From positions 1 to 49,332 of the forward strand of contig SHVV01000003.1 in NCBI GenBank assembly GCA_009694095.1: a stretch of DNA of 49,332 nucleotides, given 5' to 3'. Numbering within the stretch: the first letter of the stretch is position 1; every line of letters starts with the position of its first letter. This document shows positions 1 through 49,332 of this stretch, piece after piece. The notes below the pieces were generated by a model. It was given only the letters and a program-made list of their open reading frames with translations. It was not told where the DNA came from and did no database searches. This stretch comes from Alphaproteobacteria bacterium. GTDB taxonomy: Bacteria; Pseudomonadota; Alphaproteobacteria; SHVV01. A program made the translations under genes and the position numbers.

Positions 1-357
1 ATGGCCGGCGAAACCGAGGAGGGCTTGCAGAAGAAGCAGGTGCCTTACGTCGTCGGGCGCGCGCGCTACGCCGCCAACGCCCGCGGCCAGATCATCGGCG
101 ACGAAGACGGTTTCCTGAAGCTCCTGTTCGACGCCGAGACCATGAAGCTCCTCGGCGTCCACGTCATCGGCGAATCGGCGGCCGAGATCGTGCACGTCGG
201 CCTGACGGCGCTGATGGTTGGCGCCGGCGCCGAGCTTTTCATCAACACCTGCTACAACTATCCGACGCTCACCGAGGTTTACAAATACGCCGCCTACGAC
301 GCGATGGGCGCGCAGCAACGCCTGTCCTTACTGAAAACTCCATCCGCGTTCGCATGA
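1..357 (+). CDS. sthA: Soluble pyridine nucleotide transhydrogenase, C-terminal dimerisation domain (5'-truncated by window edge)
   Basis: GETEE..PYVVGRARY..ARGQIIGDEDGFLKLLF..LLGVHVIGE.AAEIVHVG..NTCYNYPTLTEVYKYAA matches the SthA/UdhA C-terminus (NYPT where other disulfide reductases have HPT). Confidence 0.85.
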   Translation: MAGETEEGLQKKQVPYVVGRARYAANARGQIIGDEDGFLKLLFDAETMKLLGVHVIGESAAEIVHVGLTALMVGAGAELFINTCYNYPTLTEVYKYAAYDAMGAQQRLSLLKTPSAFA

Positions 358-375
358 AAGGCCCATGCCTGGCAT

Positions 376-1182
376 GGCATTGTCACGGCGTTTGCGACTT
401 GCGGTTCCTGTGGCGGGTCGGTAGCCAAGGGGATGAAAAAAACAGCTACAGCAGCTATCGGTTTCCGCCTGGGATAGTCCATCGGGCGATTTGGCTCTAC
501 CTCCGGTTTACTTTGAGCCTCCGCGATGTCGAAGACCTGTTGTCGGAACGCGGCATCGGGCTGTCCTATGAGAGCATTCGGCGCTGGGTGAACCATTTCG
601 GGTCGCTGATTGCGGCCGACTTGCGCCAGCGCCGGCCCAAGCCCCACACGACCTGGCATCTGGATGAAGTCTATCTCAAGATTGATGGCCGCATGGTCTA
701 CTTGTGGCGTGCCGTCGACGCCGAAGGCGAGGTCCTTGATGTGCTGGTCCAGGCGAAACGGAACAAGCAGGCCGCGCTAAAATTGATGCGCAAGCTTCTG
801 AAGAAATTCGGCTTCGTTCCCCAAGTGTTGGTCACCGATCACTTGCCGTCGTATCACGCCGCTGCCCGCGGTCTCGGGATAGAAAAGCGCCATGAGCGTG
901 GTCGATGGCAAAACAACCGCGCCGAGAACTCGCATCAACCGACCCGACGACGGGAACGCAAGATGCAGGGTTTCAAAAGCCGCGGATCAGCCCAGCGATT
1001 TCTCTCGACCCACGCCGCCGTCTACAACACCTTCAACGTCGAGCGCCATCTGACCTCAGCCTCGACGCACCGAACCTTCCGTGCGGCGGCCATGGCCACG
1101 TGGCGCGAGGTCACCGCCGCGGCTTGAGCCAAACGGAGTTAATGGTTTTTCTGCGACCGCTATTCCTCAACGTGACAATCCC
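376..1182 (+). mobile_element. IS6-family insertion sequence (807 bp)
   Basis: Terminal inverted repeats GGCATTGTCACG (376-387) and CGTGACAATCCC (1171-1182), 11/12 match; encloses a DDE transposase; size typical of IS6. Confidence 0.92.
433..1127 (+). CDS. IS6-family DDE transposase; likely start ATG433 is out of frame with the body (possible 1-nt deletion)
   Basis: YRFPP..AIWLYLRFTLSLRDVEDLLSERG..WHLDEVYLKIDGRMVYLWRAVDAEGEVLD..VTD..NNRAENSHQPTRRRER is the IS6 signature; ATG-AAA-AAA-AC-AGC-TAC at 433 needs one extra base to read MKKxSY. Confidence 0.85.
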
Positions 1183-1241
1183 CTTGGCTTGACGCCTCGG
1201 CCGAGCCTCGAATCGGACGCGCGGGGCTCGCAGTATTGGCT

Positions 1242-1979
1242 TTAGCGCGCCGCGCCGAGGCCGATGAGCGCGTCGAGCCGAGTCGGGTCGTCGCGAAGAG
1301 CGATGCTCGGGCCGTCGTAGACTATTCGACCGCGATCCATCACCAGGGTGCGGAACGAGAGGTCGAGCGCCAAGCGGATGTTTTGCTCGACGAGAACGAT
1401 CGCCAGGCGCTCTTCGTCGCGCAACCCTTCGATCGCCCGCACGAGTGCTTCGACGACCACCGGCGCCAGTCCCTCGCTTGGCTCGTCCAGCAGAAGGACG
1501 CGCGGGTTGCCCATGAGCGCCCGTCCGATCGATAGCATCTGCTGCTCGCCGCCCGAGATCTGATTGCCGCGATTTCCAGCCCGAGCGCTGAGCTGCGGAA
1601 AGGCTCCAAAAACGCGCTCCGCCGTCCACCGGCCCGGCCGCGCCGCCACCAACAGATTTTCGAGCACCGTGAGCGACGGGAAAATCTCACGCTCCTGCGG
1701 CACGTAGCCCAGCCCGGCGCGGGCGCGACGGTGGCTTTCTAGGCGCGAGGCGACCAACGGGCCGATCCGAATCTCGCCCCGATGCATCGTCGTATGCCCC
1801 ATGATCGTCGCAAGTAGCGTCGTCTTGCCGACGCCGTTGCGACCAATCACGCTCACGCTTTCGCCCTCGTTAAGCGCGAAATCGATATCTTCGAGCACGA
1901 CCGTCTCACCATAGCCCGCGGCTACGCCCGCCAGGCGTAATAGTCGCTCGGCGCCGGCCCGTCCCGCGGGCCCGGTCAT
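1242..1979 (-). CDS. Branched-chain-amino-acid-type ABC transporter ATP-binding protein (LivF-like)
   Basis: Walker A GRNGVGKTT, YVPQEREIF, ISGGEQQM, LLLDEPSEGLAP; start moved to ATG at 1979, overlapping the upstream stop. Confidence 0.92.
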   Translation of the reverse strand: MTGPAGRAGAERLLRLAGVAAGYGETVVLEDIDFALNEGESVSVIGRNGVGKTTLLATIMGHTTMHRGEIRIGPLVASRLESHRRARAGLGYVPQEREIFPSLTVLENLLVAARPGRWTAERVFGAFPQLSARAGNRGNQISGGEQQMLSIGRALMGNPRVLLLDEPSEGLAPVVVEALVRAIEGLRDEERLAIVLVEQNIRLALDLSFRTLVMDRGRIVYDGPSIALRDDPTRLDALIGLGAAR

Positions 1980-2752
1980 CGCGGCGCGCCCTGCGATAGG
2001 AACGCTTCGCCGAGATAAGCAGCCCGCACGCTCGAATCGGCGGCGATCTCCTCGGCGGTTCCTTCGGTCAATATCTGGCCGCGGACCAGCACCGTGATCC
2101 GGCGCGCGAAACGGAATACGACGCCCATGTCGTGATCGATGATGAGCACGGCGATCGCCGCCGGCAAGGCGTCGAGCGCAGCAAGGATCACGTGGCTCTC
2201 GGCGGAGGGAATTCCGGCCGCTGGCTCGTCGAGCAGCAAGACCGACGGGCGCTGCGCCAGCGCGATAGCGATCTCGACCAAACGTTGTCGGCCGTAGGCG
2301 AGCGCTCGGATTGGCGTCGCCGCATCGCCAGTAAGATTGAGTGAAGCGAGTAGCACCATCGCCTCGTCGACGATCGCAGGAAACGAGGCCAACCCGCGCC
2401 ATAGCACCCGCGCCACGCCATCGCGCTCAGAGATCGAGAGTCCGACGTTTTCCAAGACCGTCAGGTTGCGAAACAACTGACTGATCTGAAACGTCCGGGC
2501 AATGCCGGTTTTTCCCCCCGCTTGCGACAGGCGGGTAATGTCGCGGCCGTGCAGGAAGATCGTTCCGCTCGTCGGCGCGAGCGAACCCGACACCAGATTG
2601 ACGAACGTCGTCTTGCCGGCGCCGTTAGGACCGATCAGCGCCTGGCGCGCGCCGGGCGCCAACGCGAACGTCATACCGCGTATGACCTCGAGACCGCCGA
2701 AGCGCTTGTGCAGATCGCGCACCTCCAGCGCCGGCTGAAACGCAATAGTCAC
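1976..2752 (-). CDS. ABC transporter ATP-binding protein (LivG-like)
   Basis: GPNGAGKTT, GIARTFQ, LAYGRQRLVEIA, LLLDEPAAG, C-terminal VRAAYLG; GTG start at 2752. Confidence 0.92.
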   Translation of the reverse strand: MTIAFQPALEVRDLHKRFGGLEVIRGMTFALAPGARQALIGPNGAGKTTFVNLVSGSLAPTSGTIFLHGRDITRLSQAGGKTGIARTFQISQLFRNLTVLENVGLSISERDGVARVLWRGLASFPAIVDEAMVLLASLNLTGDAATPIRALAYGRQRLVEIAIALAQRPSVLLLDEPAAGIPSAESHVILAALDALPAAIAVLIIDHDMGVVFRFARRITVLVRGQILTEGTAEEIAADSSVRAAYLGEAFLSQGAPR

Positions 2753-3756
2753 GAGCGCCGCTTTCCCAGACGCGCGATGTCCTCGGCAACGCCGAATAAA
2801 CCGCGCCGAGCGAACATCACGGTCGCAACCAGCACGAGACCGACGCCGAACTCCCAAAACTCGGGGCTCAGCTTGGCGAGTTGGTCCTCGAGAATCACGT
2901 AGATCGTCGCGCCGATGAAGGCGCCGTAGAGCCGGCCGGCGCCACCCAAGATGACGGCGATGAGAACAGCTCCGGAGAGTTGAAAGCCCATCACCTGCAG
3001 GGTGACAAACGCGTGCATCTGGGCAAAGAGGCCGCCAGCAATACCGGCAATTGCGGCAGCGATGGTATAGACCGCGACAAGCCGGCCATGCACCGGCGCT
3101 CCGATGGCGTTCATGCGCTGAACGTTCTCGCGAATACCGACCAGCGACTGGCCGAACGGCGAGGTCACGATGCGACGGACGACGAGAAAGAGCACGAACA
3201 ACACGCACAACCCATAGACGTAATAATTTTGTCGAAAGAGGTCGTTATCGAAGCGCCCAAGCAGCGGATCGATGGCGATGCCGAGAAGGCCGTCGAATCC
3301 GCCGGTATAAAGCGCCAGCGTATTCGCAAGCTCCTGCAACAGAATGGCGGTTGCGAGCGTCAGCATGAGAAGCGTCAAGCCGCGGTAGCGAAGCAGGAAC
3401 CAGCCCGAGGCAAAGCCGACCAACCCCGCGACCGCGCCGGCGAACAAGAGCCCGGTGATCGGCTCGTTCCAGCCTCCGTGCGCCGATAGCATGCCAGCGG
3501 CGTAGGCGCCGGTGCCGAACAGCGCCGCGTGGCCGAGCGTGATGATTCCGGCGTAGCCGAGGACTAGATCGAGTGAAAGCGCGAAGATGATCATCACGAT
3601 CACCTGACAGCCGAGCGCTAGGTAGCCGGGAAACGTGAACAAGGCACCGACGAGCACAAGCCAGGGCAACGCTTCGGCCCAATCCCAGCCCTTTTGGCCG
3701 AGCGTCGGCGGTGCTTTCTCGCCTCCGGTCGCGGCGGCGCTAGTCCCGCTTGCCAT
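2749..3756 (-). CDS. ABC transporter permease (LivM-like)
   Basis: ALSLDLVLGYAGIITLGHAALFGTGAY, TGGFDGL, SPFGQSLVGIREN, ILGGAG; ATG at 3756. Confidence 0.9.
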   Translation of the reverse strand: MASGTSAAATGGEKAPPTLGQKGWDWAEALPWLVLVGALFTFPGYLALGCQVIVMIIFALSLDLVLGYAGIITLGHAALFGTGAYAAGMLSAHGGWNEPITGLLFAGAVAGLVGFASGWFLLRYRGLTLLMLTLATAILLQELANTLALYTGGFDGLLGIAIDPLLGRFDNDLFRQNYYVYGLCVLFVLFLVVRRIVTSPFGQSLVGIRENVQRMNAIGAPVHGRLVAVYTIAAAIAGIAGGLFAQMHAFVTLQVMGFQLSGAVLIAVILGGAGRLYGAFIGATIYVILEDQLAKLSPEFWEFGVGLVLVATVMFARRGLFGVAEDIARLGKRRS

Positions 3757-4606
3757 AGAGCCCCTCGGGTTTGGACAGCAGAACGGCCACCGTGACCGCG
3801 TAAATGAAAAACCCGCCGCCGGCCGGCCACACGTATTTGCCGGCGGTGTCGATAATTCCGAGCAGAAGCGCGGCGAGAAACGCGCCGCGGATGCTGCCGA
3901 GCCCGCCAACCGAAACGACGATCAGAAAAAGGACGAGGTTCTGGATTGCAAAGATCGGCCGCAGCCCGATCAACTCGACCGCGAGGCCGCCGCCGACGGC
4001 CGCGAGGCCGCTGCCGACTGCAAACGTCAACGTGAAGAGGCGACCGACGTTGATGCCGAGCGACTGCGCCATGCGGCGATTATCGACCGCAGCCCGGATG
4101 CGGGCGCCTAGGAGCGTGCGCTCGAACGTCAGCCAGAGCGCGAGGATCATGGCAAACCCAATGCCGATCATGAACAGCCGGTAGGTCGGAAACGAGCGAA
4201 ACCCGAGGTCGACCTGGCCGCGCAGATAGGGCGGTAGCTCGATACCGAGCGGGTTGGGACCCCAGACATACGTGAACGCGCCGATCGCCATGAACACGAA
4301 GCCGATCGTCATCAGCACCTGGTCCAGCTCGCTCCGCCGGTAGAGCGGCGCGTAGAGCAAACGTTCGAAGATGACGCTCGTCGCGCCGACGATGAGAAAC
4401 GCCATCGGCAACGCAGCGAGAAACGGCAACTCCCAAGCCCGCATCATCGTGACCGTCGCATAGCCGCCGGCGGCGGCAAAGACGCCGTGGGCCAGGTTGA
4501 CGAAATTCATCATCCCCATGGTGATCGAGAGCCCGACTGCGATGATGAACAGAATCATCGCGTAGGCGAGCCCGTCGAACAGGATGCTGACAGCCGCGCT
4601 GAGCAT
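3740..4606 (-). CDS. ABC transporter permease (LivH-like)
   Basis: AVGLSITMGMMNFVNLAHG, LGARIRAAVDNRRMAQSLGIN, VGGLGSIRGA. Confidence 0.92.
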   Translation of the reverse strand: MLSAAVSILFDGLAYAMILFIIAVGLSITMGMMNFVNLAHGVFAAAGGYATVTMMRAWELPFLAALPMAFLIVGATSVIFERLLYAPLYRRSELDQVLMTIGFVFMAIGAFTYVWGPNPLGIELPPYLRGQVDLGFRSFPTYRLFMIGIGFAMILALWLTFERTLLGARIRAAVDNRRMAQSLGINVGRLFTLTFAVGSGLAAVGGGLAVELIGLRPIFAIQNLVLFLIVVSVGGLGSIRGAFLAALLLGIIDTAGKYVWPAGGGFFIYAVTVAVLLSKPEGLYGKRD

Positions 4607-4676
4607 GTCCCGCTACCGAAAAACTGCCGCCACCGCGAGATCGACTGTGCGGCGGCTTCCGCTTAGTACGACGCGG

Positions 4677-5876
4677 CTATTGGCCGCACCGCCCGACCTT
4701 GAGTTCGATGCATTGATCTTTAACCTGGTCGACCTTGCTGATCACGCTCACCTTGAGACGCGCTCCGTCCTTGATAATTTTGTGGACGTACTCGTTCTGG
4801 ATGATGTCGCGTGTATCCGGGTTGATCATGATCGGGCCACGTGGGCTCGCGAACTTCCAGCCTTTGAGCGCATCCATCACTTTGTCGCCGTCCATGTTGC
4901 CGTCGAGCTTCTTGACGGCGTGCATGATCGCCGCCATCCCATCATAGCCCTGCACGCCCATGAAGTCGGGCGTCGAGTTGGCGCCGTAAGAATCTTTCCA
5001 GGCCTTCACGAACGCTTTGTTTTCAGGGGTGTCGTAGTCGGCCGAGTAGTGGTGGACCACGATGAGACCCACCGCGCCATCGCCCATTTCCTGAAGACTG
5101 CTGTCAGGCGTGATATCGCCGGGTCCTATCAATTCGATGCCCGCGGCGCGCATGCCCAGGTTGGCGTACGTTTTTACCACCGCGGTTGCGTGATTGCCGG
5201 ACGGCACGAACACGTAAAAAGCGTTGGGCTTGGCGTCTTTAACGCGCTGGAAATACGGCGTGAAATCCGGCACCTCGGCCGGCCCACCGATTGGCATTTG
5301 ATCGACGATCTTACCGCCCTTGCTTTCGAATCCGAGCCGGAATGCATCGGCGCTGTCTTTACCCGGCGGGTAATCAGTGACGCCGATGATCGCCGTTTTG
5401 TGACCCATCTTCTCGGCCGCGTACTCGCCCATGACATAGCCCGCCTGCCACATCGAAAAAGACACCCGAGCGATGTAGGGCGAGAGCTTCGGGATCCACG
5501 CCGTGCCGGCGTTCATGATGATCATCGGCACTTTACCCTGCGTCGCCAGCGGAGCGCTCGACATGGCATCGGGCGAGAAGACAAAGCCGGCCAGGACGTC
5601 GACCTTCTCGCGCGCGATCAGTTCAAGCACTGCGTTCTTGGCCTCGGCGCCATCCGGGCGCTTTGAGTCGCGCTTGACGATTTCGATCGTGTGCGGCGCG
5701 ATGTCCCTGACGTGCAGTCTCAGGTAAAGCTCATAACCGCGCTCGATTTGTTGGCCAAGTTCGGCGCCGTTGCCGGAAAAGGTGGCGACGATCCCAACCT
5801 TGACCGTCTTGGCTTCGGCACTCACAACCAATGCAAGGGCGAGGGTCGCAACCGCTACTAACGGACCAAACTGCAT
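4677..5876 (-). CDS. ABC transporter substrate-binding protein, Liv/aromatic-compound-binding family
   Basis: Signal peptide; VKVGIVATFSG, DYPPGKD, DFTPYFQR, ENKAFVKAW, FASPRGP..INPDTRDIIQN. Confidence 0.88.
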   Translation of the reverse strand: MQFGPLVAVATLALALVVSAEAKTVKVGIVATFSGNGAELGQQIERGYELYLRLHVRDIAPHTIEIVKRDSKRPDGAEAKNAVLELIAREKVDVLAGFVFSPDAMSSAPLATQGKVPMIIMNAGTAWIPKLSPYIARVSFSMWQAGYVMGEYAAEKMGHKTAIIGVTDYPPGKDSADAFRLGFESKGGKIVDQMPIGGPAEVPDFTPYFQRVKDAKPNAFYVFVPSGNHATAVVKTYANLGMRAAGIELIGPGDITPDSSLQEMGDGAVGLIVVHHYSADYDTPENKAFVKAWKDSYGANSTPDFMGVQGYDGMAAIMHAVKKLDGNMDGDKVMDALKGWKFASPRGPIMINPDTRDIIQNEYVHKIIKDGARLKVSVISKVDQVKDQCIELKVGRCGQ

Positions 5877-6150
5877 CGAAATTACTCCCTTGGTTCAGCC
5901 CGTCCCCTATTCGGTTCTATTTTTCCGCGGATGAACTGGTTGGTTTGCGTATTTTATCGCCGATTTCGCCACGACCGACCAGCGAAGTCCCGAAAGGCGC
6001 ACCGTTCGCTGCCGAAAAAGCACAGCCAATCATTGCAAGCCCTATTTCTTTGACCGATTCGCGTGCCTGGCGGGGTTGGAGAGGTGGTCACACGCATTCA
6101 GCTGGTCGAAGCCGGCAAGCGTCCTCAGCGAGGAACGAGAGCGGCCGAAT

Positions 6151-6912
6151 TTACCTAACGAAGGAATAGGTTGAAAGAGAAAAGCCAAAGACAATGATCA
6201 CTAGACGCAAGACATCGGACGGCAACCGGCGGGCCAACTCGCCGCCGTAGTATCCGCCAATTACCGCACTGGCCATCATCGCAAGGGCGCGGAGCCACGA
6301 CACCGTGCCAGCCGCAATATAAGTCACCACGCCGACCCCTGTGATAACCGTGACCAGGAGATTCTTTAGCCCCTTCAGCTCCTGCATATCCTTGACGCCG
6401 GTCATGGAAAGGATTGGCAGCAGCATCACACCCAGCCCACCGCCGAAAAAGTTGCCGTAAGCGGCGCAAATGAATAGGGCCGCGGAGACAAGAAGGAGTT
6501 TGCCGACAGAGGTCTTTGAGTCCACATCGGAGATCGCAAATCGCTTCGAGAGCGACTTGTCCAAAATCAGCAGCAAGGTGGCCAGAAGGATGAGCCAGGG
6601 CACCGCTGCCAGGAACCCGGCGTCGCTGGATCGCAGCAGGAGCCACGCGCCGGCAAGCCCTCCGAGAAGACTGACCGCCCCGGTCCAAAGCGCGCGTCGA
6701 AGTTGGCGGTCGAGTTCACGTCGATAACTGGCGATTGCCAACAAACGTCCCGGCCATATCGCAGTGGCGTTCGAGGTATTGGCGATAACAGCGGCTACCT
6801 CCGTCGACAGGAACGCGGGAAAAGTGATGAACGTGCCCCCGCTGGCGACCGCGTTGACCGCCGCGCCGACAAGTCCTGCCGCCAACAGAAGAACCATCTG
6901 CGCGCAATCCAC
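6151..6912 (-). CDS. Sulfite exporter TauE/SafE (TSUP) family membrane protein
   Basis: AGLVGAAVNAVASGGTFITFPA..ANTSN..YGNFFGGGLG..LKGLKN..GGYYGGELARRLP; multiple TM segments. Confidence 0.85.
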   Translation of the reverse strand: MDCAQMVLLLAAGLVGAAVNAVASGGTFITFPAFLSTEVAAVIANTSNATAIWPGRLLAIASYRRELDRQLRRALWTGAVSLLGGLAGAWLLLRSSDAGFLAAVPWLILLATLLLILDKSLSKRFAISDVDSKTSVGKLLLVSAALFICAAYGNFFGGGLGVMLLPILSMTGVKDMQELKGLKNLLVTVITGVGVVTYIAAGTVSWLRALAMMASAVIGGYYGGELARRLPSDVLRLVIIVFGFSLSTYSFVR

Positions 6913-7446
6913 GGTTCGCTCCCGCCCCCGCCCGACGTTTTGTTGGTATCGGAGTGTGGCCGTTGCTCAATCGGCCGCGAGCAGCTCTCGAAGGGCATCG
7001 ACTATTGGAGGGGCTTCGAGAACAGGGCCAACTTCCACCAAAACGAGACGTAAATTTTCGCTTCTGCTTGTTTCGCCAGACTCATAGTCAAGGTTCCTCG
7101 GTCTACCGGATCGCCGCCCAACTTTCGCCGAGCTCTTTCAATGCCTGGAGCGGTACGACCCGCGCCAAAGCATCGAGTGCATCGGGATCGCGGTTCAATC
7201 CACGTCGGAGGGGCGGGTACGCAAACTGTTTCAGCGCGTTCTACTACGCCAAGGTGAAGCCCAGAAATATCGCTCGCTAGGCAACAGGGCCAATCTCTTC
7301 AGTCAGCGCCGCCGAGGCCTACAATCGCACGATCATCCTCTCGTACGTGCTCCAACTGAAAAGGTTTGCGCGGCTCGGCGTCGACGCAGTTCGTGTAGTT
7401 CCATCAGAGATTCGCGTGCGGTGGGCTTGCCGCCGCAAGTTCGGCG

Positions 7447-8060
7447 CTAGATCGGCGGGACGAAGCCGTCTTTGCCGACGAGAGCGCGCGCGGCGGTCAA
7501 TGTTCTATCCGCGCTTTTCGTCGCGCTAAGGACGATGTTGGCGCCTTTGCGCACGAGATTGCGCGCCGCCGGGGGGAACTCACCGGGGTGACATCGGCCG
7601 GGATAGACACGCGCACCGAGCGATCGGCGAGTTTGAGCGTAATGCTGCGACCGTCCGCCGCATCGACCGAGGCGACGACCGTCGCATTGGTCATCGTGCC
7701 ATCGGGCACGACGTCCCAAGCCCGATGGCCTTCGCCAGTGCCGCGCATGCTCTCGGGGAATACGACGATTTGGACCGCTTTGACCGATCCATCGGCCAAA
7801 GGCTTCGCTCCGGCACCTACGAAATGACCCGGCGCTATCTCCTTGGGATCGAACGGCGCGACTTCCGTCACGCTGTAGTCCACGGCGAGCGCGATCGAAA
7901 CCTAGCGCCCGTCACGTGTCGTCAGCTTAAGCGTTGCACCCGCGATTTCATCGAAGGTACCGCGGAAGCGCTCACCTTGCGGCTGAGCCACTGCAGAGCT
8001 GGTAAAAAGAGAAACAACGGCGAAAGCGCGAGAAAACGGCTGCGCGACATCGGTGCACAC
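7447..8060 (-). pseudogene. Disrupted conserved exported protein (DUF5666-like tandem beta domains)
   Basis: Signal-like segment, then RFRGTFDEIAGATLKLTTRDGR, in-frame TAG at 7902-7904, continuing ..VVFPESMRGTGEGHRAWD..TMTNATV..; frameshift near 7570 into ..TLTAARALVGKDGFVPPI*; 5' end approximate. Confidence 0.75.
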
Positions 8061-8157
8061 CGACTGGGGCGGAGGTATTTTAGGCGACGCTGGCCAGGTT
8101 CGCTGTAACGGTGTTGTGATTGCTACGCCCCTCTCCTCGTCGCGGGGAGGGCTCCAT

Positions 8158-8187
8158 AAAAAAAGCCGCCCCAAAGGGCGGCTTTTT
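8158..8187. terminator. Rho-independent terminator downstream of the cold-shock gene (potentially bidirectional)
   Basis: AAAAAGCCGCCC-CAAA-GGGCGGCTTTTT perfect hairpin with A/T tracts on both sides. Confidence 0.9.
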
Positions 8188-8219
8188 GTCTTGCCTTGAG
8201 AACGCGACGGAAGCCTGAT

Positions 8220-8429
8220 CTAGGCGGCCGCGATGACGCCGACTTCGGTCTTGCCGGTGCGGCTGTCAGGCCGGGTGTCGAACGACACCTTTTGACCCTC
8301 GGCAAGGGTCTGCATGCCGGCCCGCTCAAGCGCCGTGGCGTGGACGAATACGTCCGGGCCACCGCCTTCAGGCTGGATGAAACCGAAACCGCGCTGCGTG
8401 TTGTAGAATTTGACGATACCTGTCTGCAC
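8220..8429 (-). CDS. Cold-shock protein (CspA family)
   Basis: [32 protein letters not shown] (RNP1/RNP2 motifs), 69 aa, GTG start. Confidence 0.95.
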
Positions 8430-8598
8430 TTCTTTGTCCTTCAGTCTCTTAGTTGTCTATGGGCATCCGGGCCCGTCGTGCGCCGTAACGCGACTCGGGT
8501 TCTCGGCTGTCGATGTTTGGTGAGGGTCTGAACGTGCGCTCCCCGTACTGAGCGGGGACGTAACGGCCCGATTGTCCGGCCAAATGTCGAAGGCACCA

Positions 8599-8626
8599 AT
8601 ATAGACCGATTCGGCGCCAAAGCAAG
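8599..8626 (-). promoter_or_regulatory. Candidate sigma70 promoter of the cold-shock gene, implying a 5'UTR of about 160 nt
   Basis: Minus strand CTTGCT-N16-CTATAT resembles the alphaproteobacterial CTTGAC-N17-CTATAT consensus; long leaders are typical of csp genes. Confidence 0.5.
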
Positions 8627-8641
8627 GACGATGCTGTCCAA

Positions 8642-8914
8642 CTACCCGGCCGCGCGTTTTTTCCGCTCCGCCTTCCTCTCCGCGCTCAACGCAACTTTTG
8701 ATTTGCGCTCGACGGCGGCCGCATCGCTGACGATTTTGTCGGCTGCTTCTTTCGCGACCCGAAGTGCACGTAGTCGCTGAGTCTTAGCGACCATGATGGT
8801 CCGGCTTTGCTCGACCTCGGTCACAGCGTGGGCCGCATCGCGCTTAACTTTGGCGCGCCAAACGTCGGCGCTCAAACGAGCCGCTTCATCCCGTTCTCGT
8901 TCCGGTTTGCGCAT
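8642..8914 (-). CDS. Small basic helical hypothetical protein
   Basis: RBS GAAGGAG before ATG8914; KTQRLRALRVAKEAA resembles a recurring alphaproteobacterial small-protein motif. Confidence 0.65.
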   Translation of the reverse strand: MRKPERERDEAARLSADVWRAKVKRDAAHAVTEVEQSRTIMVAKTQRLRALRVAKEAADKIVSDAAAVERKSKVALSAERKAERKKRAAG

Positions 8915-9064
8915 TTCGACTCCTTCTTTTCCAGGAAATTCGTCTACAACGCGGTACCCACGGGCCAACAAAGGTACGAGTATCACAGAGCGACACCCTT
9001 TCGTTCGAAACCTCTTCTCTCGGACTGCCCGAGTCAACCTTATTCGGCTCCGCGCGCTCGCCAC

Positions 9065-9586
9065 CTAAACGCCAGCAGCGTCGATCAGGACGCCGAGAAG
9101 AGTCACCGGTTCCCGGCCGCGATTGACCCACGCGTGATTGGTACCCTGCTGGATCACCACGTCGAACGGCCGCAGTCGGACCTCGCCTTCGTCGAGCAAC
9201 AAGGTGACTTCGCCGGACAACACCATGATGTAGTCGATGGTGTGTGTGCGATGCATGCGCGGGTTGCGCGAGGTGTCGATTTGAGCATCCGGAACACCGA
9301 GCTTGGCGAACATATCGCCGAAGAATTTACGCACCTGCTCGACCGGAACCGCTGGATCGTCCGGCGGCATGTCAAACACCAGGAACCGCGTACAGCCGCG
9401 GGGCGGGGGCAACCGGCCGACCAATCGGTCTGCTTGCGCCGGATCGCGCGGTTGCGCCGGCGCGGCGTCGGTCGTCCAAAATACCACCTGACCTGCGCTA
9501 TCCGGGGCAGGCGGCGCTTCATCCGAGAGAATGACCGATCGCCCGCGGGCATCGTGACCGGTCACGATTCGACGAGGTTTGAACAT
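9065..9586 (-). CDS. Cupin-domain protein
   Basis: RRIVTGHDARGRSVI..MHRTHTIDYIMVLSGEVTLLLDEGEVRLRPFDVVIQQGTNHAWVN. Confidence 0.9.
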   Translation of the reverse strand: MFKPRRIVTGHDARGRSVILSDEAPPAPDSAGQVVFWTTDAAPAQPRDPAQADRLVGRLPPPRGCTRFLVFDMPPDDPAVPVEQVRKFFGDMFAKLGVPDAQIDTSRNPRMHRTHTIDYIMVLSGEVTLLLDEGEVRLRPFDVVIQQGTNHAWVNRGREPVTLLGVLIDAAGV

Positions 9587-9908
9587 GGCCTGTTGCTCCG
9601 TCTCGGTTGCCTAAGTTTGATACCAGCGGCGCGAGGTGGGCAACCTTCCACCGAATAAAGGCACTATCTAGCGGTTGTCGGTGGGCCAAAGTTATGTGCA
9701 AGGATTAGAACACGCGGTCGATAACCTGTGTTGGATGTCACAGCGTGCGACGGACTTTCGTGACAGACTGTTATGTGCACGTGTTTGAACGAGCCGTGTC
9801 ACAACCTCCGATTTCATTCGGGCTAACCCTAAAGGGGAGTTGTATTCGAAACCGGTGCTTACTAACTATTCTCAATTAGTGACCGACGCACTTCAGGTAC
9901 AGGTAACA

Positions 9909-10472
9909 ATGTTCCACCGCAAAATTCTTGGGCGCGTTGGAGTTACCCGTCTAGCTGTTGCCGTTAGTCAAGCGCCGGCCGAGGCAAACGCCGCGCCGAT
10001 CACCCTCTCGATCGTCGGAACGGTCGCGAACGGTGCGCTCGCGGGCCAGACCGGAACGGGAATGGTGACCTAGGACTCCGATTTGGTGTCCGGGTCGGGA
10101 TTCGAGTTGCTCGGCGGAACCTCGTTCGATCTCGATTTCACGATTTTTGGTCAAACTTTCAGCGAACAAGACGACGTCGACTATTCGAATTTTCCTCGCC
10201 TCGGTGTACTCGATAGCGTTCCGTTTTTTCTCGACTTCGACGTCTCTGAAACCAACCCCGACAATCCGACCGATATCGTCCTTGGAAGCGTACTCGGATT
10301 TTCGATGTTCGATTTGTCGCTCGATGGCCGGACGCTTTACGGCGATGTATCCGTGACCTACGCCAGTCAAGTAGCGACGGTCCCGCTCCCGGCGGCACTG
10401 CCGTTGTTGGCGAGTGGACTTGCTGGACCGGGCTTCATGGGCTGGCGTCGGCGCAAAACGCAGACGTCGTAA
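9909..10472 (+). pseudogene. VPLPA-CTERM (PEP-CTERM-like) surface protein interrupted by an in-frame TAG
   Basis: Degenerate signal ..AEANA-API; TAG at 10071-10073 with the same frame continuing; C-terminus VPLPAALPLLASGLAGPGFMGWRRRK. Confidence 0.8.
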
Positions 10473-10540
10473 CGCGAACTAGATGGGCTCGCGTGCGAAC
10501 GGAGCGGCACAAAGCCGCCTCGTTTCATTTAGCGAAACGA

Positions 10541-10850
10541 TTATTGACGCCGATCGGCGTCACGGATGCGTTGCTCAATCTGCGTTCGTTCAGCTTCGAG
10601 CGTACGCAAGCGATCGCTCACGTCGCGATCGCCAAAGGCTTGCGCCCGGTCGAGTTCGCGAATACTGCCGGTGATTGCCGCGCGATAGCGCTCGGCCTCG
10701 TAGCGCCCGAATCACGCGACCGCGGCCCAAGCAGGTCCGATCGGGTCGTCGGCGAGCGCAAGGATTCTGACTGCACCGGGTTCAGGGTTTGCGCCGCCAC
10801 CGGGCCCGACAGCATCGACATCAAGAAGAGGGCAAGAATCCGTGTGCTTA
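10541..10850 (-). pseudogene. Possible frameshifted small exported coiled-coil protein
   Basis: Signal-like STRILALFLMSMLSGPVAAQ in one frame; helical RYEAERYRAAITGSIRELDRAQAFGDRDVSDRLRTLEAERTQIEQRIRDADRRQ* in another frame ending at TAA 10541. Confidence 0.3.
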
Positions 10851-10966
10851 TTCGCGGCCTCGAGTCTTGCAGACCAAACGCTTCGAAACACCGACCTTTA
10901 TTGAAATGGCACCGAACATGAACTAATCCCAGTTAACCGCCCGCGAATTTATCGGAAGCAACGCCA

Positions 10967-11314
10967 ATGACGGTCGCGCGCCTCAAGACCCGAATCTGGG
11001 TACAAGCGCAGATAAGGCTCTGCGACATCAAAGCGCTTCCGATCGTCGTTGAGCACCGGGGCGACCCCGATGCCGGAACCGTCGTTTTACGGCTGCGCCG
11101 TCGCGACGGCCGTTCGTTGTTGCTGCGCCGCGCGACGTCATTCGAAGGCGAGCCCGCATGGATGGCGGTTGGCGGCGGCCCGGACCTCGACGCCGCCGCT
11201 GCCGATGGCTACATCGCACGCGAACTCGCACGCGACCGCGACCTATGGGTGCTCGAGATCGAGGACTTCGATCACCGCTACGAGCTGGACGGGCCGGTTG
11301 CGGCGGTGCGTTGA
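10967..11314 (+). CDS. DUF1491 family protein
   Basis: RLKTRIWVQAQIRLC..RGDPDAGTV..ADGYIARELARDRDLWVLEIED. Confidence 0.88.
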   Translation: MTVARLKTRIWVQAQIRLCDIKALPIVVEHRGDPDAGTVVLRLRRRDGRSLLLRRATSFEGEPAWMAVGGGPDLDAAAADGYIARELARDRDLWVLEIEDFDHRYELDGPVAAVR

Positions 11315-11403
11315 CCCCGATCCGGCGAAAACCCAACCGGCAAGCCTTTAATTAACCATCTCCTCGGACAATCCGAAGTGGGCAAACCCGGATCCGTATT
11401 GTC

Positions 11404-12576
11404 GTGAACCGGCAAAAAGCGCTCGACACTGCCGCGCGACGGCAGAACGCCGGCGATTTCCTCGCCGCACAGGAGCTCTATCGCCAAGTCCTCGCCGCCG
11501 CCGCCGACAACGTGCAAGCGCTCTCCAATATGGGCAGCGTCCATCAAATGAACGGCGAGCTCGAGGCCGCCGCTGCGTGTTTTCGCCATGTCGTCGCGTT
11601 GGCGCCGGAGGCGGCCGAAGTGCACAGCCGGCTTGGTGTCGTCCTTCTCCAACTTGGCGACGCCGCGAAAGCCAGCCACCACCTTGAAGCGGCGGTCGCG
11701 CTCAAGCCCGACGACGTCGCGGCACTCAATAACCCCGCCAACGCGCTCGCCGCCTTGAACGATCGCGACGGCGCCATCGCTTGCCTCCGTCGAGCGATTG
11801 CCACGCGTCCGACCGCCGTAGAACCGCTTGAGAAGCTGGCGTGGCTCCTGATCGAGAGCAGCCGGTGAGATGAAGCCCTACAACTACTCAGTGCCGCGAC
11901 CGAAGCGGCGCCGGCCAACGGCGCGCTGACGCTCGGGAAGACGCACGTCGAACTCGACCTCGGCCTTGCCGAACAAGCGGCGGCCTCGGCGAGGGCATGC
12001 ATCAAAATTACCCCGACCGCGGAGGACCACTATCTCCAAGGATTGGCTTTCGCGCATGCCGGCGCTCCGGGCAATGTAGTGAAGGCGTTTCAGGCCGCGA
12101 TCCTCCTCGCGCCGGACAATTTAGCGGTTCATTTCCAGTTCGGGTTCGCGCTTCGGCGCATGGGTCGTCTCGACGACGCCGAAGATGCGGCGGTTCACGC
12201 GCTTGCACTCAATTCGCAGCCGGCGCCCGCCGTTGCGCTGGTCGCTTCGATCGTGCGCGACAAGGGCGAGGTAGAACGCGCGGAGCAGTACTTCCGTCGC
12301 GCGATCGGGATCGATCCGACCGACAGAGATATCGCCTACGACATCCTCTCGGCGTACGCCGCGCGGAGTGGTATTCCCGTGCTCATCAACACTAGCTTCA
12401 ACGTACACGAAGAGCCGATCATCAACACGCCGGGCGAGTGCCTAACCGCCCTGCGCGAGGGTCGGATCGACTATGTCGCGACCGCGCGGCCGGAGTCTAC
12501 GCCAGGGCGTGACGCCGAGATCCTGGTACGGCGATCGAGGCAGTATCATGCGCCCTGCTCCCGTACCAAGATATAG
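11404..12576 (+). pseudogene. TPR-repeat protein with an internal TGA, fused to a carbamoyltransferase C-terminal fragment
   Basis: TPRs from 11404; TGA at 11866-11868; same frame continues with more TPRs; then YDILSAYAARSGIPVLINTSFNVHEEPIINTP (NodU/CmcH C-terminal NTSFN motif). Confidence 0.78.
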
Positions 12577-12652
12577 GGTTCGCGACTGACACCATTATCG
12601 CGGTTTTCGAGTAAGGTGGGACTCGAGAAACCATACGATCGGGGGAGGGGTC

Positions 12653-13393
12653 ATGATCGAACGTAAGATCGACATCAAAACGAAAGACGGGGCGTTGAAT
12701 ACGTTCATCACTCATCCCGACGAAGGTGGGCCATTCCCTGCGGTATTGTTCTATCAGGACGCGCCCGGCATTCGCGAAGAGCTATTCGAGATGGCACGCC
12801 GCCTCGGGACCGTCGGTTACTATGTGATGCTGCCGAACCTCTACTACCGCAAGGTGCGCGACATCGTCATCGACGGCAATCAAGCCGATATCGAGAACAG
12901 TTACGACTATAGGAAGATGTTCGAGCTCATGCTGGCGACCTCGAACACGATGCCGGTCGAGGATACTCAAGCGATGTTCGACCACCTCGACCGTGAACCG
13001 ATGGTGCGCAAGGGGTCGGTCGGCGCGCTCGGCTATTGCATGGGCGGCCGGTTCGCGACCTGCGCCGCCGCCCGCTATCCGCGAATTGCGGTGATCGCGA
13101 CTTATTGCGCGACCTGGATGGTCAATGACAAGCCCGATTCGGCTCACCTCGTCGCCGACCAAATCAAAGGCGAGATCTACTTCGGCGTGGCGGAAAAGGA
13201 CGACTATTTTCCGCCCGAGCAGATCGAGGAGATTCGCCGCCGATTGACCGCTGGCGGCGTCAAGCACCGCTTTGAAACCTATCCCGGGACCCGACATGCC
13301 TTTGCTTTCCGCGACCGCGACACCCACGTCACCGCCGCCGAAGAACGCCACTGGGAGCGGATGTTCTCGCTGTTCCGCCGTCACCTCGGCTAA
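12653..13393 (+). CDS. Dienelactone hydrolase family protein
   Basis: GPFPAVLFYQDAPGIR, PNLYYR, nucleophile motif GYCMGG, YPGTRHAF. Confidence 0.92.
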   Translation: MIERKIDIKTKDGALNTFITHPDEGGPFPAVLFYQDAPGIREELFEMARRLGTVGYYVMLPNLYYRKVRDIVIDGNQADIENSYDYRKMFELMLATSNTMPVEDTQAMFDHLDREPMVRKGSVGALGYCMGGRFATCAAARYPRIAVIATYCATWMVNDKPDSAHLVADQIKGEIYFGVAEKDDYFPPEQIEEIRRRLTAGGVKHRFETYPGTRHAFAFRDRDTHVTAAEERHWERMFSLFRRHLG

Positions 13394-13404
13394 GTGAGCG
13401 CGAC

Positions 13405-13617
13405 GTGGCGGACACAGAAGGCCCAGACGTTGAGCGAATCGACATCGTCTTTAGCGAAGCGTTGGAGAAGCTGCAGGCCGAAGGCGTCAATCAACGCGTT
13501 TTCGGTGTCGCATTGCTCGAGTTGGGCGTCACCGCGCTGGCACTGGCTGGAGAAAGCCAGGCCCGCATTCTCGAGCAAGCGCAGACGATCTTCGGCAAAG
13601 TGGCTCCGCTGCGGTAG
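13405..13617 (+). CDS. Small hypothetical protein
   Basis: 70-aa ORF filling the gap between two co-oriented genes; amphipathic helical pattern. Confidence 0.55.
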   Translation: MADTEGPDVERIDIVFSEALEKLQAEGVNQRVFGVALLELGVTALALAGESQARILEQAQTIFGKVAPLR

Positions 13618-13650
13618 TCGAGCCGCTGCTGAGCGCCGCGCGCACGCCTC

Positions 13651-14793
13651 ATGACGATTCCGGCCGACTCGCCCCTTGGGCTGTATCGAGCTAAGCGCCA
13701 CGCTGGCGAGTTGCGACCGGATTCAGCCCAAGAACTTGCGATCGAAAAGCTGCAACTGCTCTACGGCCGCCTCAAGCACCATGGGCCCCGGCAGGTATCG
13801 CGGTGGCAGGAACTCCTGCGCTTGAAGCGCCGCGAGGAACCACTGAAAGGTCTGTATTTCGTTGGCGATGTCGGTCGCGGCAAGACCATGGTGATGGACC
13901 TTTTCTTCGAGACCGCGCCAGTGATGGCCAAACGCCGGACGCATTTCCACGCGTTCATGCGCGACGCCCACGAACGGATCAACCGTTTCCGGCGCGACTT
14001 CCGACCGAGCGGCAGCGATCCGGTGCTGGCGAGTGCCGAAGAAATCGCCGGCCAGGCTTGGCTCCTATGCTTCGACGAGATGGAAGTGCGCGACGTCGCC
14101 GACGCGATGATACTCAGTCGCCTATTCACCCAACTTTTCGAGCACGGCGTGGTCGTCGTCGCAACCTCGAATCGAGCGCCCGACGATCTCTATCAGGGCG
14201 GACTCAACCGCGAGCTGTTTCTGCCATTCATCGACACGATCAAGGAGAAAATGGAGGTCGTTGAGCTCGGAGGTCATACCGACTATCGGCTCAATCGAAT
14301 TGTTGGTAAGCCAGTGTACCACACGCCGCTCGGCCAAACGGCCGATCGAGCGTTAGCGGAAGCGTTCGTCCAATTGACCGATGCCGAGCGTGGCGACCCC
14401 AGCGAAATAGAGATCAAAGGTCGAAAAATCGCGGTCTCCGAGCAAGCAAAGGGCGTCGCTCGCTTTACCTTCCAGGATCTTTGCGAACGACCGCTTGCCG
14501 CGGCTGATTACCTCGCTATTTCCGAGCATTATCACACCGTCATTCTCGCCAATATCCCCAGCCTGGGACCCGAGAAAAGGAACGAAGCGCGCCGGCTCGC
14601 GAACTTGATCGACGTATTGTACGACAACAGGATCAAGCTCGTTTGTTCGGCTGCCGCGGCGCCGGCCGAGCTATACCCCCACGGGGACGGTACGTTCGAA
14701 TTCTCGCGCACGGTATCGCGCCTGACCGAAATGCAGTCCGAATCCTACGTCTCGGCGCCGCACCCCGATCGTTTCAACGCCATCCGCGCCTAG
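13651..14793 (+). CDS. zapE: Cell division ATPase ZapE (AFG1 family)
   Basis: KGLYFVGDVGRGKTMVMDLFF, HFHAFM, LCFDEMEV.DVADAMIL, TSNRAPDDLY.GGLNRELFLPFI, FEFSRTVSRLTEMQS. Confidence 0.95.
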   Translation: MTIPADSPLGLYRAKRHAGELRPDSAQELAIEKLQLLYGRLKHHGPRQVSRWQELLRLKRREEPLKGLYFVGDVGRGKTMVMDLFFETAPVMAKRRTHFHAFMRDAHERINRFRRDFRPSGSDPVLASAEEIAGQAWLLCFDEMEVRDVADAMILSRLFTQLFEHGVVVVATSNRAPDDLYQGGLNRELFLPFIDTIKEKMEVVELGGHTDYRLNRIVGKPVYHTPLGQTADRALAEAFVQLTDAERGDPSEIEIKGRKIAVSEQAKGVARFTFQDLCERPLAAADYLAISEHYHTVILANIPSLGPEKRNEARRLANLIDVLYDNRIKLVCSAAAAPAELYPHGDGTFEFSRTVSRLTEMQSESYVSAPHPDRFNAIRA

Positions 14794-14849
14794 CCGCACG
14801 CGCGCGCCTGCAAACGACTCGCAGCAGCCTCGTTTTACGTACGTGACCG

Positions 14850-14878
14850 TTGACACTTCCTGTCTGCGACCCGATTCT
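14850..14878 (+). promoter_or_regulatory. Candidate sigma70 promoter of the redox operon
   Basis: TTGACA (14850-14855)-N17-GATTCT, about 80 bp upstream of ATG14959; the -10 match is weak. Confidence 0.4.
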
Positions 14879-14958
14879 AAGCCATTGAAAAATAATCGCC
14901 TTCGGTCATAGAGTGGCGCGGTCCCGGGCGTAGGGTAGCGATGATGGGAGATTAGAGA

Positions 14959-17340
14959 ATGGCCGGTAAGTTTAAGGTCGCCATCGTCGGATCGGGACCT
15001 GCTGGAATGAGTGCCGGCGGCCGCGCTGCGGAAACCAACGTCTCGCACATCTTGTTTGAGAAATCCGACCACCTGTCGGACACCATCTATAAATACCAAA
15101 AAGGCAAGTTCGTCATGGCTACGCCAGACGTCTTGCCGCTGCGAAGCCCGATGACGTTCCAAGCCGGGATCCGCGAGGACATCCTGGGAACCTGGGACAA
15201 AGAAGCGGCGAAGCACAAGGTCAACGTCCGCTTCAAGAGCGAAGTCGTCGCGATCAAAGGACAAAAAGGGAACTTCGAACTCCGCGTCCAGGGCGGCGGC
15301 GATATCGTGGCCGAGTACGTAATCCTTTGCATCGGACTGCAGGGTAACCTGCGCAAACTCGAATGCGAGGGCGCCGACCGTCCCTGGGTGCAGTATCAAC
15401 TGGACGATCCCGACGCATACTCGGACGAAACCATCGTCGTGATTGGCGCCGGCGACGCGGCGATCGAAAATGCGGTTGCGCTTGCCAAGCAAAACAAAGT
15501 GATTATCGTCAACCGCCGCGATGAATTCGCCCGCGTCAAACAGGGCAATCTCAATCTGATCGCCGAAGCGATCGATAAGGGAATCATCGAGTGCTACTAC
15601 AACTCGGAACCGGGACACATCGGCGACAACTATCTTCTGCTGAAGACCGCCGAGGGCGAAGCCAAGATCGAGTGTAACCGCATCATCGCCCGACTTGGCG
15701 CCGACCCGCCGCGCCGATTCGTTGAATCGTGCGGCATCAAGTTTCCGAGCAAGGATCGCGCCGCGCTGCCCGAGCTTTCCGGGTCCTACGAGTCGAACGT
15801 TCCCGGCCTTTATATTCTCGGCGCCCTCGGCGGCTATCCGCTGATCAAGCAGGCGATGAACCAGGGCTACGAAGTTATCGAGTTCATCGAGGGGCGACCG
15901 GTCAAGCCAGCCGATGAGCCGCTGCTCGAATCAAAGTTCGCCAACATCAACGTGCCGGTCGAGGAGATGTTGCAGCGCATTCGGCAAAACGTACCGCTTC
16001 TTAGCGGCCTAACGACGCTGCAGTTGCGCGAGTTCATGATCGACTCGAATGTTCATACGCCGCGTCGCGGCGACGTTATTTTCCATCGCAACGACTACAC
16101 CAACAGCTTTTTCTCGATCGTCCAAGGCAATGTTGATATTCAGATCAATCCCACCAACACGGCGGAGGTGGTCGGCCTGGGACAGGGCCAATTCTTCGGC
16201 GAGATGGGCTTGATTTCAGGGCGGCGACGGACGGCAACGACAATTTCGGCGTCTGATGATTGCGTTCTCATCGAAACCCCGCGCCGATCGATGATCAAGC
16301 TGGTCAATTCTGTCGCCGCGGTGAAAAAGGTCCTCGATCAGACCGCGATGGCGCGGCAGATCCAGACCCATCTCGCCCCGGCCGTTCCGACGAGCGAGCT
16401 GCAGGAAGTCGTCGAGAGCGCGAAGATCGAGAGTTACCCGGCGGGTCACGTCATCTTCAACGAAGGAGACCAAGGCGACGCCGTCTACCTGATACGTCGC
16501 GGATCGGTCACCGTATCGCGCTCGATCGCCGGTCGGAATCTCGTGTTATCGTACGTACCCGCGGGCAACTACGTCGGCGAGATGGCTCTGCTCTCGCGCA
16601 AACCACGATCGGCGACGATCAAGACCGCCGTGGCGACCGAAGCGGTCAGGCTCGACGGTTCGGCGTTCAACAAGGTGCTCGACAAATATCCCGACCTGCG
16701 GCGACGTCTCGAGGCAAAATACGACCAACGTTTGGTCGAGAACGTGCGCATGGAGGCCTCGCCCGAGAGTGGCAGCCTCATTGAGTTTTTGGTCGCCCAG
16801 GGTGTCGGCGAAGCCACCGACGTACTTCTGATCGACGAGTCGCTCTGCGTACGCTGCGACAACTGCGAAAAAGCTTGCGCCGAAACCCACGGCGGAACCT
16901 CGCGGCTCGATCGCGAAGCTGGTCCAACCTTTGCCTCGCTTCACGTGCCGACGAGCTGCCGCCACTGCGAGCATCCGCATTGCATGGCTGATTGCCCGGC
17001 CGACGCCATTCACCGGGCCTCGAACGGCGAAGTCTTCATCGACGATAAATGCATCGGCTGCGGCAATTGCGAACGCAATTGTCCGTACCAGGTCATTCAC
17101 ATGGCGGCTAAACCACCCGCCAAACCAGGGTTGCTGCAGTGGTTGTTATTCGGCATGGGGCCGGGCCCCGGCGAAGACCTGGAAGCAAAGAAAATCAAGA
17201 GCAGTTCGCCAAAACTTGCCGTCAAATGCGACATGTGCAAGGACTTGGCGGCGGGTCCAGCGTGCGTTCGGGCTTGTCCGACGGGCGCGGCGATCCGCGT
17301 CAATCCAGAAGATTTTTTTGCGTTGACCATTAGAGGCTGA
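14959..17340 (+). CDS. Fusion: TrxB/YpdA-like FAD-NAD(P)H oxidoreductase + two cNMP-binding domains + 4x[4Fe-4S] ferredoxin domain
   Basis: AIVGSGPAGMSA (FAD), VIGAGDAAIENA..VNRR (pyridine nucleotide), ESNVPGLYILG; cNMP cassettes FFGEMGLISGRRRTAT and YVGEMALLSRKPRSAT; CVRCDNCEKAC, CRHCEHPHCMADCP, CIGCGNCERNCP, CDMC..PACVRACP. Confidence 0.9.
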   Translation: MAGKFKVAIVGSGPAGMSAGGRAAETNVSHILFEKSDHLSDTIYKYQKGKFVMATPDVLPLRSPMTFQAGIREDILGTWDKEAAKHKVNVRFKSEVVAIKGQKGNFELRVQGGGDIVAEYVILCIGLQGNLRKLECEGADRPWVQYQLDDPDAYSDETIVVIGAGDAAIENAVALAKQNKVIIVNRRDEFARVKQGNLNLIAEAIDKGIIECYYNSEPGHIGDNYLLLKTAEGEAKIECNRIIARLGADPPRRFVESCGIKFPSKDRAALPELSGSYESNVPGLYILGALGGYPLIKQAMNQGYEVIEFIEGRPVKPADEPLLESKFANINVPVEEMLQRIRQNVPLLSGLTTLQLREFMIDSNVHTPRRGDVIFHRNDYTNSFFSIVQGNVDIQINPTNTAEVVGLGQGQFFGEMGLISGRRRTATTISASDDCVLIETPRRSMIKLVNSVAAVKKVLDQTAMARQIQTHLAPAVPTSELQEVVESAKIESYPAGHVIFNEGDQGDAVYLIRRGSVTVSRSIAGRNLVLSYVPAGNYVGEMALLSRKPRSATIKTAVATEAVRLDGSAFNKVLDKYPDLRRRLEAKYDQRLVENVRMEASPESGSLIEFLVAQGVGEATDVLLIDESLCVRCDNCEKACAETHGGTSRLDREAGPTFASLHVPTSCRHCEHPHCMADCPADAIHRASNGEVFIDDKCIGCGNCERNCPYQVIHMAAKPPAKPGLLQWLLFGMGPGPGEDLEAKKIKSSSPKLAVKCDMCKDLAAGPACVRACPTGAAIRVNPEDFFALTIRG

Positions 17341-17382
17341 GCGCTTCAGGGCGCCGCCGAGGGGCGGTACGCGGGTGGGAGA

Positions 17383-18210
17383 ATGCACGAGTCTATCTTA
17401 GTTTATCGACATTTCCGTTACCTTAAGTGGGCGGTAACGCTGACCGTGGTCGCAATTCTGGCGTATGTTTTTCACACGCCTGGCGAACCCGCGAACGGCG
17501 GCACGTGGCTTGGGTACACGTTAGGCGGGATCGGCGCTGGCCTCATTTTTTGGCTGGCGTGGTTCGGTATGCGAAAACGCGACTATGCCAAGCCGACCGG
17601 CAAACTCGAAGACTGGCTTTCGGCCCACATCTACCTCGGCTTGTCGCTGATTTTCATCGCCACGCTCCACTCCGGATTCCAGTTTGGCTGGAACGTTCAT
17701 ACGCTGGCATACGTCCTCATGATGCTCGTGATCGCTTCTGGCGCGTTCGGGCTTTACGCCTATATCCGCTACCCGCGGCTGATGACCGACAACCGTCGCG
17801 GTACGACGCTCGATGCGATGATCGTCGAAATGGCCGAGGCCGACCGGGAGATTCGCGAATTGGCCGCGAAAATGAGCGACGAGATACGCGATCTCGTTTT
17901 CGACGCAATCGACAACACCACCATCGGTGGCGGCGTTCGCCGCCAGCTCGAGCCGGGTCGCTCCGGCCGTACCGTCGCGGCAATCGACAAAGTACGCAGT
18001 GCGTTTGCGTCGGGGGCGCGCGACCAGACCGAAACCTCGCGCCGTCTTATCTCGCTGCTAACGCGCAAGAATGAGCTTGTCGTGCGGGCGCGCAACGACG
18101 TCATGTACAAAGCAATGATGGATGTTTGGCTGTACGTCCACGTGCCGCTTTCGTTCGCTTTGCTCGTGGCCTTGGTCGCCCACGTCATCGCCGTTTTTTT
18201 CTACTGGTAG
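17383..18210 (+). CDS. Integral membrane protein, probable di-heme cytochrome b (ferric-reductase-like TM domain)
   Basis: About 5 TM helices; two of them carry His pairs 14 residues apart (WLSAH..ATLH, codons 17626/17668; WLYVH..LVAH, codons 18139/18181). Confidence 0.75.
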   Translation: MHESILVYRHFRYLKWAVTLTVVAILAYVFHTPGEPANGGTWLGYTLGGIGAGLIFWLAWFGMRKRDYAKPTGKLEDWLSAHIYLGLSLIFIATLHSGFQFGWNVHTLAYVLMMLVIASGAFGLYAYIRYPRLMTDNRRGTTLDAMIVEMAEADREIRELAAKMSDEIRDLVFDAIDNTTIGGGVRRQLEPGRSGRTVAAIDKVRSAFASGARDQTETSRRLISLLTRKNELVVRARNDVMYKAMMDVWLYVHVPLSFALLVALVAHVIAVFFYW

Positions 18211-18219
18211 GGTAGACCC

Positions 18220-19905
18220 GTGCGCGTTCGAATTAGTCACCTCACGCGAAAAGCCAAGGGTGTCGCTCACCGCGACGAAGATCGCGAAGAGGATATTCTT
18301 CGTATCGGTCGAGCGACCGATTCGGAAATCTATCTACCCGATGCTCGAGTCAATCTCGTCCACGCGACGCTCAGTCGTCGGCCGGGCGGGTTCTTCATTG
18401 AGGCCGTTGGCGCATCGACGATCCGGCACAATGGCGCATCGCGCTCTTCAGCGCCGCTTAAGATCGGCGACAACGTCATGATCGGACCCTACGATTTGAC
18501 GATCGTTGCCCCCGCCGCCGGGGAAGCGATCGATGTCACGATTGCGGTAGAACTGGTCCGGGCGCAGGCCGACGATCTGGTCGCGCTACGCGCGCGAAGC
18601 CGGACGTCGATCGAAGAAACCGGCCTTCGTAAACGCAGCGTGTCATGGGCTCTATCGATTGTCGTTTTTGTCCTCTTTATCGCCTTGCCCATCGCCGGGT
18701 TCTTCATTCCGGGATTGAACGAATGGTCGCGCAAACTGCCGGTCGCATTCGACCATTCTTGGGATTCCGGGCCGGCGTCGGATTCGCATAAATTCTTTGC
18801 TGGCGACTGCAGCGCTTGCCACCAAAAGGCGTTCGTACAGGTGCGCGACTCGGCTTGTCTGGCATGCCACGCCAAAATCGAAGAGCATGCGCCGCACGAC
18901 GTGAAGGTCGCTGCTTTGTCGGAGGAGCGATGCGCGCACTGCCACAAAGAACACACGCACAATGACGCGATCATCGTCCGAGCGCAGGGGTTCTGCGCCA
19001 ACTGTCACGTCGACCTAAAGAAATTCAACTCTAAATCGACGGTTGCCGATATTGGCGACTTCTTCAGCCAACACGCCGAATTCCGGCCAACCGTCGTCAA
19101 GGCCGTCGAAACGAAAAAATTCGAACGCGTGTCGCTTTCCGACAAAGCTAATCTGATCGAACAATCGAACCTGAAGTTCCCGCACGATAGACATCTGAGC
19201 GAACGCGGCGTGCGCGGACCAAACGGCGTCAGGCAGCTAAAATGCGCCGATTGTCACGAGCCCGACCGCGGCGGCGTCGGTTTGTTGCCAATCGAGATGA
19301 CCAAGCACTGCGCCGATTGCCACCAACTCACCTTCGATCCACGTGCGCCCGAGCGTAAACTGCCGCACGGCGACGTTGCTTCGGCTGTCGGCGTCATTCA
19401 AGACTTCTACGCCGGTCTCGCGCTGAGGGGCCAGATTGAAGAGGAATCGGCGCCGGCTTCGGTTCGCCGACGCGTGGGCCAGCCACTTCGTGAAGAAGAG
19501 AAAAAAGAAGCGCTTGCCTGGGCCGAGACCAAAGCCAAACAACAGATGGAGATAATCCTCGGTACGTCGCTCTGTAAGAGCTGTCATATCGTCGAGCCGC
19601 CGAGCGCGCAGAATCCGTCATGGCGCGTGAAGCCAGTCAAGGTCGTAAACGTCTGGATGCCAAAGGCCATATTCGTCCATGCCAAGCATTCGACCGTCGA
19701 CTGCACGCACTGTCACGACGCACCTAAATCGACGCAGTCATCCGACGTCTTGATGCCTTCGATCAATACTTGCCGCGAATGCCACGGCGGCGAAAATCAG
19801 GCGAGCCGACTTCCATCGCCGTGCGCGATGTGCCACGTCTTCCACCGGCAAGATCTCGGGCCAATGCGCCCAGACTTCAAGAAGACGGCGGCAACGGGTA
19901 ATTAG
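18220..19905 (+). CDS. FHA-domain, single-TM, decaheme c-type cytochrome
   Basis: N-terminal ILRIGRATDSEIYLPDARVNLVHA (FHA-like); TM SWALSIVVFVLFIALPIAGFF; 10 CxxCH (CSACH, CLACH, CAHCH, CANCH, CADCH x2, CKSCH, CTHCH, CRECH, CAMCH). Confidence 0.9.
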   Translation: MRVRISHLTRKAKGVAHRDEDREEDILRIGRATDSEIYLPDARVNLVHATLSRRPGGFFIEAVGASTIRHNGASRSSAPLKIGDNVMIGPYDLTIVAPAAGEAIDVTIAVELVRAQADDLVALRARSRTSIEETGLRKRSVSWALSIVVFVLFIALPIAGFFIPGLNEWSRKLPVAFDHSWDSGPASDSHKFFAGDCSACHQKAFVQVRDSACLACHAKIEEHAPHDVKVAALSEERCAHCHKEHTHNDAIIVRAQGFCANCHVDLKKFNSKSTVADIGDFFSQHAEFRPTVVKAVETKKFERVSLSDKANLIEQSNLKFPHDRHLSERGVRGPNGVRQLKCADCHEPDRGGVGLLPIEMTKHCADCHQLTFDPRAPERKLPHGDVASAVGVIQDFYAGLALRGQIEEESAPASVRRRVGQPLREEEKKEALAWAETKAKQQMEIILGTSLCKSCHIVEPPSAQNPSWRVKPVKVVNVWMPKAIFVHAKHSTVDCTHCHDAPKSTQSSDVLMPSINTCRECHGGENQASRLPSPCAMCHVFHRQDLGPMRPDFKKTAATGN

Positions 19906-19960
19906 TGGCTCCATGCGTAGTTTTAAATATCGTGAACTGAAGAATGACGGAGGCTGCCCG

Positions 19961-20392
19961 TTGTTGAAACGAGTGATGCTATGGGGCATTGGGGGCGTGC
20001 TGGCGCTTGCCATGACGACGACGTTTGAATCGGCACAGGCGGCGTCTTTGTCGACGTCCGGAGCGGTCTTGACCGATCTGCGGGCCGACATCGACAACGC
20101 ACAGATTTCGCAAACCATCGATCTCAATGGCGACGTTGCGATCGCGACCTACGTCATGGCGCACATGCCCGATGGCAAGTCATTGCAACGCAACAATCTC
20201 GGCTACTGGTTGCCGTGGAACGGCCAGATCGACACCCTCCTCGACAATAAGTTCGTCGCCGGAGGTTCGACGCTCACATTCAAGATCATCGACCAAAGTA
20301 TTCGCGATCGAATGTTTCCGATCACCTTCGTCGTCGCCTATCGCACGGCCGCGGCGTTCAAGTTCGGCGTGCTTCAAGTGTCGCCCCAATAA
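19961..20392 (+). CDS. Small exported hypothetical protein
   Basis: GGAGG RBS at 19949-19953 before TTG19961; signal peptide ending ..ESAQA; beta-rich body; tightly packed in the operon. Confidence 0.7.
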   Translation: MLKRVMLWGIGGVLALAMTTTFESAQAASLSTSGAVLTDLRADIDNAQISQTIDLNGDVAIATYVMAHMPDGKSLQRNNLGYWLPWNGQIDTLLDNKFVAGGSTLTFKIIDQSIRDRMFPITFVVAYRTAAAFKFGVLQVSPQ

Positions 20393-20398
20393 ACGAGC

Positions 20399-22279
20399 AT
20401 GCTGATACGACATTGGATTCAAGCGTTTGTTTCGACCTTCATCGCCGCCGTGGCAACCGGTCCGGTGGCAGCAGAGAGTGCGCTGACGGCGGCCGAAGTC
20501 GGCCAGATCATCGCGCAAGCGGTCAACGAAGCCCAGGGGCGCGGCGCATTGGCGACGATCGCTGCCGTCGATCGCGTCGGCAATGTCTTGGGCGTATTCC
20601 AGATGACCGGCGCCGCCGCCAACGCGACGATCAGTTCAGGCCGCAACGTCGTCGGCGGGCTCGAAGCCGCCGCCGTTCCTTCGACGCTCGCCGCCATCGC
20701 CAAGGCGATCACCGGCGCCTACATTTCTTCCCGCGGCAATGCGTTCACGACACGCACCGCGAGTCAGATCGTCCAGCAAAACTTCAACGTCGGCGAAACT
20801 TTTCAACCCGGCGGACCGCTGTTCGGCGTGCAATTCAGTCAGCTGCCGTGCTCGGACCTCGCCGTGCGTTTTTTCGATGGTGGCGCGGGCGGCATCGTTA
20901 ACGCGACGCTCGGGCCGAAACGCTCGCCGCTTGGCCTCTCGGCCGACCCCGGCGGGCTCCCGCTCTATAAAGCCGGCGACCTCGTCGGCGGAATCGGGGT
21001 CATCAGCGACAGCCTTTATTCGCTCGACCCAGTCATTACCAATTTCGATACCGACGCCGACGAATTGATCGCGGTCGGTGGCCAATCCGGATTCGCGCCA
21101 CCCAACGATATCAAGGCGAATTTCATTTCGGCCGGCGGACGGACGCTCCGCTACATCGATCGCGGGCCCGAAGCATTGGCGCGAAACCCGGCGACTGCGA
21201 CTGCATTCGGCGGGATCAACGGCGTCGTCGGCGTGCTCGCTAACGTCACCGGCTATTTCACTGCCGGCGGCGGCATTCTCGCTGGGCGGCAATACGGTAC
21301 CGCCGCGTCAGGCTATCGCCTTGAAGACGGGACGACTTACGGAACATTCCGCAACGGCAACCGCGCGATGATCTTGGTAGATGGCGCCGACACCAACCGA
21401 TTCCCGCCGGCCGTTGGCAGCGATGGACTGCTGTCGGCGGCCGAGGTGACTCGAATCATGATCGGAGCGCTGGCGGTGGCTTACGCTGGCCGGGCGCAAA
21501 TCCGGCGGCCGCTTTCGGACAACATTCACGTTACGATCTCGATCGTCGACACCAACGGCAAGATTCTGGCGTTGGCGCGGACCTTCGATGGTCCAGTGTT
21601 CGGCACCGACGTATCGCTGCAAAAAGCCCGCTCGGCGATGTTCTTCAGCAATCTCAACGCGGCTGCTGACTTTACTGCCGGGGGCCACGGCGCGCGCGTT
21701 GCGCAGGTTCGAACTTTCTTCGGAATCCCGACGTTATTGGCTGACGGTATCGCCTGGGGAAATCGCTCGATCGGCAATATCGCTCGCCCGTACTACCCCG
21801 ATGGCATCAACGGCAATCCGAATGGTCCGCTCAGCAATCCGGAATCCGCTTGGAGCCCGTTTTCGGTCGGGCTCCAGCTTGAGTTGGTCTCCGCCAACAT
21901 CCTGACCCACCTCGGATTCGTCGCCGGCCTGAACGCCGACACGCCGTCGCGTTGCACCGCGCTGCCGTTGCAGGTCGCGACCGGCGCGCCGAGGCTTGCC
22001 AACGGCCTGCAGATTTTCGCCGGCGGCGTTCCGATTTTCCGGGGCAATACCCAAGTCGGCGGCATCGGCATCTCCGGCGATGGCATCGACCAAGACGACA
22101 TGGTGGCATTCCTCGGCTTGCACAACGCTGGAGTCGCGCTCGCGACCGGCGTCAGTAACGCGCCCAAGGGGATCCGCGCCGATAATATCAGCGCATTTGG
22201 CGCTCGGCTGCGCTACGTCAATTGCCCGTTCGCGCCCTTCATCGACACATCGGCTCAGAACGTATGCGCCGGCAAATGA
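20399..22279 (+). CDS. Exported tandem GlcG/HbpS-type heme-binding protein
   Basis: Signal peptide; two repeats: TIAAVDRVGNVL..AIAKAITGA..GGLPLYKAGDLVGGIGV and TISIVDTNGKIL..SLQKARSA..GGVPIFRGNTQVGGIGISGDGIDQDD. Confidence 0.85.
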   Translation: MLIRHWIQAFVSTFIAAVATGPVAAESALTAAEVGQIIAQAVNEAQGRGALATIAAVDRVGNVLGVFQMTGAAANATISSGRNVVGGLEAAAVPSTLAAIAKAITGAYISSRGNAFTTRTASQIVQQNFNVGETFQPGGPLFGVQFSQLPCSDLAVRFFDGGAGGIVNATLGPKRSPLGLSADPGGLPLYKAGDLVGGIGVISDSLYSLDPVITNFDTDADELIAVGGQSGFAPPNDIKANFISAGGRTLRYIDRGPEALARNPATATAFGGINGVVGVLANVTGYFTAGGGILAGRQYGTAASGYRLEDGTTYGTFRNGNRAMILVDGADTNRFPPAVGSDGLLSAAEVTRIMIGALAVAYAGRAQIRRPLSDNIHVTISIVDTNGKILALARTFDGPVFGTDVSLQKARSAMFFSNLNAAADFTAGGHGARVAQVRTFFGIPTLLADGIAWGNRSIGNIARPYYPDGINGNPNGPLSNPESAWSPFSVGLQLELVSANILTHLGFVAGLNADTPSRCTALPLQVATGAPRLANGLQIFAGGVPIFRGNTQVGGIGISGDGIDQDDMVAFLGLHNAGVALATGVSNAPKGIRADNISAFGARLRYVNCPFAPFIDTSAQNVCAGK

Positions 22280-24087
22280 CCTTATGGTACGTTTTCTATG
22301 TTGCGCTCGCGGTAGCGATCACCCTGGCAACATCGCCATCGTTTGCCGGCAAAGAAAAAATCGAAGCCAGCGGTGAAACCGGCGTCACGCTGGCGCAGGC
22401 AACCGACGAAGATCGCCGCCGACCCGGGCGTCCGGTCCCGGACCGGCAACAAATCCCCGCAGTCGATTCGTCCCGGGTGCCGCCGCCGCAGCCGACGCTG
22501 CCGCGCGAAACCATCCCGGTTCCCGATCGTTGGCGCATCGTCGAGTCGATCGGCGTCAACTCGCGTTGGTGGGACCCGTACAATCAGAACATGCTCAAGG
22601 GCGACCGGCCGGTGTTCGATGACTGGTTCGTCAACTTGAGCGTGATCCTCGACGCGATTTACGAACCACGCCGGTTTCCCAACCCGACCGGCACGCAGGC
22701 GACGACCAACGCCAACGCGGTCGATCAGTTCGGCAAGAACAAGCAGACGGTTCTCGCCGAGAACCTGATCACCACGCTGTCGTTTATCAAAGGCAACACC
22801 GCCTACCAACCGCCGGACTATGAAATCCGCATCGGGCCGGTCTTCAACCACAATAAGGTGGTGGCGGAGGAAGTGGGGCTGCTGTACGCCGACCCGGCCA
22901 AGGGCCGCACGCGCAGCGATCAGTTCGTCGGCTGGCAGGAGCTGTTCCTCGACTACCATATTCGCAACGTCTCCGATCGGTTCGATTTCGACTCGATCCG
23001 TCTCGGTATCCAGCCCTTTCAACTCGACTTCCGTGGATTCCTCTTTCAGGACTTGCAGCTCGGCGCGCGTCTGTTCGGCAACCGCGACAACAATTTCTGG
23101 CAGTACAACGTCGGTTGGGTGCGCCGCCTCGAAAAAGACACTAATAGCGGTTTGAACGACATCGGCGCCAAGCTGCGCGACGATGACGTCTACTTCGTCA
23201 ATCTTTTCCGCCAGGACTGGCCGGTGCTCGGATTCACGAGCCAGGCCGTGGTCGCGCACAACCGCAACAACGAGGACGATCGCCGCTATTTCAACGAGAA
23301 CGAGTTCCAGGAGCGTCCGGCGCCGATCGGCGATCAACGGCCGCGCAAGTATCACGTCACCTATCTCGGGCTGAACGGCGACGGACACTTCGGCCGGCTC
23401 AACCTGACCGGCTCGCTCTATTACGCATTCGGTAAAGACGAGCTTAATCAATTCGCCGGCGACGGATCGAGCGCCGATATCCGCGCCTATTTCGCCGCTA
23501 CGGAGGCGTCTTGGGACTTCAGCTGGATTCGAGTTCGTGCCCAAGCGGCGTATGCGTCCGGCGATAACGATCCAACTGACGGCAAGGAGGGCGGCTTCGC
23601 GGCGATCTTCGAAAACCCGCAGTTCGCCGGCTCAGATACGAGTTACTTCATTCGGCAGTCGATCCCCTTCATCGGTGGCGGCGGCACGACGATCACTTCG
23701 CGCAACGGGATGCTCACGGAGCTGCGCACCTCGAAGGAGCACGGCCAGTCGAACTTCATCAATCCGGGCTTGATCCTTGCCGGCTTCGGCACCGACATGG
23801 ACCTCTCGCCGCAGCTTCGCGTCTCGACCAATTTCAACCACTTGTCGTTCGCCACCACCGATTCGCTCGAGTTCCTGCGCAATCAGAACGCGATCGGCGA
23901 CGAAATCGGTTACGACCTCTCGGTCGCTTTCACCTATCGCCCGCATTTCACGCAGAACGTCGTGTTCCGGCTATCCGGCGCCTGGTTGATCCCGGGCGAC
24001 GGGTTTCGCGACATCTACCGGGCGCGAACCGGAACCGGCGACGACTTCTTCTACTCCGTGCTCGGCAACGTGACTCTCACCTATTAG
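22276..24087 (+). CDS. Outer-membrane beta-barrel (porin-like) protein
   Basis: ATGA overlap with the upstream stop; signal peptide ..SFA; many amphipathic aromatic strands; C-terminal beta-signal YSVLGNVTLTY; no Cys. Confidence 0.78.
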   Translation: MTLWYVFYVALAVAITLATSPSFAGKEKIEASGETGVTLAQATDEDRRRPGRPVPDRQQIPAVDSSRVPPPQPTLPRETIPVPDRWRIVESIGVNSRWWDPYNQNMLKGDRPVFDDWFVNLSVILDAIYEPRRFPNPTGTQATTNANAVDQFGKNKQTVLAENLITTLSFIKGNTAYQPPDYEIRIGPVFNHNKVVAEEVGLLYADPAKGRTRSDQFVGWQELFLDYHIRNVSDRFDFDSIRLGIQPFQLDFRGFLFQDLQLGARLFGNRDNNFWQYNVGWVRRLEKDTNSGLNDIGAKLRDDDVYFVNLFRQDWPVLGFTSQAVVAHNRNNEDDRRYFNENEFQERPAPIGDQRPRKYHVTYLGLNGDGHFGRLNLTGSLYYAFGKDELNQFAGDGSSADIRAYFAATEASWDFSWIRVRAQAAYASGDNDPTDGKEGGFAAIFENPQFAGSDTSYFIRQSIPFIGGGGTTITSRNGMLTELRTSKEHGQSNFINPGLILAGFGTDMDLSPQLRVSTNFNHLSFATTDSLEFLRNQNAIGDEIGYDLSVAFTYRPHFTQNVVFRLSGAWLIPGDGFRDIYRARTGTGDDFFYSVLGNVTLTY

Positions 24088-24097
24088 GGTCGCCTCA

Positions 24098-27000
24098 ATG
24101 CGCTTGGTCTTTGCCGCGATCTTTTTCTTCGCGCTCGGCGTTGCCGGCGGCGGTATGGCGTCCGAAGGCGAGAAGCCGCTCGACCTTCAATACGTGACAG
24201 CGCCGCCAGCGCCGGTATCGCAAACACAAGCTCAGGCCGACGCCAAAAGTGTGGGCTGCATGAGCTGTCACACCCAGACCGATCAGAAGACGATGCATGC
24301 CAACCCGGCGATCGTCTTGGGGTGCGTCGACTGCCACGGTGGCGACGCTGCGGTGCGCAAGCCGGAAGGTTCGAAATACGACCGCACCTACGCGAAGGAG
24401 AAGAAAGCGCTCCACCACGACGACGAACACGGAAAGGGCGGCGAGGAAGAGCGCCATGGCGCAATCGACCCGTTGTTATTCGGCGACGCCGCCTACGTCG
24501 CGGCGATGCAAAAAGCCCACGTCATGCCGCGCATGCCCAATACCTGGGGCTATCCGCGCAGCCGCAACCCCGAGCGCGCCTACACGCTCTTCAACAAGGA
24601 GGCGCCGGAGTACATCCGCTTCGTCAATCCGTCCGACTACCGCATTGCGCGAGAGGCCTGTGGCGCCTGCCACTTGCCGATCATCCAAGCCGCCGAGCGC
24701 CATCTGATGTCGACCGGCGCCATGCTGTTCGGTGGTGGCGCCTACAACAACGGCATACTTCCGTTCAAAAACTATCTCTTGGGCGAGGCTTACACGCGAG
24801 ACGGCCAGCCGGCCGCGGTCGAAAGCCCTGGCTTCACGCCGGAGATGAAGAAGTGGGGCGTCATCGAAAAGTTGGTGCCGTTGCCGACGTTCCAGACCGT
24901 GCCGCCGGGCGACGTTTTCCGCGTGTTTGAGCGCGGCGGGCGCAACATCGTCACCCAGTTCCCCGAGATCGGGTTACCCAACTCGCTCGGCCAGATTCAA
25001 CGTCTCGAAGAACCGGGCCGTCCCGATTTACGCCAGTCGATGCGCGGGCCTGGAACCGGGCTTCGCATTGCGGTGCCGGTCCTCAACATTCACCGAACGC
25101 GCCTCAACGACCCGTTCATGTGGTTCATGGGCACCAACGATCAGCCCGGCGACTACCGCACGTCGGGTTGCGGCGGTTGCCACATCGTTTACGCCAACGA
25201 CCGCGACCCGCGCCACTCGGGGCCTTATTCGATTTACGGACACGAGGGCAAGACCCAGACTATCGACCCGACGATCCCGAAGGACGAAGAAGGCCACCCG
25301 ATCAAGCACGAATTCTCGCGCCAAATTCCGACCGCGCAGTGCATGAACTGTCACATGCACCAACCCAACGTCTTCGTGAACAGCTTCATGGGCTACACGA
25401 TGTGGGACTACGAATCGGATGCACCGAACATGTGGCCGGAGAAACAGCAATATCCGACCGCGGCCGAGATCCGAAAAGTCAACGAACGCAATCCCGAGGA
25501 AGCCGCGATCCGCGGCAAGTGGGCGGACGTCGAGTTCACCAAGAACGTGTGGACCGACGTCAACCCGAAGAACAAGGATACGCAATTCGCCGACTATCAT
25601 GGCCACGGCTGGAATTTCCGCGCCATCTATAAACGCGATCGCAAAGGCAATTTGCTCGACGCCGATGGCAAGATCGTTTCCAACGACGATCCGCAGAAGT
25701 TCAAGAAAGCCGTGCACATGTCGTCGATCCATGTCGACAAAGGCATGCACTGCATCGACTGTCATTTTTCCCAGGACGCTCACGGCAACGGCTACATCCA
25801 GACCGAGGTCGCCAACGCGGTCGAAATCGATTGCGCCGACTGCCACGGCACGGTCGACAAGTTGCCGTCCCTCATTACGAGCGGGCCGGCGGCGCTCCGC
25901 GGCGGTTACGACCTCACGCTGATCCGCCTGGGCGACGGCCGCCGCCGTTTCGAATGGCGTGGCGACACGCTTGTCCAGCGCTCGGCGCTGTGGCCCAATC
26001 TCGAGTGGGAGATGAGTCTCGTCAAACACAGCGTCGAGCCCGATCACAAGGACTACAACCCCAAGGCGGCGCGGGCGAAGCTGATGTCCAAGGATACAGC
26101 GTCGCTCAAGTGGGGCCCCGGGGTTGCCAAGGACGATCGCGCCCATAAAGACGACGAAATGCTGTGTTTCACATGCCACCTCTCGTGGACGACGAGCTGC
26201 GCTGGTTGCCACCTGCCGATTCAGGCCAACTGGAAGGCGCCTTCGCATAAGTACGAAGGCCAAGTCTCGCGCAACTACGCGACTTACAACCCGCAAGTCG
26301 CGCGCGACGATGTCTTCCACTTGGGTCGCCACCAGACCACAAAAGGCAACAAGATCGCTCCCGTCCGGTCTTCATCGGGGCTGGTGTTGTCGTCGCAGAA
26401 CATTAACCGCGAGCGCATCTACATCCAGCAGCAGCCGGTCGCCGCCTCGGGCCACTCGGCGCAGGCTTTCGCTCCACACTTCCCCCACACTGAGCGCAAG
26501 ACCGAAACCAAGACCTGCAACGATTGCCACCTGTCGGAGAGCGACGACAACAACGCGATCATGGCCAACACGCTGATGTTCGGGACCAATTTCCCGACCT
26601 TCGTCGGCGCCAATGCCTGGGTCGCCGCGGATGGCGGCATCGAGGGCGTGCAAGTGACCGAGTACGACGAGCCGCAGGCCGTCATCGGCAGTTACCTGCA
26701 CCGATATGCCTACCCCGACTGGTATGCCGACCACCAAAAGCACGGCAAGGAACTGCAGATCGCCCACAACCACCCATCGGCGCGCGCCGCCTGCCTCCAG
26801 CTTCGCGGCGAATATCTCTACGTCGCCGAGGGCCCGAATGGGTTCCGCGCCTACGACGTCGCCTCGATCGCCAACAAAGGATTTTCACAGCGCATCGTCA
26901 CGGCGCCGTTCGGCCCGTGGGGTCACGACACCCACATCGCCACAAAGAACGCGACCTGCGTGGCCTTGCCGTCGAACGCCCAAGCGATTCATCCGGCGCG

Positions 27001-27970
27001 CAACCAGGGCGACCTGATGCGCAAGGACAATCAGGAGCAGCCGTTCCACCCAATCTACGACTACGCGTTCGTCACCGACTCGGAAGAAGGTCTGATTGCG
27101 GTCGACGTCAACACTCTTTCGGACGGCGAGCCGCGCAATAATTTTTTCACCCGCGCGCTGACGTGGAACGAGAACGGAGTCCTGAACGGCGCCCGCCACA
27201 TCACGATCGCTGGCTACTATTTCTACATCGTCGCCGATTCGGGCATCGTCGTTCTCAACATGGACGATCCGATGAAGCCCAAGGTCGAAAGCATCATACC
27301 GCTGAAAAACGGCCATTCGACGGCGCTCCAGTTCCGCTACTTGTTCGCCACCGACGCCGAGGGCTTCAAGGTGTTTGACGCCACCAACATGGCCAAACCG
27401 GTTGCGGTGCCCGGCGCCGTCATCCCGCTCAGAAATGCCAACCGCATCCTGCCGGTCCGAACCTACGCTTATGTCGCCGCCGGCAACGAGGGTCTTGTCA
27501 TCATCGACATCGAGAAACCGCGTAAACCTTCGGTCTACATGAAGTACACCGCCGACGGCGCGATCAACGATGCGCGCGACGTGACAGTAGGCACGACTAA
27601 CGCGACGCTCTTCGCTTACGTCGCCGACGGCAAGAACGGTCTCAAGGTGATTCAACTGACCGCGCCTGACACGCAGCCCAACTTCTACGGGTTTAGCCCT
27701 GAGCCCAAACCGAACCTGATCGCGTGGTACAAGACGACTTGGCCGGCGCTCGGTCTCTCCAAAGGGCTCGAACGTGACCGCGCCGTCGATGAAACCGGCG
27801 GTCAGATCGCGGTCTTCGGTCGGCTAGGGTCGCGTCCGTTCTCGAAGAAAGAAATGGAGAAATTCTATCTCGATGCCCAAGGGCGGCCGTGGTTCACCCA
27901 CGAGGAAATTCGCCAACGTGACTTCGTGTCGGTCAAGCCCGGCGAGCGCAAGGCGGCGAGAGCGAACTGA
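24098..27970 (+). CDS. Exported decaheme c-type cytochrome with C-terminal LVIVD-repeat beta-propeller
   Basis: Signal peptide; 10 CxxCH (CMSCH, CVDCH, CGACH, CGGCH, CMNCH, CIDCH, CADCH, CFTCH, CAGCH, CNDCH); about 7 repeats such as YLYVAEGPNGFRAYDV, YAFVTDSEEGLIAVDV, YAYVAAGNEGLVIIDI, FAYVADGKNGLKVIQL. Confidence 0.9.
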   Translation: MRLVFAAIFFFALGVAGGGMASEGEKPLDLQYVTAPPAPVSQTQAQADAKSVGCMSCHTQTDQKTMHANPAIVLGCVDCHGGDAAVRKPEGSKYDRTYAKEKKALHHDDEHGKGGEEERHGAIDPLLFGDAAYVAAMQKAHVMPRMPNTWGYPRSRNPERAYTLFNKEAPEYIRFVNPSDYRIAREACGACHLPIIQAAERHLMSTGAMLFGGGAYNNGILPFKNYLLGEAYTRDGQPAAVESPGFTPEMKKWGVIEKLVPLPTFQTVPPGDVFRVFERGGRNIVTQFPEIGLPNSLGQIQRLEEPGRPDLRQSMRGPGTGLRIAVPVLNIHRTRLNDPFMWFMGTNDQPGDYRTSGCGGCHIVYANDRDPRHSGPYSIYGHEGKTQTIDPTIPKDEEGHPIKHEFSRQIPTAQCMNCHMHQPNVFVNSFMGYTMWDYESDAPNMWPEKQQYPTAAEIRKVNERNPEEAAIRGKWADVEFTKNVWTDVNPKNKDTQFADYHGHGWNFRAIYKRDRKGNLLDADGKIVSNDDPQKFKKAVHMSSIHVDKGMHCIDCHFSQDAHGNGYIQTEVANAVEIDCADCHGTVDKLPSLITSGPAALRGGYDLTLIRLGDGRRRFEWRGDTLVQRSALWPNLEWEMSLVKHSVEPDHKDYNPKAARAKLMSKDTASLKWGPGVAKDDRAHKDDEMLCFTCHLSWTTSCAGCHLPIQANWKAPSHKYEGQVSRNYATYNPQVARDDVFHLGRHQTTKGNKIAPVRSSSGLVLSSQNINRERIYIQQQPVAASGHSAQAFAPHFPHTERKTETKTCNDCHLSESDDNNAIMANTLMFGTNFPTFVGANAWVAADGGIEGVQVTEYDEPQAVIGSYLHRYAYPDWYADHQKHGKELQIAHNHPSARAACLQLRGEYLYVAEGPNGFRAYDVASIANKGFSQRIVTAPFGPWGHDTHIATKNATCVALPSNAQAIHPARNQGDLMRKDNQEQPFHPIYDYAFVTDSEEGLIAVDVNTLSDGEPRNNFFTRALTWNENGVLNGARHITIAGYYFYIVADSGIVVLNMDDPMKPKVESIIPLKNGHSTALQFRYLFATDAEGFKVFDATNMAKPVAVPGAVIPLRNANRILPVRTYAYVAAGNEGLVIIDIEKPRKPSVYMKYTADGAINDARDVTVGTTNATLFAYVADGKNGLKVIQLTAPDTQPNFYGFSPEPKPNLIAWYKTTWPALGLSKGLERDRAVDETGGQIAVFGRLGSRPFSKKEMEKFYLDAQGRPWFTHEEIRQRDFVSVKPGERKAARAN

Positions 27971-28083
27971 CAGAGGCCGTCTTCAATCAGCTCTCGCCAT
28001 CGGGCTTGGTCTCGACCCCGTAGCTCGACGAACACTTGTGACACCCAGGTTAGGCGCTTGGAACTCTAAGCGAGAAAACCTCG

Positions 28084-28115
28084 AAAAAAAGAGCGCACCG
28101 GAAGGTGCGCTCTTT
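28084..28115 (-). terminator. Rho-independent terminator between convergent cytochrome genes
   Basis: AAAGAGCGCACC-GGAA-GGTGCGCTCTTT hairpin; the A7 run at 28084-28090 gives a U-tract on the minus strand. Confidence 0.88.
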
Positions 28116-28138
28116 CGCTGAACCGGACGAAACAGACT

Positions 28139-29482
28139 TTAAGACCGCGGGATCGCCTCGTTGAGCTTCCGCATCGCCGCGACGAACGCTTCCGGCCGAT
28201 AAGCTTCGTCCTTCGCCGTCGCGTCGTACGCCTCGTTCAAGGTATTGATCATCTTTTTGTGCTGAGCGTCGTTGACGAGGCCCGACTGTTTCATCGCATT
28301 GATGATCGCCGAAAGCGCCATCGTCGCTTGCTCCGCCGTCGCATAGTCGACGAATTCACCCTTCATGCCCTCTTGGGTGACGCCGCTCAGAAGCGCTTCC
28401 ATGTCTTTGCGCTCGAAGGTGTGCTTGGCGAACCGGTCGACCAGCTGCGCGACAATCGCCAGCATCTCCTTGGCGGCATCGGCCGTTTGCTGCGGGCTCT
28501 GGGTCGAAGCCTGATGCAACTTAACCGTAGAGTCGCGGAGCCGTTGTCCGGACGGCTCATCGACCTGCGTTGCAATGATGCGCAGCATGATCATGTTCGC
28601 GTCGTTGAGCCGAATGATGCCCGGCCCGAGCTTGGCGCTTTCACGCCGTTGCCAGCGTACGTTGCTCATCGGGTGATGGCACGCGTGGCAGTCGAACAGC
28701 ACGAGCTCGGGGAAAATACCGTCGTGGCTTCGGGTCGGCGACGTCAAGGCCTCAAGGAGCCCGCGGAGTTGAATTGCTTGACCGATCGCCCAGGTCTGAA
28801 CGCCGTTCAGGACCGGCTTGCGCTTGCGATAGTCGGCATCGACGACGAAGTGCGCCGGCTGGATGGCGGTAAACGTGTCGAGCTCAAAGCTCATGCGTGG
28901 ATGGCCGGCACCCATAATGCGGTGGGTGACGAACTTGGTTTCGTTGCCGAAGTGGCACGACAGGCAAAGCTCGGCTCGCTTAACCGGGTCGGTGGTTGGA
29001 TACATGCCGTTCTTCAGATTGTCGGCGTGACCGGCCGTGCCCGAGATGTGAATGCCGAGCCAGCGTACCGCACCGCCATGACACGCCTCGCACCCAACGC
29101 CATCCGATACCTGGTAGGTGCGGCCGCGCGCTTCGGGGGCGGGACTGTCGGCGTGACAATCGAGGCAAATCTTCGCCGTATGGGCGTTGGGAAGCCCCAA
29201 ATTGGCGGCAATCCGTTTTGAGCGCTCGTTATGCAGCACCTCGAACGCTTTGGCGTGCTTATCCTGACGCGTCCAGGTGACGTATTCGTTTTGCTGAACG
29301 TTGGCGTCCTTCCATGGCGTGACCGCGCCGTGGCACGTGGAGCCGGCGCAACTGGCGACGCCGAGGTGTACGTCTTTGCTCTGGGACGGCAATTGCTGGC
29401 CAACAGCAGCCCACGCGAGAACGCTCGCGAAAAGGCCGACGACAAGGAATGAGCGAAGGGTCATCCCCAAGCGCCGCGTCAT
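28139..29482 (-). CDS. Periplasmic pentaheme c-type cytochrome (c554/c552-like N-terminal domain + helical C-terminus)
   Basis: RBS GGGAGG before ATG29482; signal peptide; CAGSTCH (Cx4CH), CLDCH, GVGCEACHG, CLSCH, CHACH; W...KHAKAF motif. Confidence 0.87.
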   Translation of the reverse strand: MTRRLGMTLRSFLVVGLFASVLAWAAVGQQLPSQSKDVHLGVASCAGSTCHGAVTPWKDANVQQNEYVTWTRQDKHAKAFEVLHNERSKRIAANLGLPNAHTAKICLDCHADSPAPEARGRTYQVSDGVGCEACHGGAVRWLGIHISGTAGHADNLKNGMYPTTDPVKRAELCLSCHFGNETKFVTHRIMGAGHPRMSFELDTFTAIQPAHFVVDADYRKRKPVLNGVQTWAIGQAIQLRGLLEALTSPTRSHDGIFPELVLFDCHACHHPMSNVRWQRRESAKLGPGIIRLNDANMIMLRIIATQVDEPSGQRLRDSTVKLHQASTQSPQQTADAAKEMLAIVAQLVDRFAKHTFERKDMEALLSGVTQEGMKGEFVDYATAEQATMALSAIINAMKQSGLVNDAQHKKMINTLNEAYDATAKDEAYRPEAFVAAMRKLNEAIPRS

Positions 29483-29571
29483 GATTCCTCCCTGAAACTT
29501 GTCTCTTCCGAACGCTCTCACTGCTTCAATACTATGGCGCGCTCCCGGGCAATGATAAAGCCTTAAGTCGG

Positions 29572-30327
29572 ATGCCGGAACTACCCTTGCAATCGATTCT
29601 CATTATCGCCGCGGCGCCGTTTTTCGGCAGTTTTATCGCGACTGTTGCCCGCCGTTTGCCGGCCGGATCGAGCATCGTCTTTGGCCGATCGCGATGCCCC
29701 TACTGCCAAGCGGTGCTATCACCGCGGGACCTCGTTCCGGTCCTCAGTTGGGCGCTCGCGAAGGGCCGTTGCCGTCTGTGCGGACATGCGCTCGGCGGCT
29801 ACTATCCGGCGGTCGAATTGATTGCGCTCGCGATCGCCGCGGTTGCGGTTACCTTTTTCACGGGGCCCTGGTCTTGGGTCGCGGCATCGTTTGGTTGGGC
29901 GCTGCTCGCGCTCGCGGCGGCCGATGCCGACTCTTTCACGCTGCCCGACTCGATCACGCTCCCGCTAATACCAACCGGCCTCGCCGCCGCGTGGGGGCTC
30001 GATCCCGATCGACTTCTTATGCACGCACTGGCCGCCGTGGGTGGGTTCGTTTGTTTCGCCGCGATTACGGTCGCTTACCGCGCGATTCGCCACCGCGATG
30101 GCCTCGGTTGGGGTGACGCCAAGCTCATGGCCGCCGCCGGCGCTTGGGTAGGGCCCTGGCCGCTGCCCTCGATCGTTCTCGCCGCTGCACTCGCGGCGCT
30201 CTCGGTCGTTGCGGTCAGCCGCCTTCGCGGCCGTAGCATCGAGGCGACGGAACAGGTACCCCTTGGCCTCTACCTCGCTCCGGCGATATGGGCCGCTTGG
30301 GTGGCCGAGCGTACCGGCGCGCTCTAG
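29572..30327 (+). CDS. gspO: Prepilin peptidase (A24 family)
   Basis: FFGSFI..RSRCPYC..DLVPVLSW..GRCRLC, catalytic AADADSFTLPD and GLGWGDAKL. Confidence 0.92.
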   Translation: MPELPLQSILIIAAAPFFGSFIATVARRLPAGSSIVFGRSRCPYCQAVLSPRDLVPVLSWALAKGRCRLCGHALGGYYPAVELIALAIAAVAVTFFTGPWSWVAASFGWALLALAAADADSFTLPDSITLPLIPTGLAAAWGLDPDRLLMHALAAVGGFVCFAAITVAYRAIRHRDGLGWGDAKLMAAAGAWVGPWPLPSIVLAAALAALSVVAVSRLRGRSIEATEQVPLGLYLAPAIWAAWVAERTGAL

Positions 30328-30406
30328 CAGTGTTCGCTCGAATGGCGCGGCCGCGCAGGTCCGGTTAAGATACCGCGGTAACTCACGATTTCAGGTGCTG
30401 ACCGCG

Positions 30407-32080
30407 ATGCCCCGCGAACTTGCGGACATATTGATCGATTCCGGCAAGCTCGACGCGCAGGCCCTCGACCGGGCGCTAGCTCTGGGCCGTTCAACCGGCG
30501 AGCGGACCGACGTCGTTCTCACTCGACTCGGGCTCGTTTCCGAGGACGACATGGCCCAAGCGCTGGCTGAGTTCCTGGGGCTGCGCGTCGCTCGTGCAGA
30601 ACACTATCCCGACGTGCCGGTCCTCACCGGACGGGTAACGCCGCGCTTCCTGCGCGAAGCGCGCGTACTACCGCTCGAAGAGCGCGAAACCGGTCTCACG
30701 CTAGCGATGGCCGACCCGCTCGATCGCTATGCGCTCGACGCGATGGGACTGCTGATCGGTAAAAAAATCGAGCGGTGGGTTGCGGTCCCCGCCGAGTTGG
30801 AGCGGGCGTTGGCCCGGCTGTACGGCGAGGGCGGTGCGACCGCGGAGAAGCCTGTGGCGGACGCCCGCGACCTATATTCCGCCGACGCGGCGCGGCTACG
30901 AGATCGCGCAAGCGATGCGCCGGCGATCCGCGCCGTCGACCAAATGATCGAAGACGCCACCGCCGAACGCGCATCCGATATCCACCTCGAACCGCTGGTC
31001 GATCGCATCCGCGTTCGCTTTCGGATCGATGGCATGTTGCGCGAACGGCCGGCGCCAATGGCCGCGGTGCGCACTGCCATCGTCAATCGGATCAAGGTCA
31101 TGGCCGGTTTGAATACGGCCGAACGGCGGTTGGCGCAGGACGGGCGTATCCGAACCAGTGTACGCGGTCGAGAGCTCGACATCCGCGTTTCGATCATTCC
31201 GGTCCAATACGGCGAGAGCGTCGTTCTACGCCTCCTCGACAAGTCACACGGTCCGGTCGATTTCGATCGGCTCGGCTTCGCACCTGACCTGGCGGCCAAG
31301 CTCGGCGACCTGCTCGCGCTGTCGCATGGACTAGTCCTGGTCACGGGACCGGTCGGCAGCGGTAAGACGACGACGCTCTACGCCGGCCTCAAGCGCCTGA
31401 ACTCAAGCGAACGTAAGATCGTAACCGCAGAGGATCCGATCGAGTACGAACTTCCCGGCATTAATCAAACGCAGGTCAAGCCGGCGATCGGCTTTACGTT
31501 CGCCGACGTGCTTCGGGCAACGCTGCGTCACGATCCCGACGTTTTGATGATTGGCGAAATCCGCGACCGAGAGACGGCGGAGATCAGCGTCCAAGCGGCT
31601 CTCACCGGGCACCTTGTTCTCACGACTCTACACACCAACGACGCAGCGAGCGCGGTGACCAGGCTCCTCGACATGGGAATCGAGAGTTTCCTTCTCGCCT
31701 CGGTTTTGCGGGCTGTTGTCGCACAGCGCCTGGTTCGAACGCTGTGCCTTGCGTGTCGTGCGCCTTACCGGCCGAGCGCCGAGGAGGCCGCCTACGCCGG
31801 AATAGCGCCGACGGCCGACGGCCAAATGCCGGACTTTTTTCACGCGGTCGGCTGTCCCGCTTGCGGCGGCACCGGCTATTCCGGTCGTACCGTAGTTGCC
31901 GAATTGCTCCCGGTTGATGAAGTAGTGCGCCCACTTATTCTCCAACGCGCCGATTGGCATACCATCGCGCGGGCGGTGGGCGCGGCCGGCGTTCGTAGTT
32001 TGGCCGCCGACGGTTTTGCCAAAGTGCGTGCCGGCGTGACAACCATTGCCGAAATCGTCCGTGTCACGCGGACTGTTTAG
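30407..32080 (+). CDS. gspE: Type II secretion ATPase
   Basis: ASDIHLEP, AERRLAQDGRI, TGPVGSGKTTTLY, EDPIEY, LRHDPDVLMIGEIRD, ALTGHLVLTTLHTND, CxxC..CxxC. Confidence 0.95.
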   Translation: MPRELADILIDSGKLDAQALDRALALGRSTGERTDVVLTRLGLVSEDDMAQALAEFLGLRVARAEHYPDVPVLTGRVTPRFLREARVLPLEERETGLTLAMADPLDRYALDAMGLLIGKKIERWVAVPAELERALARLYGEGGATAEKPVADARDLYSADAARLRDRASDAPAIRAVDQMIEDATAERASDIHLEPLVDRIRVRFRIDGMLRERPAPMAAVRTAIVNRIKVMAGLNTAERRLAQDGRIRTSVRGRELDIRVSIIPVQYGESVVLRLLDKSHGPVDFDRLGFAPDLAAKLGDLLALSHGLVLVTGPVGSGKTTTLYAGLKRLNSSERKIVTAEDPIEYELPGINQTQVKPAIGFTFADVLRATLRHDPDVLMIGEIRDRETAEISVQAALTGHLVLTTLHTNDAASAVTRLLDMGIESFLLASVLRAVVAQRLVRTLCLACRAPYRPSAEEAAYAGIAPTADGQMPDFFHAVGCPACGGTGYSGRTVVAELLPVDEVVRPLILQRADWHTIARAVGAAGVRSLAADGFAKVRAGVTTIAEIVRVTRTV

Positions 32081-33328
32081 GTGCCGCGCTTTCGGTATAA
32101 GGCGGCCGAGCCGACCGGCGAGACCGTCGAGGGCGAACTTGAAGCGGCCAACGAGGCAGCGGTGATCGCGTCTCTCCGAACCGGCGATCGAGTTCCAATC
32201 CGCATCGTCGAGGTCGCGGCAGATGGGTCCAGAGGGTCGCGATTTTTCACCGGTCTTTTTCGCGTGTTGCAGCGGCCGATCGGCGCCGGCAGCGGGGTCG
32301 CCCCGCGCGATATCGCTGCGTTGACCAGCGAACTTGCGCAGTTGCTCCGTGCCGGCCTTGCTCTCGACCGCGCGCTTGTCGTAATTGCTGCAGCGGCGAC
32401 AGCAGTGCCACTGAAGGCGCTCGCGATTCGACTTGCGGGACGGGTTCGACGTGGACAAACGCTGTCGGCGGCCCTCGAGGCGGAACGCCCGGCGATACCG
32501 AGCCTCGCCGTCGCACTCGTTCGCGGCGGCGAAGCGAGCGGAGCGCTGCCGCTCGTTCTTGAACAATATGCTGCGTATGCCGCCCGCAACGACGACACCA
32601 AGGAAGCGATTCGCTCCGCGTTAACGTACCCCTGCATCGTGCTTGTCGCTGCCGCTCTATCGGTCATTGTTCTGTTGGTTTTCGTGATGCCCGAATTCGC
32701 GCGGATGTTTCGCGAAACCGGACAACAACTTCCGTTCTCGACGCGCATCGTTGTCGGGATAGCCGGTTTTCTTGGCGACTTCGGCTGGCTGCTGGCGCTC
32801 GGCCTAGTCCTCGCTGGCATCGCCACGGCCGGCGCGCTTGACGATCAAGGTCGGGCCGAGCGCTTCGACGGGGCGTTGCTACGCACACCGATCGTCGGCG
32901 ACCTCATCGTACGGCTCGATGTCGAACGGCTGGCACGCAGCCTGGCCATGCTACTCGGCGGCGGCATCCCTCTTGCCGAAGCGTTGCCGATGGCTGCCGA
33001 AGCGGTGCGCAATCGAGCGTTCGCACGCGCCGTCGCCAACGTTGCAGCCCGGGTACGCGAGGGGATATCGTTTTCGGCAGCAACCCGGAGCGAACCTTTG
33101 ATGCCGGTCCGTCTAGTCGAATTGGCGCTCATCGCCGATGAAATTGGTCGGCTCGACGCCGTGATGGGCCGCGTCGCGGACATCTACCGGCAAGATCTCG
33201 AACGATCCCTGAAACGAATCGCCGGGTTGCTCGAGCCGGCGCTTGTCCTCGTTCTCGGCGTGGTTATCGGAGCGATTGTCATTTCGATTTTCTCGGCCAT
33301 CGTCGGACTCAATGCGCTCGCGATATAG
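32081..33328 (+). CDS. gspF: Type II secretion inner-membrane platform protein
   Basis: MPRFRYKA..G..EA, LLRAGLALDRAL, GEASGAL, SALTYP, LLEPAL. Confidence 0.93.
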   Translation: MPRFRYKAAEPTGETVEGELEAANEAAVIASLRTGDRVPIRIVEVAADGSRGSRFFTGLFRVLQRPIGAGSGVAPRDIAALTSELAQLLRAGLALDRALVVIAAAATAVPLKALAIRLAGRVRRGQTLSAALEAERPAIPSLAVALVRGGEASGALPLVLEQYAAYAARNDDTKEAIRSALTYPCIVLVAAALSVIVLLVFVMPEFARMFRETGQQLPFSTRIVVGIAGFLGDFGWLLALGLVLAGIATAGALDDQGRAERFDGALLRTPIVGDLIVRLDVERLARSLAMLLGGGIPLAEALPMAAEAVRNRAFARAVANVAARVREGISFSAATRSEPLMPVRLVELALIADEIGRLDAVMGRVADIYRQDLERSLKRIAGLLEPALVLVLGVVIGAIVISIFSAIVGLNALAI

Positions 33329-33764
33329 CGCCCATCCCGATCGCTCGCGCTGGCGCGTCGCGGGCTACACTTTGATCGAACTCCTGGTCGTGCTGGTAAT
33401 TCTGGGCTTGCTGGTCGGGGTCGTCGGGCCGCAGATTTTCCCTTACCTCGGACGCGGTAAGTCGGAAACCGCCGCGCTGCAAATCAAGAGCCTCGAAGCT
33501 GCGATCGACCTGTTCCGCCTCGACGTTCTGCGGCTTCCAACCCAGCAAGAGGGCCTTGAGGTGCTGGTCAAGAAACCCGAGGGCGTCAGTCGTTGGACCG
33601 GCCCCTACCTCAAGGGCGGAAGAATCCCACTCGATCCGTGGGACCGCGCCTACGTTTACCGCATCCCAAGTCTGAGCGGCGGCGACTACGATCTGTTTTC
33701 GCTCGGCGCCGATGGTCGCGAAGGCGGCGAAGGTGAAAACCGCGACATCACGAACCGCCCTTGA
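33312..33764 (+). CDS. gspG: Major pseudopilin
   Basis: GYTLIELLVVLVILGLL; PTQQEGLEVLV..WTGPYL..PLDPWDRAYVY..SLGADGREGGEGENRDI. Confidence 0.95.
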   Translation: MRSRYSAHPDRSRWRVAGYTLIELLVVLVILGLLVGVVGPQIFPYLGRGKSETAALQIKSLEAAIDLFRLDVLRLPTQQEGLEVLVKKPEGVSRWTGPYLKGGRIPLDPWDRAYVYRIPSLSGGDYDLFSLGADGREGGEGENRDITNRP

Positions 33765-33777
33765 TCGACCCCGCTAC

Positions 33778-34209
33778 GTGTCGAACGCCGGTTTCACGTT
33801 GTTTGAGCTGCTCGTCGTCGTCGCGATCGCAGCGATTGCAATTGCAATCGTTGGCCCCGTGGTTGGGCCGGGCACCCGGAGCGGTCTGACGACGACAGTC
33901 CGCGATCTCGGCGCTGCGTTGCGCGAAGCACGTAATGTCGCGATCGCAACAAATCGAGTCGTGGTAGTCGAAATCGACGCCGCCAGCGGGACGCTGCGCT
34001 ATGTCGGGATTGCCGGCCCGGTCGTACGACGGCTTGGCGCGGCGGTGTCCTTGACGGCACCGGGCGGCGGCGCAGCGATTGCCACCTCCCGGCTCTGGTT
34101 CTCGCCCGACGGCAGCGCCACCGGGATGACGATTGCGATCGTACGCGGTGCCGACCGGATGGTGGTCGATGTCGAGAGCCTGACGGGACGCATTCGTGTC
34201 GCGCTATAG
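33778..34209 (+). CDS. gspH: Minor pseudopilin
   Basis: GFTLFELLVVVAI, LREARNVAI, WFSPDGSATG, SLTGRI; start approximate (GTG33778). Confidence 0.85.
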   Translation: MSNAGFTLFELLVVVAIAAIAIAIVGPVVGPGTRSGLTTTVRDLGAALREARNVAIATNRVVVVEIDAASGTLRYVGIAGPVVRRLGAAVSLTAPGGGAAIATSRLWFSPDGSATGMTIAIVRGADRMVVDVESLTGRIRVAL

Positions 34210-34618
34210 CAACGTGCTTGGCCGAGCGGGCGGGTTCACGCTGCTCGAAGTCTTGGTGGCGTTTGTGGTGATCGCCGCGACCCTCGGCGCCGTATACTCG
34301 CTGATCGGTCAAGGCACGCGCGGGCTAGCGGCAGCCGATGAGCGCCTCCTCGCGGCTGCGATTGCCGATTCCGAACTGGCGCGCGCGACGATGGAAGCGC
34401 CGCTGGTGGCCGGAGCATACGAATCGATGTTCGACCAGCGGCTGCGCGTTCGAACCCGAGTGGCGCCGTATAGCGAGCTCGTCGAGCGGCTCAAGTCCGC
34501 GCCGATTGCGGCTTTTCTGGTCGAGGTCACCGTAACTCGGGTCGGTAACGTCGAACCGATCGCACGGGTCGCCACGATTCGATTGGCGCCGCGCCAAGGG
34601 CCAGCACGTGCCGAATAG
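34196..34618 (+). CDS. gspI: Minor pseudopilin
   Basis: GFTLLEVLVAFVV; operon position. Confidence 0.85.
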   Translation: MSRYSNVLGRAGGFTLLEVLVAFVVIAATLGAVYSLIGQGTRGLAAADERLLAAAIADSELARATMEAPLVAGAYESMFDQRLRVRTRVAPYSELVERLKSAPIAAFLVEVTVTRVGNVEPIARVATIRLAPRQGPARAE

Positions 34619-35237
34619 AGCCTGCCAGGAGCCGACGCGGCGCCCAGCGAGAGCCGCTGGATTTACGTTGCTCGAACTCCTGGTCGCGATGAGCGTGCTA
34701 GCGCTTGTCCTCGCCCTTGGTGTCGCCGGCGTCCGCCTCGGTGCGATCGGTGTGGGCCGGGCAGAAGCGGTGCAGAACGGACTCGAAGAACTTCGCGTCG
34801 TTCATACCTTTGTGCGTGATCGCATCGCCGAGGCTTTGCCGGTCATCGAGGGAGAGCCGCCGACGGTCGTCTTTGCTGGACGTAGCGACAGCCTGGGCGT
34901 GGTGGCGATTTTCCCAACGCAAAGCGATATGCCAGGATTCCGTCGGGTCGACTTCGGCGTCGCACGGCGTGGTGTGGTTTACGACCTGGTATTTACCGAA
35001 ATGTCGCTCGGCTTATCGTCGCGGCCGGTACCCCGAGTGCTGGCGACCGGATTTTCGAGCGTCCGATTCGCCTATTTTGGCGCCAAACCACCGGATGAGC
35101 GGCCGCGCTGGCATGACGAATGGGAGAAGCAGGGGGCGCTGCCAAAACTTGTCCGGCTTTCGTTCGATCGTCACTCAGGAATCCGACCGTGGCCTCCTCT
35201 GATCGTCGCCCCGGCGCTCGATCGCGAAATACGATGA
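34608..35237 (+). CDS. gspJ: Minor pseudopilin
   Basis: GFTLLELLVAMSVL, RFAYFG..WHDEW..LPKLVRL..WPPL. Confidence 0.88.
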   Translation: MPNRACQEPTRRPARAAGFTLLELLVAMSVLALVLALGVAGVRLGAIGVGRAEAVQNGLEELRVVHTFVRDRIAEALPVIEGEPPTVVFAGRSDSLGVVAIFPTQSDMPGFRRVDFGVARRGVVYDLVFTEMSLGLSSRPVPRVLATGFSSVRFAYFGAKPPDERPRWHDEWEKQGALPKLVRLSFDRHSGIRPWPPLIVAPALDREIR

Positions 35238-36127
35238 GTGAAAGACCAACAACTACGGAGCGTGAAAACGGCGTCGCACTTCTGGCCGCATTGTGGATAG
35301 TCGCGCTGATTGCGGCTTTGGCGGCGAGTTTTGCCGCCACAACGCGGACCGAATCGGCGCTGACTCGCAACCTCGCCGATCGCTGGCAAGCGCGCCACCG
35401 TGCCGAGGCCGGAATTCAAATCGCGGTCGCCCAACTTCTGGCCGCCGCTAGCCCACGCGCTTTCTGCGCCGATGGGCGTCCTTTCAAGGTCTCATTCGAG
35501 GGCTACGCCATCGAGGTGACGGTAACTGACGAAGGTGGCAAGATCGACCTCAACGAAGCGCCAACGACGTTATTGTCCCGTCTTTTTCGCGCTGTCGGCG
35601 CACCGGCTGACGAAGCAACGGCGATTGCTGACGCGACGGCCGATTGGCGCGACCGCGACAGCGATCGTCGGCCGTTCGGAGCTGAAAACGACGACTACCG
35701 TCGCGCCGGCTTGGCGGTTGGAGCCAAGAATGCGCCATTCGAAACGATTGCGGAGCTGGCGAGCGTCAAAGGCGTCACCGCCGCACTCTTCGAGCGCATA
35801 CGCCCGCATGTCACGGTCCACTCGCATTCACCCGGCCTCGATCCGCTGGTCTCGACCCCGCTTGCGCTAGCGGCGGTGCCAGGATTCAGCGCCGAGACAG
35901 CACGCGACTACGTGGCGATTCGGACCTGCACCGGCCCGCCCCCACCCCCGCTCCTCGAAGCGCAGCCCCACTTTGCACCGTCCGCGCACCTCGCCTACGC
36001 GGTCACCGCGATCGCCCACGGCGATGCCGGGACGACCGTCCATCGCGAAGCGGTTGTCGGCATAAACTTCACGGTGGAAAAACCGCTGCTTTTTCTCGAC
36101 TGGCGAACACTCTCAACCGCGCCGTAA
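35234..36127 (+). CDS. gspK: Minor pseudopilin
   Basis: GVALLAALWIVAL, DEGGKIDLN, DWRDRD..GAE..Y, KNAPFETIAEL..VKG. Confidence 0.92.
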   Translation: MSERPTTTERENGVALLAALWIVALIAALAASFAATTRTESALTRNLADRWQARHRAEAGIQIAVAQLLAAASPRAFCADGRPFKVSFEGYAIEVTVTDEGGKIDLNEAPTTLLSRLFRAVGAPADEATAIADATADWRDRDSDRRPFGAENDDYRRAGLAVGAKNAPFETIAELASVKGVTAALFERIRPHVTVHSHSPGLDPLVSTPLALAAVPGFSAETARDYVAIRTCTGPPPPPLLEAQPHFAPSAHLAYAVTAIAHGDAGTTVHREAVVGINFTVEKPLLFLDWRTLSTAP

Positions 36128-36174
36128 CGCCCTGATTCGTTGCCTGAGAGCAATACCAAGTGTAGCTTTCCAGT

Positions 36175-37317
36175 GTGTCGGGAAGACTTGAACAAACGCA
36201 AGCAGTCGCGAATACATCGGGGCTTAAGAAATCGGTCCGTGGCCAAGGCGTCGCCCGGACCGTCGCCGCCGCGCTAGCGTGGTGGGCCCACGAAATAGCG
36301 GCGTTTCTGCCGGTCACGGTCCGACGCTGGACCGGCATCGAGCCCGATCTCCTCGTCGTCGATCAGACAGCAAGCGGATTTGATGTCGGCGTCGATCGCG
36401 CCGGACGGTATAGCGCTCTTGGCGTGTTGGTGCTTTTAACATCGAACGACGACCCAGGGGGCCGGCTAAGCCAGTTCGCGCAGTTTATGCGCGCGACCGG
36501 CATCGGCGCGAAGCGCGTCGTATTGCGGCTCGGGCTCGATCGAGCGTTACGTAAGACGGTCGATCTGCCGCTCGCAGCCGAGGAGAATCTTCGCCAAGTT
36601 CTCGCCTACGAGATGGAAAGAGCCACTCCGTTTCGCCCTGACCAGGTCCGTTTCGTCCATGAGGTAAAGTCGCGTGATCGCATGAACAAGCGTCTGTTGG
36701 TCGAGCTGACGGCGGTGCCCTCCGACGTGGTGGCCGCCGCACTTGCCGAAGCCGCTCGCTTCGGGATCGCACCCCCCATTGCGGTTACCGGTCAACCCGG
36801 CACAGCGGTCGAGCGCAACGCCAACTTGACGCCGGAGAGCGGTTCCATCCGCCGCTACGGACCGCTCGATCGTTTGTTCGCCGCCGCCGCGGCCTTGCTT
36901 GTGGTCGCGATACTAGCGGTGCCCCTGATCCGCTACCAGATAGCACTCGCGGAAACAGAACAGCGCTTGGATATAGTGCGCGCCGGCGCCGAGGCCGCAT
37001 TGAAGAGTCGGGCCGAACTCGAGGCGGAATTGGCTGGCGCCGGTACAGTTTCCAGAATCAAAGCAGGGGCGCCCTCTCCAGTCCTCATTCTCGAGGAGCT
37101 CTCGCGCCTTCTTCCGGACGACACCTGGCTCGCGCAAGTCAATATCGCCGACGGGGAAATCGACATCGAGGGACTTGCACCTTCGGCCGCAGCGCTCGTG
37201 CCGATCCTTGAAGCATCGCCGTTGTTTGCCGATGTAAGATTCCGGACGCCGGTGATGCGCGATCCGCTCACAAGCCGCGAGCATTTCGCGCTCTCATTGA
37301 AGGCAGGTCAGCCGTGA
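36175..37317 (+). CDS. gspL: Type II secretion protein L (PilN-like C-terminus)
   Basis: AWWAHEI, LPLAAEENLRQVLAYEMERATPF, TM segment, LEELSRLLPDDTWL..IEGLA..LEASPLF; start uncertain. Confidence 0.85.
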   Translation: MSGRLEQTQAVANTSGLKKSVRGQGVARTVAAALAWWAHEIAAFLPVTVRRWTGIEPDLLVVDQTASGFDVGVDRAGRYSALGVLVLLTSNDDPGGRLSQFAQFMRATGIGAKRVVLRLGLDRALRKTVDLPLAAEENLRQVLAYEMERATPFRPDQVRFVHEVKSRDRMNKRLLVELTAVPSDVVAAALAEAARFGIAPPIAVTGQPGTAVERNANLTPESGSIRRYGPLDRLFAAAAALLVVAILAVPLIRYQIALAETEQRLDIVRAGAEAALKSRAELEAELAGAGTVSRIKAGAPSPVLILEELSRLLPDDTWLAQVNIADGEIDIEGLAPSAAALVPILEASPLFADVRFRTPVMRDPLTSREHFALSLKAGQP

Positions 37318-37883
37318 TCCTCCAAGTCGCCATCGGGCGATCGAGCGCCTATACGCGGATACTCGCGCTCGCAATCCTGGTGACCGCCATCTCGCTCGCC
37401 TATGCCGCGATCATCGATCCGGTTTTGGCCCGACTTTCCGAAAGCCGAGATGCGCTTGCTGTCGCCCGCGAACGAGTCGAGCGCTACGAGCGACTGGTGC
37501 GCGACGCCGGTCGGATCGAAACGTTGCTCAAAAACGCTAAGGTGCGCCGAGCGACAGGGTTGTTCATCGAGACCGGAACCGAGACGGCGGCGAGCGCTTT
37601 CCTGCAGGAGCACCTCAAGTTGATCGCAGCCGAGGCTGGTGCCGTCGCAACGAGCTTTTTTGCGCTACCGGTCGAGCGCCGGAATGATCACCGGATGGTG
37701 CCGTTGCGGATCGTTTTCTCTGCCGACACTCGCTCGCTGCAGCGGATACTATATGCGGTCGAGACGGATTCACCGGCGCTCGTCATCGACAAAATTTACA
37801 TCCACGCTCGGTCCGGTCGGGCGTCGGAAAGCCGGCCGCTCGACGTCGAGATGCAAGTCGTCGGATTTTTGCGGGCGTTTTGA
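37314..37883 (+). CDS. gspM: Type II secretion protein M (XpsM-like)
   Basis: TM + coiled coil; AASAFLQ..LQRILYAVET.SPALVID..LDVEMQVVGF. Confidence 0.82.
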   Translation: MILQVAIGRSSAYTRILALAILVTAISLAYAAIIDPVLARLSESRDALAVARERVERYERLVRDAGRIETLLKNAKVRRATGLFIETGTETAASAFLQEHLKLIAAEAGAVATSFFALPVERRNDHRMVPLRIVFSADTRSLQRILYAVETDSPALVIDKIYIHARSGRASESRPLDVEMQVVGFLRAF

Positions 37884-37884
37884 C

Positions 37885-38370
37885 GTGCTCCGCGACATCC
37901 ATACCCGCCTCCTCGCCGCGACCTGCGTGCTTCTCGCAGTTACGCTGCTGGTTGTGGCGACCGCTTCGATTGGCCGCACGCCCACGGTGCCAAATGCGGC
38001 AACCGACGACGCAATTCGCCCCGTCCTGCCGCCGCCCCTGCCGGCGCTTGCAGCGCTGGTCGAGACGACGAGCCGGCCGGTTTTCATCGCCACGCGGCGC
38101 GAGGAGACGGGAGGTCGCCCGCTCCAACTGAGCGCAGGCGGCGGACAAAGCGACCTCATTCTCGGGCGATATCGGTTAGTTGGCGTCATTTCATCCGGTG
38201 GTCGGTCAACGTTAAAGCTGCAGCTGGCTGGGGGCGGTAAAGCACGGGAAATCGGGGTCGGAGACAACCTCGACGGCTGGACGGTTGAGCGGATAACGAC
38301 CAACTACCTCGATCTTCTGGCGGGGACAACGCGCGAGCGCATACCGTTAACGCGGCAACGTCGCAAGTGA
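37885..38370 (+). CDS. Type II secretion clamp protein (XpsN/GspC-like)
   Basis: TM, Pro-rich linker, RPVFIATRR, RLVGVI..VGDNLDGWTVERI; lies between gspM and gspD. Confidence 0.7.
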   Translation: MLRDIHTRLLAATCVLLAVTLLVVATASIGRTPTVPNAATDDAIRPVLPPPLPALAALVETTSRPVFIATRREETGGRPLQLSAGGGQSDLILGRYRLVGVISSGGRSTLKLQLAGGGKAREIGVGDNLDGWTVERITTNYLDLLAGTTRERIPLTRQRRK

Positions 38371-38426
38371 GACTCCGGCACGATTTGGCGCTAGATTTGT
38401 TTGCCTCATCAAGGGATTGGCTTTTC

Positions 38427-40592
38427 GTGCCGCGCCAGGGAGCGTCCTTTTGCGTCGTCGTGTTGCTCGTTCTCGGCCTTGCGGCTTGCGCGCTTGCGCC
38501 GAGGGACGAGCCCGCCAACCGGGCAGCGCCGCCCGCAGCAACTCCGCGTCAAACCATAGCCACCCAAGCGCAACCGTCGCGCCGCACCGAAACGGCCTCA
38601 GGGACCGCCCAGACCGCCCCAGCGGCGGCGCCAAAACTCGTCGAAGTCTACCCGCCCCGCAGCGCGCTGGCTCTAGCGGCTGCTCCAGCTACGGGTCGTT
38701 CGGACTCAACGGCGCCGGGGCGCGGCGACATCACGCTCAACTTCGAGAATGCGGACGTTCGAGTCATCATCGACACGATCCTCAGCGACCTGCTCTCGAG
38801 CAATTTCGTCATCGACCCCGACGTCCGCGGCGTCGTGACCCTCAAGACCGATCGACCAATTTCCCGCCAGGCACTGATTCCAACCCTTGAGGCCGTGCTG
38901 GCAGGCACCGGAGCGGTGCTGCTAAAGGTTGGCGAGATTTACCGAATTGCAACCGCCCAGCAAGCCGGTCGTGCGGTCGGCCCGACAATGCTCGGAGCCA
39001 ACGCCACCGAGCCTGGATTCGCGCTGATCGTCGTTCCGCTCGAATTCGTTTCGGCGGCGTCGATGCAACGGATACTGACTCCGCTTTTGCCGGAGGGCCG
39101 TATCGCGATCATCGACGAGGCACGCAATATCGTCGTTGTCCGCGCGAGTGGTGCCGAGCAGAAGCTAGTCCGCGACACGGTCGCGATCTTCGATGTCGAT
39201 CAACTGGCCGGCACGACCGTTCTTCTCGAAGCGCTGGAGCGTGTCGATGTCGCTACGGTGATCGGTGAACTCGAGAATATCTTTGGCAGCGGCAAGGGCG
39301 GTCCGCTCGCCGGCGTCGTTCGCTTTATTCCGGTCGAACGATTAAACGCGATCTTGGTGATGACGCAGCAGCCGCGCTACATCGAAGAGGTGCGTAATTG
39401 GATCGCGCGGCTCGATCGCAGCCAAAGCGTCGCCGGGCGTCAACTTTTCGTCTATTACGTTCAAAACGGCAAAGCCGCCGATCTGGCGCGTACGTTGAAC
39501 GGCATCTTTTCCGGCGACGGGCGACAACCGTCCGTAAGTGGAGTTGCGCCGTTGTCCGGCGGCGCTAATCGCGAGGCTTCTGGCTCGCCGGCTGCTGGAT
39601 CGGCCGCACCAGCGGCGACGAGCAATCAGGCTCAACCGACGTCGCCGACCACAAACCCTGGCGACATACGCATTATCGCCGATGAGGTCAACAACGCGTT
39701 GCTCATTCGCGCCGACCGCGCCGAGTACAGCATCATTCAGGATGCGCTCGCCAAACTCGATATCGTGCCGCTTCAGGTGCTGATCGAAGCGTCCATTATC
39801 GAGGTGACGTTGCGCGACGTCCTGCGCTTTGGCGTGCAGTATTTTTTCAACAGCGGCGGGCTCAGCCTCGCCGATGGCGGCAAGACGATCCTCACCACCG
39901 CGTCGACTCTGCCGATCCAGCCCCTTCTGCCAGGATTTTCGTTCACTTTGACCAATGGGCCGGGACCTAAATTCATTCTCGACACGCTCACGCTGTTGAC
40001 GGAGGTAAATGTCCTGTCCTCGCCGCAGGTCTTGGTGCTCGACAACCAGACCGCTCGTATCCAGGTCGGCGATCAAGTGCCGATCACGACGCAATTTCAG
40101 CAGAGCACCGTTCTAGCCGGTTCGCCGCTCGTGAACACGGTTGAGTATCGTGATACCGGAGTTCACCTCAACGTCCGACCGCGCGTCAATGCGAGCGGAC
40201 TCGTGACCCTCGAGTTAGTGCAAGAAGTCAGCGATGTCGTCGCCACTACGACATCGACCATCAATTCACCGACGATTCAGCAGCGCAAAATCGTCAGCAC
40301 GGTGGCGGTCAACAGCGGCGAAACCGTGGTCCTTGGCGGACTGATCCGAGAGATCAACAATCAAGACAAGTCAGGCATTCCGGGATTGGTCAACTTGCCT
40401 TTGATTGGCCCCCTGTTCGGTTCTCAGTCACGCGATACACGACGGACTGAATTGCTGGTGCTCTTGACGCCACGCGTCGTACGCAATCAGCAGGAGGCGC
40501 GCGATTTGACGCGCGATATCAGCCGGCGCTTCGCCGCTGTCCTCGAATTGCGTGAAACAGGAGCGGCTCAACCGCGACGATTCAGCCGCTAA
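38427..40592 (+). CDS. gspD: Type II secretion secretin (lipoprotein type)
   Basis: Lipobox LGLAAC; N0 ITLNFENADVR..IDPDVRG.VTL; PLQVLIEASIIEV, VLSSPQVLVLDNQTARIQVGDQVP, YRDTGV.L.V.P, GETVVLGGLI, RTELLVLLTPRVV; start may be 38367. Confidence 0.95.
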   Translation: MPRQGASFCVVVLLVLGLAACALAPRDEPANRAAPPAATPRQTIATQAQPSRRTETASGTAQTAPAAAPKLVEVYPPRSALALAAAPATGRSDSTAPGRGDITLNFENADVRVIIDTILSDLLSSNFVIDPDVRGVVTLKTDRPISRQALIPTLEAVLAGTGAVLLKVGEIYRIATAQQAGRAVGPTMLGANATEPGFALIVVPLEFVSAASMQRILTPLLPEGRIAIIDEARNIVVVRASGAEQKLVRDTVAIFDVDQLAGTTVLLEALERVDVATVIGELENIFGSGKGGPLAGVVRFIPVERLNAILVMTQQPRYIEEVRNWIARLDRSQSVAGRQLFVYYVQNGKAADLARTLNGIFSGDGRQPSVSGVAPLSGGANREASGSPAAGSAAPAATSNQAQPTSPTTNPGDIRIIADEVNNALLIRADRAEYSIIQDALAKLDIVPLQVLIEASIIEVTLRDVLRFGVQYFFNSGGLSLADGGKTILTTASTLPIQPLLPGFSFTLTNGPGPKFILDTLTLLTEVNVLSSPQVLVLDNQTARIQVGDQVPITTQFQQSTVLAGSPLVNTVEYRDTGVHLNVRPRVNASGLVTLELVQEVSDVVATTTSTINSPTIQQRKIVSTVAVNSGETVVLGGLIREINNQDKSGIPGLVNLPLIGPLFGSQSRDTRRTELLVLLTPRVVRNQQEARDLTRDISRRFAAVLELRETGAAQPRRFSR

Positions 40593-40613
40593 GACCAGCG
40601 GCCAGTAATGCGA

Positions 40614-41798
40614 CTAGGGCGAAAACGTCACCGTGATGTTGTATGCGCCCGTGCCCTGGCAGCAGTGCTTAACCCGGGCGAAATAGGTTCCGGCGACGAG
40701 CGCCTGGCCTAAACTGAAATTGTACCAAGTTGCGCTGTCAGCGTCGGATGCGATTACCGTTCCGGCGCCGTCCTCGAGCGTCACGTCGACGTCGGTCGGT
40801 CCCGAGGAAACCAAGGTCAATACTCCCGGCGTAGCGAGCGTGACTTTGAAAACGTCGTTGTCGCCGGGTGCGCCGATCATGCCGGATGTCGTTGAACCGA
40901 TCAGCACCTCTGTCGCGGTGGCCGCGGTACCGCCGTGATCGTCGGCCGACGGAGCAAGCGTTCCGTTTCCGCTCACGAGGAGGATATCGAAGCTGTCGAC
41001 CGGTACGAACGTGTTGCCGGCGTTAAAGACCAGAAGTTTCGCCAGACCGGTGGCAACCGACTCCGATATCTCGAGCGTTGCAGTTATTTGCGTAACGCTT
41101 GCGAGCGCAACGTTGCTGACGACGATGCCGGTGGGCGCCATCACGCTCGGCGAGCCGCGGACGCTGCTAAATCCGGTTCCGTTCAGCGTCACGGTCGTCA
41201 TCGTGCCGGCGGCGAGGATGCCGCGTCCTTCCAGCATGGCGTCGCGCGCCCGCGCGACGACTGCGCTCAGGTCATCCGTGTTGGTCGCAAGCAACGCTGT
41301 TTTGACGGCGGCAGGAATCTCGGCGCTCTGCCCGACGAGGAGTTTGAACATGTAGCCCTGTGCGTCGGCGAGCGTACCGAACCACTTGCCGCCCGAGCCA
41401 TCGAGGCCGACGTAGAATTGCGCGCCGTTGCTGCGGTATTGTTGTTTCAGTTGAATTTCGTTACCGCCGAGCTGGCGATAGATGTCATAAATACGCAAGT
41501 TCGCGCGTGCCCAATCGGCATCCGTCTGTCGAAAGCCCTGGGTCCCGTAAATCATGGAGCGGTCGGTGCCCGGGTCGTAGACGAGTTCGATGCCGGAATA
41601 CTGTCCAACGGCGCGATCGAGGTACACCTGCGACAAACTGCGCAGCGAATTGACCATCGAGGTGAGACTCGCCAAGTAGCTTGTCGACCCTGCCCCGTTG
41701 TCGACCGTGATTGAGCCGGCGTTGACACCACCGGAGATGGCCGCGAGGAGTCCTGCGACTAATAGACTCCGGGCTCCATGGGTCATGGGATGCATCAT
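40614..41798 (-). CDS. Exported protein with C-terminal pre-peptidase C-terminal (PPC)-like domain
   Basis: Signal peptide ..GGVNA; DDHGGT.ATAT..SGMIGAPGDNDVFKV..TDVDVTL..NFSL..L.AGTYFARVK..GAYNITV; N-terminal region unrecognised; start uncertain. Confidence 0.75.
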   Translation of the reverse strand: MMHPMTHGARSLLVAGLLAAISGGVNAGSITVDNGAGSTSYLASLTSMVNSLRSLSQVYLDRAVGQYSGIELVYDPGTDRSMIYGTQGFRQTDADWARANLRIYDIYRQLGGNEIQLKQQYRSNGAQFYVGLDGSGGKWFGTLADAQGYMFKLLVGQSAEIPAAVKTALLATNTDDLSAVVARARDAMLEGRGILAAGTMTTVTLNGTGFSSVRGSPSVMAPTGIVVSNVALASVTQITATLEISESVATGLAKLLVFNAGNTFVPVDSFDILLVSGNGTLAPSADDHGGTAATATEVLIGSTTSGMIGAPGDNDVFKVTLATPGVLTLVSSGPTDVDVTLEDGAGTVIASDADSATWYNFSLGQALVAGTYFARVKHCCQGTGAYNITVTFSP

Positions 41799-41866
41799 TA
41801 GAGCCTTGAACAAGCTACGAAATCAGTCGCATGGTAGTGAAAAATTACGCTGAGACCAAGCTCGCC

Positions 41867-43816
41867 CTACCATCGGGCCTCGACGCAACTACGTGGGACG
41901 AAAACGGACTTGCCGTGTGCGGTAGGACCGATGAACTCCCCGCCAGTACAGGCATTGGCGCGAAAACCGATCGCGAGCAATCCGTTGTAGGTCAGCTCGC
42001 GCACCTCGACCTCAACTGCATCGTCATCCTCGGACCGCACGAAACCGCACCATTTCGCCTGGTTCGGGTAATAACCCTGCTTGGAACAGAGATAAGCGCC
42101 GAGCATCGAAGCGCCAGCTAACCCAACCTCGCGGCGAGGGGTGGCTGCTCGGGTGTTGATCGCCGACAAGCGTTCGGTCGCAATCTGCGCCAGAGCTGCT
42201 CCAGCGTAGCGCCTGGCAAGTTCGCTATACGCCTGTACCGCCTCGATGTCGCGACCCTCGCGCTCAAGCGTGCGCCCACGGACGAAAAGCGACTCGGCCT
42301 GAGCGGGTGGGGCAAGGGTTGGTAGCGTGTTTGGTGCCGCGATCGCCGTCGCTAGCGCATAGACCCGGTAACCATCCGGCGTCGCGACCAGGTCGGCGGT
42401 GTTGGCGTGGAGTGCGTCGCGCAGCCATGGGAGGAGCAATGAGGTTGGAAGATTGGACGGTGCCCCGATATTCACCTTGCCGGTCACGTCGGCATCGATC
42501 GAGAAGCGCAATTTAAGAACGTCGCCGAGAATGAGCTTAGTCGCATCGCGGATATCGGCGCCAGCGAGATTGATAGCGAGGCGCTGCTCCTCGCTCGCGT
42601 CGGCAGTGCCGGCCATCGGCGCGGATGGTACGGGTGGCTCCGCTGCAATCGGAACCGCATCGGACAAACGAGTAAAACCAAGCGCCGGACTGGGGTCATT
42701 TGCGGCCCGGGGCGCCCGTAGTCGGATCGGTTCGCTGTTCAACGGAATCGCGCCGACCCTCGACGCCGGCCCGGAGCCCTGGACAAGTTTGGCCGGAAGG
42801 CGCGGCGCTCCAGCGCGGACGGCAGGTTCGCTGGCCGGGTTCAGCGGCCGGAACTCCGGCATTGAGCCCGTGTAGTCAAGCAACGGCAGCGGTTGCGGCG
42901 GAACTGCATTAAGTATCTGATTGATGATTCGCGTCTCGCTGAAAGCTTCGGCGTTGAGCGTCGCCTCGACTCCGACCAAATTGATTCCACCCGGTATGGG
43001 TGCGGCGACAACGCGCGCGAATGAGGTTTCGAAGCTCGTGCGTTGAAACGACGGCGTGAAGCCTGCGGCGCTTTGCGCCGAGACGGACGTCACAGCAGTC
43101 TTAGGTATGGCGACGGCGAGTGGCCCTGGCGCGACTTCCGCTGGGCTCGGTGGCGCCGATTCAACGGCCAGCGGCAAGACGATCGGTCGTGCGACCGTTG
43201 CCGTCGGAACGAGCGGCGGGTCGACTGGTCTTGGCTCGGCGCCCAGGGTTCGAGAGGCCAACGCGGGCGCGGGCGCGTCCGCCTCACGCGCCGGGCGTTC
43301 GACGAGCAGTGTTGCGACCCGCTGATCGCCTTTGCGCGCTTCACGCCAAGCCTTTATTTCGTCTCGTCCGAGACGTTTCTGCGCCAACAATTCGCCTTCG
43401 GAATAGACGCTTTGGACGTAACTTCCCTCGGGAGCAACGACCATGAACTCGCCGTGTCGCACGCCATCCTTATAGTTACCGAATACGATCGTTTTGTTGG
43501 CGAGCTTAACCACGGCATCGCCGTGTAATTCGCCACTCCGAAACGTACCCTCATCCCGCTCGGTTTCGATCCCGTTTTCAAACCAGATCAATGTGCCCGG
43601 GCCATGGATCCGTCCACGCAAACATTTGGCGGACCACGAGATGGTCTCTCGGCCGGTTGAAAATGGGTTGGAGGTACCGCAGTTGGCCGCAGGATCAATG
43701 ATCCAACCTGGTCCCGCATGCTCGACCTGTCTCGCCTGCGACCATGCGGGTAAAGGACCAAGTCCGACCGCGAGCACAAGGACGGTTGCTATCGACAGAC
43801 GGGTCATAGATGGCAT
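41867..43816 (-). CDS. Exported multidomain protein: MORN-like repeats + Pro/Ala linker + secretin-N0-like domain + TPR-like helix pair + Cys-containing C-terminal domain
   Basis: Signal peptide; WSAKCLRGRIHGPGTLIW..EGTFRSGELHG..GNYKDGVRHG; RLAINLAGADIRDATKLILGDVLKLRFSIDADVTGKV aligns with GspD N0; AESLFVRG..REGRDIEAVQAYSELARRY. Confidence 0.72.
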   Translation of the reverse strand: MPSMTRLSIATVLVLAVGLGPLPAWSQARQVEHAGPGWIIDPAANCGTSNPFSTGRETISWSAKCLRGRIHGPGTLIWFENGIETERDEGTFRSGELHGDAVVKLANKTIVFGNYKDGVRHGEFMVVAPEGSYVQSVYSEGELLAQKRLGRDEIKAWREARKGDQRVATLLVERPAREADAPAPALASRTLGAEPRPVDPPLVPTATVARPIVLPLAVESAPPSPAEVAPGPLAVAIPKTAVTSVSAQSAAGFTPSFQRTSFETSFARVVAAPIPGGINLVGVEATLNAEAFSETRIINQILNAVPPQPLPLLDYTGSMPEFRPLNPASEPAVRAGAPRLPAKLVQGSGPASRVGAIPLNSEPIRLRAPRAANDPSPALGFTRLSDAVPIAAEPPVPSAPMAGTADASEEQRLAINLAGADIRDATKLILGDVLKLRFSIDADVTGKVNIGAPSNLPTSLLLPWLRDALHANTADLVATPDGYRVYALATAIAAPNTLPTLAPPAQAESLFVRGRTLEREGRDIEAVQAYSELARRYAGAALAQIATERLSAINTRAATPRREVGLAGASMLGAYLCSKQGYYPNQAKWCGFVRSEDDDAVEVEVRELTYNGLLAIGFRANACTGGEFIGPTAHGKSVFVPRSCVEARW

Positions 43817-43980
43817 CGAACTTCCCAGTCACCCACCGGACCCAGTCCGGCGTCGCAAGTATACAGGATCGATGCGTGAACAGCCGCTAGGTTGCGGTTG
43901 CAGCATAGCAGCCCTTACAGATATGAACCCGGAAGGAGCGTCGGCGATAGCCGACGCCCAAGACCGAAAAGGGGGACCCG

Positions 43981-44433
43981 ATGTCGAAAATCCAATACCT
44001 CAATCCGCCCGGGCTCGGACCGGCCCAAGGCCTCTATTCCATGTGCACGCTGGTTCCGGCTGGGACCGACACCTACCACATCGCCGGCCAACTCTCGGTC
44101 GGCAAAGACGGTTCGATCGTCGGAGTCGGCGATTTTGCCGCGCAGTTCCACCAAGTCTTCAGCAACCTCGGTGACTTGCTGAAAGTGCTGGGCGAGCCTT
44201 GGAACAACGTCATCGTGTTCCGAACTTATCTCGTGCACTCGCAGTCGATCCCGAAGTTCATGGAATTTCGCCGAGCACTGTTCCCTAAATTGTTCGCGAC
44301 TTCGGACTACCCGCCGAACACGCTTCTCATGATCGATCGCCTCGTCAAAGAAGAGTTCGTCATCGAACTCGAAGCTGTCGTGGCAAAGACCAAAAAATAT
44401 CCGACCGGATCGGATGAACGGAGGGAGCCATGA
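43981..44433 (+). CDS. RidA/YjgF family protein
   Basis: IQYLNPPGLGPAQGLYS..IAGQ..DFAAQ..QVFSNL..PPNTLL.IDRL..EFVIELEAV. Confidence 0.88.
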   Translation: MSKIQYLNPPGLGPAQGLYSMCTLVPAGTDTYHIAGQLSVGKDGSIVGVGDFAAQFHQVFSNLGDLLKVLGEPWNNVIVFRTYLVHSQSIPKFMEFRRALFPKLFATSDYPPNTLLMIDRLVKEEFVIELEAVVAKTKKYPTGSDERREP

Positions 44434-45062
44434 CAAAAACATACGAGCAAGTGCCGGGCCGGGTCGTCGCCGACGAAATCATCCCGGCCAAAGTCGGTTG
44501 GAGCCGTGAGATCAAGGCGGGCCAGGTGCTCCGCTTTGTTGATTTGGAGGGCATGCAGGCGGTCGACTTCCTTTGTTACAATGCGAAGGATCACGAAGAC
44601 CGCTATGCCGCAGCCGATACCATGAAGATCAACGGCAACCTCTTCATCAAGAAGGACACGGTCATCTATTCGATCAATTGCAACAAGATGTTCACCGTAA
44701 CCGCCGACAGCTGTGGTTTTCACGACACCATCGGCGGCTGCTGCTCGTCGGCGATCAATCGCAAACGCTATAACAAGCCGGACGACCCCAATTGCCGAGC
44801 CAATTTTCTAGGCGAACTCAAGAAATATGGTATGGGGCCGCGCGACATGGTCGCGAATCTCAATTTTTTCATGTACGTCCCGATCGCGCCGGACGGCGCT
44901 ATGGACATGGGACCCTCGATCTCGCGTGCGGGAGACTACATCGATCTTCGTGCCGAAATGGACGTGATCGCCGTCGTTTCCAATTGTCCACAAATCAACA
45001 ATCCGGTTAACAATTTCAACCCGACCCCGGTCCGGGCCATCGTCTACCAACCGACCGACTGA
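44430..45062 (+). CDS. DUF1989 / urea-carboxylase-associated family protein
   Basis: GQVLRFVDLEGMQAVDFLCYNA, DSCGFHDTIGGCCS, NCRANFL, NLNFFMYVP, GDYIDLRAEMDV..SNCPQINNP.N.FNPTP. Confidence 0.9.
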   Translation: MTKTYEQVPGRVVADEIIPAKVGWSREIKAGQVLRFVDLEGMQAVDFLCYNAKDHEDRYAAADTMKINGNLFIKKDTVIYSINCNKMFTVTADSCGFHDTIGGCCSSAINRKRYNKPDDPNCRANFLGELKKYGMGPRDMVANLNFFMYVPIAPDGAMDMGPSISRAGDYIDLRAEMDVIAVVSNCPQINNPVNNFNPTPVRAIVYQPTD

Positions 45063-45094
45063 TGACAAGCAGCTGCCCTCGCACCGGTACTCCC

Positions 45095-46243
45095 ATGGAC
45101 ATCGAAACACGCACCCAACTGAAGGAAGCCGTACGCCGCTTCGTGCGCGAACGGCTGGTCCCGCTCGAGAAGAGCGTCGAGGAAGAGGACGCGGTCCCCG
45201 ATGAGGTCCGCGCCGAGATCAAGCGATTGGGCCTGTACGGCCTCACGATTCCGGTCGAGTACGGCGGACTCGGTGTCGATATGGTGACCGACGTCGAGGT
45301 CGCATTCGAGCTCGGCTGGACTTCGCCAGCCTTCCGCTCGGTGATGGGAACCAATATCGGCATCGGATCGCAAGGAATCGTCATCGACGGTACACCGGAA
45401 CAAAAAAAATATTGGCTCCCCAAACTAGCGTCCGGCGAGATCGTGGGATCGTTCGCGTTGACCGAACCCGATGTCGGTTCGGATGCCGGCAGCATCAAGA
45501 CGCGGGCGATCAAGAAGGGCGACCGTTATATCGTCAACGGCACTAAACGATTCATCACCAATGCTCCCTACGCACAGGTGTTCACGCTGATGGCGCGCAC
45601 GGATCCCAAAGATCCAGGGGCGAGCGGCGTGTCGGCTTTCATCGTACGCGCCGACAGCAAGGGACTCCGTCTCGGCAAACCCGACGCTAAGATGGGTCAG
45701 CGTGGAACCAAGACCTGCGACGTTTTCTTCGAGGACGTCGAGGTGCCGGCCGAGAACATTATCGGCGGTCGCGAAGGGCAGGGGTTCAAGACCGCGATGA
45801 AGGTTCTCGATCGCGGCCGCATTCATATTTCGGGCATCTGCGTCGGCACCGCCGGGCGTCTGATCCGCGAGTCGCTTTCCTACGCCATCAATCGAAAGCA
45901 GTTCGGCAAGCCCATCATCGATTTTCAATTGATCCAAGCCATGCTGGCCGATTCGCAGACCGATACCAACGCGGCTAGGGCCTTGGTGCTGGAGACTGCG
46001 GTGCGCTACGACCGCGGCGAAAAGACGACCTTGAGCGCCGCGGCGTGTAAGTACTTCGCCTCCGAAATGGTCGGGCGGGTCGCCGACCGTGCGGTGCAGA
46101 TTCATGGCGGCGCAGGCTATATGGCCGAGACCCCGGTCGAGCACTTTTATCGCGACGTTCGGCTATTTCGGATCTACGAAGGCACGAGCCAAATCCTTCA
46201 GCTCATCGTTGCCCGCGAGATGCGCAAGGAGTTCGAAAACTAA
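45095..46243 (+). CDS. Acyl-CoA dehydrogenase
   Basis: GSFALTEPDVGSDA, NGTKRFITNA, KMGQRG, RKQFGKPI..FQ, AVQIHGGAGY, YRDVRLFRIYEGTSQI. Confidence 0.95.
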   Translation: MDIETRTQLKEAVRRFVRERLVPLEKSVEEEDAVPDEVRAEIKRLGLYGLTIPVEYGGLGVDMVTDVEVAFELGWTSPAFRSVMGTNIGIGSQGIVIDGTPEQKKYWLPKLASGEIVGSFALTEPDVGSDAGSIKTRAIKKGDRYIVNGTKRFITNAPYAQVFTLMARTDPKDPGASGVSAFIVRADSKGLRLGKPDAKMGQRGTKTCDVFFEDVEVPAENIIGGREGQGFKTAMKVLDRGRIHISGICVGTAGRLIRESLSYAINRKQFGKPIIDFQLIQAMLADSQTDTNAARALVLETAVRYDRGEKTTLSAAACKYFASEMVGRVADRAVQIHGGAGYMAETPVEHFYRDVRLFRIYEGTSQILQLIVAREMRKEFEN

Positions 46244-46334
46244 TCTACCCGGTAGCGATGTTTCGTCATAGCCGCACCGTTTGCTCGCCACGGCCGACGC
46301 CGCTACGGTGCCTTCGTTCAAGGGGGTCGCCGCC

Positions 46335-47540
46335 ATGACCGGCACAAATCGAGGGGCGCTCGCCGGGCTGAGAGTCCTCGATCTCTCGCGCGTGCTCGGC
46401 GGACCGCTCTGCACCCAAATGCTGGGAGACCACGGCGCCGAGGTCATCAAAGTTGAACCGCCGCAGGGCGACGAAACGCGCGGCTGGGGGCCGCCATTCC
46501 ACGATGGAGAAGCGGCCTATTTTGTTGGCATCAATCGCAATAAGCGTTCGATCGGGCTCGACCTATCTCGGCCAAAGGGGTGCGATATCGTGCTCCGCCT
46601 ACTCGAGAAAGCGGACGTACTCATCGAGAATTTCCGCATCGGGACCATGGAGCGTTGGGGCCTTGGCTACACCGCCGTTCTGGCGGCGCGTTTCCCTAGA
46701 CTCGTGTACTGCCGGATTTCGGGATTTGGCGCCGATGGTCCGCTGGGCGGCATGCCCGGCTATGATGGAGTCGCACAAGCGCTTTCAGGCCTGATGAGCG
46801 TTAACGGCTCGCCGAGCTCGGGCGCCGTCCGGATTGGTGTCGCGGTGGTCGACCAAGCGACCGGTTACATGGCGGCATTCGCGATCATGGCGGCCCTTTA
46901 CGAACGCAATAACTCCGGCCGCGGCCAATTCATCGAAACGACGTTGTATGACAACGGCGTCGCGCTGCTTCATCCGCAGAATGCCAACTGGCTCATGACC
47001 GGGAAATCGCCGACCATCACCGGCAACTCGCATCCAAATGTTGCGCCGTACGATCGGTACGAAACAAGGACGCGTCCGATCTTTTTAGCGGCGCTCAACA
47101 ACGGCCAATTCCGCCGGCTGTGCGCCAAGCTGGGCAATGCCGCGCTTGCCGACGATGATCGTTTTCGCGACAACGCCGACCGGGTGGTCAATCGCGCGGA
47201 GCTCGACGCGGCGCTTATTCCGTTGTTCGCCGCCGCGGACGGTGAAGAGGTCTACCTTGAGCTGCTCAATCACGGCGTACCGGCGGCGACGATCAACGAT
47301 GTTCCAACCGTGCTCGATCATCCACATACCCGTCACCGCGCCATGGTGGTCGAAAGCGACGGCTATCGCGGCGTCGGATTCCCGGCGAAGCTCGGGCGCA
47401 CACCGGCATCGATGCGACGCAAGCCGCCGCGTTTCTCGGAATACGGCCGCGAGATCCTGGTCGAAGCAGGATATTCCTGCGCCGAGATCGAGGCGTTTGC
47501 TACCGACGGCGCGTTGGTCGAAAAGCGTCGACCGGGATGA
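46335..47540 (+). CDS. CaiB/BaiF family (class III) CoA-transferase
   Basis: LAGLRVLDLSRVLGGP..LGDHGAEVIKVEPP.GD.TR, NRNKRSI.LDL, ENFR.G, PGYD. Confidence 0.95.
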   Translation: MTGTNRGALAGLRVLDLSRVLGGPLCTQMLGDHGAEVIKVEPPQGDETRGWGPPFHDGEAAYFVGINRNKRSIGLDLSRPKGCDIVLRLLEKADVLIENFRIGTMERWGLGYTAVLAARFPRLVYCRISGFGADGPLGGMPGYDGVAQALSGLMSVNGSPSSGAVRIGVAVVDQATGYMAAFAIMAALYERNNSGRGQFIETTLYDNGVALLHPQNANWLMTGKSPTITGNSHPNVAPYDRYETRTRPIFLAALNNGQFRRLCAKLGNAALADDDRFRDNADRVVNRAELDAALIPLFAAADGEEVYLELLNHGVPAATINDVPTVLDHPHTRHRAMVVESDGYRGVGFPAKLGRTPASMRRKPPRFSEYGREILVEAGYSCAEIEAFATDGALVEKRRPG

Positions 47541-48055
47541 CGAAAGCTGTCGTCGGCAAGACGAGCTTAACGGCGCGGCTTACGCGCCGGGCAGTCGCCA
47601 TTGCGCTGGTTTTGGTGTTTTTCACGGGCGCCATCGCACCGACGAAAAGCTTGGCCTCGGGCGTCGGGCACAAGAAAGAAGGCGAAGAACCAAAGTCGAA
47701 GAAGCCTACGGCCAACTTGTGTTACGAACGCTCGGGTGCGCTGGCGGGGGAGGTCGGGTTCGTCAAGCTCAAGCTATTCACGGTGAGTTTGATTGAAGGC
47801 AAAAAAACGTGGAGCCGGCTCAATTTGGGGCTCAATTTCGAAACCGTCGCCGGACCACCCGAAGACAAGCTCATCGCCAATATTCCGCGACTTCAGGCGG
47901 CCTATGTCGACTACCGGACAAGAACGGGATCGACCTTCATCAAAGGGGGAAAGCTACAGCTCGACCCGGTCAAGGTTGAACTGCAGAGAATCACGGACGT
48001 TACGCTCGGCAAAGACGTGGCGACCGTCTTGATCCGCGAGGCAATCAAGAAATGA
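47537..48055 (+). CDS. FliL-like exported/membrane-anchored protein
   Basis: N-terminal hydrophobic segment, charged linker, FVKLKLFTVSLI..PRLQAAY..VKVELQR..LGKD..VLI resembling the FliL fold; no flagellar genes nearby. Confidence 0.5.
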   Translation: MTKAVVGKTSLTARLTRRAVAIALVLVFFTGAIAPTKSLASGVGHKKEGEEPKSKKPTANLCYERSGALAGEVGFVKLKLFTVSLIEGKKTWSRLNLGLNFETVAGPPEDKLIANIPRLQAAYVDYRTRTGSTFIKGGKLQLDPVKVELQRITDVTLGKDVATVLIREAIKK

Positions 48056-48776
48056 TCGTACCGTCGCGCCGCCCTGGAGCTATCGACGCATCCCCAAGCC
48101 AAACGTTAAGAAAATTTTTAAGCCACGCTCGAACGTGGCGTTCGCTCGAGGGTTTGCGTTTGATCTGTTCGGCTAGCGGCTGAGCGCCGGGCAGCGACAA
48201 ACGTTGTGCCGCGACCGTGGTCCAAAAATTTACGATCCGCCCGGTCACCTCGGGATGAAATTGAATGCCGTAGGCAGCACCGTAGCGAAAGGCCTGGTTT
48301 TCAAAAGTGTCACCGGTTGCGAGCAATGTCGCGCCGGCAGGTAGGCCGAAGCCCTCAATGTGCCATTGATAGTACCGTGCTTCGCGCTCAAAGAGATGCC
48401 GACCGTCGGGCGTGCCGCGAACCGGGTAATAGCCGATCTCGCTCAGTTTATCCGGGTGCGGCGAAACCGTTGCTCCAAGGACGCGGGCCAACATCTGCGC
48501 GCCGAGGCAGACGCCGAGAAATGGCTTGTTGGCATCGAGAACGACTGGAATCCATTCAAGTTCACGCCGGATGAACTCGAGTTTGCCGTCGTCGTTGGCG
48601 CTCATCGGACCGCCAAAAACGATGGCCCCGGCATGGTCGGCCATCGTCGGCGGGAGCGGGTCGCCGCCGCTCGGCCGGCGTATATCAAGCGAAAACCCGA
48701 TCGAACGTAGCTGCGTCCCGACCCTCCCGGGATCGGAACGTTCGCTGTGAACAATGACGAGGATCTTGTCCGGCAT
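48045..48776 (-). CDS. Class I glutamine amidotransferase-like protein
   Basis: GAIVFGGPMSAND, PFLGVCLGAQML (Cys nucleophile), QWHIEGF, GIQFHPEV. Confidence 0.92.
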   Translation of the reverse strand: MPDKILVIVHSERSDPGRVGTQLRSIGFSLDIRRPSGGDPLPPTMADHAGAIVFGGPMSANDDGKLEFIRRELEWIPVVLDANKPFLGVCLGAQMLARVLGATVSPHPDKLSEIGYYPVRGTPDGRHLFEREARYYQWHIEGFGLPAGATLLATGDTFENQAFRYGAAYGIQFHPEVTGRIVNFWTTVAAQRLSLPGAQPLAEQIKRKPSSERHVRAWLKNFLNVWLGDASIAPGRRDGTIIS

Positions 48777-48991
48777 AGTTCAGATGTCGAGTTTGGCCCT
48801 AGCCGCTGGGGACGACTGACACGATAGCGCGAATCGCCGGCCTCGAAGCGGCTAACTATTCCAAGGCCTAACGACTAGAAGATGAGCGTGGGCCACTATG
48901 GTCTACGGTCGGTTCGAGCAGAATCGGGGCGGTCGGCCAGCGCATCTGGCTCTTTGCTCCGGCCAGGCCGCCCAAACTTGAGGAGGTCGAA

Positions 48992-49150
48992 ATGAACGTC
49001 GCCACCATCCTCGCGGCCAAAGTCAACGCTGTGTTGACGGCCAAGGAATCGACGAAACTTTCGGAAATCGTCGCTACCCACCGCGAAGACAATGTCGGCG
49101 ACATCGTCGTTTAGGACGATGGGTTGCGCGTAAAGGGAATCGTTTCGGAG
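48992..49150 (+). pseudogene. CBS-domain protein N-terminus with an internal TAG, truncated by IS6
   Basis: RBS GAGGAGG; MNVATILAAK..VLT..LSEIV..NVGDIVV*DDGLRVKGIVSE, then the IS end exactly at 49151 where RD is expected. Confidence 0.8.
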
Positions 49151-49332
49151 GGCTTTGTCACGTTGCCGGACGAAGAACGCGAAGAGCTTGCGGGCGCCAG
49201 ATTCTCAGGCTGCCGCGACCGCCGTCCGCCACGTGTCCATGGCCGCCGCACGGAAGGTGCGGTGCGTTCGGGCGGATGTCAGGTAGCGTTGGACGTTGAA
49301 GGTGTTGTCGACGGCGGCGTGAGTTGAGAGAA
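49151..49332 (-). mobile_element. Right end of a second IS6-family element (partial, cut by window edge)
   Basis: IR GGCTTTGTCACG at 49151-49162; minus strand encodes LSTHAAVDNTFNVQRYLTSARTHRTFRAAAMDTWRTAVAAA* (stop 49205-49207), homologous to the first transposase C-terminus. Confidence 0.9.

What the first reader, a model, noticed from the sequence alone, without database searches (positions are those of the whole stretch)
14959..29482. Candidate cyclic-nucleotide-gated electron conduit from NAD(P)H to the cell surface (25 heme-c motifs)
Seen: seven co-oriented, closely spaced genes (gaps under 60 bp, one ATGA overlap) plus a convergent cytochrome. Their order roughly follows the cell layers: cytoplasmic FAD/NAD(P)H + 2 cNMP + 4 [4Fe-4S] enzyme; di-heme-b-type membrane protein; membrane-anchored decaheme with a cytoplasmic FHA domain; two exported proteins; outer-membrane barrel; exported decaheme-LVIVD protein; periplasmic pentaheme. 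Established: porin-cytochrome systems (MtrCAB, PioAB, Geobacter Pcc) cross the outer membrane and connect to the inner membrane through separate carriers such as the quinol oxidase CymA. Inference: this locus links the pyridine-nucleotide pool directly to a heme wire, perhaps without quinone, under cAMP/cGMP control. Its job could be extracellular electron transfer, reductive metal or heme acquisition, or feeding a surface enzyme; direction of flow is unknown. I recall similar neighbourhoods only as hypothetical annotations and know of no characterisation, but could not check this.
Basis: partly seen in the sequence, partly recalled or inferred. Interest (0 to 1): 0.93.

Follow-up and report, generated by a model that had tools for sequence, protein, structure and literature searches.

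The report
NAD(P)H-fed multiheme electron export gene cluster
A conserved, uncharacterised gene cluster in many aerobic Proteobacteria appears to wire cytoplasmic NAD(P)H through iron-sulfur clusters, two membrane hemes and 25 c-type hemes towards the outer membrane, under cyclic-nucleotide control.

Summary
g1 is a cytoplasmic FAD/NAD(P)H protein with 2 cNMP domains and 4 [4Fe-4S] clusters. g2 is a 5-TM protein with two conserved His pairs (di-heme b). g3 is FHA-TM-decaheme. g4 and g5 are exported proteins. g6 is an outer-membrane barrel. g7 is decaheme plus a 7-bladed propeller. g8 is a convergent pentaheme. Heme-c motifs: 24 CXXCH plus one conserved CX4CH.

Seven genes (all but g4) co-occur in many gene orders across Alpha-, Beta- and Gammaproteobacteria. 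g7 relatives are in at least 598 species genomes, and named ones are "hypothetical protein" (one "OmpA family").

A distant sister system matching the preprint-named ptd operon keeps the cNMP/Fe-S, b-heme and decaheme core. It swaps in an unrelated NAD(P)H flavoprotein and sits beside a cyclase gene.

The "to the cell surface" half is open. The barrel is AlgE-like with about 18 strands, not MtrB-like. Where g7 sits is unresolved.

This is not a member of Mtr, Pcc, Cyc2 or ptd. I file it as a new variant of trans-envelope cytochrome conduits. No function has been tested experimentally.

The parts
14959..17340 (+). g1, 793 aa, cytoplasmic. It has a TrxR/YpdA-like FAD/NAD(P)H domain (1-320), two cNMP-binding domains (about 340-600) and a four-cluster [4Fe-4S] ferredoxin domain (about 620-793).
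   Evidence: Pfam and NCBIfam. 16 Fe-S Cys are each kept in 53 of 54 sequences. The Gly/Glu/Arg of both phosphate-binding cassettes are kept at 0.93-1.0. No signal peptide or TM segment.
17383..18210 (+). g2, 275 aa, integral membrane protein with 5 predicted TM helices. It has two His pairs 14 residues apart on TM3 and TM5 (candidate di-heme b) and a cytoplasmic loop of about 115 aa.
   Evidence: H82, H96, H253 and H267 are each kept in 59 of 60; H106 in 60 of 60. Weak Ni_hydr_CYTB match at 21.6 bits, below the 30.1 cut-off. Topology is read from the sequence.
18220..19905 (+). g3, 561 aa: cytoplasmic FHA domain, one TM helix (about 141-165), periplasmic decaheme c domain.
   Evidence: FHA at 28.3 bits and c7/c3 families. 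10 CXXCH, all invariant, plus 10 further invariant His. 58 of 60 sequences have 10 motifs. FHA is detected by Pfam in 20 of 41 orthologues.
19913..20392 (+). g4, 159 aa, small exported protein with no family. It is a lineage-restricted accessory.
   Evidence: No Pfam or NCBIfam match. Found in 12 of 84 loci.
20399..22279 (+). g5, 626 aa, exported protein with two HbpS/GlcG-like (PF03928) domains.
   Evidence: Pfam 58 bits in 2 stretches. PDB sequence matches to GlcG/EfgA/HbpS-type chains. No conserved His; four conserved Cys. Always directly upstream of g6 where present.
22276..24087 (+). g6, 603 aa, outer-membrane beta-barrel of about 18 strands, AlgE-like. It has a Pro-rich N-terminal extension and a conserved 71-residue loop (428-498 of the 603-aa form).
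   Evidence: ATGA overlap with g5. AF2 pLDDT 81, pTM 0.81. Foldseek best matches are AlgE (E 1e-18), then OprD/Occ channels. Alginate_exp at 25.2 bits, equal to the cut-off. No CXXCH.
24098..27970 (+). g7, 1290 aa, exported decaheme c-type cytochrome (heme domain about 40-860) fused to a 7-bladed LVIVD beta-propeller (about 880-1240).
   Evidence: 10 CXXCH, present in 83 of 85 sequences. 15 further His kept at 0.98 or more. AF2 pLDDT 73, pTM 0.79. Foldseek matches only propellers. 58-69% identity (best segment) across 80 loci from three classes.
28139..29482 (-). g8, 447 aa from the ATG at 29482 (the ORF extends to 29521). Exported pentaheme (one CX4CH plus four CXXCH) with a C-terminal helical region.
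   Evidence: All five motifs are kept in 53 of 53. C554/C7 Pfam matches.
29572..40592 (+). Complete type II secretion system: prepilin peptidase, GspE, F, G, H, minor pseudopilins, K, L-like, M, secretin. It is adjacent to the cluster and only possibly linked to it.
   Evidence: Pfam. The adjacency recurs in G001, G003 and G035, in L024, L027 and L069, and within 16 kb in G104. It is not seen in most loci.

Best explanation
This is a regulated, probably quinone-bypassing electron-export chain.

Proposed path (inferred). g1 oxidises NAD(P)H at its FAD and passes electrons along four [4Fe-4S] clusters. The Fe-S domain docks on the cytoplasmic face of g2. The two stacked b hemes of g2 carry electrons across the inner membrane: H82/H253 form the inner heme, H96/H267 the outer. 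The electrons enter the ten bis-His c hemes of membrane-anchored g3. They then pass to the periplasmic pentaheme g8 and on to the decaheme-propeller protein g7. g7 works with the translationally coupled pair g5 (double HbpS-like) and g6 (AlgE-like barrel) at the outer membrane.

Regulation (inferred). The two cNMP domains sit between the flavin and the Fe-S chain and gate the flow. The cytoplasmic FHA domain of g3 adds phosphothreonine-dependent or docking control.

Shown here: domain content, cofactor-ligand conservation, topology, co-conservation and the relationship to a sister system.

Inferred: the order of carriers after g3, the outward direction, gating, and the acceptor. The acceptor could be Fe(III)/Mn(IV), O2 or another oxidant at or beyond the outer membrane.

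My odds that g7 is surface-exposed, given outward export, are about 40%.
For: 1. All cofactor ligands are conserved. 16 Fe-S Cys are kept in 53 of 54. Four TM His in g2 are kept in 59 of 60. g3 has 10 CXXCH plus 10 invariant distal His. g8 has 5 motifs in 53 of 53. g7 has 10 motifs in 83 of 85.

2. Topology fits an inside-to-outside path. g1 has no export signal. Each His pair of g2 sits at matching membrane depths. The FHA domain of g3 precedes its single TM helix.

3. Co-conservation. Of 36 loci with both 10-kb flanks, 24 hold all seven core genes, 10 lack one and 2 lack g1-g3. The missing gene was found elsewhere in the genome in 4 of 4 cases tested for g1 and 5 of 5 tested for g8. At least five complete orders of all seven genes are seen.

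4. Sister system. Locus L157 keeps homologues of g8, the cNMP+Fe-S part of g1, g2 and g3, at 23-28% identity. It supplies NAD(P)H input through an unrelated FNR-type NAD_binding_1 + 2Fe-2S protein. It is followed by a receiver-cyclase-phosphoesterase gene.

5. The genome has 8 class III cyclase-domain matches.

6. Predicted complex of the g1 Fe-S domain with g2 + g3(1-200): weak support. Score 0.40, best of 3 controls 0.00. The mark was reached by 58 of 80 solved complexes and 2 of 110 mismatches, but scores of 0.60 or under came from only 7 of those 80 solved complexes and from both mismatches that passed. Runs agree in at least 62% of contacts; partner pLDDT at least 61.

7. In 13 and 10 loci (Gammaproteobacteria, judged from the record titles), a PP2C phosphatase and a double-FHA protein follow g8. 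A Hanks-type kinase lies nearby in L054.

8. Direction (inference). Both flavoprotein types normally oxidise NAD(P)H. Inward electron flow to NAD(P)+ would run against both redox potential and membrane potential.
Against: No experiment exists for any component.

- g2 matches no heme-b family above threshold, so heme binding is inferred from His spacing only.
- The barrel has about 18 strands and is AlgE/OprD-like with an inward-looking conserved loop. That is too narrow for an MtrA-like insert, and it has no heme motif, so electron passage across the outer membrane has no evident route.
- One g7 homologue of the 120 listed carries a C-terminal OmpA-like peptidoglycan-binding domain. This hints at a periplasmic g7.
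- Two of five cluster-bearing genomes rated 100% complete lack a GspG match.
- g5 has no conserved His or Met for heme ligation and its role is unexplained.
- L085 lacks g5.
- The complex prediction is only weak support.
- A quinone site in g2 cannot be excluded.
Confidence: 0.55

Rival explanations
1. Periplasmic reductase with a dedicated solute channel. The same inner-membrane module feeds g3 and g8. g7 stays in the periplasm as the terminal enzyme, with its propeller holding the substrate site. g6 is a substrate or product channel, as AlgE and OprD are, not an electron conduit. g5 is a periplasmic accessory protein.
For: g6 is AlgE/OprD-like, has about 18 strands and no heme motif. g7 is conserved at enzyme-like levels: 58-69% identity (best segment) across three classes, and five more conserved His than ten bis-His hemes need. 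It has no lipobox. One homologue carries a C-terminal OmpA-like domain. GspG was not found in 2 of 5 cluster-bearing complete genomes.
Against: T2SS adjacency recurs in several families. Pfam describes LVIVD repeats as typical of cell-surface proteins; that is the Pfam family description as quoted in 10.1101/2022.05.06.490989 (passages). No catalytic-site signature was identified. The OmpA fusion is a single MAG protein and could be a gene-calling artefact.
Confidence: 0.25
2. Quinone-linked respiratory branch. g2 is a quinol dehydrogenase or quinone reductase, playing a role like CymA or NarI. It links the quinone pool to the heme chain. g1 acts as a regulatory or auxiliary donor rather than the main input.
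For: Di-heme b subunits such as FdnI, NarI and CybB carry quinone sites (general knowledge, recalled). g2's only family hint is Ni_hydr_CYTB. H106 in a periplasmic loop is invariant and has no assigned role.
Against: g1, or a split equivalent with another NAD(P)H flavoprotein, is kept in both sister systems. That is hard to explain if NAD(P)H were not the input. A four-cluster ferredoxin domain docked on the cytoplasmic side already provides a donor.
Confidence: 0.1
3. Inward electron uptake. Electrons from an extracellular or periplasmic donor such as Fe(II), reduced sulfur or a cathode travel g7 -> g8 -> g3 -> g2 -> g1 to reduce NAD(P)+.
For: A preprint proposes an uptake role for the FHA-nonaheme/TM/Fe-S trio of the Fe(II) oxidiser Ferrigenium (10.64898/2026.01.22.701106, section 27 read). 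Multiheme chains are reversible in principle.
Against: Reducing NAD(P)+ (about -320 mV, recalled) from such donors is uphill. Moving electrons inward also works against an inside-negative membrane potential, and no energy-coupling subunit is present. Going by the record titles and my recall of these genera, most named carriers are aerobic heterotrophs.
Confidence: 0.07

Closest known systems
ptdABCDEFG operon of marine UBA11136 Alphaproteobacteria (bioRxiv 10.1101/2023.11.21.568154; passages read; named from sequence and transcripts only, function unknown)
   Same: Both have a cNMP-binding Fe-S protein, a TM 'ferric-reductase-like' protein, a membrane/periplasmic decaheme, a 4-CXXCH periplasmic cytochrome, an NAD(P)H flavoprotein and an outer-membrane barrel. 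In L157, a locus I matched to that description, these align to g1(403-785), g2, g3 and g8 at 28, 27, 23 and 23% identity.
   Different: The flavoprotein is separate and of FNR type with 2Fe-2S, rather than a fused TrxR-like domain. The outer cytochrome is a 643-aa pentaheme with no significant similarity to g7. The barrel is not detectably related to g6 (hhalign probability 0.5%). There is no HbpS-like g5, no FHA detected and no propeller. My identification of L157 as ptd-type rests on the preprint's text; its tables S7 and S8 could not be seen.
MtrCAB / PioAB / MtoAB porin-cytochrome complexes (Shewanella, Rhodopseudomonas, Sideroxydans)
   Same: There are decaheme cytochromes on both sides of a co-encoded outer-membrane barrel. 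A T2SS lies next to the cluster in this lineage; T2SS exports MtrC/OmcA in Shewanella (recalled).
   Different: No Mtr family model is met. The barrel is AlgE-like with about 18 strands, not the 26-strand MtrB (strand number recalled). g7 has no lipobox and carries a propeller. Input comes from a dedicated NAD(P)H/Fe-S/heme-b module, not quinol via CymA.
NOX/FRE ferric-reductase-domain oxidoreductases and E. coli MsrQ with the NAD(P)H flavin reductase Fre (recalled)
   Same: The logic is the same: NAD(P)H -> flavin -> two stacked bis-His b hemes -> acceptor on the other side of the membrane, without quinone.
   Different: g2 does not match Pfam Ferric_reduct. An Fe-S chain and cNMP domains are interposed. 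The acceptor is a 25-heme c chain rather than O2, Fe(III) or MsrP.
Tmc/Hmc-type transmembrane redox complexes of sulfate reducers (recalled)
   Same: A periplasmic multiheme c cytochrome is coupled through a membrane b-type cytochrome to a cytoplasmic Fe-S protein.
   Different: The subunit families differ: only weak NCBIfam matches to HmcA/HmcB, far below cut-off. Those complexes have no flavin/NAD(P)H or cNMP domain, and electrons flow inward in them.
FHA-nonaheme 'NHC' cluster of Ferrigenium straubiae (bioRxiv 10.64898/2026.01.22.701106, section 27 read)
   Same: The trio is the same: a cytoplasmic [4Fe-4S] protein, a 5-TM protein without annotation, and a single-TM multiheme cytochrome with a cytoplasmic FHA domain.
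   Different: It is described with nine hemes, next to nirK, without the g5-g6-g7 outer module. I did not compare sequences because none was available to me.
AlgE alginate export barrel (PDB 3RBH and others)
   Same: g6 shares the fold: Foldseek E 1e-18, TM 0.60-0.71 on the target. Alginate_exp scores exactly at the Pfam cut-off.
   Different: Sequence identity is 12-15%. g6 has a Pro-rich N-terminal extension and a 71-residue conserved loop. Its gene context is cytochromes, not polysaccharide synthesis.

Membership tests
MtrCAB/PioAB/MtoAB porin-cytochrome | MtrB/PioB-type large barrel (26 strands in the solved MtrAB structure; number recalled) | tested here: not met
   The AF2 model of g6 has about 18 strands. 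The 50 best listed Foldseek matches are AlgE, Occ/OprD and other 16-18-strand porins, none MtrB. No MtrB/PioB NCBIfam match.
MtrCAB/PioAB/MtoAB porin-cytochrome | MtrA/DmsE-family periplasmic decaheme (TIGR03508) | tested here: not met
   g3 scores 17.4 bits and g8 20.7 bits against a cut-off of 192.2.
MtrCAB/PioAB/MtoAB porin-cytochrome | MtrC/OmcA-type outer-membrane lipoprotein decaheme | tested here: not met
   g7 scores 16.3 bits on Mtrc-MtrF_II-IV_dom against a cut-off of 30. There is no Cys before residue 54, so no lipobox.
Cyc2 fused cytochrome-porin | Heme c motif fused to the barrel | tested here: not met
   g6 has no CXXCH.
Geobacter Pcc / Ext clusters | Homology to the Ext/Oma/Omc cytochromes or their porins | tested here: not met
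   The only hits are ExtM at 63.9 bits (cut-off 800), on residues 541-591 of g7, and GSU2203-family at 17.6 bits (cut-off 325) for g8.
ptd operon (preprint definition) | cNMP + 4Fe-4S protein, TM protein, decaheme and tetraheme (PtdE, F, G, D) | tested here: met
   tblastn of g1, g2, g3 and g8 against the ptd-type locus L157 gives E 2e-39, 6e-12, 3e-7 and 5e-10 at 23-28% identity. Domains were confirmed by Pfam. Homology is distant.
ptd operon (preprint definition) | Pentaheme PtdA with beta-sandwich, and PtdB porin | tested here: not met
   g7 against the 643-aa pentaheme of L157: best E 0.021 over 85 residues. g6 profile against the 574-aa neighbour: probability 0.5%.
ptd operon (preprint definition) | Separate FAD/NAD(P) oxidoreductase PtdC | tested here: not met
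   In L157 it is an NAD_binding_1 + Fer2 protein. Here the flavin domain is Pyr_redox_3/2 and is fused to g1.
Ferric-reductase-domain (NOX/FRE/MsrQ) superfamily | Two bis-His heme b sites on two TM helices | tested here: inconclusive
   His pairs 14 apart on two helices are each kept in 59 of 60. There is no Ferric_reduct Pfam match, only Ni_hydr_CYTB at 21.6 bits below its cut-off. Heme binding cannot be tested here.
CRP/PKA-type cNMP-binding domain | Phosphate-binding cassette with Gly-Glu and Arg-Ser/Thr-Ala | tested here: met
   PF00027 at 124 bits in 2 stretches. Cassette Gly is kept at 1.0 in both domains, Glu at 0.98 and 0.93, Arg at 1.0 in both. The motif definition is recalled.
Alginate_exp (AlgE-like) barrels | 18-strand barrel fold | tested here: met
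   Foldseek E 1.2e-18 to AlgE, target TM 0.60-0.71. Pfam 25.2 bits, equal to the cut-off. Strands were counted from the DSSP output.

The most novel reading that the evidence does not exclude
A bacterial, trans-envelope counterpart of eukaryotic NADPH oxidase / ferric reductase. It would be a second-messenger-gated valve letting aerobic Proteobacteria spend cytoplasmic NAD(P)H directly on an acceptor at or outside the outer membrane, bypassing the quinone pool and energy conservation. It is widespread: g7 relatives occur in at least 598 species genomes and at least 8000 protein clusters. It could underlie reductive Fe/Mn acquisition, extracellular superoxide production or redox-overflow in oxic habitats. 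Its inner-membrane module (cNMP/Fe-S + di-heme b + FHA-decaheme) would be a portable unit reused with different outer modules (this system, ptd, the Ferrigenium trio).
Probability: 0.35. Interest if true: 0.88.

Novelty: new variant of a known kind. Interest (0 to 1): 0.72.

Why it matters
Known outer-membrane electron conduits draw on the quinol pool and belong mostly to metal-respiring or iron-oxidising specialists. This cluster would connect pyridine nucleotides to a 27-heme path without quinone, under cyclic-nucleotide and probably phosphothreonine control. It occurs in hundreds of mostly aerobic Alpha-, Beta- and Gammaproteobacteria from soil, lakes, sea and sludge. Several carriers are cultured, among them Limnobacter alexandrii, Parahaliea maris, Sphingobium subterraneum and Zavarzinia, so the question is testable now. 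A result would bear on three things: how aerobes reduce extracellular metals or make extracellular reactive oxygen, how second messengers control electron flow at the protein level, and how modular inner-membrane electron exporters evolve. If g7 turns out to be a periplasmic enzyme, a large unknown multiheme-propeller reductase family would be defined instead.

Tried and rejected
Membership in Mtr, Pcc/Ext, Cyc2, Hmc or Nrf families is rejected. All NCBIfam and Pfam matches to them are far below cut-off.

PDB sequence searches were uninformative beyond domain level. g7 gave only two marginal c7-like hits. g8 gave cytochrome c554 at E 4e-4. g5 gave GlcG/EfgA/HbpS-type chains.

The ESM Atlas search on g7 residues 40-860 returned only generic multiheme clusters.

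G034's weak g7 match was followed up, but that genome has no g3 match, so it was dropped.

G152's divergent g3 turned out to be the same system in another gene order.

The promoter/terminator scan found 2 promoter-like sites against 3.9 expected and 22 terminator-like sites against 16.5 expected. This is not informative.

Sequencing runs: no RNA holder was listed.

Literature: six searches. They were LVIVD+multiheme; multiheme/cNMP/FHA; ptd names; multiheme/propeller/T2SS; alginate export/HbpS/porin-cytochrome; and carrier genera+decaheme. They found no characterisation of this cluster. The MHCscan survey (PMC11475568; passages read) does not describe it in its main text, and its supplementary files could not be seen. 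The Tenderiales uet cluster is a different system.

An RRRPG motif shared by g3 and g6 was noticed but is only partly conserved and was not pursued.

Full report
**Observation**

The region holds seven co-oriented ORFs: g1 14959-17340, g2 17383-18210, g3 18220-19905, g4 19913-20392, g5 20399-22279, g6 22276-24087 and g7 24098-27970. A convergent ORF, g8, lies at 28139-29482/29521. Intergenic gaps are 42, 9, 7, 6, -4 and 10 nt, and g8 ends 168 nt after g7. The -4 is an ATGA overlap of g5 and g6.

The heme-c count is 10 (g3) + 10 (g7) + 4 (g8) CXXCH plus one CX4CH in g8. Residue shuffles give 0.03 or fewer motifs per protein. 24 of the 26 six-frame CXXCH motifs in the whole window fall in frame in these three genes.

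**Anatomy of each product**

- **g1** starts with a Rossmann motif and has no export signal. It has a TrxR/YpdA-like flavin domain and two cNMP domains. The cassette Gly, Glu and Arg of those domains are kept at 0.93-1.0. Four ferredoxin-type Cys motifs follow, with each Cys kept in 53 of 54 sequences.
- **g2** has five hydrophobic segments. H82/H96 on the third and H253/H267 on the fifth are each 14 residues apart, and each is kept in 59 of 60 sequences. Reading the positive-inside rule on the sequence, H82 and H253 lie near the cytoplasmic face and H96 and H267 near the periplasmic face. That is the geometry expected for two stacked b hemes. This is inference: no family model is met.
- **g3** has an N-terminal FHA domain, detected by Pfam in 20 of 41 orthologues, and one TM helix. 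It has ten invariant CXXCH plus ten further invariant His. All its hemes therefore look bis-His, which suits a wire rather than a catalyst.
- **g8** keeps all five motifs in 53 of 53 sequences.
- **g7** keeps ten motifs in 83 of 85 sequences, 15 further His and two extra Cys. An AF2 model of residues 41-1240 (pLDDT 73, pTM 0.79) ends in a 7-bladed propeller. Its PDB neighbours are YVTN/LVIVD-type propellers, BtuG, AztD and the d1 domain of cd1 nitrite reductase. The heme domain found no structural neighbour.
- **g5** has two HbpS/GlcG-like domains, no conserved His and four conserved Cys.
- **g6** models confidently (pLDDT 81, pTM 0.81) as a barrel of about 18 strands with a 71-residue conserved loop. 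Its best matches are AlgE (E 1e-18), then OprD/Occ channels.

**Distribution and co-conservation**

The window lies in a 63%-complete genome of 1.88 Mb. g7 relatives occur in 7 of 41 related genomes. The order g1-g7 is kept in G001, G003, G035 and G010.

The best 80 have 58-69% identity (best segment). By record title they are mostly Alpha-, Beta- and Gammaproteobacteria, cultured strains among them. The names given among the 120 listed are all "hypothetical protein" except one "OmpA family protein".

Of 36 loci with both full flanks, 24 hold all seven core genes, 10 lack one and 2 lack g1-g3. I tested nine of the missing cases at genome level. g1 was present in 4 of 4 and g8 in 5 of 5, several just beyond the flank. 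L026, L047 and L059 were not tested. L085 lacks g5.

At least five different complete orders of the same seven genes are seen, and g5-g6-g7 stays contiguous in all loci but L085, which lacks g5. g4 is in 12 of 84 loci and is an accessory. In even samples, full-length g3 occurs in 14 of 251 genomes of the class and 13 of 401 of the phylum.

**Sister system**

Weak g3 matches in the phylum sample led to loci with homologues of g8, the cNMP+Fe-S part of g1, g2 and g3 at 23-28% identity.

L157 reads as follows:

1. 643-aa pentaheme
2. 574-aa protein with no family
3. 424-aa NAD_binding_1 + Fer2 flavoprotein
4. 327-aa tetraheme
5. 603-aa protein with 3 cNMP domains + Fer4
6. 274-aa TM protein
7. 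852-aa decaheme
8. receiver-cyclase-phosphoesterase gene

Items 1-7 match the text description of the ptdABCDEFG operon (10.1101/2023.11.21.568154; passages read). Its supplementary tables could not be seen, so the match is by description only.

g7 and g6 have no detectable similarity to the L157 pentaheme and its neighbour. The conserved core is therefore the cNMP/Fe-S protein, the His-pair membrane protein, the anchored decaheme and the g8-type cytochrome. The NAD(P)H flavoprotein has been replaced by an unrelated one, and the outer module differs. I take the replacement as the strongest comparative argument that NAD(P)H input is the point of the system. I take the adjacent cyclase as support for cNMP control. 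The window's own genome has 8 cyclase-domain matches.

**Regulation**

In 13 and 10 loci (Gammaproteobacteria, judged from the record titles), a PP2C phosphatase and a double-FHA protein follow g8. In L054 a Hanks-type kinase lies 3 kb further on. This links the g3 FHA domain to Ser/Thr phosphorylation by inference only.

In betaproteobacterial loci (again judged from record titles), ccm cytochrome-maturation genes are adjacent: CycH in 15 loci, CcmA in 10, CcmC in 9 and CcmB in 6.

**Complex prediction**

The g1 Fe-S domain was scored against g2 plus g3(1-200). The verdict was weak support: score 0.40, best of 3 controls 0.00. The mark was reached by 58 of 80 solved complexes and 2 of 110 mismatches. 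Scores of 0.60 or under came from only 7 of those 80 solved complexes and from both mismatches that passed. Runs agree in at least 62% of contacts, and the partner's pLDDT is at least 61. My own alignments were used, so the calibration holds only roughly.

**Outer half**

The barrel is not MtrB-like and has no heme motif, so the classical porin-cytochrome picture is not met.

Clues on where g7 sits conflict.

- For the surface: a complete T2SS follows the cluster here. It also does in G001, G003 and G035, in L024, L027 and L069, and within 16 kb in G104. LVIVD repeats are described as cell-surface repeats.
- Against the surface: most loci have no T2SS nearby. GspG was not found in 2 of 5 cluster-bearing complete genomes, though each has one secretin gene. 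One homologue of the 120 listed carries a C-terminal OmpA-like domain.

**Mechanism and odds**

I put 0.55 on an outward, NAD(P)H-fed, cNMP-gated chain g1 -> g2 -> g3 -> g8 -> g7 that ends at the g5/g6/g7 outer-membrane module. Within that, I give about 40% that g7 is surface-exposed.

Rivals:

- A periplasmic g7 reductase with g6 as a solute channel: 0.25.
- A quinone-linked branch: 0.10.
- Inward uptake: 0.07.

The outward direction is inferred. Both flavoprotein types normally oxidise NAD(P)H, and inward flow to NAD(P)+ runs against both redox potential and membrane potential.

**Known systems and novelty**

The cluster works like a porin-cytochrome conduit joined to a NOX/MsrQ-Fre-like inner-membrane step, and resembles Tmc/Hmc in layout. 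It meets the membership tests of none of them. It shares only its inner module with ptd.

Two preprints note related pieces without a function. Six literature searches found no characterisation.

I rate it a new variant of a known kind, with interest 0.72.

Noticed in passing
window 29572-43816: A complete T2SS (GspO, E, F, G, H, minor pseudopilins, K, L-like, M, D) is followed by two convergent genes. One encodes a 399-aa PPC-domain protein (40614-41813, minus strand). The other encodes a 649-aa protein with a weak GspD-N0-like match (41867-43816, minus strand). Both travel with the T2SS in G001, G003 and G035. They could be substrates or accessory parts.
   Followed up: partly
L013 (G003:C5:811000-830000): In this same-family genome the cluster looks damaged. 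g1 matches in three pieces, with about 1 kb inserted and residues 638-734 missing. g3, g5 and g7 each match in two frames. This is either decay or indel errors in the assembly.
   Followed up: no
L157 3556-5784 (minus strand): A 743-aa protein combining a response-regulator receiver, a class III nucleotidyl cyclase and a metallophosphoesterase domain sits directly after the decaheme gene of the ptd-type locus.
   Followed up: partly
L054 14976-21677 and 12 other loci (Gammaproteobacteria by record title): A PP2C phosphatase and a protein with two FHA domains directly follow g8. In L054 an autotransporter-domain gene and a Hanks-type Ser/Thr kinase follow those.
   Followed up: partly
window g3 residues 416-420 and g6 (621-aa ORF) residues 65-69: A short RRRPG-like motif occurs in the periplasmic part of g3 (RRRPG in 21 of 60 sequences) and in the Pro-rich N-terminal extension of g6 (30 of 79). 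It is seen in 0-2 sequences of each of the other five proteins. It may be a shared docking motif or chance.
   Followed up: partly
P0086 (g7 homologue; source name 'OmpA family protein [Solimonas sp.]') residues 1274-1353: A C-terminal OmpA-like peptidoglycan-binding domain is fused to a g7 homologue. It is the only such case among the 120 listed homologues, and no ORF of the 84 loci matched that domain. It could be a real fusion or a merged gene call.
   Followed up: partly
L085 (Methylobacter MAG locus): The order is g8 g1 g2 g3 g6 g7 with no g5. The g6 ORF there is longer (736 aa) and starts where g3 ends.
   Followed up: no
window 11404-12576: Two adjacent TPR-repeat ORFs lie upstream. The second also has a Carbam_trans_C fragment match, which suggests a broken or mis-called gene. 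An AFG1-like ATPase and a dienelactone hydrolase lie between them and g1 and are syntenic only in the same genus.
   Followed up: no

What the first reader, a model, noticed from the sequence alone, without database searches (positions are those of the whole stretch)
14959..17340. Flavoenzyme with two apparently intact cNMP-binding domains between FAD and a four-cluster ferredoxin
Seen: a TrxB-like fold with no CxxC in the flavin part, as in TrxB-type ferredoxin-NADP reductases and YpdA. Basic VNRR after the second Rossmann motif hints at NADPH. Both phosphate-binding cassettes keep GE...R followed by Thr or Ser (RRTAT, PRSAT). The C-terminus has a DmsB/NrfC-type 16-Cys pattern. Inference: tandem cNMP domains, as in PKA/PKG regulatory regions, could act as a hinge that switches FAD-to-FeS electron transfer, making this a second-messenger-controlled redox enzyme. 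The hydroxyl residue after Arg is compatible with cGMP as well as cAMP.
Basis: partly seen in the sequence, partly recalled or inferred. Interest (0 to 1): 0.82.

Follow-up and report, generated by a model that had tools for sequence, protein, structure and literature searches.

The report
Cyclic-nucleotide-sensing flavoprotein feeding a haem wire
A bacterial protein that joins an NADPH-type flavin unit, two intact cyclic-nucleotide sensor domains and four iron-sulfur clusters is the cytoplasmic end of a conserved chain of haem proteins that crosses the cell envelope, so a second messenger may switch electron traffic through that chain, though nothing has been tested at the bench.

Summary
ORF 14959-17340 (+, 793 aa) has four parts. 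First, a YpdA/TrxR-like FAD/NAD(P)H module with no CxxC. Second and third, two cNMP-binding domains in register with PKA RI-alpha. Fourth, a ferredoxin module with 16 invariant Cys.

The cassette Gly, Glu and Arg are invariant in 81 of 81 orthologues. Among 35 distant representatives the Arg is kept in only 22 (domain A) and 25 (domain B).

This gene heads a seven-gene same-strand cluster; an eighth related gene lies convergent on the minus strand:
- a 5-TM membrane protein with two W-x3-H-x13-H motifs, probably two haems b
- an FHA-anchored decahaem cytochrome c
- a small secreted protein
- a double HbpS-like secreted protein
- an outer-membrane barrel
- a decahaem LVIVD protein
- a c554-like cytochrome

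Of 80 related loci, 73 hold at least one other cluster gene. Natural fusions of the flavoprotein with the membrane protein exist.

The cluster type has been noted in print as PCC4 (2017) and probably ptd (2024), with function unknown. I saw no analysis there of the FAD-CNB-CNB-FeS fusion.

Best reading: an NAD(P)H-oxidising, cNMP-regulated entry module of a transmembrane electron conduit. Ligand binding, gating and direction of flow are inferred, not shown.

The parts
14948..14953 (+). GGGAGA ribosome-binding site before the ATG at 14959
   Evidence: Read directly from the sequence.
14959..17340 (+). FCF gene: the 793-aa FAD-CNB-CNB-4x[4Fe-4S] fusion protein
   Evidence: AF2 model: mean pLDDT 88.5, pTM 0.83.
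14959..15948 (+). Flavin module, residues 1-330. It has the two-Rossmann YpdA/TrxR fold, a GSGPAG FAD motif and no CxxC.
   Evidence: Pfam. Foldseek best match is Bdr/YpdA 7apr/7a7b, TM 0.82 normalised to the target. Cys scan.
15511..15540 (+). NRRDEFARVK, residues 185-194: an NADPH-type basic motif after the second Rossmann strand
   Evidence: Aligns with HRRDEF of TrxR 3r9u. Conserved in 78-81 of 81 orthologues. The role in binding the 2'-phosphate is recalled from TrxR, not tested.
16045..16374 (+). cNMP-binding domain A, residues about 363-472
   Evidence: Pfam cNMP_binding. Aligned in register with PKA RI-alpha CNB-A.
16192..16242 (+). Phosphate-binding cassette A, residues 412-428, FFGEMGLISGRRRTATT
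   Evidence: G414, E415 and R424 kept in 81 of 81 orthologues. R424 kept in 22 of 35 distant representatives.
16375..16758 (+). cNMP-binding domain B, residues about 473-600. Its long C-helix runs into the FeS module.
   Evidence: Pfam best stretch 491-577. Helices 567-576 and 578-599 in the model.
16570..16620 (+). Phosphate-binding cassette B, residues 538-554, YVGEMALLSRKPRSATI
   Evidence: G540, E541, R550 and A552 kept in 81 of 81 orthologues. R550 kept in 25 of 35 distant representatives. Intact in 8 of 8 flavin-less relatives.
16813..17340 (+). Four-cluster ferredoxin module, residues 619-793, with 16 Cys in four groups
   Evidence: Fer4_11 and related Pfam families. 16 Cys invariant in 35 of 35. 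Best solved relative HycB 7z0s_B.
17383..18210 (+). MEM: a 275-aa inner-membrane protein with 5 TM helices and a helical loop of about 110 aa. It carries W78-x3-H82-x13-H96, S119-G120-xx-G123 and W249-x3-H253-x13-H267. It is probably a two-haem-b carrier.
   Evidence: Motif residues kept in 58-59 of 59 homologues. 32 of 34 members weakly match PF01292, all below the cut-off. Found downstream of FCF in 60 of 80 loci. Fused to FCF in P0123, L082, L083 and L085. The motifs match the PCC3/PCC4 inner-membrane protein of PMC5566968.
18220..19905 (+). FHA-decahaem cytochrome c, 561 aa: a cytoplasmic FHA domain (residues about 24-97), one TM helix (about 138-169) and a periplasmic part with 10 CxxCH
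   Evidence: Pfam. 10 CxxCH and 10 further His invariant in 53 of 53. Present in 57 of 80 loci.
19913..20392 (+). 159-aa secreted protein with no family match
   Evidence: N-terminal hydrophobic leader. No Pfam family. Found in 14 of 80 loci.
20399..22279 (+). 626-aa secreted protein with two HbpS-like (PF03928) domains
   Evidence: Pfam E 1.2e-15, two stretches. Signal peptide. Found in 45 of 80 loci.
22264..24087 (+). Probable outer-membrane beta-barrel of about 607 aa. The ATG at 22264 lies inside the listed ORF 22222-24087. The protein ends ...TLTY.
   Evidence: Alginate_exp at 25.2 bits, exactly at the cut-off. Leader and C-terminus. Found in 43 of 80 loci. The barrel assignment is tentative.
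24098..27970 (+). 1290-aa secreted cytochrome with 10 CxxCH and LVIVD beta-propeller repeats
   Evidence: Found in 39 of 80 loci.
28139..29521 (-). 460-aa c554-like secreted cytochrome with 4 CxxCH, convergent with the operon
   Evidence: Found in 28 of 80 loci.

Best explanation
The protein is the cytoplasmic entry module of a transmembrane electron conduit.

Steps, all inferred from homology:
1. NADPH, or less likely NADH, reduces the FAD of the CxxC-less YpdA/TrxR-like module.
2. Electrons pass along the four [4Fe-4S] clusters of the C-terminal module.
3. That module docks on the cytoplasmic face of the next gene's 5-TM protein, whose two H-x13-H pairs would hold two haems b across the membrane.
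4. From there electrons reach the ten haems of the FHA-anchored cytochrome c.
5. They then pass to the outer-membrane barrel, the decahaem LVIVD protein, the c554-like cytochrome or the HbpS-like protein.

Net flow is most likely outward. In that direction NAD(P)H is low-potential and the membrane potential helps, as in NADPH oxidase and ferric reductases. This thermodynamic argument is my own reasoning.

The two canonical cNMP-binding domains sit between the flavin and the FeS wire. They bind cAMP or cGMP and set how well the donor module couples to the wire, so export of reducing power is under second-messenger control. The FHA domain would give a second cytoplasmic input.

Shown here: the domain anatomy, the conservation, the gene linkage and the natural fusions. 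Inferred: the cofactors, ligand binding, gating, direction and terminal acceptor.
For: Anatomy. The whole-chain AF2 model is confident (pLDDT 88.5, pTM 0.83).

Ligand site under selection:
- Cassette Gly, Glu and Arg are kept in 81 of 81 orthologues spanning Alpha-, Beta- and Gammaproteobacteria.
- The cassettes are more conserved than their domains.
- In flavin-less relatives cassette B is intact in 8 of 8 and cassette A in 7 of 8.
- All 120 listed close homologues carry PF00027.
- The own genome, 63% complete, has 8 class III cyclase domain matches.

Linkage to the wire:
- Of 80 loci, MEM is present in 60, FHA-cytochrome in 57, HbpS-like in 45, barrel in 43, LVIVD cytochrome in 39 and c554-like in 28. 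73 of 80 hold at least one of these.
- The unrelated upstream genes are present in only 1 and 2 loci.
- In 5 of 5 tested genomes whose locus lacked MEM downstream, MEM is present.
- In one of them the same genes lie on the same contig in another order: MEM, FHA-cytochrome, HbpS, barrel, MHC, c554, FCF.
- The triad is kept at about 50% identity.

Fusions:
- P0123 (1110 aa) is FCF followed by MEM; residues 794-1110 are 37% identical to the window's MEM over its full length, E 4e-68.
- L082, L083 and L085 read FCF and MEM as one open frame.
- P0137 carries two FHA domains fused in front of FCF.

MEM:
- W-x3-H-x13-H on TM3 and TM5 and SGxxG on TM4 are kept in 58-59 of 59.
- PMC5566968 ties these motifs to two-haem ferric-reductase and cytochrome b domains (passages).
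- 32 of 34 members weakly match cytochrome b561 PF01292.
Against: - No binding, activity or expression datum exists for any member that I could find.
- Among 35 distant representatives the cassette Arg is replaced in 13 (A) and 10 (B), and Glu of B in 13. The ligand site is therefore dispensable in some lineages.
- A class III cyclase lies near the gene in only 4 of 80 loci. From the own genome's density (8 per 1.88 Mb) and about 1.2 Mb of loci, roughly 5 would be expected by chance.
- Flavin-less CNB-CNB-FeS proteins show that the tandem is not tied to an FAD/FeS junction.
- I had no model coordinates, so the FAD-to-cluster distance and the place of the CNB domains in the model are unknown.
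- MEM's haem binding rests on motifs. Its Pfam matches are below the cut-off.
- PMC5566968 proposed the opposite direction, from extracellular donors inward to the quinone pool (sections 16 and 17 passages).
- The canonical phospho-Thr-binding Ser of the FHA domain is Ala in 33 of 53 homologues.
Confidence: 0.45

Rival explanations
1. Same conduit, but the cNMP-binding domains are not switches. They would be a structural spacer, a dimerisation or docking element, or a site for a constitutively bound ligand other than cAMP/cGMP. Electron transfer would then be regulated elsewhere, for example by the FHA domain, by transcription or by substrate supply.
For: - The cassette Arg is lost in 13 and 10 of 35 distant representatives.
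- There is no enrichment of neighbouring cyclases: 4 of 80 loci.
- The tandem also occurs without the flavin, as expected for a docking platform on the FeS/membrane module.
Against: - Gly, Glu and Arg of both cassettes are invariant in 81 of 81 orthologues, and the cassettes are the best-conserved part of each domain.
- Recalled: CNB-fold proteins that bind other ligands, such as CooA and FNR, lack this canonical cassette.
Confidence: 0.22
2. Electrons flow inward. Periplasmic or extracellular donors such as Fe(II), Mn(II) or reduced cytochromes would feed the haem wire. The FeS-flavin head would pass the electrons to NAD(P)+ or another cytoplasmic acceptor, or MEM would reduce quinone. This resembles the Tmc/Hmc complexes of sulfate reducers or the model drawn for PCC4.
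For: - PMC5566968 found PCC3/PCC4 clusters in Fe(II) oxidisers and modelled inward flow.
- A related cluster is expressed under all conditions tested in the Fe(II) oxidiser Ferrigenium straubiae (section 27 of bioRxiv 10.64898/2026.01.22.701106).
- The layout of periplasmic multihaem c, membrane b and cytoplasmic FeS matches Tmc/Hmc (recalled).
Against: - Reducing NAD(P)+ from Fe(II)-level donors while moving electrons against the membrane potential is strongly uphill, and the cluster shows no coupling device. This is my own thermodynamic argument.
- Most carriers listed are Rhodospirillales, SAR116 and Lysobacterales. To my knowledge (recalled) these are not metal oxidisers.
Confidence: 0.18
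3. The protein is a self-contained soluble enzyme, for example a low-molecular-weight-thiol disulfide reductase like YpdA/Bdr or a ferredoxin-NADP reductase with its own ferredoxin. On this reading the neighbouring genes are unrelated.
For: The best sequence and fold match of the flavin module is Bdr/YpdA.
Against: - The score for the YpdA family is 124.7 against a cut-off of 339.9.
- The Cys of Bdr's GGGPCG is Ala here.
- Linkage is conserved in 73 of 80 loci, in two different gene orders.
- Natural fusions to MEM exist.
Confidence: 0.05

Closest known systems
PCC4 (and PCC3) candidate porin-cytochrome gene clusters of He et al. 2017 (PMC5566968). I read passages and the whole of sections 16 and 18.
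   Same: - A conserved inner-membrane protein of about 300 aa with 5 TM helices, SGXXG on TM4 and WX3HX13H on TM3 and TM5. The window's MEM has exactly these.
- A Fe-S (pfam13247) gene directly upstream of it.
- A decahaem cytochrome, a porin and a tetrahaem cytochrome.
- One genome annotated Fe-S and the membrane protein as one gene, matching the fusions found here.
   Different: - The text I saw calls the protein only an Fe-S cluster gene. It mentions no FAD/NAD(P)H module, no cNMP-binding domains and no FHA domain.
- It models inward flow to quinone.
- The window has a decahaem LVIVD protein and a double HbpS-like protein, and no pentahaem protein.
ptdABCDEFG operon (bioRxiv 10.1101/2023.11.21.568154). 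I read abstract passages, the whole of section 8 and passages from the discussion and methods.
   Same: The run PtdE (cNMP-binding protein with 4Fe-4S clusters), PtdF (ferric-reductase-like membrane protein) and PtdG (decahaem) matches the order FCF, MEM, decahaem cytochrome. The function is stated there as completely unknown, with extracellular electron transfer suggested.
   Different: - There the FAD/NAD(P) oxidoreductase (PtdC) is a separate gene, described as flavohaemoprotein-like.
- PtdE is described with two clusters, not four.
- No regulatory role of the cNMP domains is discussed.
- I could not compare sequences because Tables S7 and S8 were closed, so identity of the families is probable, not shown.
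Nonahaem cytochrome cluster of Ferrigenium straubiae (bioRxiv 10.64898/2026.01.22.701106). I read the whole of section 27.
   Same: A multihaem cytochrome c with a cytosolic FHA domain and one TM helix, next to a 5-TM protein and a cytosolic [4Fe-4S] protein. The cluster is expressed under all tested conditions.
   Different: - Nine haems, not ten.
- The authors found no redox motif in the 5-TM protein.
- They do not mention cNMP-binding or flavin domains.
PKA regulatory subunit RI-alpha and PKG tandem CNB domains
   Same: Two consecutive CNB domains align in register over about 215 residues, with both cassettes matched (E about 5e-23). This gives a precedent for a tandem whose helices move on ligand binding (recalled).
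   Different: The effector is a redox module, not a kinase. I recognised no inhibitor sequence and no docking/dimerisation domain. This is a resemblance in how it may work, not family membership.
TrxR-fold NADPH flavoenzymes without CxxC: Bdr/YpdA and TrxR-type ferredoxin-NADP reductases
   Same: The two-Rossmann fold (TM 0.82 to Bdr; about 0.6 to YumC-type FNRs), an HRR-like NADPH motif and no redox disulfide.
   Different: It scores below the YpdA and TrxR family cut-offs and lacks Bdr's Cys. The ferredoxin partner is fused in cis and is a four-cluster HycB/DmsB type.
NADPH oxidase / ferric reductase (FRD) systems, and the Tmc/Hmc transmembrane redox complexes of sulfate reducers (both recalled)
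   Same: - NOX/FRE: NADPH to FAD to two haems b across the membrane to an outside acceptor.
- Tmc/Hmc: periplasmic multihaem c, membrane cytochrome b and a cytoplasmic FeS protein.
   Different: - Here a four-cluster FeS wire lies between the flavin and the haems b.
- The flavin fold is TrxR-like, not FNR-like.
- The outside partner is a chain of c-type haems.
- cNMP and FHA modules are attached.
- MEM does not reach the Pfam Ferric_reduct model: 2 of 34 members match at E up to 1.
cAMP-regulated bacterial enzymes with a fused CNB domain, such as the mycobacterial acetyltransferase Pat
   Same: A CNB domain fused to an enzyme, as a precedent for direct allosteric control by cAMP. The NCBIfam Pat model matches the CNB part at 63.3 bits.
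   Different: The enzyme class is different. Here there is a tandem, not a single CNB, and the module is a redox chain.

Membership tests
Cyclic nucleotide-binding domain (PF00027) | Match to the family model above its curated cut-off | tested here: met
   124 bits against 27.5, in two stretches.
Cyclic nucleotide-binding domain (PF00027) | Phosphate-binding cassette with Gly-Glu ... Arg-(Ser/Thr/Ala)-Ala | tested here: met
   Both cassettes are present and align with those of PKA RI-alpha. Gly, Glu and Arg are kept in 81 of 81 orthologues.
Cyclic nucleotide-binding domain (PF00027) | Binds cAMP or cGMP | not testable with these tools
   Needs ITC, DSF or a co-crystal.
PKA/PKG regulatory subunit | Tandem CNB-A/CNB-B in register | tested here: met
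   Query residues 371-589 align to RI-alpha 66-278, E about 5e-23.
PKA/PKG regulatory subunit | Inhibitor or pseudosubstrate site and N-terminal docking/dimerisation domain, or a fused kinase | tested here: not met
   The flanks are a flavin module and a ferredoxin module. No kinase family was found.
Thioredoxin reductase (TIGR01292) | Family score and redox-active CxxC | tested here: not met
   59.6 bits against 343.45. No CxxC in residues 1-340.
YpdA/Bdr bacillithiol disulfide reductase (TIGR04018) | Family score above the cut-off | tested here: not met
   124.7 bits against 339.9. The fold is nonetheless closest to Bdr, TM 0.82.
YpdA/Bdr bacillithiol disulfide reductase (TIGR04018) | Cys in the GGGPCG motif (its importance is recalled) | tested here: not met
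   The query has GSGPAG where Bdr 7a7b has GGGPCG. Position 15 is Cys in 2 of 81 orthologues.
TrxR-type ferredoxin-NADP reductase | TrxR fold without CxxC, and an NADPH motif | tested here: met
TrxR-type ferredoxin-NADP reductase | C-terminal subdomain with an aromatic residue stacking on FAD (recalled) | not tested
   No coordinates of the model were available.
Four-cluster ferredoxin of DmsB/NrfC/HybA/HycB type (PF13247) | Family match and four Cys groups (16 Cys) | tested here: met
   Fer4_11 at 43.2 bits against 26.2. 16 Cys invariant in 35 of 35. HycB 7z0s_B aligns over query 623-786. The protein scores below the equivalog cut-offs of DmsB, NrfC, HydN and AegA, so it belongs to the type but is none of those proteins.
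PCC4-type cluster (PMC5566968) | Inner-membrane protein with 5 TM helices, SGXXG on TM4 and WX3HX13H on TM3 and TM5 | tested here: met
   W78/H82/H96, S119/G120/G123 and W249/H253/H267 are kept in 58-59 of 59. Five TM helices in the model.
PCC4-type cluster (PMC5566968) | Fe-S (pfam13247) gene directly upstream of the membrane protein | tested here: met
   FCF ends at 17340 and MEM starts at 17383. Fer4_11 match.
PCC4-type cluster (PMC5566968) | Porin plus three periplasmic cytochromes with 4, 5 and 10 haems | tested here: inconclusive
   A decahaem and a 4-CxxCH cytochrome are present. No pentahaem protein was seen. There is an extra decahaem LVIVD protein. The barrel call rests on 25.2 bits, exactly at the cut-off.
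Ferric reductase / NOX transmembrane domain (PF01794) | Match to the family model | tested here: inconclusive
   2 of 34 MEM members match at E up to 1. 32 of 34 weakly match PF01292 instead, below the cut-off. An automatic cluster name in the Atlas reads 'ferric reductase like'.

The most novel reading that the evidence does not exclude
A second messenger directly gates a respiratory-type electron wire. On this reading cAMP or cGMP binding to the CNB tandem couples or uncouples an NADPH-fed flavin from a chain of 4 FeS clusters, 2 haems b and at least 20 haems c that carries cytoplasmic reducing power to the cell surface. The system would be a modular bacterial counterpart of NADPH oxidase with a built-in cyclic-nucleotide switch and an FHA input. 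It is widespread in Proteobacteria, including freshwater and marine lineages.
Probability: 0.3. Interest if true: 0.85.

Novelty: new variant of a known kind. Interest (0 to 1): 0.65.

Why it matters
Recalled: cyclic nucleotides in bacteria are known to act mainly through transcription factors, channels and a few fused enzymes. I found no case in print of a cNMP receptor built into an electron-transfer chain.

The family is large. The representative library holds 955 members at E up to 1e-30.

The cluster has been flagged three times as an unexplained candidate for extracellular electron transfer: PCC4, ptd and the Ferrigenium nonahaem cluster.

Recognising that its 'Fe-S protein' is an NAD(P)H-flavin, CNB-CNB, 4FeS fusion does three things.
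- It gives the conduit a defined cytoplasmic donor or acceptor.
- It argues about the direction of flow.
- It offers a simple, testable handle: cNMP-dependent NAD(P)H-to-cytochrome reduction.

Cultured carriers named include Zavarzinia sp. CC-PAN008, Oceanibacterium hippocampi, Tahibacter soli, Tahibacter aquaticus and Pseudomarimonas arenosa.

Tried and rejected
- Complex prediction of FCF residues 335-793 with MEM gave no verdict (run scores 0.33, 0.01, 0.00). It counts neither for nor against binding.
- Foldseek of the MEM model against the PDB gave no match at E up to 0.001.
- VIA-align wide search of the MEM model gave only generic helical bundles (Z up to 11, within the range the tool calls common for helical proteins). 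Cytochrome b and ferric-reductase folds did not stand out. This does not exclude them.
- The look-up of sequencing runs: no RNA holder listed, only six DNA runs labelled freshwater metagenome. This says nothing about expression.
- Cyclase neighbourhood: an HMM built from 7 of the 8 own-genome cyclase stretches (one was dropped for an internal stop) found a cyclase in 4 of 80 loci: L012, L059, L077 and L078. That is about the chance expectation, so I do not use it as support. Only in L078 is the cyclase directly adjacent (it ends at 3249; FCF starts at 3396).
- Ser/Thr kinases near the gene: 5 of 80 loci. No clear link to the FHA domain.
- Promoter and terminator scan: counts were at or below the shuffled expectation. 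I do not claim the one promoter-like site at 14885-14914.
- PMC5459824 (one passage) mentions an unrelated cNMP-domain gene. It is irrelevant.
- L095, a second FCF paralogue in G001, has no MEM-like neighbour by tblastn or by profile comparison. I left this unexplained.
- I rejected filing the flavin module as TrxR or YpdA (below the cut-offs, no Cys). I rejected 'chance ORF' because of the E-values and conservation.
- Supplements of the three papers were closed. They may list domain architectures or accession numbers that would show whether PtdE and the PCC4 Fe-S gene are this family.

Full report
**What is at the coordinates**

The ORF 14959..17340 (+) is real and encodes 793 aa. A GGGAGA ribosome-binding site lies just before the ATG.

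Pfam finds three kinds of domain:
- a two-Rossmann pyridine-nucleotide oxidoreductase module: Pyr_redox_3, residues 9-288, E 3.4e-28; Pyr_redox_2, residues 5-303
- two cNMP-binding domains: E 2.3e-36, 124 bits against a cut-off of 27.5
- several 4Fe-4S families over residues 620-780, including the DmsB-type Fer4_11

- Residues 1-340 hold no CxxC.
- 'VIIVNRRDEF' aligns with 'IYLIHRRDEF' of a solved thioredoxin reductase. From memory, that stretch is the NADPH 2'-phosphate site of TrxR.
They align column by column with CNB-A and CNB-B of PKA RI-alpha over about 215 residues.
- The 16 Cys fall into four groups and are invariant in 35 of 35 diverse relatives.

**What the flavin module is**

Its best sequence and fold relative is Bdr/YpdA: E 1e-19 and TM 0.82 normalised to the target. 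TrxR-type ferredoxin-NADP reductases follow at TM about 0.6.

The module is a member of neither family.
- It scores 124.7 against 339.9 for YpdA and 59.6 against 343 for TrxR.
- It has Ala where Bdr has the Cys of GGGPCG.

A five-model AlphaFold2 run on an alignment of 35 gave mean pLDDT 88.5 and pTM 0.83, so a defined multi-domain arrangement is predicted. In that model the long C-helix of CNB-B (578-599) leads through one more helix (602-613) into the FeS module. I had no coordinates, so I cannot give distances between cofactor sites.

**Conservation of the ligand sites**

I took 81 orthologues: the window plus 80 loci at 57-88% identity. Their record titles place them in Alpha-, Beta- and Gammaproteobacteria. 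Results:

| Cassette | Residues kept in 81 of 81 | Ser/Thr after the Arg |
|---|---|---|
| A | G414, E415, R424 | 71 of 81 |
| B | G540, E541, R550, A552 | 74 of 81 |

The cassettes are the best-conserved stretches of their domains. Mean top-residue frequency is 0.91 against 0.66 for A, and 0.78 against 0.62 for B.

The picture is weaker among 35 representatives of 50%-identity clusters (30-62% identical to the query):
- R424 is kept in 22 of 35.
- R550 is kept in 25 of 35.
- E541 is kept in 22 of 35.

So the site is under selection in the orthologous group and decays in some distant branches.

The own genome (63% complete) has 8 class III cyclase domain matches, none on this contig. A cyclase lies near the gene in 4 of 80 loci, which is about the chance level.

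The gene heads a tight same-strand cluster with gaps of 7-43 bases.

| Gene | Coordinates | Features |
|---|---|---|
| MEM | 17383-18210 | 275 aa, 5 TM helices |
| FHA-cytochrome | 18220-19905 | cytoplasmic FHA domain, one TM helix, ten CxxCH |
| small secreted protein | 19913-20392 | 159 aa, no family |
| HbpS-like protein | 20399-22279 | two HbpS-like domains, secreted |
| probable barrel | 22264-24087 | outer-membrane beta-barrel |
| LVIVD cytochrome | 24098-27970 | 1290 aa, ten CxxCH, LVIVD repeats |
| c554-like cytochrome | 28139-29521 (-) | 4 CxxCH, convergent |

Presence of these genes in the 80 loci:

| Gene | Loci of 80 |
|---|---|
| MEM | 60 |
| FHA-cytochrome | 57 |
| HbpS-like | 45 |
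| barrel | 43 |
| LVIVD cytochrome | 39 |
| c554-like | 28 |
| at least one of these | 73 |
| AFG1 ATPase (upstream, unrelated) | 1 |
| dienelactone hydrolase (upstream, unrelated) | 2 |

Several loci are cut by contig ends, so these counts are lower bounds. Seven loci show FCF alone.

In a second arrangement FCF sits at the far end of the same gene set. This arrangement is seen in L037, whose record title names a Betaproteobacterium.
- MEM was found in 5 of 5 such genomes.
- In one of them the order on a single contig is MEM, FHA-cytochrome, HbpS, barrel, MHC, c554, FCF, then a DUF5916 barrel.

Linkage that survives reordering is strong evidence of a common function.

**Fusions**

- P0123 (1110 aa) is FCF followed by MEM. 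Residues 794-1110 are 37% identical to the window's MEM over its whole length (E 4e-68).
- Three genomes of one genus read FCF and MEM as a single open frame.
- P0137 carries two FHA domains in front of FCF.
- P0170 has an extra small ferredoxin domain between the flavin and CNB-A.
- Proteins of 440-511 aa made only of CNB-CNB-4FeS exist (8 of 8 tested). They keep cassette B in 8 of 8 and cassette A in 7 of 8.
- One such gene in a genome (L093) is followed by two genes. The first encodes a 272-aa membrane protein with a weak MEM-like H-x13-H helix (hhalign E 2e-4, probability 47%). The second encodes a small multihaem cytochrome.

The conserved core is therefore the trio CNB-CNB-FeS, membrane protein and multihaem c. 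The flavin is fused in this branch.

**The membrane partner**

MEM keeps the following in 58-59 of 59 homologues:
- W78-x3-H82-x13-H96 on the third helix
- S119-G120-xx-G123 on the fourth helix
- W249-x3-H253-x13-H267 on the fifth helix

From the positive-inside pattern of its loops, its N-terminus is cytoplasmic. That fits the fusions. This topology is my own reading of the sequence.

He et al. 2017 (PMC5566968) describe exactly this motif set for the conserved inner-membrane protein of their candidate PCC3 and PCC4 clusters. They relate it to the two-haem ferric-reductase and cytochrome b domains (passages).

Direct family evidence is weak.
- 32 of 34 members match PF01292 below its cut-off, and 2 match Ferric_reduct.
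- Fold searches gave nothing specific.

**What is in print**

- PMC5566968 (passages, sections 16 and 18) describes PCC4. Its parts are a porin, cytochromes with 4, 5 and 10 haems, the membrane protein and, in subgroup II, an Fe-S (pfam13247) gene upstream of the membrane protein. In one genome the Fe-S gene and the membrane protein were annotated as one gene. The authors model inward flow to quinone.
- The ptd preprint lists PtdE as a cNMP-binding protein with 4Fe-4S clusters, PtdF as ferric-reductase-like and PtdG as a decahaem. It calls the function completely unknown.
- The Ferrigenium preprint reports an FHA-nonahaem cytochrome next to a 5-TM protein and a [4Fe-4S] protein. It says such an FHA-cytochrome combination had not been reported.

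None of the text I saw analyses the FAD-CNB-CNB-FeS fusion or proposes cNMP control. Six searches found no biochemical study. The supplements were closed.

**Mechanism and verdict**

The most economical reading is a chain from NAD(P)H to FAD, four FeS clusters, two haems b, ten haems c and further outer components. The CNB tandem and the FHA domain would be cytoplasmic control points.

I favour outward flow. NAD(P)H is the low-potential end, and electron exit is assisted by the membrane potential. Inward reduction of NAD(P)+ from metal-level donors would be steeply uphill. This is an argument, not a result.

I rate it a new variant of known kinds (a CNB-regulated enzyme and an FNR-ferredoxin fusion) placed in a cluster type already noted but unexplained. 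Interest is 0.65.

Noticed in passing
window 18220-18730 (FHA part of the cytochrome): The FHA domain keeps G30-R31 (53 of 53), H48 (40 of 53) and N71-G72 (42 and 49 of 53). The Ser that normally contacts phospho-Thr is Asn here and Ala in 33 of 53 homologues. The domain may therefore bind its partner without canonical phospho-Thr recognition.
   Followed up: partly
P0123; L082, L083, L085; P0137; P0170: Natural variants of the family: FCF fused to the membrane protein, two FHA domains fused in front of FCF, and an extra small ferredoxin domain between the flavin and CNB-A.
   Followed up: partly
window 20399-22279: A 626-aa secreted protein with two HbpS-like (PF03928) domains is conserved in 45 of 80 loci. 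Its role in a haem wire is unexplained. A periplasmic haem-handling or electron-accepting role is only a guess.
   Followed up: no
window 24098-27970 and 22264-24087: A 1290-aa secreted cytochrome with ten CxxCH and LVIVD beta-propeller repeats lies next to a probable outer-membrane barrel. This may be a porin-cytochrome pair of a type I did not find described.
   Followed up: no
window 29572-33328: Directly after the cluster come a prepilin peptidase (A24), a T2SS/T4P ATPase (T2SSE with an MshEN domain) and a T2SSF platform protein. I did not examine whether pilus or secretion genes relate to the cytochromes.
   Followed up: no
L078 46-3249 and 3396-5771: A class III cyclase-domain ORF of about 1070 aa ends 147 bases before the FCF homologue on the same strand. 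This is the only directly adjacent cyclase among 80 loci.
   Followed up: no
L037 10422-12767 and 13823-16012 (-): In the second arrangement FCF is followed by a DUF5916/CBM9 barrel-like protein. A Ser/Thr kinase lies nearby on the other strand. Kinases were seen near FCF in 5 of 80 loci.
   Followed up: partly
L095 6485-8962 (genome G001): One genome carries three relatives: two full-length and one flavin-less. One of the full-length copies has no MEM-like or cytochrome neighbour.
   Followed up: partly
L093 10721-16006: Near the flavin-less relative lies a 1761-aa RHS-repeat protein with SpvB and TcdB-type domains. It is unrelated to the finding.
   Followed up: no
window 12653-14793: Upstream genes are a dienelactone hydrolase and an AFG1-like ATPase. 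They are conserved next to FCF only in the closest relative, L001.
   Followed up: yes

Follow-up and report, generated by a model that had tools for sequence, protein, structure and literature searches.

An FHA domain with a degenerate pocket joined across the membrane to a decahaem cytochrome: a candidate docking module in a proposed three-gene inner-membrane conduit

What is a cytoplasmic FHA domain doing on a periplasmic ten-haem cytochrome? The question is raised by one gene in a 49,332-nucleotide stretch of alphaproteobacterial DNA (the window, hereafter), for which an earlier note had offered two options: the FHA domain could be a phosphothreonine-controlled input, or it could be a phospho-independent tether to a neighbouring cytoplasmic flavoenzyme. 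The same note thought that the protein might pass periplasmic redox state inward. With middling confidence, we propose an electron conduit of three genes in the inner membrane, in which the FHA-decahaem protein is the subunit that faces the periplasm and its FHA domain serves as a phospho-independent docking module.

The features considered are collected in the table. The start of the protein is conserved, with M at alignment column 1 in 99 of 114 aligned relatives, and the protein lacks a signal peptide, as the earlier note had said, because the FHA domain itself forms the N-terminus. The single transmembrane helix claimed there is likewise recovered by two approaches: hydropathy finds one hydrophobic segment in the whole protein, at residues 138-168, and the AF2 model places a helix at 135-162. 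R139, before the helix, is kept in 112/114 relatives and P157, inside it, in 113/114. Between the FHA domain and the membrane, residues 126-131 of the linker form a semi-conserved R-S-x-T-x-L motif (R126 in 70, S127 in 72, T129 in 60 and L131 in 93 of the 114 relatives). A gene-call artefact, whether a separate FHA gene or a frameshift, was considered and set aside, since no stop interrupts the frame and full-length relatives have their first haem motif at 186-231.

Features of the FHA-decahaem gene and its neighbours, with positions in the window
Feature	Positions	Strand	Protein	Basis
FHA-decahaem gene	18220-19905	+	561 aa, GTG start	Open reading frame
Cytoplasmic FHA domain, degenerate phosphothreonine pocket	18220..18558	+	Residues 1-113	Pfam, AF2, Foldseek, family conservation
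Juxtamembrane linker	18559..18621	+	Residues 114-134	Low-confidence AF2 helix 116-127, pLDDT 63-75
Single transmembrane helix (signal anchor, N-terminus inside)	18622..18714	+		Hydropathy and AF2
Periplasmic ten-haem c-type cytochrome domain	18730..19905	+	Residues 171-561	10 CxxCH and 10 conserved distal His
Flavo-FeS partner gene	14959..17340	+	793 aa, cytoplasmic	Pfam, NCBIfam, PDB profile matches
5-TM partner gene	17383..18210	+	275 aa	Invariant His, AF2 helices
Downstream outer module	19913..27970	+		Pfam, CxxCH counts, N-termini

The N-terminal domain, called FHA-like in the earlier note, is an FHA domain by profile and by fold. Pfam FHA (PF00498) matches residues 28-89 at 28.3 bits against a cut-off of 20.7, and matches 43/55 relatives at E<=0.01. 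An AF2 model of residues 1-200 has a pLDDT of about 97 across residues 1-110 and contains 11 strands; compared with the PDB by Foldseek, the FHA model gives 35 matches at E<=1e-3, the top ones all FHA domains and led by OdhI (8p5x_G, 7.8e-7), Rv1747 FHA-2 and GarA.

The fusion is widespread. At E<=1e-30 the family has 2036 representatives, and 218 species-level genomes carry it, mostly those of freshwater and marine Alphaproteobacteria. In nearly all of the best 150 of these 2036 the alignment begins at residue 1, and three start at profile positions 124-140. Because P0035 proved to be a truncated gene call with its start inside the FHA domain, these three FHA-less entries may be truncated calls as well. 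Two cultured bacteria, Oceanibacterium hippocampi CECT 7691 and Desertibaculum subflavum, are carriers, and the question is therefore open to direct test.

We mapped the residues of the phosphothreonine pocket by alignment to GarA, OdhI and Rv1747. The pocket retains G30-R31, D41, R43, H48 and N71-G72; N45 stands where the canonical Ser is expected, G-A-S-T replaces the S-x-N-G-T loop, and the beta6-beta7 loop Asn is absent. The earlier description of a degenerate pocket, with GR kept, VNLVH in place of SxxH and the loop NGT missing, is thus correct, and it extends to the family. R31 is present in 104/114 aligned relatives, but Ser occupies the phosphate-binding position 45 in 9/114, most of the others having A, L, P, G, Q or N there, and the loop carries Asn in at most 9/114. 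The full set of Arg, Ser/Thr, His and loop NG is found in 0/114. At the apex of the domain, R31 is accompanied by the conserved D41 (94/114) and R43 (88/114). Because R31 is so widely kept, an anionic ligand, phosphate included, may still be accommodated. Three partial matches from the phylum sample (L113, L114 and L116) are unrelated FHA proteins with canonical SxxH and GS(S/T)NG, and two of them resemble FHA-sensor-cyclases by eye.

Loss of the pocket residues would also be expected if the FHA domain had no specific partner, being either a stable cytoplasmic plug or oligomerisation knob that fixes the N-in topology during Sec export and haem attachment, or a conserved leftover of an ancestral fusion. 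We consider this unlikely. Just 7 of 100 FHA columns reach at least 80% conservation, and the domain is missing from the called protein in three of the best 150 of 2036 representatives, both of which fit such a reading; the three entries, however, may be truncated as noted, and the apical R31, D41 and R43 are conserved. Moreover, when more than 100 relatives are compared with the window protein, identity averages 36% for the FHA domain and 37% for the haem domain (CxxCH residues left out). Judged by identity, then, the FHA domain is not decaying and is conserved to the same degree as the haem domain. To our knowledge, NapC/CymA-type anchored cytochromes require no FHA-like domain, which also counts against a plug or leftover.

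Phosphothreonine control makes a different demand, namely a Ser/Thr kinase whose target is either a partner or the R-S-x-T-x-L linker of the cytochrome itself, so that binding by the FHA domain switches the haem wire. Hanks kinases are present in two of the five carrier genomes that are 100% complete, but the other three lack any Pkinase match, and two of them have no FHA match besides that of the cytochrome itself. The source assembly (63% complete) has no Pkinase match above cut-off and no PP2C_2 match. A genuine phosphothreonine reader would agree with the above-cut-off Pfam score, the retained phosphate-contacting Arg, the semi-conserved Ser/Thr motif in the linker and the origin of the closest solved FHA domains (GarA, OdhI and Rv1747) in kinase-regulated proteins, yet a family in which the pocket Ser is mostly replaced and the loop Asn is not conserved makes it, in our judgement, decidedly unlikely. 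Because the full pocket occurs in none of the 114 relatives, Ser is present in only nine, and Pkinase matches are lacking in three of five complete genomes and, above cut-off, in the 63% complete source assembly, we favour the phospho-independent member of the two original options and disfavour phosphothreonine control.

Beyond the membrane helix, the protein carries ten CxxCH motifs, starting at residues 197, 213, 238, 259, 342, 364, 452, 495, 518 and 535. The earlier count of ten stands, but its grouping of six, a spacer and then four does not: gaps of 83 and 88 residues divide the motifs 4+2+4. The alignment also reveals ten extra His residues, nine invariant and one nearly so, which are candidate distal ligands (H190, H223, H245, H285, H322, H325, H383, H487, H490 and H542). 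Pfam Cytochrome_C7, CIII and c3_2 match this domain above their cut-offs, and GSU1996 (3ov0) matches it with an E of 1.1e-13. The transmembrane anchor, together with CcmF/CcmC-type Ccm genes in the source genome, suggests that haem is covalently attached on the periplasmic side. The NapC/NirT family (Cytochrom_NNT) is absent among the six Pfam and seven NCBIfam families matched at E<=0.01. NrfH and DmsE appear as faint or sub-threshold matches alone.

The FHA-decahaem gene comes last in a syntenic trio found in 76-77 of 80 loci. The flavo-FeS gene (syntenic in 76/80) encodes a protein whose FAD/NAD(P)H domain is YpdA/TrxR-like. It also contains two cNMP-binding domains and a four-cluster ferredoxin domain, in which 16 invariant Cys fall into four groups. 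Its PDB profile matches are Bdr (7a7b, 2.4e-30), PKA-R/PKG, HycB and ArrB, the last two being the closest solved relatives of the ferredoxin domain. Because this protein carries two cNMP-binding domains, the module has regulatory inputs. The 5-TM gene (syntenic in 77/80) encodes a protein in which H82 and H96 of TM3 and H253 and H267 of TM5 are invariant (75/75), each pair 14 residues apart, and which has a helical insert (129-245), about 115 residues long, on its cytoplasmic side. Its relatives give weak, sub-threshold Pfam matches to Ni_hydr_CYTB (61/65), DUF4405 (14/65) and Ferric_reduct (9/65). From the His conservation and these matches, the 5-TM protein is probably a di-haem cytochrome b. 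The few loci that lack the flavo-FeS or the 5-TM gene are mostly cut at a contig end.

Another idea is that the FHA domain is an output, with the redox state or occupancy of the periplasmic haems passing through the transmembrane helix to alter FHA binding to a cytoplasmic effector. It suits a protein with cofactors in the periplasm, one membrane crossing and an interaction domain in the cytoplasm, as well as the cNMP-binding domains next door. The inward transmission proposed earlier is, however, unsupported and very improbable, given that Pfam and NCBIfam find neither a HAMP nor a kinase, cyclase or DNA-binding domain in the protein or its conserved neighbours, that a lone helix is poorly suited to transduce a signal within a presumed hetero-oligomer, and that ten bis-His haems resemble a wire, not a sensor.

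Downstream of the trio lies the outer module. Its genes encode an exported protein of 159 aa, an HbpS-like periplasmic protein of 626 aa, a porin-like barrel of 621 aa and a secreted cytochrome of 1290 aa with ten haems and an LVIVD repeat; they are present in 51, 64, 61 and 59 of the 80 loci, respectively. The trio is retained where this module differs or is missing. The secretion genes farther downstream are of type II.

We therefore return to the docking reading and set out how such a conduit might work. Electrons from NAD(P)H would enter at the FAD of the 793-aa protein, pass to its four [4Fe-4S] clusters, cross the membrane by way of two b-haems held on the four invariant His of the 5-TM protein, and arrive at the ten bis-His c-haems of the FHA-decahaem protein; in this window, they could continue to the porin and the secreted ten-haem cytochrome. 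On the cytoplasmic side of the transmembrane helix, the FHA domain would dock independently of phosphate, holding the cytoplasmic parts against the membrane subunits, probably through its conserved apical R31, D41 and R43. Its partner may be the flavo-iron-sulfur enzyme; alternatively, it may dock on the 5-TM protein, at the helical insert on the cytoplasmic side. In an exploratory analysis of rate covariation (partial r, cubic baseline), the value for the FHA domain was 0.21 when paired with the 5-TM insert and 0.18 when paired with the flavin domain; these values are weak, do not discriminate and may be inflated by shared fast evolution; the value with the FeS domain was -0.03. Within the same protein, the FHA domain gave 0.24 with its own linker and 0.21 with its own haem domain.

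Several well-known systems share parts of this arrangement. In NarGHI and FdnGHI, electrons cross the membrane through a di-haem b protein on which a ferredoxin subunit with four clusters docks; in NOX/FRE proteins, electrons from NAD(P)H cross the membrane via flavin and two b-haems. The trio differs from this group of systems in that no molybdopterin subunit is present and no quinone site was identified, in that the acceptor or donor would be a membrane-anchored decahaem cytochrome c, and in that cNMP sensors form part of the same protein as the flavin and FeS domains. What the 5-TM protein has in common with the cytochrome b families is a sub-threshold match. CymA/NapC-NirT, ImcH and CbcL, which feed porin-cytochrome conduits, are periplasmic multihaem cytochromes anchored at the N-terminus, like the FHA-decahaem protein; they are fed by the quinol pool and are not known to carry a cytoplasmic domain, whereas the protein here has a cytoplasmic FHA domain and no Cytochrom_NNT match.

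For the docking itself, two precedents come from FHA domains that bind targets without phosphate. In SctD, the adaptor SctK is bound by FHA-fold domains from which the pThr residues are missing (PMC3162421; bioRxiv 10.1101/2020.09.22.308627). The type III secretion proteins of this group (MxiG, YscD, PrgH and PscD) resemble the window protein in having an N-terminal cytoplasmic FHA fold, a single transmembrane helix and a periplasmic domain, with pThr residues missing or misplaced. Yop-YscD_cpl (PF16697) scores 29.0 and 30.9 bits, below its cut-off of 33.2, and matches 46/55 relatives at E<=0.01. Unlike SctD, however, the window gene sits outside any secretion context, among redox genes with no type III cluster; its periplasmic part is a haem wire, in contrast to the ring-building domain of SctD, and it keeps R31, whereas PscD has no such Arg. 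The second precedent is provided by GarA and OdhI, the nearest solved structures and sequences to the window FHA domain. The OdhI/GarA FHA domain binds OdhA/KGD directly via its apical surface, and the pocket Ser is dispensable (PMC10415282). These proteins differ in being soluble, in having a full pThr pocket and in being turned off when a kinase phosphorylates their N-terminus. FHA docking in the conduit would parallel both the SctD-SctK contact and the phosphate-free target binding of GarA and OdhI.

Carried further, the FHA domain might be a clamp that works without phosphate and reversibly docks an NADPH flavo-iron-sulfur dehydrogenase, itself a sensor of cyclic nucleotides, on a di-haem b/decahaem c pair. 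The result would be a second-messenger-gated wire that bypasses the quinone pool and runs from cytoplasm to cell surface in common aquatic Alpha- and Gammaproteobacteria, a bacterial counterpart of NOX/FRE. We offer this fuller picture tentatively and think it rather unlikely. If the docking reading holds, FHA domains would gain a structural role in a respiratory-type complex, beyond Ser/Thr signalling and secretion machines, and the trio would connect NAD(P)H in the cytoplasm with haems in the periplasm and outside the cell, independently of the quinone pool. Such a route would matter for iron reduction in pelagic waters, for extracellular redox chemistry and for the physiology of Fe(II) oxidisers.

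Neither the trio nor the FHA-cytochrome fusion is new, and earlier preprints describe both. The available text of a 2024 preprint describes a ptdABCDEFG cluster in which PtdE is a cNMP-binding 4Fe-4S protein, PtdF a ferric-reductase-like transmembrane protein and PtdG a periplasmic decahaem protein; a porin and other multihaem proteins are adjacent, transcription of the cluster is reported from an oxygen-deficient zone, and the authors call its function unknown (bioRxiv 10.1101/2023.11.21.568154). Matched by description, the window trio has the layout of PtdEFG and of the NHC locus considered below, with an anchored multihaem protein, a 5-TM ferric-reductase-like protein and a cNMP/4Fe-4S protein. 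The outer modules differ, ptd having a pentahaem protein, a porin, an FAD oxidoreductase and a tetrahaem protein where the window has the HbpS-like protein, the porin and the LVIVD decahaem cytochrome. That available text makes no mention of an FHA domain.

The fusion is listed in a 2023 Gallionellaceae table and is described in a 2026 preprint on Ferrigenium straubiae, where NHC, a 'novel membrane-associated nonahaem cytochrome c', consists of a cytosolic FHA domain, one transmembrane helix and a periplasmic multihaem domain. Its gene adjoins those of a 5-TM protein and a [4Fe-4S] protein, and its function is called unknown; the authors propose quinone reduction during Fe(II) oxidation, saw no redox motif in the 5-TM protein, and state that the combination of FHA and multihaem cytochrome was unreported before (bioRxiv 10.64898/2026.01.22.701106). 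The earlier note had likewise called the coupling of FHA and haem wire unusual, which holds for the literature on the strength of that statement but not for genomes, where the fusion is common. By description, NHC resembles the window protein in its FHA/TM/multihaem layout and in its 5-TM and [4Fe-4S] neighbours. NHC has nine CxxCH motifs and the window protein ten, the 5-TM protein here has four invariant His where no redox motif was reported beside NHC, and the FHA pocket is analysed here, whereas the NHC preprint contains no pocket analysis. One relative, P0106, has nine CxxCH motifs and one CxxxxCH and may be of the NHC type.

The FHA cytochrome gene begins with GTG 9 bases past the stop codon of the upstream gene, and this start is conserved, with Met at column 1 in 99/114 aligned relatives. 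Pfam assigns FHA (PF00498) to residues 28–89 of the protein at 28.3 bits (cut-off 20.7) and matches Cytochrome_C7, CIII, c3_2 and paired-CXXCH to its C-terminal two thirds; Yop-YscD_cpl scored 29.0 bits, under its cut-off of 33.2. An AF2 model covering residues 1–200, built on 55 sequences, folds residues 1–110 into eleven strands at a pLDDT of ~97. Searched against the PDB with Foldseek, this model returned 35 matches at E ≤ 1e-3, the leading ones all FHA domains (OdhI, 8p5x_G, 7.8e-7; Rv1747 FHA-2, 6cah; GarA), with the T3SS entry 4d9v_B at rank 34. The Pfam score, the strands and the FHA-led match list establish the N-terminal FHA domain that an earlier note had read from the sequence alone. 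The one transmembrane (TM) helix it described is likewise found, as a single hydropathy segment at residues 138–168 and a long AF2 helix at 135–162; a second, low-confidence helix spans 116–127. The juxtamembrane linker carries a semi-conserved R-S-x-T-x-L (R126 in 70, S127 in 72, T129 in 60 and L131 in 93 of 114 relatives), which could be a phosphosite or merely an amphipathic membrane-proximal segment.

CxxCH occurs ten times in the protein, starting at residues 197, 213, 238, 259, 342, 364, 452, 495, 518 and 535. The count agrees with the earlier note; the proposed layout of six, a spacer and four does not hold, as gaps of 83 and 88 residues split the motifs 4+2+4. Ten further His are conserved in the family (H190, H223, H245, H285, H322, H325, H383, H487, H490 and H542), nine of them invariant and one nearly so, enough that all ten haems may be bis-His ligated. 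CcmF- and CcmC-type maturation genes are present in the source assembly; with the FHA fold and the TM segment, they argue against either a non-FHA N-terminus or a cytoplasmic haem domain. Five relatives of 687–688 aa (P0055, P0059, P0064, P0065 and P0068) have a ~110-residue insertion between the eighth and ninth motifs, which start at 501 and 611.

A homologue search among 8000 scored candidates found 154 proteins at E ≤ 1e-3; ten CxxCH are present in 116 of the 121 examined, the first at residues 186–231 in full-length relatives. When 1.84 billion representatives were searched with a profile, 2036 matched at E ≤ 1e-30. Among the best 150 of these, three (430–471 aa) start at profile positions 124–140, so that their called proteins lack an FHA, two are truncated within the FHA, and the remainder align from the N-terminus. 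One relative, P0035, starts inside the FHA, which shows that a wrongly placed start can underlie short calls like these. A relative is encoded in 218 GTDB species genomes, mostly Alphaproteobacteria with some Gammaproteobacteria; Oceanibacterium hippocampi and Desertibaculum subflavum are cultured examples. Of 401 genomes sampled evenly across the phylum, 13 have a full-length match, counting the source genome.

We mapped the phosphothreonine (pThr) pocket by phmmer alignment to Rv1747 FHA-2 (E 5.8e-6), GarA and OdhI. The canonical GR corresponds to G30-R31, the phosphate-binding Ser to N45, the His to H48, the S-x-N-G-T loop to G-A-S-T and the later NG to N71-G72. Conservation was scored in 114 full-length relatives drawn from the 121 proteins, leaving out the window's own copy (P0002), rows under 530 aa or with fewer than nine motifs, and the partial P0076. 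G30 is present in 114/114, R31 in 104, D41 in 94, R43 in 88, N71 in 84 and H48 in 73 (Gln in 22). Position 45 is Ser in only 9 relatives (otherwise A in 23, L in 21, P in 21, and others), and Asn occurs at loop columns 64–67 in at most 9; Arg, Ser/Thr, His and loop NG occur together in 0/114. The degenerate pocket suspected earlier is therefore real and family-wide, and the earlier picture of an FHA-TM-decahaem protein with such a pocket is correct by domain, fold, motif and alignment data. Mean identity of the relatives to the window protein is 36% for the FHA and 42% for the haem domain, or 37% without CxxCH residues; at this parity, the FHA domain is not decaying.

Hanks-type kinases were counted with the Pkinase profile. 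In the source assembly (1.88 Mb, 92 contigs, 63% complete), the single Pkinase match scored 19.9 bits, under the cut-off of 31.7, PP2C_2 had no match, and the sole FHA match is the FHA cytochrome gene. Among five 100%-complete carrier genomes, Pkinase is present in two (G188, G362) and gave no match at E ≤ 1e-3 in three (G032, G140, G320); G032 and G140 have no FHA match besides that of the cytochrome.

The flavoprotein is the most conserved trio member (mean p-distance 0.25–0.50 by domain, versus 0.55–0.66 for the regions of the FHA cytochrome). It comprises a YpdA/TrxR-like FAD/NAD(P)H domain (Bdr 7a7b, 2.4e-30), two cNMP-binding domains, and a ferredoxin domain whose 16 invariant Cys form four groups and which is closest, among solved structures, to HycB and ArrB. 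Cyclic nucleotide probably binds the cNMP domains, since the phosphate-binding cassette of each retains its G-E and R-[ST]-A residues (G414-E415 with R422/R424-T-A; G540-E541 with R550-x-A552-T553), invariant or nearly so across 41 sequences. Five TM helices are predicted for the 275-aa protein, along with a cytoplasmic helical insert of ~115 residues. H82/H96 (TM3) and H253/H267 (TM5), each pair spaced by 14 residues, are invariant in 75/75 sequences. Its matches to Ni_hydr_CYTB (61/65), DUF4405 (14/65) and Ferric_reduct (9/65) are weak but agree in suggesting di-haem b families, which form one Pfam clan, and the nearest ESM Atlas clusters are labelled 'ferric reductase like'.

Neighbour conservation was assessed by tblastn with the window's neighbour proteins on 80 related loci. 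The few loci missing the flavoprotein or membrane protein are mostly contig-end cuts, and the trio is retained at loci without the outer module. At L058, L068, L074 and L079 the trio adjoins penta- and tetrahaem genes rather than the HbpS-like/porin/decahaem module, so this inner-membrane trio acts as a portable unit that combines with varied outer modules. The HbpS-like protein is exported and has two stretches resembling HbpS, of the haem-degrading/haem-binding family.

Features of the window, with the number of related loci (of 80) matching each neighbour protein
Feature	Position	Strand	Length or residues	Loci
IS240-type DDE transposase gene	354–1124	+		
Flavoprotein	14959–17340		793 aa	76
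Flavoprotein cNMP-binding domains	15990–16770		residues ~345–600	
5-TM membrane protein	17383–18210		275 aa	77
FHA cytochrome	18220–19905	+	561 aa	
R-S-x-T-x-L of its linker	18595–18612		residues 126–131	
Outer-module 159-aa protein			159 aa	51
HbpS-like protein	20399–22279	+	626 aa	64
Porin				61
Ten-haem cytochrome			1290 aa	59
Multihaem cytochrome (Cytochrome_C554/C7)	28142–29521	-	460 aa	
Type II secretion cluster	30209–40589	+		

Alongside the observed parts, gene order, conservation and topology signals of the trio, we infer a route in which NAD(P)H would reduce the FAD of the flavoprotein, and electrons would pass through its four [4Fe-4S] clusters, across the membrane via two b-haems, and through the ten c-haems of the FHA cytochrome to the outer module. 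Outward flow is more plausible on energetic grounds, because electrons that exit the cytoplasm, the negative side, go with the membrane potential, whereas inward flow to NAD(P)+ would be opposed by both membrane and midpoint potential.

We put at about an even chance that the FHA is a phospho-independent docking module within the trio. This role is suggested by its near-constant presence under normal constraint, the family-wide loss of the canonical pThr residue set (phosphate-binding Ser, loop Asn; 0/114 intact), the scarcity of Hanks kinases, and two precedents. SctD proteins share the topology of a cytoplasmic FHA fold, one TM helix and a periplasmic domain, and two reports describe their FHA folds as lacking pThr residues and binding SctK (PMC3162421; bioRxiv 10.1101/2020.09.22.308627). 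The FHA domains of OdhI/GarA, the closest solved relatives, bind OdhA/KGD directly, an Arg making contact and the pocket Ser being dispensable (PMC10415282). The FHA's partner would lie within the trio. In an exploratory partial-Mantel analysis of 52 taxa, FHA residual correlations were small with the 5-TM insert (0.21, p 0.006) and flavin domain (0.18, p 0.011), -0.03 with the FeS domain, and 0.24 and 0.21 with its own linker and haem domain; a fast rate of evolution common to these regions may account for such small values, which do not discriminate between partners.

The FHA cytochrome is a member of a family noticed only recently, and not a new kind. A 2026 preprint places an FHA-TM-nonahaem protein, 'NHC', of Ferrigenium straubiae beside a 5-TM protein and a [4Fe-4S] protein, calling the FHA-multihaem combination previously unreported and NHC's function unknown (bioRxiv 10.64898/2026.01.22.701106). 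A 2023 Gallionellaceae pangenome table lists 27 genomes with a 'Forkhead-associated protein' cluster that has ten CXXCH. Compared by description, PtdE, PtdF and PtdG of ptdABCDEFG match the trio; the available portion of that preprint makes no mention of an FHA domain (bioRxiv 10.1101/2023.11.21.568154). Our analysis contributes the finding that the pThr residue set is lost throughout the family, a kinase census of carriers, the invariant His of the 5-TM protein, the assignment of four clusters to the ferredoxin domain, and the pairing of the trio with differing outer modules.

The gene for the 460-aa multihaem cytochrome comes immediately after the conduit operon, and the transposase gene is near the window start. 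The type II secretion cluster encodes GspE, GspF, GspK, a PilN-like protein and the GspD secretin, and might export the 1290-aa surface cytochrome.
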